Position numbers and translations under genes: made by a program
The notes under the pieces: generated by a model
Seen by the model: the letters and a program-made list of their open reading frames with translations, nothing else
What the model was told of the DNA's origin: nothing
Databases searched by the model: none
Assembly (NCBI GenBank): GCA_002269645.1
Contig: NIVC01002672.1
Coordinates: forward strand, 1-64,000
Origin: Macrostomum lignano
Lineage: Eukaryota
Direction: 5' to 3'
DNA length: 64,000 bases
Shown: in pieces, positions 1 through 64,000 of the stretch
Layout of the letters: the number at the start of each line of letters is the position of its first letter
Numbering within the stretch: the first letter of the stretch is position 1

Positions 1-254
1 TCGGCCTGGGCGGCGCTGGGAAGACGAGGTGAGACTGGCCTAAACGGCTACTCATTTCACTTTGCAGTGGATTGAAAGTTTCAGTGTCTCTAAAATAGAA
101 ACTAATAAATCGGCTTTGGAAATGGAATCTATTGTTACATCCATTGTTCATTGATGAATTGATGAATTGTGACTAATGCACTGCCGTCTATTGAAGCTTG
201 TACGAGTAACTTCACGCGACAGTCAGAGCCTCACGTTTCATGCCCAAATTGGAG

Positions 255-783
255 CCAAAGCGTCACTTAAGTTCTTCAAGTCAGTGTCAAAGCGTCACTT
301 CACTGCTTCAAACCCCCAGAGTCAAATCGTCACTTCACTACTTCAAACCCCCAGAGTCAAATCGTCACTTCACTACTTCAAACCCCCACAGTCAAATCGT
401 CACTTTACTAGCTCGTACTTCAAACCTCCAGATCAAATTGTCACTTTACTGCTTCAAACCCCCACAGTCAAATCGTCACTTTACTGCTTCAAACCCCCAG
501 AGTCAAATCGTCACTTTACTGCTTCAAACCCCCACAGTCAAATCGTCACTTCACTACTTCAAACCCCCAGAGTCAAATCGTCACTTTACTGCTTCAAACC
601 CCAGAGTCAAATCGTCACTTTACTGCCTTCAAACCTCCAGAGTCAAATCGTCACTTTACTGCTTTAAACCTCCAGAGTCAAATCGTCACTTTACTGCCTT
701 CAAACCTCCAGAGTCAAATCGTCACTTCACTGCTTCAAACCTCCTGAGTCAAATCGTCACTTTACTGCTTCAAACCTCCTGAA
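255..783. repeat. 35-bp minisatellite (GTCAAATCGTCACTTTACTGCTTCAAACCCCCAGA)
   Basis: Direct tandem units; it ends about 50 nt before the ROC exon acceptor. Confidence 0.95.
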
Positions 784-836
784 TCAGAGTCGGTGCTCAA
801 GGATCATAAGCTCCCGCCCCATCCGATCCCCGTCAG

Positions 837-1242
837 TCTCATGCGAGCCCTGATGTCGCCGGACTTCAAGGCGCCGCAAATTCGCCTGGAGGCCATCACG
901 GATGGCATTGACATCAGCACATGGACAATCAACAGGTCAGGCCAGTCCGTCACCTTCAGCGTGTGGGACTTCGCCGGCCAGACGCTGTACTACAACACGC
1001 ACCAGTTCTTCCTGACCGCCCGCGCCGTGTACCTGCTGGTGTGGAACATGCGGCTGGGCTTCGAGCACGCTGGCCTGGACTTCTGGATGAACAGCATCTC
1101 CTGCCACGCTCCCGGCGTGCCAATCTTTGTTGTGGGGACTCACTGCGACAAGGTGGCGAAGTTCGACATGCCAGTGCAGGATCTCAAGGATAAATATCCC
1201 GGAATTGTGGGATTCTTCTCAGTCAGCTCAGCGAGCGGAGAG
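837..1242 (+). CDS. Roco exon encoding most of the ROC GTPase domain (G2-G5)
   Basis: (S)LMRAL...AITDGIDISTW...SVWDFAGQTLYYNTHQFFLT...IFVVGTHCDK...FSVSSASGE. Acceptor ccccgtcag at 836, donor GAG|gtgagc at 1243. Confidence 0.9.
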
Positions 1243-4200
1243 GTGAGCGTGAGGGAAACTGAATGCTTCAGATGGTCCAGTGAGAACTACTAAAAAGCCT
1301 GTGAATTCACTGAGAAGGTCTGCGAGTCCGGTAAAAGTCAGAGCGTCGTGTGGGAAGTTAGATTGTCCTGTACTGGGAGGTCAGATTGTCCAGTACTGGG
1401 AGGTCAGATTGTCCTATACTGGGAGGTTAGATTGTCCTGTACTGGAGGTCAGATTGTCCTGTACTGGGAGGTCAGATTGTCCTGTACTGGGAGGTCAGAT
1501 TGTCCTGTACTGGGAGGTCAGATTGTCCTGTACTGGGAGGTCAGATTGTCCTGTACTGGGAGGTTAGATTGTCCTGTACTGGGAGGTCAGATTGTCCTGT
1601 ACTGGGAGGTCAGAATGTACTGTACTAGGAGGTCAGAATGTACTGTACTGGGAGGTCAGATTGTCCTGTACTGGTAGGTCAGATTGTCCTGTACTGGGAG
1701 GTCAGATTGTCTGTACTGGGAGGTCAGATTGTCCTGTACTGGAGGTCAGAAACTGTACTGGGAGGTCAGAATGTACTGTACTGGGAGGTCAGAATGTACT
1801 GTATATGCCAAGTGCTTTTTTACGCGTAGAAGAATTTTTGAAGCGACGCGGGGTTGAAAGTGATTGACAACCTGATACTGTAAAGCAACAGGTGCATTGC
1901 ACAGAATAGTGTTTTGCTTTCACCTTCGGCTTACCTGAAACTTCTTTCTATTGATTTTTTAAATTCAGTCTTCGATACCCTTTCTCTGAGAATGTAAAAA
2001 TAGTTCGTGTCTGACCTGCGCCCTGCTCCGCTCCGGTTTCTCATTGTATTAAAAGCACTTGATTGATTGATTGATTGATTGCCTGCTTGGCGGCCGCTCC
2101 TCATCGACTCTCACGGCGCAGCAGGGGGGGGGGGGGGGCGAGAGTGCCGGCCCGCGGCTCCACTCCCGCTAATAACGCGGATTAACCCAGCACTGCACTA
2201 GCGGGCGGGAGTCGCCTTTTGGGCTCTTTGAAGTCGCAGCCTCCATCCGCTTTAGGATGGAAGATTAAGGAGGCATCGGGGATGCGAATTTCCTCATATC
2301 ATTCCGCGTTTCAAGGCTGAGCGAATCTGCAATCCCATTTAGATTTTCTTTGTCGCTCTCAGGGAGACTCTAAGACAGATGTGGAATTTGCGTGAACTCC
2401 GAGGATCCGGAATCTGGGAACCGGGATCTGGTTACCCGAGGCGCAACTTGAGAGCCTGCAGGGAGGGGTATCGGGCTAATGCATCATCTCTGATTGAAGG
2501 CCACTGCAAGGCGTGTGATCGTGCTATTTGATTTGCGAGTCGAGAGGAGGTCTGTTTAGAAATGCTAGCGCCAGCCGGTATTCACCAATATTTCACGAGA
2601 ATAATTTGGTGATATTCCGCAAAGCACATCAGCTAAATGAATTGAATATAGGTATGAATTTATCTGATTTTAGCCTCAAATTGACAATATTTTGCCTTTT
2701 TGGACTTTCCAATTTGCAGATAAAGCAAGTATGGCTGTTGTCATTGCTGATGTAAAATTTATGGCAAATTTCTGATAGAGAGAAATCCAGCCAGCCCGAA
2801 ATCGGACATCCAAACTTGCGCGCTGTCTATGGCCCAACCTGCCTTTACTCTGTAGGATTCCAACATTGGATGTTTTCTTGTAAAAAACTGGAATCTTTTC
2901 AGTACTTTCAAACTTTCTAGCTTAGCAAAACAAAAGCAATAATAAAAACGATCGGCTGCCTTCAAACCGTGTTGAAAAGCAAAAAAAAACAAAAATTGAT
3001 GCAGAGCTCCGGAGTCGACTTTCACAGAATTGACAGCTTCAACAAATTTGAAATATGGGTTCATTTTCAATGGGATTTATTATGAGAGTTGCGCGAGAAA
3101 TTTGTTGAGAAATCTGCTGATCCTCTCCATACTCTACAGCCGTTTAATCAGCGGAAGCAGGTTTCGCAATTAATTAAATTGCAGGCAAGACAAGAAGCAT
3201 TATTTTACAAATCCAATTCCGCGAATTCCAGTTTACATTTTCCCTCATCAGGAGGCTGCAGTCTACTGGAGTTTACGAGCGTACGCCAGTCAGTAGTGTC
3301 AGTGACGTTATCAGAGAGATTAGGATTAGAGAGAGATTGCTCTGGTAAGTGGATCTAAGAGATTATATGGATTAGAGAGAGATTATATGGATTAGAGAGA
3401 GATTAGGTGGATTAGGGAGAGATTAGATAAATAAGAGAGAGATTAGATAGATTAGAGCGGGTTAGATGGATTGGATAGATGAGAAAATAATGAGAGAGAT
3501 TAGATGGATTAGAGAGAGATTATATGGATGAGAGATAGAGAGATTCGGCCGATTAGAACGAGATCAGATGGATTAGAGAGAGATAGAGAGAGAGATTCGG
3601 CGAATTCGAGAAAGATTAGACGGATGAGAGATAGAGAGATTCGGTGGATTAGAGAGAGATTCGGCGGATTAGAACGAGATTAGATGGATTAAAGAGAGAT
3701 TAGATGGATGAATTAGAGAGAGATTCGGTGGATTGTAACGAGATTAGGTGGATTAGAGAGAGACCAGATGGAATAGATGGATCAGACAGTAATGAGAGAG
3801 ATTAGGGGCAGTGCATGGATACTTTAGTGGGTTCAAAGCGGCTGAGAGAGGCCATCAAATGCCTGAGGAGGCTGCTGATTGCTCCCTGCTTGCTTGGACT
3901 GGCTAAAAGAAGCAGACAGGCCAAGATTGTAGCAATATTGAGCGATCAGCTCTGCCTTCAACAGCTTCTGCCTGCTTCTTCTGGCCTAGAAAAAAGCCAA
4001 ATCGGCCTCCTCGAGCAGAGTCTAAATTTAACTTTAGCACGAGAGCCAACCCCCCCCCCCAAGTTGCGTATTATTAAAAACATCAATCTGGTTTACTTCA
4101 GCCAAGCTGCTGTGCATCCAGTTCTCAGTTTCTGCTCACAGGTGAACAGGACTTAAGATATTCTCACATTCATTTCCAACATTGAAAATCCGCTGAAAAA

Positions 4201-4913
4201 ATGTCTGAAAAAAAGACACGACAAAATGACATTTGAGGAAAGAAAGAAAGTTTCAAGCGCAATAAACTTCTACTGCAAGCAGACCTCTAGCTTGGATTGT
4301 ACGCGGTTGCTGAGCGCTTGAATTCGCGTCTAACTGGGCCGGGTGCAACTCGGTCAATCTCCGATATGTATCGAAAACAATCGAAAACTAAGAGTCCGAT
4401 TGGGAGGAGAGCGGGAAAAAGGGGAAGAGTGAGGATGACCGGGAGGGAGACGGGGAGAGGGGGAGAGGAGAGGGAAGGAGAGGGAGAGAGAGGAAAGTGA
4501 ATGAAGAGCTTCCACCGTGACATCAATAAAGTTGCCACTAAGCAGGCAGCCCGGAGACTATATTTGCACTCAGTTGTACCTTCGGCCCGGCCGCACTATC
4601 GCAGTCGTGGCCAACCCATCAAATTTTTCTTTTTCTGTCTGAGCGACTGATGGGGGGCCCTCCCCGCTCTCATCACACGCGGCGCGGCGAAGGACAGTCG
4701 CTCAAGCCAGCTGGGCCGCGAATTCCGTCAAAGTGTCCCCGATTGTCCCCTCATGAATAAAACATCGGCGCAGACTCGAGTAAAAACGCTCAAACGACGA
4801 GTCGAGTCGCGGGGCGCCAGATCTCCGTCAGTAATTCCTACTTTCTCGCTACGTCCCAGACAGTCGTTGTGAGGATAAAACTGGAGCTGGCGATGAAGAT
4901 TTGAGCCGGACCG

Positions 4914-4958
<45 letters not shown>

Positions 4959-7900
4959 AACTCTCCTCTGAATCCCTGGAGGCAGCGAGATTGTAATCGG
5001 CTCTTTGATGAAGGCAAATATTTGCGCGGCGGAATTGCAAATGTGCCGCTCGGGTTTCGGGGGGGCAATCGCGGGGTCCGCCGGGAGGGCAGGGGAGCGG
5101 ACAGGCCCAGACAGACGCCCCAGAGCGATAGCTCAGGAGTTCAAAGTCTTTCGAGAGTCGGCGAACGAAAACTGACCTCGGGCAATTAGATAGTTGTGGA
5201 CAAAATACGCGAAATTCGATTATTTCAAATTCGCAACTTAATCCGATTATTAACAGGGAGTTGAGCAGCTGCTCAAGCAGATTCTGGAGACAACACTGAG
5301 CCAGCCATACATTGGCGAGCACGTGCCAGAGGCTTGGCTTAACTTTGAGAAGGCGATTATCAGGTAAGTGGCTAATTGGCGAGTGCTATTTCTGACCGTC
5401 ATGTCCTCGGAATGAAAAGCACACATTTTTCATCCTTCAGCAACCGGAGCTCGAACAGTCTGCTCAAGTGGAGCGAAGTGATGCAGCTTGGCAAGAAGAC
5501 TGGAATTTACGGCGAAGAGGTGCAATTTTATGCTTGCTTGAACTGCGGAATTAGCAGCAGGATTAACAGCAGGATTAACAGCAGGATTAACAGCAGGATT
5601 AACAGCAGGGTTAGCAGCAAGATTAACAGCAGGATTAACAGCAGGATTAACAGCAGGATTAACAGCAGGGTTAGCAGCAAGATTAACAGCAGGATTAACA
5701 GCAGGATTAACAGCCGGATTAGCAGCAGGATTAACAGCAGGGTTAGCAGCAGGACTAACTATGGGATTAACAGTAGGATTAACAGCAGGATTAACAGCAG
5801 GATTAACAGCAGGATTAACAGCAGGACTAACTATGGGATTAACAGTAGGATTAACAGCAGGATTAGCAGCAGGATTAACAGCAGGATTAACAGCAGGATT
5901 AACAGCAGGATTAGCAGCAGGATTAACAGCAAGATTAGTAGCAAGATTAACAGCGGGATTAACAGTAGGATTAACAGCAGGATTAAGAGCAGGACTAACT
6001 GTGCGATTAACAGTAGGATTAACAGCGGGCTTAACAGTAGGATTAGCAGTAGGATGAACAGCAGGATTAACAGCGGGATTTACAGCAGGATTAACTGCGG
6101 GATTAACTGCGGGATTAACAGTGGGATTAACTGCGGGATTAACAGTGGGATTGATAGCGGGATTTACAGCAGGATTAACTGCGGGATTAACTGCGGGATT
6201 TACAGCAGGATTAACTGCGGGATTAACAGTGGGATTGATAGCGGGATTAATTCTTCCAATTCCGGCAGGTGCCGCAAGCTGTGCAGTTTCTTCACGACAT
6301 GGGCAGTCTGCAGCACTTCGACTCTGACTTGCTGTACGACATTGTCATCATCAATCCGCAGTGGCTGGTGGACGTGATGGCCTGCGTTGTCACCGTGCAC
6401 AATCACGTGATCAAGGTAGGCTGGTGCGCGTATCCTCGATGGGGTGGGGGGGGGGAAGATGAGGCCTGCCACAAATCAAGGGGGACAGTAGTCGTTGGCC
6501 ACTGACCACAAAACCGAGTAGCTGTTGAGCCTTGAGCACAAAGTCGAGTAGCTGTTGAGCCTTGAGCACAAAGTCGAGTAGCTGTTGAGCCTTGAGCACA
6601 AGTCGAGTAGTTGTTGACCATTGAGCACAAAATCGAGTAGCTGTTGACCATTGAGCACAAAGTCGAGTAGCTGTTGACCATTGAGCACAAAACCGAGTAG
6701 CTGTTGACCATTGAGCACAAAGTCGAGTAGCTGTTGACCATTGAGCACAAAACCGAGTAGCTGTTGACCATTGAGCACAAAGTCGAGTAGCTGTTGACCA
6801 TTGAGCACAAAACCGAGTAGCTGTTGACCATTGAGCACAAAGTCGAGTAGCTGTTGACCATTGAGCACAAAACCGAGTAGCTGTTGAGCCTTGAGCACAA
6901 AACCGAGTAGCTGTTGTCCATTGAGCACAAAGTCGAGTAGCTGTTGACCATTGAGCACAAAACCGAGTAGCTGTTGACCATTGAGCACAAAGTCGAGTAG
7001 CTGTTGACCATTGAGCACAAAACCGAGTAGCTGTTGAGCCTTGAGCACAAAACCGAGTAGCTGTTGACCATTGAGCACAAAGTCGAGTAGCTGTTGACCA
7101 TTGAGCACAAAACCGAGTAGCTGTTGACCATTGAGCACAAAGTCGAGTAGCTGTTGAGCCTTGAGCACAAAGTCGAGTAGCTGTTGAGCCTTGAGCACAA
7201 AGTCGAGTAGCTGTTAACACTCAATCAGGATGCACAGCAGCCCTGATTTTCTGATGGTCGGGCGTGTTCGTGAATACTGTGAATTTCACGAAAAGCATTT
7301 TGTTCATGGGATCGAACTTCTATAAGTTGGGGCGGTCTTGAGGCACCTGTTCAGCATAGAGGAAATTGAGTCTGGGAGCGGCGACCGTGGGAACAGGAGC
7401 AGCACGGGCTCCCCAACTGGATGACAAACAAACGTCCGGACTTTCTCCTCTCATTTCACTTCCCTCATCCGTGCCCTCCCTGCCTTTTTAGTCCCGTAAG
7501 CGCTTTGGTTTTGGAATTTCAAGCAGCTGGCCTGATGTTGATTCCAGGTTAGACTCAAGGAAGCGGCGCCCTTCTTCCCCCAAGCCTCTTTCTCCTGTCA
7601 TATCCGTCCTCCGGATTTCTGAACTCAGAAGACTGCGTTTGAATTGGCGCGAAATGCGCCACTCCAATCGAATTCTCCAATTCTCTCCCTTATTCAAACA
7701 GTATTGGAATATCAGTGGAGAAAAGTGCGTTTCGCCTTTGGTAACATCTTCCCACTACAGGCGAGGAATGAGCTGGCCCAATCGGGCCAGATGTGCAACC
7801 GACAGCTCAGCCGCAGCTATTGCGCGGCGCATCTGAAAGCTGCATACGGTTGTTCAGTCAAAGGACTGGGGGTTGCCGCACACACCTTATGTAATGCTGG

Positions 7901-10900
7901 CACCCATTTTACAGTTGGGTGAACTGAAGCAATGCAGAGTAAAAGTGTCTTGCTCAAGGACACAAATTGTTCCAATGGGATCGGGAATCGAACCCCCAAC
8001 CTTCTAGTTGCGAGTCCGACGCTCTAACCTCTAGGCTACAGCAATGAGGACATACAAGCGCATCAATGCCTGGCCGGGTACGGGGATCCAACCTACACCT
8101 ACACCTACACCAACCCGCAGGAGGGCCGGTTCAAGCACGAAGACATCCACACTATCTGGAAGGACTACCCGGCCCAGCTGCACGATTGGCTCCTCACCCT
8201 GACGGAGACTTTCGACTTGACTTTCCCGCTCACCGACTCCGGTGTCAGCGTTGTGCCCTGCCTTCTGCCGCAGAAGAAGCCCCAGTTCGATTGGGACGAC
8301 GTCACCGCGCTCGGCGACATCCAGGAGGCCAAGATGAAGTACACCTTCGACTACCTGCCGGCTGGTCTGTTCAACAGGGCCCAGGTGCGACTGTGCCAGT
8401 TCTCCGACGACCTGGTGATCTGGCAGCGGGGATCCCTGCTGTGCAAGGGCGACCACCGGGCCCTCATGGTCAAGAAGGGGTGCGTCTGGGTGCCCAGTAC
8501 CAGCCTGCTGCCTTTTTGTTGCGAGAGAAAAATATCAAAAATATTTTCCCTCATCGCCCGTTTTTCATTTCACAGGGAACGCACAGTGTTAGTGAAGGTG
8601 CAGGGCTCTTCTCCCGAGAACATGCTGATGCTGATACACGAAGTGTTCGAAGGCCTCATCGCCGAGGCGTTCGGCGGGGTCTCCTACGTGTACGAGGTGC
8701 CGTGCATTGACTGTGTCAGACAGGTGAGAGAATGCCGTGGCATGCCGGCACGCTTGGGTTAAACTGATCAACCTGTGTGCTTTTTTAATTTCAGAAAATC
8801 CAAGAGCCGGCCATGTTCAGCAGCCAGGTGCTGCGCAGGGCCATCGAGATGCGGGCCTTGTTTCTCCAGTGCCATTCCATGTTCCACTGCGTGCCGATTC
8901 CCACCCTGCAAGGTACCGGGAGCTGTTTTGCCACTTTTTCTTGTACTATACTGGTTTAAAAATATCCACAAAGTCTAACAAAGCTTTGCTATCAAGCACT
9001 AGTTGCTAGGCGCTGTGCAGTGGGCACAGACGGACTGCATAGGTACAGTCGCGCTTCTATCATGCGACGAACGAAATAACGAAGCAAAGCATCCTAACTG
9101 GAGTTTTCGGTGCATCAAAACTCAAGCAGGTGCAACAAGCAACAGAGCAAATATGCGTAAACACTAATTATCATTCAGTTGCAAAACCGCCCGATCTCTT
9201 GCAATTTGAGCTTTATAGAGGCTCAGCAATGGGGCTGGACAACCGTCAGACACTCAGTCCACAGTGCACACAGAGGCTCAGCAATGGGGCTGGACAACCG
9301 TCAGACAGTCAGTCCACAGTGCACACAGATACTCAGCATTGGGGCTGGACAACCGTCAGACAGTCAGTCCACAGTGCACACAGATACTCAGCATTGGGGC
9401 TGGACAACCGTCAGACACTCAGTCCACAGTGCACACAGAGGGGCTGGACACCCATGAGTGACAGGCAGAAACTTCAGCAGGATTATGCTGACCGTAGGGA
9501 ATAGAAGGCCATAATTGAATAAGGCAAGCAGCTCAGATGCGTCAGTCATGTAGAATAGCCTGGCATCGCTCCACAAAGCGACAGGCACATGGCTCAGCGA
9601 CTATCTAATAACAGTCTGCGGGGCAGCTGGGGGAAACGCACGGGAAAGCCGATCGCCAATTTCAGGAAGCGGCGCAGAGGCGGACTTATGTAGCCAGGCT
9701 TAATGAATAGTAGAAAGTGGGGCGAGGCAAAAACGGTTTAACCTTCTGCCTCGTTGCACGCTAAACTCATTCGCCCTCCTCGCCCTCCTCACTCCCGTCT
9801 CCCAGCTGTGATGCCGCCCGAATCGCCCGCCGACTTTGAGCTGCACTTTGAGCGCTCAGTGAACGACCTGTCAGCGGCCCGGCTGGACCTCGTGCACGAC
9901 GTCACCCTCATCTTCTGCTGCGCCAACAAGAGCGGCGGCGGCGGGGACATCATAGAGAAGATCCAGGCTGGCTTGGAGACTGCCGGCTTATCTGTGTGAG
10001 TATAGCAAGCGGCAGAGTTGAAGAAGCTGCCGGCTTATCTGTGTGAGTATAGCAAGCGGCAGAGTTGAAGATACTGCCGGCTTATCTGTGTGAGTATAGC
10101 AAGCGGGAGAGTTGAAGCTGCCAGCTTATCTGTGTGAGTATAGCAAGCGGCAGAGTTGAAGATACTTCCGGCTTATCTGTGTGAGTATAGCAAGCGGCAG
10201 AGTTGAAGCTGCCAGCTTATCTGTGTGAGTATAGCAAGCGGCAGAGTTGAAGATACTTCCGGCTTATCTGTGTGAGTATAGCAAGCGGCAGAGTTGAAGA
10301 TACTTCCGGCTTATCTGTGTGAGTATAGCAAGCGGCAGAGTTGAAGATACTTCCGGCTTATCTGTGTGAGTATAGCAAGCGGCAGAGTTGAAGATACTTC
10401 CGGCTTATCTGTGTGAGTATAGCAAGCGGCAGAGTTGAAGATACTGCCGGCTTATCTGTGTGAGTATAGCAAGCGGGAGAGTTGAAGCTGCCGGCTTATC
10501 TGTGTGAGTATAGCAAGCGGGAGAGTTGAAGCTGCCGGCTTATCTGTGTGAGTATAGCAAGCGGCAGAGTTGAAGCTGCCAGCTTATCTGTGTGAGTATA
10601 GCAAGCGGGAGAGTTGAAGAGGCTGCCGGCTTATCTGTGTGAGTATAGCAAGCGGCAGAGTTGAAGCTGCCAGCTTATCTGTGTGAGTATAGCAAGCGGG
10701 AGAGTTGAAGAGGCTGCCGGCTTATCTGTGTGAGTATAGCAAGCGGCAGAGTTGAAGCTGCCAGCTTATCTGTGTGAGTATAGCAAGCGGCAGAGTTGAA
10801 GATACTTCCGGCTTATCTGTGTGAGTATAGCAAGCGGCAGAGTTGAAGCTGCCGGCTTATCTGTGTGAGTATAGCAAGCGGCAGAGTTGAAGATACTGCC

Positions 10901-13900
10901 GGCTTATCTGTGTGAGTATAGCAAGCGGCAGAGTTGAAGATACTGCCGGCTTATCTGTGTGAGTATAGCAAGCGGGAGAGTTGAAGCTGCCGGCTTATCT
11001 GTGTGAGTATAGCAAGCGGGAGAGTTGAAGCTGCCGGCTTATCTGTGTGAGTATAGCAAGCGGCAAAGTTGAAGAGGCTGCCGGCTTATCTGTGTGAGTA
11101 TAGCAAGCGGCAAAGTTGAAGAGGCTGCCGGCTTATCTGTGTGAGTATAGCAAGCGGCAAAGTTGAAGAGGCTGCCGGCTTATCTGTGTGAGTATAGCAA
11201 GCGGCAAAGTTGAAGAGGCTGCCGGCTTATCTGTGTGAGTATAGCAAGCGGCAGAGTTGAAGAGGCTGCCGGCTTATCTGTGTGAGTATAGCAAGCGGCA
11301 GAGTTGAAGAGGCTGCCGGCTTATCTGTGTGAGTATAGCAAGCGGCAGAGTTGAAGAGTCTGCAGTCTCTAATGATGCCGATGATGGACTAACCCTGGCC
11401 GGATGCTGAGTGGCCGGGGCCTGAAATAATGAAGCTTGGAGTAGAAGAGATTCAAGGTGCTTCTTTAATCAGTGCTGGGCGTAGCCACCCGTAGCCAGGC
11501 CGCATCCCCGAGACCGGCTATTTTCTGTCGTCAGGATTAAAAGTGAGGCCCCGCATTTTCCAAGCCCGTCAAGACAACCGCGGGAAAATCCGACTCTTTC
11601 GTTAGTCTCTGGCCTCGACTGCTTTTTTAAGTACAAGCTAGTTTACAACAATGCGGTTGGACACCTCAGTGGCAGACTCTTATAGGCATCAAGATAGCGA
11701 CATGGAGCCCGATGCAGCACTAGTGTGCTTTTAGCACCGGTGCTGATTTTGCTTCCCCGCCGCCCCGACACCGAGCAGGCAGTGCGTGTCGGACGAAGCA
11801 ACATCCGAAGAGCGCAGCCTGTCGGACAGCATGGCCCTGCTGCAGCAGTCAGGCTGCTGCCTGTGCCTCATATCCAACGAGTTCGTGCTGTCGGAAACCT
11901 GCGCTCAGTACCTGTCGCTGGCTACTGAGCACCTGAAGAAGCCGCTAGTGCTTGGCCTGGTCGGCAGCGGCAAGGACTGGCAGCAGACAGCGCTGGGCGC
12001 CCGCCTGTCCGGTCTGGTGTACATCAACTTCCAGCGCGAGGCCCAGTTCGACGCCAAGCTGGCCGAGGCGGTGGCCGCCGTCAGGGAGAAGAGCGGCGCC
12101 GGCAAGCGAGAGGTGAGCCGGGCGATTTCAACTGATCACTCGTTGAATTGCCTGCCTGATTTCCTGCAACCATGTGCGAGTGTGTTGTGTTTGCCGCGTC
12201 TGACTCTCTTGTGAATGTTCTTTGCTAAGCATAACTGCAACTCGCCAACTATGAAATGGTGCGTGCAGAAGATTGCCAGCTTTTTTTATGTGTCAGCGCC
12301 AGCTGCCTCAGGCTTGCATGAGCAGCATAGTACTTCGCGGGCAACCGGAATCCCACAAATCCCCCCAATCTCGGGAGAATCCGCCGACCAGACGGCGGAG
12401 ACAGGCGAGCTTAGCGCAGCCTCTCAGACCGATCCTTCAGCTGGGACGAAACAAAAGCGCTCGTAAAATCAGCCATGTTTGTCGGACAGCTCTGGCGCAG
12501 CTGGGGCATCCCTGCTGGCCCGGCAGGCTCTCATTAGCCTTTTAGCGGCAGTAACAAGCCGCTGAGCTTAGCAGAGTTCGGGCGGTTGCGGCTTGGCAGT
12601 CCGGATATGCTCGTATGCGATAGCCTGTAATAAGCGCGAGTAAAAATCTGAGAACGCAGTAAGTCAGGCGTAGGATGAGGATTAACACTGCAGTGTATTC
12701 TTCTGCTGTCGCAGGACAAAGGATCTTCTGTCTTTAATGAGGGAAGCCGACCCTAAAGTCAGGCCTTCTTACCAGAATAGAGCATGGTTGCTGTTTTTTT
12801 AACAGAAAAGACAAAACTTATTGTCAAATGACGCGCGCGGGAAACGACAAATGAGCACAACATATAGTAAAAGTGATCAAATCGCGGTTATCAAACAAGG
12901 GAAATGGGTGAACTAGTAAGAATAATAATCAGTTTCAAAACTTGCAATCAAAGAGGAACGATGCGGACTCGGGAGCTACGCTAGATGAAGCAATCCACTA
13001 TTTATTATTGACAATGATGAGCACAACAAATACAGTTAAGAAATTTGCTTTGATTGTCCAATGCAGGGCAACTCAGACGCCTGCTTTTGCTACAGAAGAT
13101 TCAGTGACTTCAGATTCGGCAAGATTCGGTTCTCCGGCTCGGCTCAGTCAGCACCGCCTGGGTGCCACTTCAGCGGAGCCAGAGCGGCATCCTCTATATG
13201 CGATGGGACAGCGGTGGCCACCGCCGCGGCCTCCGCCCGCCTCAGCGCGTTGGCCTCCCTGCTCAGCATGCTGTAGTTGTTGTTCTGCAGGTGGTTGTTG
13301 TAGTAGTTGTAGTTGTTGCTGCGGCCCTGGCGTCTGTCTGGCAGGTGCAGCATCTGCCTCACCGTCTCCCTGAAGGTGTTGCTGGTGCTGCTGTAGATGA
13401 TGAAGTTGGTGAAGCTGTCCGCGCTCAACAGGATGTTGGCCAAGAAGGTGGTGTGCATGCGGATCTGGTTGAAGCCTCGCATCGAGGCGAAGATGGTCTG
13501 GTTCAGAATGAAGAACAGAAAGGTCGGCAGCTCGCAGATGATGAACGAGAACATCAGAATCATGACGGTCTTGGTCGCCGCGTCCTGGCTGCGGCTGCCG
13601 CTGCCGCTGGCGCCGCCGCCGCCGCCGCGGCCACTGCCGCTTCCAGCGCTGCCGCCGCTGTTCTGCTGCAGCAGTCGGCGCCTGCGCAGGATGAAGATGA
13701 TCACCAGCGACAGGCCGCTGATGAGGAATATCGGGGCGATGGTCTGCAGCGGGAACACCAGCAGAGTTTTGTAGTGCCTGTAGGACGGATTCTTGTCCAG
13801 GATGTGGTGCGTAGCCGTTGTCAGGCTGTAGACGGTTGTCTCGGTTGAGTTGTTCTCAGCCGGGTACTCGCAAATTGTCCAGGTGAACTCAAACAGCCGG

Positions 13901-16900
13901 GGCGCGCACACCAGCAGCGACAGGATGAGCGTCAGGGCGTAGCAGGCCTGGCTGCGCCTGTGGCTGAACAGCTGGCCACGCCGGGTGCTGAACGGGTTGC
14001 TGACCACCTCGCAGCGGCTGCCGGCGATCATCACCAGACTCCAGTTGCGCACCATGATGAAGGCGTTGGCGATGGCGAACGACAGGAAGAACGCGCAGGT
14101 GATCATCTGCGGGTGCAGGGGGCTATCGAAGGCCTGGCGGCCGGCGTCGGCCATCACGGTCAGCATGACGGTGAGGTTGACAGCGAAGCCGATGTTCAGC
14201 ACAGTCTCGGACAGGGACAGCAGCAGCAGCAGGCGGCCCATGATGACATTTTTCTTGTCCAGAATGAACACTATGAGGGAGAAACCGTTGGTCAGGGCGT
14301 TCAGGTAGCTCAGAACGCAAGCGATGTACAAATAGACGTTGGCGGCGCCGCCAGCGGGGCCTTCCGAGCTGCCGGAGTCGTTCAGGCAGCTGCCGTTGAC
14401 AGCCACATAGGCGAGCATCGCTGCTGAGCTGAGCTGATTCTCACTGAACTGAACTGGGAGCTGAGAATCGAACCTGAGTAGTCCGCTGGTTGGCCTTCTC
14501 GGCTCTCCGCCCTGATGGATTTTTCTAGTCCTCCACTTCAGCGAAGCCTCAGCCTCCGCCAATCCGCCCCGGCTCGCTTGTCCTTCACAGCCAATGGCCG
14601 GGCTCCCAGACAACAGCTGCACACTTTAATCTGTCGGATTTGGCAGCGGCTCAAAATCCAGTTTTAAATCCTTTAAAGCTGTTTGAAGTCTCAAGGCTGA
14701 CATCAAACTGTCGTAGTGCTTTTGCAGCTCATCCATAATGCACCACGCACAATAGGTTAATGAAAATGAACGAAGCACTGTACCAAGGCTCTGGGCGGCT
14801 TATGGCTCAGATGGGATTAAGGACTTGAAATTAGGGAATTCGTCCTTTCTGTCTGATTGAATCATACGGTTCTCCTCAGGTCAAAGGGAGCCGCCAACTT
14901 CATGGGAGATTTGCGTCAGCCTGACCGCCTGTTCTGATTCCGCTTTTGCTGCCAAACTTTCTTCGAGCTAATTATAAAAGCATGAGCAGGCTCGACAACA
15001 CTGCTGGATGTACTTTTAAAATATTACTGGCTTATTTTTATAAGCCAGTGTTTTACTAGCAATTGTTATTAAAATCTGCGGGTCAGTGCACCCCCTGGGA
15101 GAGGTGTTTGCCTCCTAATTAATCAGATTCTTATCCGAGCGGTAAGATGCGGATGACGCTGTCGAAATTGCTGGCATAATTGCACTGCTCCGCATCCGTG
15201 CATTTTTGTTGAAGGAAATCCCAAGCCTAGGTGGTAATGAGAGACTTCACGACTTTGGGAATAATAATGTGTGCGCTAATGCCAAAAAAATTGAGTCTTG
15301 ATCCAAACTAACGGCTGAGTTAGGATTCCCTGATCACCTTGTGCATGCCGTTCATTGCAAACGGCATAGTCAATAACACCTTACAGTCCATGCACCTGAC
15401 ACAATGAAGTACGTGACTCGCACAATACCTCACACAGTTCTCAAAATTCATCACACACCTCTCAAAACCCATCGCACAACTCACATCACTCATCACACAC
15501 CTCACGCAACCCATCACACACCTCATACAACCCATCACACCTCATACAACCCATCACACACCTCACACAACCCATCGCACACCTCACACAACCCATCACA
15601 CACCTCACACAACTCATCACACACCTCACACAACCCATCGCACACCTCACACAACTCATCGCACACCTCACACAACCCATCACACACCTCACACAACCCA
15701 TCGCACACCTCACACAACCCATCACACACCTCACACAACCCATCACACACCTCACACAACCCATCGCACACCTCACACAACTCATCACACACCTCACACA
15801 ACCCATCGCACACCTCACACAACTCATCGCACACCTCACACAACCCATCACACACCTCACACAACCCATCGCACACCTCACACAACCCATCGCACACCTC
15901 ACACAACCCATCACACACCTCACACAACCCATCACACACCTCACACAACCCATCGCACACCTCACACAACCCATCACACACCTCATACAACCATCGCACA
16001 CCTCACACAACTCATCGCACACCTCACACAACCCATCACACACCTCACACAACCCATCGCACACCTCACACAACCCATCACACACCTCACACAACCCATC
16101 ACACACCTCATACAACCATCGCACACCTCACACAACTCATCGCACACCTCACACAACCCATCGCACACCTCACACAACCCATCACACACTTCACACAACC
16201 CATCACACACCTCACACAACCCATCACACACCTCACACAACCCATCGCACACCTCATACAACCCATCACACACCTCACACAACCCATCGCACACCTCACA
16301 CAACTCATCGCACACCTCACACAACCCATCACACACCTCACACAACCCATCGCACACCTCACACAACCCATCACACACTTCACACAACCCATCACACACC
16401 TCACACAACCCATCACACACCTCACACAACCCATCGCACACCTCATACAACCCATCACACACCTCACACAACCCATCGCACACCTCACACAACCCATCAC
16501 ACACTTCACACAACCCATCACACACCTCATACAACCCATCACACACCTCACACAACCCATCACACACCTCACACAACCCATCGCACACCTCATACAACCC
16601 ATCACACACCTCACACAACCCATCACACACCTCACACAACCCATCACACACCTCACACAACCCATCACACACCTCACACAACCCATCACACACCTCACAC
16701 AACCCATCACACACCTCACACAACCCATCACACACCTCACACAACCCATCACACACCTCACACAACCCATCACACACCTCACACAACCCATCACACACCT
16801 CACACAACCCATCACACACCTCACCCGCAGCGGGTCAGCGGGCGCGCAGACGTGTTCATCAGCTACTGCTGGGCGAACTCGCAGGAGGCGGTCAAGGCAG

Positions 16901-19900
16901 GCCACGGCAAGGCCACCAGCCGCTCCATCGGGTTCGGCGATCCCCGGAAACTCAAGAAGCACCTGGAGGAAGCCGGCGGCCTTTCCTGCTGGATTGACAT
17001 CGAACGGCTGGGCGAGAACGGCATGTTTGAGGACCTCTGCCAGGGACTCAAGGCCTGCAAGCTGGTGGTGGCCTGCCTCTCCGATGAGGTGAGAACTGAT
17101 CGCGACTGGGCATTAGAATGCGTGCTATTGATTACGAGCGTATTATTCAACTCTAAATATTTGCAGCTCACTGTGAATCTCTAGAGCTCACTGTGAATCT
17201 CTGCAGCTCACTGTGAATCTCTGCAGCTCACTGTGAATCTCTGCAGCTCACTGTGAATCTCTGCAGCTCACTGTGAATCTCTGCAGCTCACTGTGAATCT
17301 CTGCAGATCACTGTGAATCTCTGCAGCTCACCGTGACACTGTGCAGCTCACTGTGAATATCTGCAGCTCACTGTGAATCTCTGCAGCTCACTGTGAATCT
17401 CTGCAGCTCACTTTGAATTTATGCAGCCCCAATTAGCGCAAAAAATATCGCTTGCAAAATCATCCGCAATGCTTTCTGAAGCTAAAAGTAAAAAAAATTT
17501 TCCCCAATCGCAGTACGTGGCATCGAAGAACTGCCAGATGGAGTATCGCTTTGCTCACCTGACGCTCAACCGGCCCATGGTGATCTGCGTTGTGGGCACC
17601 GGCGTGCTGTGGGAGTCCACTGAGGTGAGCGGGGGCGACTGCGGAGTCTGGGGGGGGGGCAGTTGGAACTCGAACGGGAGATAAGGAATGGGAACTGAGG
17701 TATGAGATGAGAGCAGAGATGAAGTGAGAAACTTAGCTGAGAGGAGAAATGACATGAAGGTAGAAACAGGTGAGAGTAAAATGAGATGAAAAGCGGAGGA
17801 AACAGGTGAGAGTAAAATGAGATGAAAAGCGGAGGAAACAGGTGAGAGTGAAATGAGATGAAGGGAGAACAGGTGAGAGTGAAATAAGATGAAGGGAGGA
17901 ACATGTAAGAGTGAAATTAGATGAAGGGAGGAACATGTAAGAGTGAAATTAGATGAAGGGAGGAACATGTAAGAGTGAAATTAGATGAAGGGAGGAGGAA
18001 CAGGTGAGAGTGAAATGAGAAGGGAGGAACAGGTGAGAGGAGAAATGAGAAGGGAGGAACAGGTGAGGGGAACAGGTGAGAGGAGAAATGAGAAGGGAGA
18101 AACAGGTGAGAGGAGAAATGAGAAGGGAGAAACAGGTGAGAGGAGAAATGAGAAGGGAGAAACAGGTGAGAGGAGAAATGAGAAGGGAGAAACAGGTGAG
18201 AGGAGAAGTGAGAAGGGAGGAACAGGTGAGAGGAACAGGTGAGAGGAACAGGTGAGAGGAGAAATGAGAAGGGAGGAACAGGTGAGAGGAGAAATGAGAA
18301 GGGAGGAACAGGTGAGAGGAACAGGTGAGAGGAACAGGTGAGAGGAGAAATGAGAAGGGAGGAACAGGTGAGAGGAACAGGTGAGAGGAGAAATGAGAAG
18401 GGAGGAACAGGTGAGAGGAGAAATGAGAAGGGAGGAACAGGTGAGAGGAGAAATGAGAAGGGAGGAACAGGTGAGAGGAGAAATGAGAAGGGAGGAACAG
18501 GTGAGAGGAGAAATGAGAAGGGAGGAACAGGTGAGAGGAGAAATGAGAAGGGAGGAACAGGTGAGAGGAGAAATGAGAAGGGAGGAGCCAGTGAAAAGTG
18601 AAAGGAGTGAGAGAAAGGTGAAATAAGATACAAAGTGGCTGGAAAGGAGGAAAGCGGAAATCGATTCCCAGGACAGTGGAAACGATGAAGCGGGGTTTTC
18701 ACTCAGTCCCAGTTCAGGTGGCCCTGCAGTGGGGTCTCGGCCCAGCTTAGCATAAATCTTCTTTCAGCGCATCGCAGCCCGGCAGCCACCCACACGCAAG
18801 CAGCCGGACTGCTTTTGGCTTTGGTCTTGACCCTTATGTGAAATTTTTCCTTAACATGAGATTCGATGCACTTTAATTCGAATCCGCTGTTTCATGTTTT
18901 TTATAAATTCTGAAAGCAGTCGCAGATAAATAAACTAAAGAATTTGAAACCTGGTGAGATTGGTACCTAATCTAGAGATATTGATATCTAGTCTAGTGAG
19001 ATTAGCATCTAGTCTAGTGAGATTGGCATCTAGTCTAGTGAGATTAGCATCTAGTCTAGTGAGATTAGCATCTAGTCTGGTGAGATTGGCATCTAGTCTA
19101 GTGAGATTAGCATCTAGTCTAGTGAGATCTAGTCTAGTGAGATTGGCATCTAGTCTAGTGAGACTGGTATCTAGTCTAGTGATATTGGCATCTAGTCTAG
19201 TGAGATTAGCCTCTATTCTAGTGAGATTGGCATCTAGTCTAGTGAGATTAGCCTCTATTCTAGTGAGATTGGCATCTAGTCTAGTGAGAAGATTGGTATC
19301 TAAACTAGTGAGATTGGTATCTAGTCCAGTGAGATTGGTATCTAGTCTAGTGAGATTGGTATCTAGTCCAGTGAGATTGGCATCTAGTCTAGTGAGATTA
19401 GCATCGAGTCTAGTAAGATCGGTATCTAGTCTAGTGAGATCGGTATCTAGTCTAGTGAGATCGGTATCTATCTAGTGAGATTGGTATCTAGTCTAGTGAG
19501 ATTGGTATCTAGTCTAGTAAGATTGGTATCTAGTCTAGTGAGATTGGTATCTAGTCTAGTGAGATTGGCATCTAGTCTAGTGAGATTGGTATCTATCTAG
19601 TGAGATTGGTATCTAGTCTAGTGAGATTGGTATCTAGTCTAGTGAGATTATGGTATCTATCTAGTGAGATTGGTATCTAGTCTAGTGAGATTGGTATCTA
19701 GTCTAGTGAGATCGGTATCTATCTAGTGAAATTGGTGAAATTGGTATCTATCTAGTGAGATCGGTATCTAGTCTAGTGAGATTGGTATCTAGTCTAGTGA
19801 GATTATGGTATCTATCTAGTGAGATTATGGTATCTATCTAGTGAGATTGGTATCTAGTCTAGTGAGATTGGTATCTAGTCTAGTAAGATTGGTATCTAGT

Positions 19901-21924
19901 CTAGTGAGATTGGTATCTAGTCTAGTGAGATTGGCATCTAGTCTAGTGAGATTGGTATCTAGTCTAGTGAGATTGGTATCTAGTCTAGTAAGATTATGGT
20001 TAAAAGCATGTAATTCATTGAGAAAAGCATCTAATCTAGTGAGAAAAGCATCTAATCTACCGAACCGAACAACCCCGGCAGATCGGCATGATGTCGCTCG
20101 GTCATCCAAAGGTGAACTTCCAAGCTGCCAGCGAATCCTGCTACGACGCTCTGCTGAGCGCGGTGACGGAGACGCTGGAGAGGTACTACCCCATCAAACG
20201 GCCGGACAGCAAGGACAGTCTCCGCAAGCGGCGCAAAAGCAGCCTGAGCAGTCCGGGCGGAGGTGGCGCCATGTTCCAGGTGATGCATTTTCTCTTGACT
20301 GGTTACCTATCTAGTACGAGATAATGATGGAGAGATAATGATTTTCTGGAGGGCTAGGGGCGCCCTGACGCAGCTTCGGTGACAACTGTCACAGTACATG
20401 AGCACACAAGCGCGTCAATGTTGTACGCAGACACGCACTCATGCACACTGGGTGCACAGCGGCTCCTGACTGAAAACCGGCATGATATCCGAAAAACTAC
20501 TTAAAGTAGAAAGTAAATAAATAACTGTTATTTTTTCTGTTCCTAATTGGAAAACTGTCAAACATGGCTACAGGAACTGATCGAGCTCGCCCAGCGCAAA
20601 GTCTACCGCCAGTTCTCCGGATTTCTCGACACGGCCGAGCAGTTTCCCTGCCTCATCGTGGCCGACATCTATACTGACTCTGTGAGTAGGCTCTGCCATT
20701 TCCCAGTCTACCATTTCCCAGTCTACCATTTCCCAGTCTACCATTTCCCAGTCTACCATTTCCCAGTCTACCATTTCCCAGTCTACCATTTCCCAGTCTA
20801 CCATTTCCCAGTCTACCATTTCCCAGTCTACCATTTCCCAGTCTACCATTTCCCAGTCTACCATTTCCCAGTCTACCATTTCCCAGTCTACCATTTCCCA
20901 GTCTACCATTTCCCAGTCTACCATTTCCCAATCTACCGTTTTAGTCTGCCTGACAAGCTCTCCATCAATTTCCCAACCAATCATCCCTGTCGTCTCGGCC
21001 ACTCCGCAGGACAACCCGGCCGACAGCCCGGACAAGACCGAGTTCTCCGCCGTGGCCGCCTTCGCCGACGACGCGGCCGCGGACGAGCCGCCGCTGTCTG
21101 ACGACGGCGTCGAAGACGAGCCCCGCTTCCAGTTCCGGTTCCGCCTGCTCTGCGAGCACGAGGGCGGCTGGCATGCGGCCCCAGGCGCCGGCCTGCCGCT
21201 CCGCCTCGGCCGGGACGCCGCCCTGCAGCTGCTGGGAGGCCTGGCGCCGCTGCTGCTCCGCCTGGCGCTGGTCCTCCGGCACAGCCGGCGCTCCGGCCTG
21301 GACACCGCGGCCGACCCCGTGGCCGGCGGCCGCCTGCTCGATCACTTGCGCGCGGCAGCTGAGCGCGCCGGGCCCGAGGCCGACCTGCGTCAGCTGCACG
21401 CGGCGCTGCGCCAGCACCTGCGCCGCCGGGACCCGGGCATCGCTGCCGGCCTACGCCGCTGCCACCTGCCGTCAGGAAAAATCCTCTGGCTGTGCCCGGA
21501 GCACCAGAGCCAGCCGAGGACCGTCGTGCTGGCGGACGCCGCCACGGCCGTCCCTGCTGCTGACGCTGGTGACACTGCGGAGGACGAGGAGGAGGAGCTG
21601 CTGGCGCAGGTGTTGTCGGTGGTCGGCAGCGGCGCCGTCGCGTCTGTCGCTGCTGAATCGGCGGCTGCCGAGGCGGCCGAGCAGTCCAGCTCCAAGCGCA
21701 AGCTGGCCGTCGCTGGCCTCGGCCGCATCGACGAAGCCGTCGAGTCGCCCGAGCCGTCGGCCTCGGCTGCGTCCTCCGCTGCGGCGGCGGCGGCTGCGAC
21801 GGCGGCGACACCCGTGAAGGATGCGCGGCAAGGCAGAGTGGGCAGCCCCCCGAGCGTAAGGAAGCGGCCGTTCAGCGCGCCGGCCGGGCAGGGCCAGAAG
21901 AGCCGCGCCTGCCAGCTGCTGTGA
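837..21924 (+). CDS. Roco-family protein (ROC GTPase-COR-TIR-TIR-C-terminal domain-CaaX), 5'-partial, multi-exon
   Basis: Hand-spliced phase-consistent GT-AG exons: 837-1242, 5257-5363, 5441-5519, 6269-6415, 8121-8479, 8576-8723, 8795-8912, 9806-9995, 11779-12112, (possible 12297-12404), 16831-17088, 17514-17624, 20082-20279, 20574-20681, 21010-21924 (TGA). ROC motifs TDGIDI, FSVWDFAGQ..YYNTHQFFL and VVGTHCDK are present. The P-loop and any LRRs lie upstream of the window. Confidence 0.88.
1350..1803. repeat. 23-bp minisatellite (GGGAGGTCAGATTGTCCTGTACT)
   Basis: Direct tandem units. Confidence 0.95.
3310..3810. repeat. Degenerate purine-rich ~20-bp tandem repeat (GATTAGAGAGAGATTAGATG)
   Basis: Imperfect tandem units. 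Confidence 0.85.
5257..8912 (+). CDS. Roco exons encoding the COR domain
   Basis: Exons 5257-5363 (YIGEHVPEAWL), 5441-5519, 6269-6415 (AVQFLHDMGSLQHF...IINPQWL), 8121-8479 (VPCLLP...YTFDYLPAGLFNR...IWQRG), 8576-8723 (PCIDC), 8795-8912. These are typical COR-A/COR-B motifs. Confidence 0.88.
5546..6250. repeat. 12-bp minisatellite (GGATTAACAGCA) filling a Roco intron
   Basis: Direct tandem units; it occupies nearly all of intron 5520-6268. Confidence 0.95.
6503..7215. repeat. 30-bp minisatellite (AGTCGAGTAGCTGTTGACCATTGAGCACAA)
   Basis: About 24 near-identical units with alternating AGTC/AACC variants. Confidence 0.95.
7795..8039 (-). mobile_element. tRNA-derived SINE with CORE-like central domain, copy 1
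   Basis: The minus strand has an A-box (TAGCCTAGAGG), a B-box (GGTTCGATTCC), then TGTGTCCTTGAGCAAGACACTT..CTTCAGTTCACCCAACTGTAAAATGGG. A highly similar copy lies at 46833-47082. Confidence 0.8.
9222..9450. repeat. 55-bp minisatellite (about 4 copies)
   Basis: GGGGCTGGACAACCGTCAGACAGTCAGTCCACAGTGCACACAGATACTCAGCATT units. Confidence 0.92.
9806..12112 (+). CDS. Roco exons encoding degenerate TIR domain 1
   Basis: Exons 9806-9995 and 11779-12112: DVTLIFC...LETAGLSV...CCLCLISNEFVLSETCAQYLSLA...KKPLVLGLVG...DWQQTALG...YINF. TIR_2-like pattern. Confidence 0.75.
9980..11358. repeat. 44-48-bp minisatellite containing the exon end and 5' splice site (CTGCCGGCTTATCTGT|GTGAGTATAGCAAGCGGCAGAGTTGAAG..)
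   Basis: About 30 units; the first unit overlaps the last 16 coding nt of exon 9806-9995. Confidence 0.95.
13144..14418 (-). CDS. Intronless class A (rhodopsin-like) GPCR, peptide/FMRFamide-receptor-like, nested antisense in a Roco intron
   Basis: Single ORF with seven hydrophobic segments: TM3 SRC in place of DRY (AGSRCEVVSNPF), TM4-ECL2 APRLFEF, TM6 SFIICELP, TM7 NFIIY. N-glycosylation sites near the N-terminus. Likely start MLAYVAVNGS at 14418; the ORF is open further upstream to 14622. Confidence 0.9.
   Translation of the reverse strand: MLAYVAVNGSCLNDSGSSEGPAGGAANVYLYIACVLSYLNALTNGFSLIVFILDKKNVIMGRLLLLLSLSETVLNIGFAVNLTVMLTVMADAGRQAFDSPLHPQMITCAFFLSFAIANAFIMVRNWSLVMIAGSRCEVVSNPFSTRRGQLFSHRRSQACYALTLILSLLVCAPRLFEFTWTICEYPAENNSTETTVYSLTTATHHILDKNPSYRHYKTLLVFPLQTIAPIFLISGLSLVIIFILRRRRLLQQNSGGSAGSGSGRGGGGGASGSGSRSQDAATKTVMILMFSFIICELPTFLFFILNQTIFASMRGFNQIRMHTTFLANILLSADSFTNFIIYSSTSNTFRETVRQMLHLPDRRQGRSNNYNYYNNHLQNNNYSMLSREANALRRAEAAAVATAVPSHIEDAALAPLKWHPGGAD
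15470..16824. repeat. 21-bp CA-rich minisatellite (CACACCTCACACAACCCATCA)
   Basis: About 64 units; it ends a few nt before acceptor AG at 16829-16830. Confidence 0.95.
16831..20279 (+). CDS. Roco exons encoding TIR domain 2
   Basis: Exons 16831-17088, 17514-17624, 20082-20279: DVFISYCW...LSCWIDIE...LCQGLKACKLVVACLSDEYVASKNCQMEYRFA...PMVICVVG...WESTEIG. Confidence 0.88.
17161..17415. repeat. 20-bp minisatellite (GCAGCTCACTGTGAATCTCT)
   Basis: Direct tandem units. Confidence 0.95.
17715..18590. repeat. Purine-rich ~30-bp minisatellite (GAGAAGGGAGGAACAGGTGAGAGGAGAAAT)
   Basis: Direct tandem units with 12-bp sub-units. Confidence 0.92.
18954..20055. repeat. 21-bp minisatellite (GTGAGATTGGTATCTAGTCTA)
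   Basis: Direct tandem units; it ends about 25 nt before acceptor 20081. Confidence 0.95.
20574..21924 (+). CDS. Roco last two exons: C-terminal domain (LCEHEGGWH...GLRRCHLPSGKILWLCPEH), low-complexity tail and CaaX box CQLL
   Basis: Exons 20574-20681 and 21010-21924 are in phase 0, and the ORF track 21052-21924 agrees. Confidence 0.8.
20696..20938. repeat. 15-bp minisatellite (CCATTTCCCAGTCTA) x ~16
   Basis: Near-perfect units starting 14 nt after donor 20682. Confidence 0.95.
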
Positions 21925-21962
21925 GGCGCGGACTGGGGGGGGGGAATTCTGGATGGGACTTA

Positions 21963-22970
21963 GCGATTTAGAATGAGAAGAGATTTAGAAGAGATTTAGA
22001 ATGAGATTAGAGATTCATAATGAGATTCAGATATTCAGAATGAGATTCAGAGATTCAGAATGAGATTCAGAGATTCAGAATGAGATTCAGAGATTCAGAA
22101 TGAGATTCAAAATGAGATTCAGAGTGAGATTCAAAGATTCAGATAGAGATTTAGAGATTCAGAATGAGATTCAAAATGAGATTCATAGATTCAGAACGAG
22201 ATTCAGAGATTCAGATTGAGATTCAGAGATTCAGAATGAGATTCAGAGATTCAGAATGAGATTAGAGATTGAGAATGAGATTCGGAGATTTAGACTGAGA
22301 TTCAGAGATTCAGAATGAGGTTCAGCGATTCAAAATGAGATTCGGAGATTTAGACTGAGATTCAGAGATTCAGAGATTCAGAGTGAGATTCAGAGATTCA
22401 CAATGAGATTCAGAGATTCAGAATGAGATTCAGAGATTCAGAATGAGATTCAGAGATTCAGAATGAGATTCAGAGATTCAGAAATAAGATTCAGAGATTC
22501 AGAATGAGATTAGAGATTGAGAATGAGATTCGGAGATTTAGACTGAGGTTCAGAGATTCAGAATGAGATTCAGAGATTCAGAATGAGGTTCAGAGATTCA
22601 AAATGAGATTCGGAGATTTAGACTGAGCTTCAGAGATTCAGAGATTCACAATGAGATTCAGAGATTCAGAATGAGATTCAGAGATTCAGAATGAGATTCG
22701 GAGATTCAGAATGAGGTTCAGAGATTCAGAGTGAGATTCAGAGATTCAGAGACTCAGAGTGAGATTCAGAGATTCAGAGATTCAGAGTGAGATTCAGAGA
22801 TTCAGAATGAGATTCAGAGATTCACAATGAGATTCAGAGATTCAGAATGAGATTAGAGATTCAGAATGAGATTCGGAGATTCAGAATGAGATTCAGAGAT
22901 TCACAATGAGATTCAGAGATTCAGAATGAGATTCAGAGACTCAGAATGAAATTCAGAGATTTAGACTGAG
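21963..22970. repeat. GATTCAGA / GATTCAGAATGA compound satellite downstream of the Roco stop
   Basis: Mixed 8- and 12-bp units. Confidence 0.92.
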
Positions 22971-24263
22971 AGTATCAATAAAACTGTTTTCATGTTAAAA
23001 GATGGGCTGAAAACGTTATACACAGTAATTAATCATTTGACTTTTCCACTTTTGTCTAATCCGCGCACTCGTAGCAGATTTTTACTCAGCCAACAAAGCC
23101 TTAATCAATATTTTATCGTTTATCAGCCAACCAGTTATCATATTTACATAAATGTTGTGCCTTGTGACCTTTTTGCAGTCCGAAGCTCATTTGCCTGGCA
23201 CTGTTGGTTGAGTAAAACAAAAAAGATTTGTTATACCTTTCAAAATCTAGCTTTTAAAATTAGTGAAGCTCCGAGACACGGTTCAAGACTGCCCTGCTCC
23301 TCCATTGTGCTTCGCAAGCTGACGATAAATTCTAGCTGTGATTTCCTGGCGGTTCTCTGATTTCAATTTTTTTAATTTTTTGTCTGCAGCGCATGATGAG
23401 CTCGGCCGCGATGTAGCAGCTTTGCCTTACACAGAAATATATACTGAAATATTTATATTGATAACTTTTAACTGATTTATAAGTTATATTACTATAGTAT
23501 TTGATTTTAATTAGCTCTCGGAGCAGCTTAGTGGGTATGGCGTTGGTTCGATTCCGTGAGCAGCAAAATTTTTTGTTACAATTAATAAGGGTCTTTAGTA
23601 GTGGCTCTTGAGAACGCACAGGGCTGATTGGGTTTTTTCCATAGACAAATTGCGTCGAGAGAAATGCAATTCCTCAAAAGAATGCTAAATTCACTACTGC
23701 AGCGATGCGACTAAAATATACGATCGACGTTCTTTACTGGCTCATTTCTAAGAAAGCCAAGTGTACCGTCTTTCCACTTAGTACTTCAACTGTCCATGGT
23801 TCTGAATAAGCGCAAGTTTTTAAAACAACTTACAGCACTACTCAGAGAAACAGCATAGAAATAAATGAATGAAAACAAAGGTTCGAAATTCGAATTAAAA
23901 CAAAGGCATAACACTTTCAATTTATTTAGGCACTAGGAACAGAGAATATTCAAATAGAAGTTTCTGCTCAAGATACAAGGTTGACTCTGTTACATTGTTT
24001 AATGTACTTTACCAGCTTACCAATCATCTTACCTGGTTGAGTGTGATTCTACCGGATATTTTGGTCGAAGTTTTGTACAAAGATTTAAGATACATTTTCA
24101 AATGCAATACGTCATTACGTAAAAAACTTACTAAAATAATGGGATGAAGTCTTCTTTGCAGCCAGGAAATTACGCGCGTCGTGTATAAAAGCTTGGCATG
24201 AAAAAATTACTCCGAAAACAAATTAATAGCGAAGAGAGGATCGAATATCCGTCATGCACTTAC

Positions 24264-34635
<10,372 letters not shown>

Positions 34636-36124
34636 TTTTTCTAAACTTGTCGTAGTCCTGCAGCTGCGCTGTTGCCGATAAAACTGCCGGAAGAGAGGAA
34701 AGCGGGGAAGAGCCGGGGCTCAGAATGCTTCTTAAATGTGAAAAGAGCAGCCGTTGTCTAATTGGCTGACGAGCTCCTGCACTCGCCACTTGAGGACAGC
34801 GCTCTGTCTTGGTTGCCTTGGAGACTTGGTAAAGCTTTCGGCTAAACTCCAGAAATTGCTCCTCATGGCTGGGAGCAGGGGAGAGACTGGCAGAGACTGC
34901 AAGGGGAAGAAGGTTTGTGGGTAAGGTGTAGAGCCAAGAAGTCGCATAGCTGGGTATTTGGTTTCGATATCAAAACACTTTACTGAATTTTCGTCATAAA
35001 ACGTTCACCGAATTGATTTCAATAATTACTAATGATGCAAAAGATTTCATGATTCAGGCAATGATGTTCTGCTCACAGATTTTATGAATTCGCTAAGCAC
35101 CGAATTCCTGGCCCAGCAGTGGTAAAACTTCCCTTCTGCAGTGCTCGGGAGCAAACGTGCAGCTGCTTGTTGATAATGAGAAGGAATGACAGGGCGGTGA
35201 AACTGCTTCAGTGAGTCTGTAAAAATATTGAAGTGGTTAATAGGCTTTGGCGCTGGGCGAAGGCTTGTCCTTTGTTCCTGCCCCCTCATCTCCAGCTTCC
35301 TGCTTTCCAGCCTCTGCGCTATTGTGACGGGCTTCTGGAGTTGGTTCCATTGTTTAGATGGGAACTATCTATCTTGGGGTATTCAAGAGTCGCCTATTCA
35401 GCAAAACCATTCGACCGAGACGCGGAAACTATCGACTGTTTAGGAGAAGGTAAGGCAGACAAACCCCATAAGCGTCTCCCATCGTGGATCCCCGAGGCAA
35501 CCGTTTCAGTTGAACAACAAAGCCGATGCTGCAGGTTAACGCGAGAGTTTGTCTATTTCTATTGACGTGGGGAGCACAGCGAAGCCCTTCTAGATCTGTA
35601 GCTCATGCAGTCTTTTTTTGTAGAGACAAGAAAAAACTTCCCTCTCGAGCTAAAGTAATTTCCAGCCAAATGTAAGAGAGCCGTCAAGCTGAAAGCATTC
35701 CCTGTAGCGATTCTGCGATGGTGCCCCACTAATTGTAGCAATCGGAAGAAACTTTCCTAGAATATTAAAAGGAAAAGGCAAATACACGATCAGTAATTAT
35801 TCACACAGCTTTAATGAACTTTCTCATTTTATCTGAGCTATAAAGTCGTAACTACTGGCACAAGTAGACAGTAGATACACGTAACTACATTGCATGTACA
35901 TGTAAATGTCGAGATGCCGTACTGCTTACTCTAATGTACATGTACTTACAAGTTGTTGTCGCTGATTTTGGAAGCCTGCATTACACAAACCAGAATGTGA
36001 ATAAAAATTCCAGAGTAAAATTAATCTAGCCGAAGAGTACAATAAAAAATTCAGAATTTTGAAACCATACGCTTTCATTTACATGCATAATTATTAAATG
36101 CATGCAGCATGGCTACTAGCAAAC

Positions 36125-36485
36125 CTGGGTTTTTTTTCGTCCGAAATCTAGTTGCCAAATGGCAACTGGAGCTCAAAATCTAGTTGCCAATTGCCATCCT
36201 CAGTTGCCAACTGGCAACTGACTTATTTCAGTGTCCCACTTTATAAAGTTGTTTTTGCAACAATTTTCACGCATTGACGAAAAAATAATATGCTCAAATC
36301 AGCTCAGGCTTCAGGTTTTCAGCCAAGCCAATCTTAGCAGTAATAAAATGTGACAGACTGTTTTATCATTGGCAACTGCCTTGGTTCAAGTTGGTTGCCA
36401 GATTGGCCTCTGATGCCACAAATCCAGTTGCCAATGGCTTTTTGGGTAGCCGGACGTGGCTACCGTATGGCCTAAAAAAACCCAG
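36125..36485. mobile_element. MITE-like element
   Basis: TIR CTGGGTTTTTTT / AAAAAAACCCAG. Flanks ctagcaaac / ctagcaac form a near-TSD. Internal repeated AGTTGCCAA/TGGCAACT motifs. Confidence 0.65.
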
Positions 36486-37051
36486 CTAGCAACAAAGACC
36501 GTTCAAAACTAGCTTAAATTGAGGATTCAATCTAAGTTAAACAGAATCGTGTCCAGAAATATTTCATACAGTTACAGAAGCAATAATTATAAAATTCAAA
36601 GATTCAACAACCAATAAATAACTTTGCAAGCACGCCAAACGTGTCCTAAGGTTTAGAACGAAGTCTTCGAAATAAAGACAATACTTGTTTAAATCAAAAG
36701 CATGCCTGTTTTATCATAGAATATTTACTAATGTATTGCTAACGTCAGAACCGCAGAAAATATATTGCAATATTTTAATGCCTTTTTTCTCTAATTTGTG
36801 CTGAGTTTAACGGCTGCTAAAAGTTGATAACTTCTGAAATGCTGTCATTCCAAGAAACTAACAATTTGTATGATATGGTATATATAAGCTCACGAATTTT
36901 GGTTAGAAGCTATAGCACTAATATAGCACTAGTACATGTTGGCTACGTATCGTCTGTTATTTACTCATTGCTCATTGGTTTATTTTTGGTTAATTAATAA
37001 GTAATTTTTTTATAATTTAATCATAATAATCTTGTGGGCAGGAAGATCAAC

Positions 37052-38945
37052 ATGACAACTAATAGCTCATCTATTACCCATGCAATTTTTGACATGGATG
37101 GACTTCTAATTGGTAAATAAAACACTATTGTATTAGAAGCTTAGATTAAGCCAATTTTCTATCTGCATACTGTTTCTTCCATTTCAGATTCAAATTCAAG
37201 AATTATACCTACTAAAATATAGAACCTAAGCCTAATTAATTTTAATTTGCCTTTTAGACACTGAGTCTGTTTATACAGATTGTTACAATAAATTTTGTGC
37301 TCAATTTGGCAAGCAATTTACTTGGGAAATCAAGCAGAAGCAAATGGGAAGGCCACCAAATGAATCTGCAAAAATAATAATTGGTAAATAATGCAACTTA
37401 TGCTAGTGCAAGTCACTATTGATAAGTAGCTATATCATGTGATTTATATTTTGTATAATAGCTAAAAAGTATGTTGTCAATGTGATAAAAAGTATTAAAA
37501 TTGCTTTTATGCATTTAAATGAATAATAAGTCAATGTATTAGTAAGTTGTATATAAATTAATCAAATGACAAACAAAAAATTCTATACTTGATAATTATT
37601 TGTTATACTTGTTAATTAAAAAAGCTATCTTGGATCTTGGAAAATATTTAAATGATCATCTTTTCAGACCATCTTGACTTGCCCATCACAGTGGAACAGC
37701 ATCATGAAATGATCAATACAATGTTGCTAAAGGAGTTTCCCCATAGCAAGATAATGCCAGGTAAACTTTTAAATATTTTAAGCTGTTTGAAAATTTAGCA
37801 AAGTTAAACTCTTATCTTAATCCGATTGTAGCCATATTTGAAAAACCTAGGCAATGTGTTTTCCCACAAAATTGTGATTTTTAAGTAAATGGCAATAGCT
37901 ATAACTGTCTTAGCATACATATATAAATGCCTCATCATCTAATTGGAGCTATGTAGATTGTAGAACCTGTACAAAACTTATATTTCTTAGAAATAAGTGA
38001 TACATTGATTAGTTCCAGAAGCTATCCATCAAAACCCCAAGGCTATGGGCTCCAATAGGGCTAATCTACTAAGATCCCCATCTACACAGGTGTGAACTGT
38101 CTCCTGGAGCACCTGTGGCAGCACCAGGTGCCCATGTGCATTGCTACTGGGTCGGACCAGACTGGCTTTGATGTCAAAGTTGGCGGCCGGCCGGAGTTGC
38201 TGAGCAAATTCCATCACTGGGTGCTGGCCGGCAGCGACCCAGCTGTGGGCCATGGCAAGCCAGCGCCCGACTGCTTCCTGGTGGCCGCTGACAGGTTCGA
38301 CCCGACCCCGATTGACCCGGCCAGAGTGCTGGTCTTCGAGGACGCGCCAAATGGCGTTGAGGCCGCCCTGGCCGCCGGCATGAAGGTGGGTCCTCGGCGT
38401 GGCCTTCCGGGTCAAACAGATCTTGGTTTAAATTGGCTACGCTCATGTTGCATCAAGTCAGGTCAGATCTAGTCAAAGTCAAGTCAGCTCAATCAATATC
38501 AGGGAAAGTCAGGTGAGGTGAGGTCAGATCAGGTCAGGTCAAGTCGGGTCAGGTCAGGTATGTCAGGAGTCAGGTCAGTCGAGGTCAAGGTCAGGTTAAG
38601 TCGGAACCAGCCAGGTAAGAACGGGTCATGTCAAGTCAAATCAGATTCGGTCGTCAAGTCACGACCGAGGTCGGGTTCTAATTATGATTTCGTTTTAAGA
38701 CGTTCGTAGCAATCAATCGTTACTTTTTACTTTAAACTGTTCCTTCCTTTTTATATTACTTTGACTAGTAGCAAGTATCGTTCTATTTATTTTAACTCCG
38801 GCAGGTGGTCTGGTGCCCGGATCCGCGCGCCGACACCTCGGTTCACGCGGGCAACCCGAGCGTGACTGTGCTCCGGTCGCTGGAAGATTTTCAGCCGGAA
38901 ACTTTCGGCTTACCGCCGTTTCCCACTGGAGACCCCAGCGAGTGA
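37052..38945 (+). CDS. PUDP: HAD-superfamily pseudouridine-5'-phosphatase (HDHD1/GS1-like)
   Basis: Exons 37052-37112, 37258-37383, 37668-37760, 38090-38385, 38805-38945. Motif I IFDMDGLLIDTE, motif II IATGS, GKPAPDCF, LVFEDAPNGVEAALAAGM, C-terminal SLEDFQPETFGLPPF. Confidence 0.93.
38455..38670. repeat. Degenerate (GGTCA/AGTCA)n pentamer repeat in PUDP intron 4
   Basis: Imperfect pentamer run. Confidence 0.75.
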
Positions 38946-39199
38946 CAGTTTATAGCTGTGGCCTTGCTGCCGACGGCTTTTGCACTGTGCAGTCCTCAGA
39001 CTTTCCTGCCTATATATTAAAGCAATTCAATTCACTCTGCATAGTCAGTGTTGAAATAAATGTTAGAACCAATTTAGCTTATTAAAAATGACACTGCCTT
39101 ATGGGCCCCGACTTTGCTACGGATGTCTCAGGAGCTTTTGGTGTTTTATGTTTTCGCACGATGTGCGAGTCCATCGGCCTTATGCATCACAAACTTTGT

Positions 39200-39500
39200 G
39201 GCGGCGTAGCCCAGTGGTCCGGCGCGGCGCTCTGATGTGCCAGCGGCCCAGGGTCGATTCCAAGTGCAGTCAAATTAATAATTTGGGGATAAATTGGAAT
39301 CTCGGCTTGGCTCTGCTTGTGTAAATAACGTCCTTGATGGCCAACCCCCAAGGCACAGTGAAGTGTACATGCCTAACGATAAATTAAGTTAGGGCCGCTT
39401 TACACTTCTGTGTGAGTGTGTGCCTGTGCGAATGACTGCGTACGTATCCTTACGCAATTGTGTGCCTGCTCAGGGGAGTCGGCGGAATGGGCAGTAATGC
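39200..39500 (+). mobile_element. Second, older tRNA-derived SINE family (related copies at about 32845-33040 and 51960-52225)
   Basis: A-box GTAGCCCAGTGG and B-box GGTCGATTCC. Body motifs CCAAGGCACA, TACATGCCT and CTCAGG.GAGTC.G.G.AATGGGCAG recur in the other two copies. Confidence 0.6.
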
Positions 39501-39594
39501 CTCTCGCCGGTTGTGTGACAATGTCGCTTAAAGTGCGCCAGGGTGCACGCAGCCTCCTGCTTCTACATGTAACTACGAGGAAAAACTAACGATC

Positions 39595-39895
39595 ACAAAC
39601 TTCCCCATCTGGAAACTTCACAATCTGGAAGCTTCACAGACTGAAAACTTCACAATCTGGAAACTTCCCAAACTGGAAACTTCCCAAACTGGAAACTTCA
39701 TAATCTGGAAACTTCATAAACTGGAAACCTCACAATCTGGAAGCTTCACAATCTGGAAACTTCATAAACTGGAAACTTCCCAAACTGGAAACTTCCCAAA
39801 CTGGAAACTTCATAAACTGGAAACTTCCCAAACTGGAAACTTCCCAAACTGGAAACTTCCTAAACTGTAAACTTCGCAATCCAGAAACTTCACAT
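39595..39895. repeat. 16-bp minisatellite (CTGGAAACTTCACAAA-type)
   Basis: Direct tandem units. Confidence 0.9.
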
Positions 39896-40418
39896 CGTCA
39901 AAATTGTCAAGTTTTGAATTGGACGCAAGACTTTTCTATATCTATAGAGGAAATTCTCTTTTTAATTTTTAAAGTTCTCAATTTCTCCAGTTGAACCGAC
40001 TTTAAGCGTGTTTGCAATGCCCTGCTTTTTGCTATGCTTTCCGGGCCAATGGCTACCAGGGCCACGAACTCGCCAGCTCTGATTGGCTGAGGGCCCCAGA
40101 TTAATACTGCTTCAGCACCCGCCTCTCTGAACCCTATACTGACCTCATGCTGTCGTCTGCCACGAAATCGCAAACCGAGTTTCAATCCGCAGGGTCAACA
40201 CTGAGCCAGGCTCTGCGACCCCCTTGCAGACTCTCCCCAATTTGGCTGATATTGGAATGATTCAATCTCAGCAGCGCCATCATTAGCCAGCCCTATTGAG
40301 TCTCTCGCGGATAATATATTTGGCAACGAGGAGTCTGCGGCAGCTCGGCATTGCCAACGGCATCTGCTAGCAGCCCGTGTCGATCTGTGATCATTCTTAG
40401 CTCTGCTCTTGACCAACA

Positions 40419-54424
<14,006 letters not shown>

Positions 54425-56917
54425 CTGACAGAGCGCGTCTCCCAGACCACTGCTTTCAAAGTGTCTGCTGGCTTTGGGTGTCGCTTTTGATTAGGAGGCA
54501 TTGTCCTGTACGAAATGAGTCCTAACCAATAACCGTTGGTTCTTGACCATTTTAGAGCAGGCGTTTTTAATTTATTGCAAACTCTTTCCAGCACAGTAAC
54601 TCCATCTCCTCATCCCAGCTCGTAGATAGCTCGTACATCTCCTATTTTGGACTTTTCGATTTACAAACACGAGCTGTGTTCGCCGAGGCTGTTTCACGTG
54701 TTTCTCAAGAAACGTTTAAAAATATGTTTTCAAGCCTAAAAAAAAGTATTTTCAAAGATGTTGAAAACTTTGAGTCGAAACAGAAAGTCTACTGTATCGC
54801 TTTGTGACAATCGCAGGTATCTTCATGGTGAGAGTCAGAACTGAGCAACCAACTGTCAAGTGGACACGAACTTTCAATTAGCAAAGTTGTTTATGCAGAC
54901 TTTTGGCAGACAGCGATGATTAAAATAGCACAGGCTTCATTGCGGTGGTTTATAAATAGAGGTCTTGTTCGCGGTTCCTATGCTAATTTTGCCTTGAATA
55001 ACATGACCATGCAAACTATTTTTGTGTGATAATTATTTACGATTAAAACTGGCTCGCATGTTGCAATAAGCTTCAAGTTCCTTCACTTTGCTGAAAATAT
55101 TATGTTGTTACTTGGGCAGCACAAAGTTTTACCTCTACAGCTGAGTGTACATAACCAACCACTGATTGAGCTCATTCGAAAGCATCAGACGGCAAACTCA
55201 CCAATGCTCTTGCTTTGTTGTTGTTCCGATGTCGTATTTTAGCCGTTTCGGCGCAAAATATACTGTAAACTGTACAGCCTGTACAGTTCTTTGTAGGCCT
55301 CTGGACTGCGCGCTAAGAAAGCTGAAAGGTAATTTATCGAGCATCTAATTCAGCAGTTGATTAGCAATAATGAAGCCCACCCAAGTTCTCTCTTTGGCTA
55401 TTCCAGTTTGATTTCCTAAGCAGCTTAATTTGCTATGAACAGCAAGCGTTGATAAGAGGGCTGGAGCCGATGTGAACTGCGCATGGCTTAGGAACGAACG
55501 GTTTGCAGTCAATACGAATAAAGTACGCCCTTTTGGGTGTAGTGAAGCACCGAATGTGCAATATTATCTTGGTCAAACCTTCCGCCATCGATGCAATTTA
55601 CTCTGCACTGCACTCTTGCTCAGCTCTCGCGCAACTACGCACACCCACTTTTAATTAGGACTGGATTCGAACTAAACAGCCAAGCCGGTTACTGCTGTGC
55701 CTGTACGAGTATTTCTGACTCCCGGCTGATCGGTGATTTTCACGATCTAACAGAGCAGCCTCGGAAGGCTCAGGCAAGTCTATTTCTCTTCGGTATCCGG
55801 ACGACCACCTCCAGCAAGGAAAGTTGTCTGCTGCCTCTGAAGCCTAAAAAGAAAGGAGAGAAGGAAAATGTCACTGTGATTTAGCAGCCGATCAACTCCA
55901 TTGCCTAGAACGACTGCTACTAGAATTCCGGGAGTATGCGCGAGCGAGCAAGAAAACATACTCAGTAGTGGTTGGAAGAATTCCATTATAGGGGGAACAA
56001 TAAAATCGGCTGGATCGCGAGCAGCTTACCAAGCCAGAATGGGTATTGGTTCCCGCCTAAACCGCGAAGGCCAGTGTCTGAGAGGGGGTGAGAGCAGACG
56101 TTGCGCCTTGTCCACCTCCACGCAGCTCGGACCGCCCCCAGCTCGAGTCTCGATACGCTGTGGACTGTGTGGAGAATCGCCACACACACCCAAGGTCCGC
56201 TAGCGTCTCAAGCCCCCTGCCCCGGTACGCTTTCGCCCTTATCGGCCTTGGAAGAAACGGGCAGCGGCTTGGGGCAGTCTAGAGGGGAGATTGTCGCACC
56301 GGGGCAGGGGAGAGAGGCAAGCGACAACCCCAGCGCCGAGTCATAGCAAAATACGAAAGCATTTATGCTTAAGGAACCTCGCGCCCTCGGCCAAGCGTGC
56401 ACGGCTATACACACAATCTGGCTCATGCGATTTCGAAATAGCAGACCAATTTTGCCAGCTAGCAAAGCAAGACGCTTGAGTCAAAACTCGCTGCAGGTCG
56501 GCGCAGCAAGCCAACTATCCAATCCAGCACGTTGCTGCGGCCTGCGCCTCCCACCTGCCTAACTTCAGAAAAGGGTGAACTTAGCAGCGGCCTGCCATTT
56601 AAGCTGAGAAAATAAATAGATAGTGGCAGATTAGTAAAGGGACGGCTTTAATTTTTTGAGAGTAGCCGACAGAGCCATTTACAAAGATAAGGCCGCTGTT
56701 CATGAATGTGAGGTGCCGCTGACAACCAGATAACGTGCCTTCGAACGCAGATCTTGCCAAAGGCACGGGTTTTCGCTTGGCAAAAGTCAGAGCGAGAAAT
56801 TTTGGTGACTAACTAAAGGCGGGACTGAGAAGAAACAATCACGTGCTCTGAGCGCTGAGTTGGACGCAGCAAACGGGTGCGGGAATCGCAGCGGGATTCA
56901 AACGCCAGAGAGACGCG

Positions 56918-59900
56918 ATGGCGGCAGCGCAAGTCACGGCTGGCTTGGCGAACCCACTGGTGGACCTCCTGGAGCCGGCTTTCAATGGCGGCATCCTGAA
57001 TCCGCTGCTGGCCTGGGCCGCCGGGGCGCTACCCGACCGCCTGTCGATGTCGGATACTCCGGCAGGCGTCTTGCATCGAGTTGTCTCCGCGGACGTCAAT
57101 AGGACGGGTTCAGATAGTCTCGAGTCCGTGCTCAAAGTCTGGCTTAATGGCCGGCTGCACTCTCACCTGGTGTATTTTATTCTGTCCGGCCTTTTGCTAC
57201 TAATCTGGCTGGTTGCCTGCTGCTTTCTTCTGGGCGTCACCCTGCGCAGAGAGCGGCACCGGCGGGCCCGTCTGAAACGAATTCTACTGAAAAACGACGA
57301 TCAAGTGGACGCGCCGGACGAGAAGAGCGTGGCAAGGCAGCTTCCGCGCTCTCAATACCGACGATTCGGCGCCATGGTAATTCGACGAGTGCGCAGATGG
57401 ACGCGAAACCGGCACCAGAGGAAACAAACCGCGGAAGTGGAGGGTGCGACCGGTAAAAACTGGACCAAAGAACAGTTGAACGTTCAGACTGAAAGTAATA
57501 ACAACCACAATAGCAGCCGCAATGGTCCCAATAACGGCTATGACTTGACGGACAACACCGATCCGTGGTCCATGACAGAATCGGCGTCGACTCAGACGAC
57601 CACAAAAACGTCGTCGCCGGGGAAAGCAGCCGCGACGGAGGTTGTCCGAGCTGCAAACCTTTCAGCTAAAACTATATCGGGAAGAGATCACCGACTGCTG
57701 GCTCAGACCAGCGTAGCGACTTTGGCCACTCTGCTGTGCGTCGCCCTACTGGTTGCCTACTGCACCCAGGCTGGGGGGATCCTCGCCTTGGCTTCCAGGG
57801 AGAGGGACGCCAACTCGGCGCGGTCCATTGTCTCCGCCACTGTCGGTCACCTGGACAGGTTCCTGACTCGAGCATTGGTTGAGTCCAATCGGACTATTAT
57901 TGACACGTTTGAAACCGCCTATCCATCGGTGGAAAAGCTGTTTACAGATTTTGGAACTGAGCTGCTCGAGCTGCTTATGGCTGACTATGGCATCGATAAG
58001 TTGATTGGTAGGTTGACTTGAATTTTGCGATGAACCTTTCCCAATTCACTCCTTTACGGAGGCCTAAAAACTAACCCTTTACAAGAAAGCGAAACTTGAA
58101 CTAAACACATACAGGAGAGCAAAAAAGAGCTATATTTTTCTGCTCATCCATTCTCACTGCCAGGTCACCTGGAGTACTTCCTCACCACTGTAAACAGCAC
58201 TGTAAACACTATGCGCGATATTGCCAGCGCCAGGGAGACCGTGATCAAACCGCTGCAGCAGTTCTCCGCCCAGCTGCAGGTCCATCGGGACTCTCTGCAA
58301 GATCCGTTAAGCGCTGTCTGCGACCGATTCGGCAACCTCTTCCCCACTGGACACTGTGCCTCCCTGGTGACTCGCCTGACCGAACTGCGACTGGGCATCA
58401 ACGATACAAAACTGGAGACAGACTCCAGCGTTGCCATAGTGACGCTTCTCAACAAGATGGTCAAGCTGGACATTGACAATGTGCAGAAGCAGGTGCAGAA
58501 GGCAAAGGAGTCGCTATCTACGGGTCTACAAGCGATTTCAGGCGTGGTCCGCCAGCTGCTGAACGGGCTGGTGGACACGGTGTCGTCTCAGTTCGAGCAA
58601 GCGGAGCTCTCAATCGCCGTAGTGAAGGCTGGCTTCGACCGAGCAGCCAGAGATCCGGACCTTTGGGACGCAGTGGAGACGGCAGGTCAAGCTGTACTCA
58701 TCCTGGTGATTCTCTCCTGCATTGTGTTTCTGCTCACTTGCGCGAAATGCTGCATCCTGCTGTGGGCCCTGGCTCGCTACCTGCGCACTGCCTGCCGGCT
58801 TGACCGCATGCCCTCGGTAGTGGTGGTCGCCGTGCCTACCCAGGGCCCCGCTCCCGTCGAGCTATCCGCGAACTCGTCGCCACTTCGCCGATCGTCTGCT
58901 TCGTCCACAACGTCGGGTTTCTCCAGTGGCGGCTTCTCGAGTCCTCGCTGGTCGCCGCGTTTCGTCGATCGCAGCGTCGGGTTTACAGTAGTTGAGCACG
59001 AAGACTCCTCTGGGCGATTTTCGCGTCGGCGCCAGAAACTTCGCCGCCTCCAGGATCGGGAGTGGAAGGGCTTCACGTACTGTTGCTCGTTCGACTGCTC
59101 GGTTGCTATGCTCGTCGGCGCGATAGTATTGCTGCTGCCGCTGATGTTCAGCCTGGCGTTGTTCTACGCCACCGGCGAGCTTCAGGTCGACGTCTGTCGG
59201 TACCTCGCCAGTTCGTCTGGCAACCGCGTGTGGGATGCCCGATTGGACGAGTTCACCGAAACCCGGCTGTGGCCGCTGGTGAAAGACGCGCTCGACCAGC
59301 GGACGGGACTGCCAATCTCGCTGCCAGCTCGACCGCCTGGCAGCCTCATCGCGACGGTGCGGGGTAGCTGCGGTGACCCGAACTCCACACTGTTCAGTGT
59401 ATTCGGTCTGACAGGTAAACTTAAGCTCTCAAGTAGTTCAATCTCCATGGGCTCTAACTGATGCAAATTTATACGGAATCGTTTGCCCTCTCAGGTCTAC
59501 TCAACGCCACGGCGCTGCTTTCAAGCAACCTGACCCAATCCCAATTCCTCACGGGGCCAGCCTAATCAAGAACCAGATCAACGCTACTGACGCCAATGCC
59601 TTGATCCCACCGGAGCTCGATAGCCTGACCTCGGTGCTGCCGCAGTTGGCAGGACTGCTCGATGCCGAGGACTACACCGACTCAATCGCCGAACTCGGGA
59701 AGCCGCTGCTCGTTATGCCGCAAACCGACGTCTTCATAGTTGAAGTGGCGAACGTAGTCGCTGCCGCTCTGGCCAATGAGCCAGGCAACAGCGACGCCGT
59801 AATCCTGCGGCACTCCCTCGCGCAGCTGAATGCGTCTATGCAGCGCTCCGCCGGTATTAAAGACCGCCTCGCCGAGCTTCGTCAACGCTTCCAACTGTTG

Positions 59901-60467
59901 CAGGCTTCGCGCAACTTCACGGGCCTAACTGGCAGCCTTCTGACCGCCCTTAGCGATGTTCAGGCCACGCTGGCTGACAAGCAGGGCATGCTGGACCGCG
60001 TGGACGCTCGGTTCGGACCCTGTCTGGCCAGGCACCAGCCTCTGTTCGCTGCCTTTCTCGACCCTCTGGCCTCTGGCCTGTTAGCCAACGTCGGCCACTG
60101 TGACGACCTACGACTGGCGGTAGAGACGCTCTCAGCTGACTTGTGCTCGGAGGCGGCGCCCAAGGCGAACCTGGCCGCCTTTCTGCTACTGCTGACCTCG
60201 TGCTTCTTTGCCGCTCTGTTCGGCCTGAGCTGGGGGCTGCTGGTTCGAGTTGGAAGGCACCAGGCGGCGGTGCTGCAATTCGAAATCGAGGCGGCTGTCG
60301 CTCCCGCAGTCCCGCAGTCCATTGAAGCTCCCGCAGTCAACGCCAGCAACTGGATGACGCGTAAAGTTTCGCCCGTGCCGGAGGCTCCGTCGCCGCCAGT
60401 GCCGCCACCCAGACGCCAGCATCGGGAACGGAGACCGCACCTGCGGCTCGGAGAGTCGGAAGTGTAA
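56918..60467 (+). CDS. Prominin-like pentaspan membrane glycoprotein (3 exons; apparent 1-nt frameshift near 59553)
   Basis: Exons 56918-58007, 58164-59414, 59495-60467. Five hydrophobic segments with two large N-glycosylated loops, Cys cluster ACCFLL after TM1, and CR..S..RVWD and GHCDDLRLAVETLSADLC-type prominin motifs. Frames at 59497 and 59601 differ by 1 nt. Confidence 0.8.
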
Positions 60468-60734
60468 ATTCAGTGAAGTCGACCAACTTTGCCAGTCTTT
60501 CTGCACCCACTCCCAAGTCAATAAATCATCTTCGCAACCAGCGCAACTTTAATTAAGTCTCTCGTTCAGCGCCCGCCCCTGCATTTCGAGTCCGTGCTGA
60601 TTTCCATTTACTTTGCACTTTTAATCTTCAGTTTAGTTCTCGATAGCTCGAGTCAGTGTAAAAATGTGCCGCTAATCTGCTCCAGAAGTCACTATTTACG
60701 TATTTGTGTGCCAAAAACTGTTTTATTTTCCAAT

Positions 60735-60845
60735 ATACTAAAAATGGTCTGTCGGTATGTGTGTGTGTGTATGTGTGTGTGTGTGATCGATTTTAGCAAA
60801 AACGGCTCAACCGATTTTCTTCGAACTTGCACTGTTCGATCAGAA
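60735..60845 (+). mobile_element. Possible Helentron/DINE-1-like non-autonomous element fragment
   Basis: TATACTAAAAATGGTCTGTCGGTATG(TG)n..AAAAACGGCTCAACCGATTTT: a microsatellite followed by a motif I recall from DINE-1/HINE elements. Confidence 0.35.
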
Positions 60846-61419
60846 ATTTTCCCGTGACAGTACATGCATCGTGGCTAAGAAATTGCTTGATGCTAAAGGG
60901 ATTAAATATTCGAAAAACATGCTTTTTTGCAAAGGTCAAGCAGCTCTTTCGACTTGAAATGCATCGTAAGAATGCTAGCAGAAAAACTGACTGGTTGAAT
61001 TCTGATTCTGAAATAGATTGCATCACAATACACTTTATTTATCGTCTGTGTACTGGCTGAATTTGACACTCAATTGAATTGCGTCACAGCTTTGAGTGTG
61101 AAAGCATAGCGCAGTACTGAATTTATATTACGTAACCATATTGTAAACTTTCATAGACACTGGTACTGACTTGCCTAAGAAATTGATTATGTCATAACTG
61201 CTTCGTGAGACTTTTTACTCTACCTGACTTGGTGTGAGTGTTGAATTATATAAGTGGTACAACATCACTGATAACTTCGATGAGAGCTAGCCTAGAGCTG
61301 AACAGACCAGACTGCTAATGCAGCGACCTAGGTTCGAATCTAAGTAGTTTAAAAGTAGTAGTGTAAAATTTTTTATTAAAAGGTTTATTAAAGGACTAAA
61401 TAAAAACACTTAGATTACT

Positions 61420-63772
61420 GCACTCGATAAGCCAAGGATTATTGCTATTAATAAACCAAGGACTACTGCACTCGATAAACCAAGGACTATTGCTCTTGGC
61501 AAACCAAAGATTACTGCACTTGATTAATCAAGGATTATTGCTATTAATAAACCAAGGATTACGGCACTTGGAAAACCAAGGATTACTGCACTCGATAAAC
61601 CAAGGACTATTGCTCTTGGCAAACCAAGGATTACTGCACTCAAGAAGCCAAGAATTATTGCACTTGGAAAACCAAGGATTAATGCACTCGATAAACCAAG
61701 GACTATTGCTCTTGGCAAACCAAGGATTACTGCACTCAAGAAGCCAAGGATTATTGCTATTAATAAACCAAGGATTACTGCACTTGGAAAACCAAGGATT
61801 ACTGCACTCGATAAACCAAGGACTATTGCTCTTGGCAAACCAAGGATTACTGCACTCAAGAAGCCAAGGATTATTGCACTTGGAAAACCAAGGATTACTG
61901 CACTCGATAAACCAAGGACTATTGCACTTGATAGGCCAAAGATTACTGCGCTTGATAAACCAAGGATTATTGCACTTGATAAACCAAGGATTATTGCACT
62001 TGATAAGCCAAGGATTACTGCGCTTGATAAACCAAGGATTATTGCACTTGATAAACAAAGGATTATTGCACTTGATAAACAAAGGATTATTGCACTTGAT
62101 AAACAAAGGATTATTGCACTTGATAAACCAAGGATTATTGCACTTGATAAGCCAAGGATTATTGCACTTGATAAGCCATGGATTATTGCACTTGATAGTA
62201 AAGAATGTTGCACTTGATAAGCCAAGGATTAATGCACTGGATTATTCAAGGATTATTGATATTAATAAACCAAGGACTACTGCACTCGATAAACCAAGGA
62301 TTATTGCTCTTAATAAACCAAGGATTACTGCACTTGGAAAACTAAGGATTACTGCACTCGATAAACCAAAGACTATTGCACTTGATAAACCAAGGATTAT
62401 TGCACTTGATAGGCCAAGGATTACTGCACTTGATAAACCAAGGATTATTGCACTTGATAGGCCAAAGATTACTGCGCTTGATAAACCAAGGATTATTGCA
62501 CTTGATAAACCAAGGATTATTGCAGTTGATAAGCCAAGGATTATTGCATCTGATAAACCAAAGATTATTGCACTTGATAAACCAAGGATTATTGCACTTG
62601 ATAAACCAAGGATTATTGCACTTGATAGGCCAAAGATTACTGCGCTTGATAAACCAAGGATTATTGCACTTGATAAACCAAGGATTATTGCAGTTGATAA
62701 GCCAAGGATTATTGCATCTGATAAACCAAGGATTATTGCAGTTGATAAGCCAAGGATTATTGCATCTGATAAACCAAGGATTATTGCACTTGATAAACCA
62801 AGGATTATTGCACTTGATAAACCAAGGATTATTGCACTTGATAAACCAAGGATTATTGCTCTTGGCAAACCAAGGATTACTGCACTCGATAAGCCAAGGA
62901 TTATTGCTCTTAATAAACCAAGGATTACTGCACTTGGAAAACTAAGGATTACTGCACTCGATAAACTAAGGATTATTGCTCTTGGCAAACCAAGGATTAT
63001 TGCACTTGATAAACCAAGGATTATTGCACTTGATAAACCAAGGATTATTGCACTTGATAAACCAAGGATTATTGCACTTGATAAGCCAAGGATTATTGCA
63101 CTTGATAGGCCAAGGATTACTGCGCTTGATAAACCAAGGACTATTGCACTTGATAAACCAAGGATTATTGCAGTTGATAAGCCAAGGATTATTGCACTTG
63201 ATAAACCAAGGATTATTGCACTTGATAAACCAAGGATTATTGCACTTGATAAACCAAGGATTATTGCACTTGATAGGCCAAGGATTACTGCACTTGATAA
63301 ACCAAGGATTATTGCACTTGATAGGCCAAAGATTACTGCGCTTGATAAACCAAGGATTATTGCAGTTGATAAGCCAAGGATTATTGCACTTGATAAACCA
63401 AGGATTATTTCACTTGATAAACCAAGGATTATTGCACTTGATAAACAAATATTGCACTTGATAAACCAAGGATTATTGCACCTGATAAGCCAAGGATTAC
63501 TGCGCTAGATAAACCAAGGATTATTGCACTTGATAAACCAAGGATTATTGCACTTAATAAACCAAGGATTATTGCACTTGATAAACCAAGGATTATTGCA
63601 CTTGATAAACAAAGGATTATTGCACTTGATAAACCAAGGATTATTGCACTTGATAAGCCAAAGATTACTGCACTTGATAAACCAAGGATTATTGCACTTG
63701 ATAAACCAAGGATTATTGCACTTGATTAATCAAGGATTATTGCTATTAATAAACCAAGGATTATTGCACTAG
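61420..63772. repeat. 24-bp minisatellite (GATAAACCAAGGATTATTGCACTT), about 2.3 kb, with higher-order variant blocks
   Basis: Direct tandem units; it explains the LINQGLLH/DKPRIIAL ORFs. Confidence 0.96.
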
Positions 63773-64000
63773 CTGAGAAGCTGATTACTGCGCTATCTAA
63801 AAAAGAGATTATTGCGCTCGCTGAGACGTGGATTGTTGCACAACCTGAGAAAGCGATTATTGCATTAGCGGAAGTAACATTTGCACTAGCTACTTGCTGT
63901 CTCGTGGATGCTTGCTCTCGAGGGGGGATACTTGCTATTTGGGAGAGGGGGTACTGGCTACATGCATGGGATTCTTTCTATCCAGGGATGCTTGCTATTC

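Follow-up and report, generated by a model that had tools for sequence, protein, structure and literature searches.

LRRK2, LRRK1, MFHAS1 and the bacterial protein CtRoco (Chlorobium tepidum Roco) carry a Roc-COR tandem after LRRs. In CtRoco, the best-studied bacterial Roco protein, GTP binding causes monomerisation and opening, not dimerisation (PMC11052575). Prokaryotic proteins in which LRRs, an AP-GTPase (Roc) and COR precede variable C-terminal effectors, including TIR domains, have been interpreted as conflict systems (PMC8195603; Kaur, Burroughs, Iyer, and Aravind 2021). Among animals, an Aplysia immunome study listed ROCO and TIR proteins with MBT or EF-hand domains and proposed a "novel GTPase TLR signalling cascade" (PMC9334734), and a Trichoplax survey classed two ~3000-aa LRR and TIR proteins as "ecTIR-DC 14 II," without mention of Roc/COR (PMC6321704). 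A survey of TIR domains did not find the main Toll-like receptor (TLR) TIR group in flatworms (PMC7075850), and a 2026 TIR enzymology preprint sampled TIR2 orthologues of the ROCO-TIR family. The surveys list domains only, and the literature searched yielded no functionally characterised ROCO-TIR member. Here, we describe a gene of the flatworm Macrostomum lignano that, judged from its sequence, is a member of this large, widespread and already catalogued invertebrate family.

The window analysed, 64,000 nucleotides, is the start of contig NIVC01002672.1. The gene occupies positions 3-21924 of the + strand; its 15 exons, with GT-AG borders throughout, join in phase at canonical sites with no stop codon inside, encode 1167 residues and end in a TGA stop codon (21922-21924). 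A preliminary description, made from the letters alone, had read exons at 837-21924 as encoding ROC-COR, TIR1, TIR2 and a domain marked by CEHxxGWH/WLCPEH. All of these elements are present in that order, and 14 exons rebuilt there from splice sites and reading phases have consistent phases, an AG...GT border in every case and exactly the quoted C-terminus, ...RKRPFSAPAGQGQKSRACQLL (last residues KSRACQLL before the stop). One exon fragment had been overlooked, at 3-28, which holds the P-loop and splices to 837. All 1158 residues of the 14-exon model are identical (100%) to PAA56038.1 (GenBank, Macrostomum lignano, hypothetical, partial; BOX15_Mlig008185g1), whose gene call spans contig positions 3-21924. 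The gene extends past the 5' contig end, and its LRR/EF-hand N-terminus is absent from the window; LRRs and an EF-hand-like segment appear solely in P0001, an M. lignano copy with 99% identity, which was seen together with two diverged family members. UniProt includes fragmentary models: P0001 ends within TIR2, and P0122 is a 189-residue piece. The product runs Roc, COR-A, COR-B, TIR1, TIR2, a ~200-residue Cys/His C-terminal domain (CTD), a disordered tail and a CaaX box. The Pfam search suggested in the preliminary description places every family above its curated cut-off: COR-A at 109 bits (cut-off 35.3), COR-B at 96.7 (27), Roc at 55.2 (27) and TIR_2, in two stretches, at 72.8 (28). The features, all on the + strand, are as follows.

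3..28, +: exon fragment at the contig/window edge, Roc G1 P-loop GLGGAGKT(S); matches the first 9 residues of PAA56038.1, gene called from contig position 3
837, +: completes the Ser codon split after the P-loop (splicing 28 to 837)
837..1242, +: Roc GTPase exon with switch I and G5 SSA (Pfam Roc and Ras; splice borders)
967-981, +: G3 DFAGQ (residue coordinates, Roc exon)
1138-1149, +: G4 THCD (residue coordinates, Roc exon)
5257..5363, +: COR-A exon 1 (splice borders, Pfam)
5441..5519, +: COR-A exon 2 (splice borders, Pfam)
6269..6415, +: COR-A exon 3 (Pfam COR-A; borders)
8121..8479, +: COR-A end and COR-B start (Pfam COR-B; borders)
8576..8723, +: COR-B exon (splice borders, Pfam)
8795..8912, +: COR-B end (splice borders, Pfam)
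9806..9995, +: linker and first part of TIR1, with first strand and first helix by alignment position (borders; alignment; Lineus homologue tandem-TIR model)
11779..12112, +: remainder of TIR1 (Pfam TIR_2; alignments)
11909-11911, +: Tyr571, at the catalytic-Glu position of TIR1 (alignments)
16831..17088, +: TIR2 exon 1, FISYCW...GDPR...CWIDIE...VVACLSDE (Pfam TIR_2; borders; invariant columns)
17514..17624, +: TIR2 exon 2 (borders; alignments)
17541-17543, +: Glu734, invariant catalytic-position Glu of TIR2, in NCQMEYR (alignments)
20082..20279, +: TIR2 end, with last strand and last helix by alignment position, and basic Ser-rich linker (borders; alignment; tandem model)
20574..20681, +: CTD exon 1, helix ELIELAQRK..., strand FPCLIVAD (borders; alignment; AF2 model)
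21010..21540, +: acidic insert and CTD core (alignments; AF2 model, pLDDT 83; profile search)
21151-21153, +: CTD Cys911 (alignments)
21172-21174, +: CTD His918 (alignments)
21493-21495, +: CTD Cys1025 (alignments)
21502-21504, +: CTD His1028 (alignments)
21541..21909, +: Ala/Ser/Glu-rich low-complexity tail, ~125 residues (sequence composition)
21910..21924, +: CaaX box CQLL (Cys1164) and stop TGA (borders; conservation; Rap1B box)

The introns are long and minisatellite-rich, and an antisense GPCR gene is nested inside the 4.7-kb intron separating TIR1 from TIR2.

Nemerteans, molluscs, brachiopods, annelids, rotifers, hemichordates, amphioxus, Trichoplax and Thecamonas all have collinear homologues, as does a nematode (from a partial model). 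With dozens of homologues in many phyla repeating the same order, it is not a product of chance; in one of them, on a 4.1-kb Logan contig, 1224 codons form a single unbroken ORF free of introns. These results bear on whether the gene is an annotation artefact, either a pseudogene or a model that takes its TIR exons or last CaaX exon from another gene. The minisatellite-filled introns, the nested GPCR gene and the fragmentary UniProt models would fit such an origin, but the in-phase exons with canonical sites, the identical GenBank model, the Roc-COR-TIR-TIR-CTD-CaaX order across phyla and the intron-free ORF bring it close to refuted, and we regard it as highly improbable. Names of family members in databases are automatic (PATS1-like, roco5, LRRK2 or MFHAS1), or the entries are partial models. 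We take "ecTIR-DC 14" of Gerdol et al. 2017 to be, probably, the same family, and we infer that the Trichoplax "ecTIR-DC 14 II" proteins belong to it. The architecture had at first gone unrecognised, with a search across phyla proposed and many well-characterised orthologues named as what would count against it; it proves to be that of a widespread family present in immune-gene surveys (PMC9334734), with Roc-COR-TIR-CTD found also in a metagenomic protein, and the orthologues are many but none is characterised.

The CaaX ending reported earlier is real, and its sequence, CQLL, also ends Rap1B, for which modification by GGTase-I is documented (PMC7958859). Of 54 homologues from Spiralia, a hemichordate and amphioxus whose tail continues for 60 residues or more past the CTD, 46 end in S-[KRQ]-[AT]-C-a-a-X, whereas among 127 proteins with nothing after the CTD, mostly prokaryote-type or metagenomic with a few truncated animal models, 1 has a CaaX box. 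Rotifer-type homologues have no CaaX box, and the final residue is M, Q or S in most homologues and L in the M. lignano gene. Since the box is kept family-wide, a conservation of which we found no description in the literature searched, lipidation of the protein is very likely. The last 25 residues of the tail include five K/R and no acidic residues; one prenyl group in such weakly basic surroundings may give transient or endomembrane binding, not stable plasma-membrane binding. No conserved transmembrane-like segment was found.

The two TIR domains differ at the catalytic column. In an alignment spanning many phyla, Glu occupies it in 21/21 TIR2 domains and in none of the TIR1 domains, where the residue is hydrophobic or aromatic. 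Of the 22 columns that are invariant across the tandem, 21 fall within TIR2. TIR1 is predicted to be non-catalytic. The preprint table agrees for Capitella (Met in R7TDS1_1, Glu in R7TDS1_2), and we found no description of this constant pattern in the literature searched. Four residues before the TIR2 Glu stands Asn, Ser or Thr, never an aromatic residue; the position holds Trp in SARM1, AbTir and TLR4 and Tyr in BdTIR. An AF2 model of the tandem from a Lineus homologue gives five-strand TIR folds for both domains (pLDDT 86), with no confident TIR1-TIR2 packing (pTM 0.54). The closest PDB folds are SARM1 (the best Foldseek match), RPP1, Hydra TRR-2, MyD88, RUN1 and AbTir. In Table S4 of the preprint, which covers a screen run in E. 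coli, the "Active" column is blank for the TIR2 domains of Rotaria sp. A0A818LFL5 and Dimorphilus A0A7I8VYT1, each expressed alone, and because these two orthologous domains were inactive, NADase activity of TIR2 is tentative.

It is possible, if doubtful, that the protein is instead a non-enzymatic membrane adaptor, a prenylated, GTPase-regulated scaffold recruiting partners by TIR-TIR contacts like TIRAP/Mal and MyD88, without NAD+ chemistry. The inactive lone orthologues, the missing Trp, predicted folds equally close to enzymatic TIRs and to those of MyD88, MAL and Hydra TRR-2, and the cascade suggested from Aplysia (PMC9334734) all accord with such a scaffold. However, the Glu is retained throughout TIR2, whereas the preprint lists Tyr, Ala, Ala and Ser at this position in human TLR6, TLR7, TLR8 and TLR9; prokaryote-type relatives of the same layout have a TIR at the effector position (PMC8195603; P0145); and the family is kept in a flatworm. 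A pure TLR adaptor role is disfavoured because the main TLR TIR group was not found in flatworms (PMC7075850).

Roc retains G1 GLGGAGKT, G3 DFAGQ, G4 THCD and, read by eye, a G5-like SSA. The best solved sequence match of Roc-COR is LRRK2 (E 3e-28), and LRRK2, LRRK1 and CtRoco are its closest solved relatives. The earlier wording of a "dimerisation-controlled" GTPase needs care because GTP drives CtRoco to the monomer (PMC11052575).

The CTD, the domain marked by CEHxxGWH/WLCPEH, has neither a Pfam family nor a PDB fold match, and its AF2 model is confident (pLDDT 83, pTM 0.78). In alignments P, C, H and C are invariant and the second H is near-invariant (Cys in Thecamonas). A profile search returned 2082 cluster representatives, nearly all with the CTD placed after Roc-COR; it also terminates bacterial LRR-Roc-COR proteins, an arrangement verified on an Amycolatopsis chromosome. 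The profile did not match the ~150 residues at the CtRoco C-terminus, whose structure is unknown, although the 1107-residue chain 8r4b was in the PDB set. No description of the CTD, or of its occurrence in bacterial LRR-Roc-COR proteins, was found in the literature searched.

We lean modestly toward a prenyl-tethered, GTPase-gated TIR signalling switch whose favoured output is NAD+ processing by TIR2 upon assembly. The 1167 residues encoded at the locus would be the C-terminal part of a cytosolic signalling protein with many domains, built in the full family order: N-terminal region, LRRs with EF-hand, Roc, COR-A/B, TIR1, TIR2, CTD, disordered tail and CaaX. First, as motif and conservation suggest, Cys1164 of CQLL would be geranylgeranylated and processed, leaving a ~125-residue flexible tether to the membrane. 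Second, the LRR/Roc/COR core, whose domains and motifs are evident, would change conformation with the bound nucleotide and so act as a switch, like its counterparts in bacterial Roco proteins and LRRK2. Third, this switch would set the assembly state of the tandem, with TIR1 as non-catalytic partner and TIR2 as output, the latter because it is far better conserved than TIR1 and carries the invariant Glu734. Fourth, TIR2 may process NAD+ only once assembled with TIR1 or other copies, which we favour with modest confidence. Fifth, the Cys-His-Cys-His of the CTD would form a structural metal site, probably for Zn, and the CTD, common to bacterial LRR-Roc-COR proteins, probably regulates or oligomerises the protein. 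Most plausibly, it is an autonomous intracellular sensor-effector in innate defence or cell death, not a TLR accessory.

The first three steps are compatible with a non-immune role, which differs in biological process alone: a part in membrane traffic, in the upkeep of neurons or axons or in signalling that depends on Ca2+, all suggested for LRRK2 and MFHAS1, with the TIRs serving NAD+ homeostasis or SARM1-like self-destruction instead of pathogen defence. The nearest solved Roc-COR structures, the EF-hand between LRR blocks of homologues (PMC9334734), SARM1 as top Foldseek match, and a conserved, apparently low-copy family, unlike the lineage-specific expansions typical of receptors, are in keeping with this role, yet same-layout bacterial relatives are assigned to conflict systems (PMC8195603) and the pairing of TIR with LRR is typical of immune proteins; we judge a non-immune role unlikely.

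The proteins nearest to the M. lignano product are other invertebrate ROCO-TIR proteins, which match it from end to end (37-47% identity, E values as low as 0), such as Aplysia LOC101848126 and LOC101845043, Capitella R7TDS1, Trichoplax B3S268 and Branchiostoma A0A8J9W0R3 (auto-named MFHAS1). They have in common LRR/EF-hand, Roc, COR, TIR1 (no Glu), TIR2 (Glu), CTD, tail and CaaX, and vary in accessory N-terminal domains (MBT, PLAT, SPRY-like, TPR). The M. lignano gene also shares its CTD and overall layout with bacterial Roc-COR proteins: prokaryotic LRR-Roc-COR proteins, including actinobacterial ones, have the same core and the same CTD residues (P, C, H and C invariant, H near-invariant), and metagenomic P0145 (Roc-COR-TIR-CTD), from a compact same-strand gene arrangement, likewise places its TIR between COR and CTD. 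P0145 has one TIR with a canonical W-x3-E motif, whereas the M. lignano protein has two TIRs; bacterial proteins end straight after the CTD, without tail or CaaX, and their CTD has an additional conserved Cys (HCPSVF) where animal proteins have YPRLF. In contrast to LRRK2, LRRK1 and MFHAS1, the M. lignano protein lacks kinase, WD40 and death domains, the TIR tandem being the putative output, and it would attach to membranes through its own CaaX box, whereas LRRK2-type proteins are recruited by Rabs. SARM1, AbTir and plant TNL TIRs share with TIR2 the fold and catalytic-column Glu, and in SARM1-type proteins, as would be the case here, a regulatory module on the same polypeptide controls the TIR; however, TIR2 lacks the Trp, two orthologues expressed alone were inactive, no SAM/ARM octamer is present, and SARM1 has no counterpart of the Glu-less and Glu-bearing tandem. 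Rap1B is a GTPase with an identical C-terminal CaaX, and the immune guanylate-binding proteins GBP1, GBP2 and GBP5 carry CaaX boxes. Like the GBPs, ROCO-TIR proteins are large, GTPase-containing, prenyl-anchored by motif and possibly defence-linked, but the likeness to Rap1B and the GBPs lies in the anchoring device, with homology only in the G domain, and in the M. lignano protein ~1100 residues separate the G domain from the lipid site, with which the disordered tail closes.

The window is animal DNA in which exons are short and introns are long and crowded with minisatellites, and it contains a gene of the ROCO-TIR family, invertebrate proteins that combine LRR and EF-hand segments, Roc, COR, two TIR domains (TIR1 and TIR2), a Cys/His C-terminal domain (CTD), a tail, and a CaaX box. 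We set exon borders on the + strand by combining open frames with AG/GT sites and reading phase, which gave 14 exons within 837-21924, all in phase and every border AG...GT, ending in a TGA stop codon (21922-21924). The spliced product ends ...RKRPFSAPAGQGQKSRACQLL*, identical to the ending quoted in the preliminary description of this sequence. The gene already has a GenBank entry (BOX15_Mlig008185g1; PAA56038.1, hypothetical protein, partial, 1167 aa, contig 3-21924), which is 100% identical to the rebuilt model over 1158 residues. Its nine additional residues, GLGGAGKTS, form the Roc P-loop and come from an exon fragment at 3-28; the exons within 837-21924 hold, but this fragment had been overlooked. 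Because it sits at the very start of the window, the gene runs off the contig. Everything upstream of the P-loop (LRRs, EF-hand, and N-terminal region) is absent from the assembly contig, and the LRRs and EF-hand-like segment can be seen only in orthologues and in a 99%-identical M. lignano copy (P0001; P numbers denote collected homologues).

Repeats and other open reading frames in the window
282-776, minisatellite array
1351-1803, minisatellite array
5550-6250, minisatellite array
6487-7215, minisatellite array
9973-11363, 47-nt tandem repeat of about 30 copies, beginning within exon 8
13144-14622, - strand, intact 492-codon ORF of a rhodopsin-type GPCR
15449-16824, minisatellite array
17162-17427, minisatellite array
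17716-18586, minisatellite array
18954-19995, minisatellite array
20692-20941, minisatellite array
21976-22971, minisatellite array
24331-27051, - strand, 906-codon ORF
27734-28435, - strand, 233-codon lectin-like ORF
33457-33894, + strand, ORF with a hAT-family transposase C-terminal dimerization domain
56918-60467, + strand, three consecutive long ORFs (367, 416, and 288 codons)

Minisatellite arrays (periods of 12-91 nt, up to 87 copies) fill most introns of the gene and the region just 3' of it, and several produce long spurious ORFs on both strands. Each 47-nt unit copies the last ~17 bases of exon 8 plus its GTGAGT splice donor, so that the intron holds about 30 cryptic donor copies. The GPCR ORF (Pfam 7tm_1 and Srw) is nested antisense within the 4.7-kb intron separating the TIR1 and TIR2 exons. 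Downstream, the 906-codon ORF encodes three internal repeats with abundant Cys and N-x-S/T sites, carries a mucin-like PPDTTS repeat at its C-terminus, and has no Pfam match; its product may be a secreted or surface glycoprotein. It adjoins, on the same strand, the 233-codon ORF, which weakly matches a C-type lectin domain (Pfam Lectin_C, E 5.7e-6). The hAT ORF (E 4.9e-11) is probably a transposon remnant, and the three consecutive ORFs, which have hydrophobic stretches and no Pfam match, may represent exons of a single membrane protein gene.

Searching 5.8 billion proteins recovered homologues that are full length and collinear and share 37-47% identity, from Lineus, many molluscs, Lingula, Capitella, Dimorphilus, rotifers, the nematode Plectus (partial model), the hemichordate Glandiceps, Branchiostoma, Trichoplax, and the apusozoan Thecamonas, under automatically assigned names (uncharacterized, PATS1-like, roco5, LRRK2, and MFHAS1). 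In Aplysia, an immunome study lists TIR proteins that carry ROC/COR together with MBT or EF-hand domains, and its authors speculate about a TLR cascade linked to a GTPase (PMC9334734). Kamm et al. (2019) describe two Trichoplax LRR and TIR proteins of ~3000 residues as the "ecTIR-DC 14 II" of Gerdol et al. (2017) (PMC6321704); we infer that these belong to the ROCO-TIR family. The architecture, which the preliminary description did not recognize as characterized, is thus real and conserved, already recorded in surveys, and functionally uncharacterized. The window gene is an annotated, ordinary member of this known family and therefore not the oddity it was taken for; what had been observed in the sequence stands, and the interpretation placed on it is supported in part.

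Two further sequences touch on the family record. A short, transcript-like Logan contig (L040, SRR5451715, 4094 nt) carries an uninterrupted ORF of 1224 codons (205-3879) that encodes Roc-COR-TIR-TIR-CTD-CaaX and ends ...KSQACVLQ; no LRR family is among its Pfam matches, and it may represent a short isoform or an incomplete contig. A 189-residue M. lignano fragment (P0122, UniProt A0A1I8J1W7) spans the end of TIR2 and the first half of the CTD. Its UniRef name, "DNA_mis_repair domain-containing protein," looks wrong, since a Pfam scan finds no such domain in it.

In the spliced product, Roc is followed directly by COR in one polypeptide, which places the protein among the ROCO proteins. Pfam scores are 55.2 bits for Roc (cut-off 27), 109.1 for COR-A (35.3), and 96.7 for COR-B (27), and the best PDB sequence matches are LRRK2, M. 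barkeri Roco2, and CtRoco. The nucleotide-binding motifs are intact, the last of them only G5-like and read by eye, and the protein is a predicted GTP binder.

Nucleotide-binding motifs of Roc
3-28, + strand, G1 motif GLGGAGKT
967-981, + strand, G3 motif DFAGQ
1138-1149, + strand, G4 motif THCD
within Roc, + strand, G5-like SSA, read by eye in the translation

Two stretches of the product match Pfam TIR_2 above the curated cut-off (72.8 bits). An AlphaFold2 model of the tandem from a Lineus homologue (pLDDT 86) has two well-formed TIR folds of five strands each, with a mutual orientation of TIR1 and TIR2 that is not confident (pTM 0.54). Foldseek matches it to the TIRs of SARM1, MyD88, RUN1, and AbTir with probability 1.00, and RPP1, Hydra TRR-2, and MAL are likewise found. 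Since enzymatic and adaptor TIRs are retrieved alike, the fold does not separate enzyme from adaptor. At the position of the third-helix Glu of reference TIRs (SARM1 E642, AbTir E208, BdTIR E127, and TLR4 E750), every one of 21 aligned sequences has Glu in TIR2 (Glu734 in the window gene); TIR1 lacks this Glu in every sequence, with Tyr571 in the window gene and L, M, I, or Q in homologues. The same asymmetry agrees with a preprint's structural assignment of the Capitella pair, Met in R7TDS1_1 and Glu in R7TDS1_2 (bioRxiv 10.64898/2026.04.20.719644). Of 22 invariant columns in the tandem alignment, 21 lie within TIR2. The preliminary proposal of a TIR NADase therefore finds its Glu in TIR2, but not in TIR1, and TIR2 itself has no aromatic residue four positions ahead of that Glu (Glu-4), where SARM1, AbTir, and TLR4 have Trp (W-x3-E) and BdTIR has Tyr. 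Its motif is S-K-N-C-Q-M-E, and nearly all homologues have N, S, or T at the Glu-4 position (one has Ala and one Met).

TIR enzymes, including SARM1, plant TIR receptors, and AbTir, need assembly. A serious rival reading, in which the TIRs are adaptors without enzymatic output, draws on the residues at Glu-4 and on a screen in which the TIR2 orthologues of Rotaria sp. (A0A818LFL5) and Dimorphilus (A0A7I8VYT1), each expressed in E. coli as an isolated domain, have nothing entered under "Active" (Table S4, bioRxiv 10.64898/2026.04.20.719644). Because isolated domains were used, those blanks are not decisive, and an adaptor role sits poorly with a TIR2 Glu that is invariant across phyla and with prokaryote-type relatives whose effector position is occupied by a canonical W-x3-E TIR. 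For these two reasons, we lean toward TIR2 as a putative Glu734-dependent enzymatic output that would require assembly.

The CTD, ~200 residues after TIR2 that contain LLCEHEGGWH and WLCPEH, has no Pfam match. A phmmer scan matched it to the C-terminal ends of prokaryote-type LRR-Roc-COR proteins as well. An indexed protein search with the CTD alignment returned 2 matches, and we suspect that acidic low-complexity inserts swamped the word index; an exhaustive HMM search of 1.84 billion cluster representatives, used instead, matched 2082 proteins at E<=1e-3, 913 of them at E<=1e-10, in nearly every case at the extreme C-terminus, with Roc-COR upstream in all 11 long matches scanned. A bacterial genome scan with a 4-sequence alignment, which reaches an actinobacterial subfamily only, located the domain in cultured actinomycetes (Actinophytocola, Kibdelosporangium, Amycolatopsis, Rhodococcus rhodnii, and Streptomyces smaragdinus); a 1497-residue LRR-Roc-COR protein encoded on the chromosome of Amycolatopsis sp. 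WGS_07 terminates in it. A metagenomic protein of 945 aa (P0145), the gene for which starts 15 nt after the preceding same-strand gene, reads Roc-COR-TIR-CTD, the order of the window gene with a single TIR. The CTD terminates many bacterial Roco proteins and defines a large domain family (~2000 cluster representatives) with no Pfam family, solved structure, or PDB sequence relative. Within the PDB set, the CTD profile gave no match to full-length CtRoco (8r4b, 1107 aa), in which ~150 C-terminal residues are without known structure (PMC11052575).

We modeled the CTD from Lineus P0002, the closest complete homologue (38% identical in the CTD), and the AlphaFold2 model is confident (pLDDT 83, pTM 0.78), with no fold match in the PDB by Foldseek (best E 0.58, TM below 0.2). 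Across 24 aligned sequences, one Pro, Cys911, His918, and Cys1025 are invariant, and His1028 is nearly so, being Cys in Thecamonas. The resulting C-x6-H ... C-x2-H pattern falls on a hairpin and at the beginning of a helix and tolerates a His-to-Cys swap, which suggests a structural metal site. A weak profile match to the palm/His-box region of USP21 (E 0.045; domain E 2.2) raised a Cys/His protease as an alternative; we rejected it as chance because it has no fold support and because the Cys that replaces the last His in Thecamonas would suit a metal ligand better than a catalytic residue. In animal homologues, the ~215 N-terminal residues before the LRRs have invariant P, P, C-x6-H, and C-x2-H with the spacing of the CTD (P0004, P0005, P0006, P0008, P0011, P0016, P0021, P0023, and P0026), and family members may carry a copy of one domain type at either end; HMM matches between the two regions are weak, and a profile-profile comparison with hhalign was not significant (probability 1.2%).

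Beyond the CTD, a tail of 125 residues, rich in Ala, Ser, and Glu and basic just before its end, closes with C-Q-L-L and the stop codon, placing Cys fourth from the end with an aliphatic a2 residue. Nearly all complete homologues have a terminal CaaX preceded by S-[KRQ]-[AT]; ends include ...SKACVIL and ...SQICTIS in Lineus, ...SKACVII in Glandiceps, ...SKACSLM in Patella and Branchiostoma, and ...SQACLIL in Capitella. Among 201 collected proteins with a complete CTD, a C-x-x-x end occurs in 46 of the 54 with tails of at least 60 residues and in only 1 of the 127 that stop right after the CTD, a group dominated by prokaryote-type or metagenomic proteins that also includes a few truncated animal models. 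The last CaaX residue usually selects the prenyltransferase. It is M, Q, or S in 31 proteins and L in 12, including the window gene, and by this rule most homologues would be farnesylated and a minority, with the window gene, geranylgeranylated. Rap1B, a studied GGTase-I substrate, has the same CQLL box (PMC7958859), and the CaaX box named in the preliminary description is borne out as a predicted substrate. Nothing relevant turned up when the literature was searched for a prenylated Roco or TIR protein, and we found no paper mentioning CaaX in this family. Rotifer-type members, comprising named Brachionus models and similar sequences (P0232, P0233, P0236, P0239, P0246, P0252, P0255, P0257, P0028, P0031, and P0050), stop 25-40 residues after the CTD with ...ELKKYD-like ends and without CaaX; judged from these ends, the lineage appears to have lost the lipid anchor. 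The conserved box offers a simple handle on where the ROCO-TIR protein works.

The domain order, intact GTPase motifs, asymmetric TIR pair, conserved CaaX, and bacterial-type CTD allow a mechanism to be proposed. Cys1164 would be geranylgeranylated and would tether the protein to a membrane via its long flexible tail, and LRR-Roc-COR would form a nucleotide-dependent conformational switch. GTP causes CtRoco to open and monomerize (PMC11052575), so that the "dimerization-controlled" GTPase of the preliminary description should not be equated with a GTP-bound dimer. The switch would govern assembly of the TIR module, with TIR2 as the output and TIR1 as a noncatalytic partner, and the CTD may regulate or oligomerize the protein. 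A TIR survey did not find the main Toll-like receptor TIR group in flatworms (PMC7075850), which favors an autonomous sensor-effector over a Toll-like receptor accessory. A more far-reaching proposal, which we consider rather unlikely, is that the protein is an animal relative of a bacterial Roco-TIR defense protein that is now membrane anchored: a prenyl-tethered, GTP-gated switch in which the Glu-less TIR1 would activate the Glu-bearing TIR2, yielding an NAD+-derived signal or NAD+ depletion at the membrane, with the CTD as an undescribed metal-binding fold coupling Roc-COR to its effector in bacteria and animals alike.

RNAi and transgenesis are feasible in M. lignano, which makes these questions testable there; the conserved CaaX, the predicted pairing of inactive and active TIRs, and the Cys/His domain common to bacteria are the points worth following. 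Catalytic TIR signaling in animals beyond SARM1 is the wider question on which the family bears.

Set against known systems, the protein differs from LRRK- and DAPK-type animal Roco kinases, which carry a kinase in the same polypeptide. No Pkinase match was found in the 1158-residue product at E<=1 or in the scanned full-length homologues at E<=0.01, no death domain was found, and the "non-specific serine/threonine protein kinase" labels on homologues originate in source databases. Some surveys reportedly labeled these proteins as Toll-like receptors, which have an LRR ectodomain, one transmembrane helix, and a single C-terminal TIR. Here, the homologues' LRRs lie directly N-terminal to a cytosolic GTPase, neither of the two TIRs is C-terminal, and no conserved transmembrane-like segment was found, the top 19-residue hydropathy peaks lying within COR-A, the TIR2 core, or a CTD helix. 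The layout is that of prokaryotic LRR-AP-GTPase(Roc)-COR proteins, in which the C-terminal effector varies and can be a TIR (Kaur et al. 2021, PMC8195603), and the CTD is common to bacterial members. This match is one of layout resemblance and homology; the host is an animal, and a conflict-system role is putative. By joining an LRRK2-type GTPase switch to a TIR output in an arrangement also found in bacterial conflict-system proteins, the ROCO-TIR family provides a natural system for Roc-COR control of a non-kinase effector.

What the first reader, a model, noticed from the sequence alone, without database searches (positions are those of the whole stretch)
9806..20279. Asymmetric TIR pair: TIR2 keeps the NADase catalytic Glu, TIR1 has lost it
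Seen: TIR2 reads LSDEYVASKNCQMEYRFA, while TIR1 reads ISNEFVLSETCAQYLSLA at the equivalent helix (C-x-x-E versus C-x-x-Y). Known: the alphaC glutamate (SARM1 E642; the WCxxE motif of plant and bacterial TIRs) is required for NAD+ hydrolysis. Inference: an active TIR paired with a scaffold/pseudo-enzyme TIR.
Basis: partly seen in the sequence, partly recalled or inferred. Interest (0 to 1): 0.7.

Follow-up and report, generated by a model that had tools for sequence, protein, structure and literature searches.

The report
Flatworm ROCO gene with lopsided TIR pair
The flagged stretch holds five exons of an already annotated but unstudied flatworm gene for a large Roc-COR GTPase that carries two TIR domains in a row. 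Only the second TIR keeps the glutamate that TIR enzymes need, a lopsidedness shared by relatives across animals, but whether that second domain really cleaves NAD+ is unproven, and two relatives tested negative.

Summary
The window is the start of Macrostomum lignano contig NIVC01002672.1. Coordinates 9806-20279 span five exons of a 15-exon + strand gene, GenBank PAA56038.1 ('hypothetical protein, partial'), with the layout Roc - COR-A/B - TIR1 - TIR2 - uncharacterised C-terminal module - CaaX box.

Four independent alignments and an AlphaFold model (pLDDT 87) put TIR1 Tyr (codon 11909-11911) and TIR2 Glu (17541-17543) at the same alphaC position as SARM1 E642. The TIR2 peptide exists only after splicing.

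Across 85 homologous tandems, TIR2 has Glu in 84. TIR1 has it in 9, all of them divergent members, so the loss is old and derived.

- TIR2 reads NxxxE, not the WxxxE motif.
- The Glu alone does not predict activity: only 12 of 61 Glu-bearing animal TIRs were active in a 2026 screen.
- Two TIR2 orthologs (Rotaria, Dimorphilus) in that screen showed no cADPR isomers and no NAD+ depletion.

My best reading is a GTPase-gated, membrane-anchored signalling protein. Its conserved TIR2 would be the working, probably catalytic, domain and the degenerate TIR1 its structural or regulatory partner. This is a new member of a catalogued family, of moderate interest.

The parts
3..28 (+). Exon 1 as present on the contig. 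It encodes the Roc P-loop (GLGGAGKTS). The gene's N-terminus lies off the contig and window start.
   Evidence: Mapping of P0076 (PAA56038.1) onto the window. The contig starts at window position 1.
837..1242 (+). Exon 2: Roc GTPase domain (DFAGQ, THCD motifs).
   Evidence: Pfam Roc E=1.8e-16, Ras E=5e-9. GT-AG junctions.
5257..6415 (+). Exons 3-5 (5257-5363, 5441-5519, 6269-6415): end of Roc and the N-terminal part of COR-A.
   Evidence: tblastn of homologs. Exact match to P0076.
8121..8723 (+). Exons 6-7 (8121-8479, 8576-8723): COR-A C-terminal part and COR-B.
   Evidence: Pfam COR-B E=1.1e-18, COR-A E=1.5e-9. Junctions.
8795..8912 (+). Exon 8: conserved COR-to-TIR1 linker (…MFSSQVLRRAIEMRALFLQC…).
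   Evidence: Conserved in all homologs in alignment A1. Junctions.
9806..9995 (+). Exon 9: TIR1, N-terminal half (betaA VTLIFCC, alphaA).
   Evidence: Pfam TIR_2 on spliced TIR1, E=1.3e-8. AF2 model. Junctions.
11779..12112 (+). Exon 10: TIR1, C-terminal half. The alphaC reads SETCAQ-Y-LSLA, with the Tyr codon at 11909-11911 in place of the catalytic Glu.
16831..17088 (+). Exon 11: TIR2, betaA (DVFISYCW) through betaC (…VVACLSDE).
   Evidence: Pfam TIR_2 E=1.4e-12 on spliced TIR2..
17514..17624 (+). Exon 12: TIR2 alphaC and betaD. Reads YVASKNCQM-E-YRFA, with the Glu codon GAG at 17541-17543.
20082..20279 (+). Exon 13: TIR2 betaE and alphaE (IGMMSLGHPKVNFQ…) plus a linker.
   Evidence: Homolog P0053 and the UniRef M. 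lignano models P0074/P0075. Junctions.
20574..20681 (+). Exon 14: start of the conserved C-terminal module (ELIELAQRKVYRQF…). It is skipped in the alternative model P0075.
21010..21924 (+). Exon 15: C-terminal module (LLCEHEGGWH … SGKILWLCPEH), a low-complexity tail, the CaaX box CQLL and the stop codon.
   Evidence: Alignments A7 and A8. CaaX-like tails in 16 of 22 orthologs examined. No Pfam or PDB match.
13144..14622 (-). Not part of the gene product: an intronless rhodopsin-type GPCR ORF (492 aa) nested in the 4.7-kb intron between TIR1 and TIR2.
   Evidence: Pfam 7TM_GPCR_Srw E=1.2e-14, 7tm_1 E=2.5e-12.

Best explanation
The region is the TIR-TIR part of a spliced Macrostomum lignano gene for a ROCO-family signalling GTPase. 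Full-length orthologs read MBT - LRR - Roc - COR-A/B - TIR1 - TIR2 - Cys/His C-module - CaaX.

Shown here:
- The two TIRs are old internal duplicates.
- TIR2 is under strong constraint and keeps the pocket triad betaA-Tyr / BB-loop-Asp / alphaC-Glu.
- TIR1 keeps the fold but has lost all three pocket residues and evolves fast.

Inferred mechanism:
- The protein sits on a membrane through its prenylated tail.
- Ligand sensing by the N-terminal repeats and the Roc-COR GTP cycle drive dimerisation or oligomerisation, which brings the TIR pairs together.
- TIR2 is the output domain. Most likely it is a glutamate-dependent NAD+-processing enzyme of unknown product. Otherwise it is a nucleation surface for other TIR proteins.
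- TIR1 is a non-catalytic partner that either holds TIR2 in check or supplies the neighbouring-subunit (BB-loop / 'BE'-type) contacts that TIR active sites need. This would be analogous in cis to the Glu-less sensor TIRs paired with Glu-bearing executor TIRs in plants (RRS1/RPS4).
For: Gene model and identity. Domains: Roc, COR-A and COR-B; two TIR folds.

Position equivalence, Tyr against Glu.

Family survey of 85 tandems:
- TIR2: Glu 84/85, betaA Tyr 84/85, BB-loop Asp 85/85.
- TIR1: Glu 9/85, otherwise V, L, I, M, A or Y.

Divergence: TIR2 is 41-52% identical to homologs, TIR1 18-25%. TIR1 and TIR2 are each other's closest relatives (28%; hhalign E=2e-19).

Enzyme-type leaning of TIR2:
- Pfam TIR_2 rather than TIR.
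- The best PDB profile hit is the NADase Cat1, E=2.3e-7.
- The top Foldseek hits are SARM1 and RPP1.
- There is no TLR-type 'RDxxPG' BB loop (alignment).

Independent structure-based assignment in orthologs: Capitella R7TDS1 is MET / GLU, and Dimorphilus A0A7I8VYT1 is LEU / GLU.

Architecture and distribution: MBT-LRR-Roc-COR-TIR-TIR in amphioxus and Dimorphilus. Orthologs occur in scallop, abalone, nemertean, amphioxus and rotifers. CaaX tails are conserved.

Literature:
- TIR active sites are built from two TIRs across the BE interface.
- Glu-less plant TIRs are partners of Glu-bearing ones.
Against: Two orthologous TIR2 domains (Rotaria sp. Silwood1 A0A818LFL5, Dimorphilus A0A7I8VYT1) gave no cADPR, 2'cADPR, 3'cADPR or NAD+ depletion when over-expressed alone in E. 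coli.

TIR2 lacks the alphaC aromatic of WxxxE. It has Asn, in 70 of 85 tandems. That aromatic is important in SARM1, L6, ROQ1 and AbTir.

A conserved Glu does not guarantee activity, as TLR2, IL-1R9/10, TirB and TirD show.

The relative packing of TIR1 and TIR2 could not be inspected. No coordinates or PAE were available, and pTM was only 0.61.

The N-terminal sensor part of this particular gene is off the contig. No expression or functional data exist for M. lignano.
Confidence: 0.5

Rival explanations
1. Both TIRs are non-enzymatic protein-interaction modules of the TLR/MyD88 scaffold type. The ROCO protein would signal by recruiting other TIR adaptors. The invariant TIR2 Glu would serve structure or binding, not catalysis. 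The TIR1/TIR2 difference would reflect different binding partners.
For: - The orthologous TIR2 domains were inactive in the 2026 screen.
- The motif is NxxxE instead of WxxxE.
- Single-sequence and profile PDB hits include MyD88, TLR1 and TLR6.
- 49 of 61 Glu-bearing animal TIRs were inactive.
- TLR2 and IL-1R9/10 keep the Glu without activity.
Against: - The Tyr/Asp/Glu pocket triad is conserved in 84-85 of 85 members, including protist-like sequences. TIR2-type domains also occur in a chytrid fungus and a protist transcript.
- The best profile hit is an NADase, Cat1, and the top structural hits are SARM1 and RPP1.
- There is no TLR-type BB-loop Pro-Gly.
- The screen tested isolated domains and only three products, limits its authors state themselves.
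Confidence: 0.3
2. TIR2 is an enzyme, but not a classical NAD+ to cADPR or ADPR enzyme. It would make a product or use a substrate that the published screen did not measure. Examples are ADPR conjugates, pRib-AMP/ADP-like molecules, or 2',3'-cNMP made from nucleic acids as in some plant TIRs. It might also be active only as the TIR1-TIR2 unit.
For: - The pocket triad is conserved but the cyclisation-linked aromatic is absent.
- The screen's authors list unmeasured products and missing native context as limitations.
- The composite two-TIR active site is documented.
Against: No direct evidence. NAD+ depletion was also not recorded for the two orthologs.
Confidence: 0.15
3. The asymmetry is meaningless decay: TIR1 would be a degenerating remnant, or the locus a pseudogene or annotation artefact.
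For: TIR1 is highly divergent. The gene is only a partial model at a contig end.
Against: - All 15 exons are open and all 14 introns are GT-AG.
- Independent UniRef models share the junctions.
- TIR1 is retained, with a confident fold (pLDDT mostly above 90), in flatworm, rotifers, molluscs, annelid, nemertean and amphioxus.
- Family-specific motifs such as GxGxxW are conserved in both TIRs.
Confidence: 0.05

Closest known systems
Invertebrate LRR-Roc-COR-TIR proteins. These include 'ecTIR-DC' proteins in the sense of Gerdol 2017 as cited by Kamm 2019, and the Aplysia ROC/COR/MBT 'TLR-like' proteins. Database names include 'MFHAS1', 'LRRK2' and 'pats1'.
   Same: - The backbone is the same: Roc, COR-A and COR-B followed by TIR, with MBT and LRR upstream in full-length orthologs.
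- The taxa are the same kind: molluscs, annelids, rotifers, placozoans and amphioxus.
- The window's protein is a direct ortholog or paralog of these, at about 30-36% identity over the TIR region.
   Different: - Published descriptions stop at domain cartoons.
- I did not find, in the papers I could search, a description of the conserved Glu / non-Glu asymmetry of the two TIRs, the C-terminal Cys/His module or the CaaX tail. The asymmetry is visible only as rows in a supplementary table.
- The defining Gerdol 2017 paper could not be read here.
Plant paired TNL immune receptors RRS1/RPS4 (sensor TIR without Glu plus executor TIR with Glu).
   Same: One TIR with the catalytic Glu is paired with one that lacks it. 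The Glu-less partner is regulatory. The RPS4/RRS1 TIR heterodimer, PDB 4c6t, is among the structural matches.
   Different: - The plant pair is two separate NB-ARC-LRR proteins from adjacent genes. Here the two TIRs are fused in one ROCO GTPase.
- There is no NB-ARC domain.
- The interface is unknown.
- Activity of the Glu-bearing partner is unproven here.
SARM1 / TIR-1 (the animal TIR NADase).
   Same: - SARM1 is the top Foldseek match by E-value (1.4e-4 for full-length 7djt); isolated SARM1 TIR-domain entries align at TMt 0.67-0.75, rmsd 3.2-4.2 A.
- The betaA motif DVFISY is shared.
- The BB-loop 'IDxExL…G.FED' is similar, and the Glu sits in the same column as E642.
   Different: - There are no ARM or SAM domains.
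- TIR2 has a roughly 17-residue insertion after betaA.
- TIR2 lacks SARM1's W638 equivalent (Asn) and the SARM1-specific insertion before alphaC.
- SARM1 has a single TIR.
Tandem pseudokinase-kinase arrangement of JAK kinases (a conceptual analogue only, from general knowledge).
   Same: An internal duplication in which the N-terminal copy has lost catalytic residues and is retained next to a conserved C-terminal copy.
   Different: A different fold and chemistry. The regulatory role of TIR1 is only hypothesised.

Membership tests
TIR domain (fold) | Flavodoxin-like alternating beta-alpha fold recognised by TIR profiles and structures | tested here: met
   Both halves meet it. Pfam TIR_2 gives E=1.4e-12 for TIR2 and 1.3e-8 for TIR1. 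The AF2 model has pLDDT 87 with a betaA-alphaE order in each half. Foldseek hits SARM1, RPP1, TLR1, RUN1 and MyD88 TIRs.
Enzymatic (NAD+-cleaving) TIR | Catalytic Glu on alphaC pointing into the pocket | tested here: met
   Met for TIR2 at sequence and secondary-structure level: Glu at 17541-17543 in the column of SARM1 E642, and 84 of 85 in the family. Side-chain orientation could not be checked. TIR1 does not meet it (Tyr).
Enzymatic (NAD+-cleaving) TIR | Aromatic residue four positions before the Glu (WxxxE motif) | tested here: not met
   TIR2 has Asn (NCQME), and Asn occurs in 70 of 85 family members. TIR1 has Thr. It is not absolute: a Lingula TLR TIR with Leu at this position was active (row 8).
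Enzymatic (NAD+-cleaving) TIR | Measured Glu-dependent NAD+ consumption or cADPR-isomer production | not testable with these tools
   This needs a bench assay. The nearest data are two TIR2 orthologs that were inactive as isolated domains in E. coli (Table S4 rows 136, 137).
Enzymatic (NAD+-cleaving) TIR | Composite active site formed by BB-loop-mediated TIR-TIR association | not testable with these tools
ROCO proteins | Roc GTPase immediately followed by a COR domain | tested here: met
   Roc E=1.8e-16. COR-A E=1.5e-9 and COR-B E=1.1e-18. The exon order is contiguous in PAA56038.1.
ROCO proteins | N-terminal LRR or other repeat sensor region | not testable with these tools
   The gene runs off the contig start. 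Orthologs carry MBT and LRR upstream.
ecTIR-DC families (Gerdol 2017) | Family definitions by domain architecture and phylogeny in the original paper | not tested
   The original paper is not in the searchable library. Only secondary mentions were read. The assignment, possibly 'ecTIR-DC 14', rests on those and is a lead, not a test.
Paired sensor/executor TIRs (RRS1/RPS4-like) | A Glu-less TIR functionally coupled to a Glu-bearing TIR | tested here: inconclusive
   The Glu status fits. Functional coupling and the interface are untested. The pair is in cis, not two proteins.
SARM1 orthologs | ARM - SAM - SAM - TIR architecture | tested here: not met
   No ARM or SAM domain was found in the window's protein or in full-length orthologs. 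Roc-COR precedes the TIRs.
Prenylated (CaaX) proteins | C-terminal Cys-aliphatic-aliphatic-X tetrapeptide | tested here: met
   The protein ends …KSRACQLL* at 21924. Similar tails occur in 16 of 22 orthologs checked. Actual prenylation is untested.

The most novel reading that the evidence does not exclude
The fused Glu-less / Glu-bearing TIR pair is a built-in asymmetric TIR dimer. TIR1 would supply the neighbouring-subunit (BB-loop) half of TIR2's active site. The enzyme would then work only as the tandem, and only when the Roc-COR GTPase switches it on at a prenyl-anchored membrane site. That would explain why isolated TIR2 orthologs scored inactive. It would define a bilaterian, ROCO-gated TIR nucleotide-signalling pathway with a pseudo-enzyme subunit, an animal counterpart in cis of plant sensor/executor TIR pairs.
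Probability: 0.2. Interest if true: 0.7.

Novelty: new member of a known kind. Interest (0 to 1): 0.38.

Why it matters
TIR enzymology in animals beyond SARM1 has only just opened up, with the 2026 screen showing cADPR production by TLR4 and various invertebrate TIRs.

This family is large, at about 2,000-3,300 residues per protein. It is conserved from flatworms, rotifers, molluscs and annelids to amphioxus. It joins a LRRK/MFHAS1-like GTPase switch to a TIR pair and a lipid anchor.

If the Glu-bearing TIR2 is catalytic only in the company of the Glu-less TIR1, that would give a natural example of a TIR pseudo-enzyme subunit. It would also give a reason to re-test 'inactive' animal TIRs in their native tandem context. 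If TIR2 is not catalytic, the family is one more example that the alphaC Glu alone is a poor predictor of activity.

Either way, the specific locus here is an ordinary, already annotated member of the family.

Tried and rejected
1. Prokaryote-style ORF reading gave only fragmented ORFs. The region is a spliced eukaryotic gene.
2. Single-sequence PDB searches for TIR1 and TIR2 gave only weak or chance hits. Profiles were needed.
3. I looked for a second copy or paralog elsewhere in the window and found none.
4. C-terminal module:
   - The AlphaFold model from a shallow alignment had pLDDT 53, so I ran no fold search on it.
   - The third homology search found only P0056 and the M. lignano fragments, which did identify the species.
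   - Profile-versus-PDB and Pfam scans gave no significant match.
5. I searched the preprint's supplementary tables for the M. lignano protein itself. It is not in the stored part.
6. I considered SARM1 orthology and rejected it on architecture.
7. I considered pseudogene or artefact and rejected it, because the frames are intact, the splice sites canonical and the gene conserved.
8. I could not inspect side-chain orientation of the Glu or TIR1-TIR2 packing, because model coordinates are not exposed.
9. A bacterial type III effector TIR and AbTIR appear in the preprint's control table. I deliberately did not use them as yardsticks.
Full report
**What is in the sequence**

The window does not look prokaryotic. 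ORFs are short and fragmented, and composition is patchy.

The TIR2 peptide is not contiguous. 'LSDE' ends an exon at 17088, followed by gtgaga. 'YVASKNCQMEYRFA' begins at 17514, after tcgcag.

Guided by homologs, I built a 15-exon model. It turned out to be identical, residue for residue, to GenBank PAA56038.1, 'hypothetical protein BOX15_Mlig008185g1, partial [Macrostomum lignano]'. The window is the first 64 kb of contig NIVC01002672.1 of assembly GCA_002269645.1, and the gene runs off the contig start.

All 14 introns resolve uniquely to GT-AG.

**Domain content**

- Exon 2 is a Roc GTPase (Pfam E=1.8e-16).
- Exons 3-7 are COR-A and COR-B.
- Exons 9-10 are TIR1.
- Exons 11-13 are TIR2 (Pfam TIR_2 E=1.3e-8 and 1.4e-12).
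- Exons 14-15 encode a conserved module with no Pfam or PDB match. Its invariant residues are C, E, GWH … WLC..H. The protein ends in a CaaX box, CQLL.

Full-length orthologs are 2,000-3,300 residues long. Pfam scans of amphioxus P0079 and Dimorphilus P0088 show LRR before Roc-COR-TIR-TIR, with two MBT repeats as well in P0079. Most orthologs also end in a CaaX-like tail. They come from scallop, abalone, a nemertean, amphioxus (there named 'MFHAS1'), the annelid Dimorphilus, rotifers, a snail and a M. lignano paralog.

**Is the Tyr/Glu contrast at the true catalytic position?**

Yes, by four independent routes.

1. MAFFT with reference TIRs whose sequences were printed by the literature tool puts TIR2 Glu in one column with SARM1 E642, dSarm E919, BdTIR E127 and TLR4 E750. 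TIR1 Tyr falls in that same column.
2. A TIR2 family profile against PDB aligns the Glu with the Glu of 'WCWDE' in the NADase Cat1 (E=2.3e-7) and of 'WCHYE' in TLR6.
3. Profile-profile comparison of the TIR1 family against the TIR2 family gives 99.2% probability, E=2e-19, and pairs TCAQY with NCQME.
4. An AlphaFold2 model of the tandem (40-sequence alignment, mean pLDDT 87) gives identical secondary-structure strings from betaC to alphaC in the two halves. Tyr101 and Glu264 are both the sixth residue of alphaC.

Foldseek finds SARM1, RPP1, TLR1, RUN1 and MyD88 TIRs.

Independently, Table S3 of bioRxiv 10.64898/2026.04.20.719644 records, from structural alignment, MET / GLU for the two TIRs of the Capitella ortholog and LEU / GLU for Dimorphilus.

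**How general is it?**

An exhaustive HMM search found 3,211 proteins at E<=0.001 and 159 at E<=1e-30. In 85 sequences that cover both catalytic columns:

| Position | TIR2 | TIR1 |
|---|---|---|
| alphaC catalytic column | Glu 84/85 | Glu 9/85; otherwise V, L, I, M, A, T, Y… |
| betaA Tyr | 84/85 | scattered |
| BB-loop Asp | 85/85 | scattered |

The nine Glu/Glu tandems are the most divergent members. They are a protist-transcriptome LRR-Roc-COR protein, an unnamed ENA contig, and Tudor/EF-hand-TIR-TIR proteins. Trichoplax B3S268 is also GLU / GLU in the preprint's table.

So the tandem is ancient, both copies probably began with the Glu, and TIR1 lost it before the protostome-deuterostome split. 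Amphioxus already has Ile there.

TIR1 is only 18-25% identical between the flatworm and its homologs, against 41-52% for TIR2. Yet it is always retained and is modelled with high confidence. That is the signature of a structural, non-catalytic copy.

**Does TIR2 work as an NADase?**

- The literature defines a WxxxE motif. The aromatic four residues before the Glu stacks on the substrate. Its mutation abolishes or reduces activity in L6, ROQ1 and SARM1, and abolishes cyclisation in AbTir. All cyclase-type TIRs surveyed had W, Y or F there. TIR2 has Asn (NCQME), as do 70 of 85 relatives.
- The Glu is not sufficient. TLR2 and IL-1R9/10 carry it but are inactive. Only 12 of 61 Glu-bearing animal TIRs were active in the 2026 screen. 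Dictyostelium TirB and TirD keep it without activity.
- Two unmistakable TIR2 orthologs are rows 136 and 137 of that screen's Table S4: Rotaria sp. Silwood1 A0A818LFL5 residues 1965-2110, and Dimorphilus A0A7I8VYT1 residues 1746-1890, the latter 51% identical to the window's TIR2. Both have an empty 'Active' column, meaning no cADPR isomer and no NAD+ depletion.

Against writing TIR2 off:

- The screen used isolated domains in E. coli and measured three products, limitations its authors stress.
- TIR active sites are composite, formed across two TIRs.
- A TLR TIR with Leu at the E-4 position was active (row 8).
- Near-absolute conservation of the Tyr/Asp/Glu triad over such distances is hard to explain by structure alone.

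**Most likely mechanism (inferred)**

This is a membrane-anchored (CaaX) ROCO switch. Its N-terminal MBT/LRR region senses something. Its Roc-COR GTP cycle controls self-association. Its output is TIR2.

TIR1 is a degenerate duplicate kept as a partner. It is either an intramolecular brake or the donor of the neighbouring-subunit contacts that TIR2 needs.

I put about 0.5 on this package. Roughly two-thirds of that is for TIR2 being catalytic in some form. I put about 0.3 on a purely scaffold reading, and about 0.15 on an enzyme with an unmeasured product or a strict tandem requirement.

The closest known parallel for the asymmetry is the plant RRS1/RPS4 pair, in which the sensor TIR lacks the Glu. 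The closest relatives by descent are the invertebrate LRR-Roc-COR-TIR proteins already catalogued in Aplysia and placozoans.

**Novelty and score**

The gene is annotated, as a hypothetical protein. The family is catalogued. The per-domain Glu / non-Glu calls for orthologs sit in a public supplementary table, and TIR2 orthologs have been assayed with a negative result.

In the literature I could search, I did not find three things: recognition that the asymmetry is a conserved, derived feature of a bilaterian ROCO-TIR-TIR family; the NxxxE deviation; and the conserved C-terminal Cys/His module plus CaaX tail.

I rate it 'new member of a known kind', with interest about 0.38.

Noticed in passing
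window 13144-14622 (- strand): An intronless 492-aa rhodopsin-type GPCR ORF (Pfam Srw / 7tm_1) lies on the opposite strand, inside the 4.7-kb intron that separates the TIR1 and TIR2 exons. It is a nested gene.
   Followed up: partly
window 9973-11363: A minisatellite (47-nt unit, about 30 copies; also read as a 91-nt unit x 15) starts inside exon 9. Its unit repeats the last ~18 nt of that exon together with the GTGAGT splice donor. The intron therefore carries about 30 tandem copies of the 5' splice site. The unit is not a multiple of 3.
   Followed up: no
window 21907-21924; homologs P0050, P0051, P0056, P0078-P0115: The protein ends in a CaaX box (CQLL). A [KR]S[KR]AC-a-a-X tail is conserved in most full-length orthologs (CSVM, CSLM, CTVM, CLLL, CVIM, CAIS…). 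This implies prenylation and membrane anchoring of a ROCO-TIR protein.
   Followed up: partly
window 20574-21600 (exons 14-15): A conserved C-terminal module with invariant C, E, G-W-H … W-L-C-x-x-H (a possible Cys2His2 metal site). It has no Pfam or PDB sequence match, and the AlphaFold model was poor (pLDDT 53).
   Followed up: partly
window 20574-20681: The UniRef M. lignano model P0075 (A0A1I8IAY3) skips exon 14 (ELIELAQ…IYTDS), whereas P0074 includes it. This may be alternative splicing or a difference between paralogs.
   Followed up: no
window 15449-16824, 17162-17427, 17716-18586, 18954-19995, 20692-20941: Every intron around the TIR2 exons is filled with long, high-identity minisatellites (units of 21, 20, about 30, 21 and 15 nt, with 13-66 copies). 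One array ends 7 nt before the exon 11 acceptor.
   Followed up: no
window 33457-33894 (+): An ORF with a hAT-family transposase C-terminal dimerisation domain (Pfam E=4.9e-11), probably a transposon remnant.
   Followed up: no
window 24331-27051 and 27734-28435 (- strand): A 906-aa Cys-rich ORF made of repeated ~190-aa modules plus a PPDTTS repeat tail (weak Sushi hit). Next to it lies a 233-aa ORF with a C-type lectin domain (E=5.7e-6). These may be secreted or surface proteins.
   Followed up: no
homolog P0029 (environmental, rotifer-like): A paralog carries three TIRs in a row: one TIR1-like without Glu, followed by two FISYC-type TIRs with Glu.
   Followed up: no
homologs P0068 (Rhizoclosmatium globosum), P0017 and P0145 (EukProt transcripts), P0131/P0135: The 'FISYCW … NCxxEF' TIR2 type also occurs in a chytrid fungus and in protist transcriptomes. 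Glu/Glu tandems occur fused to Tudor and EF-hand domains, so this TIR subfamily predates animals.
   Followed up: partly
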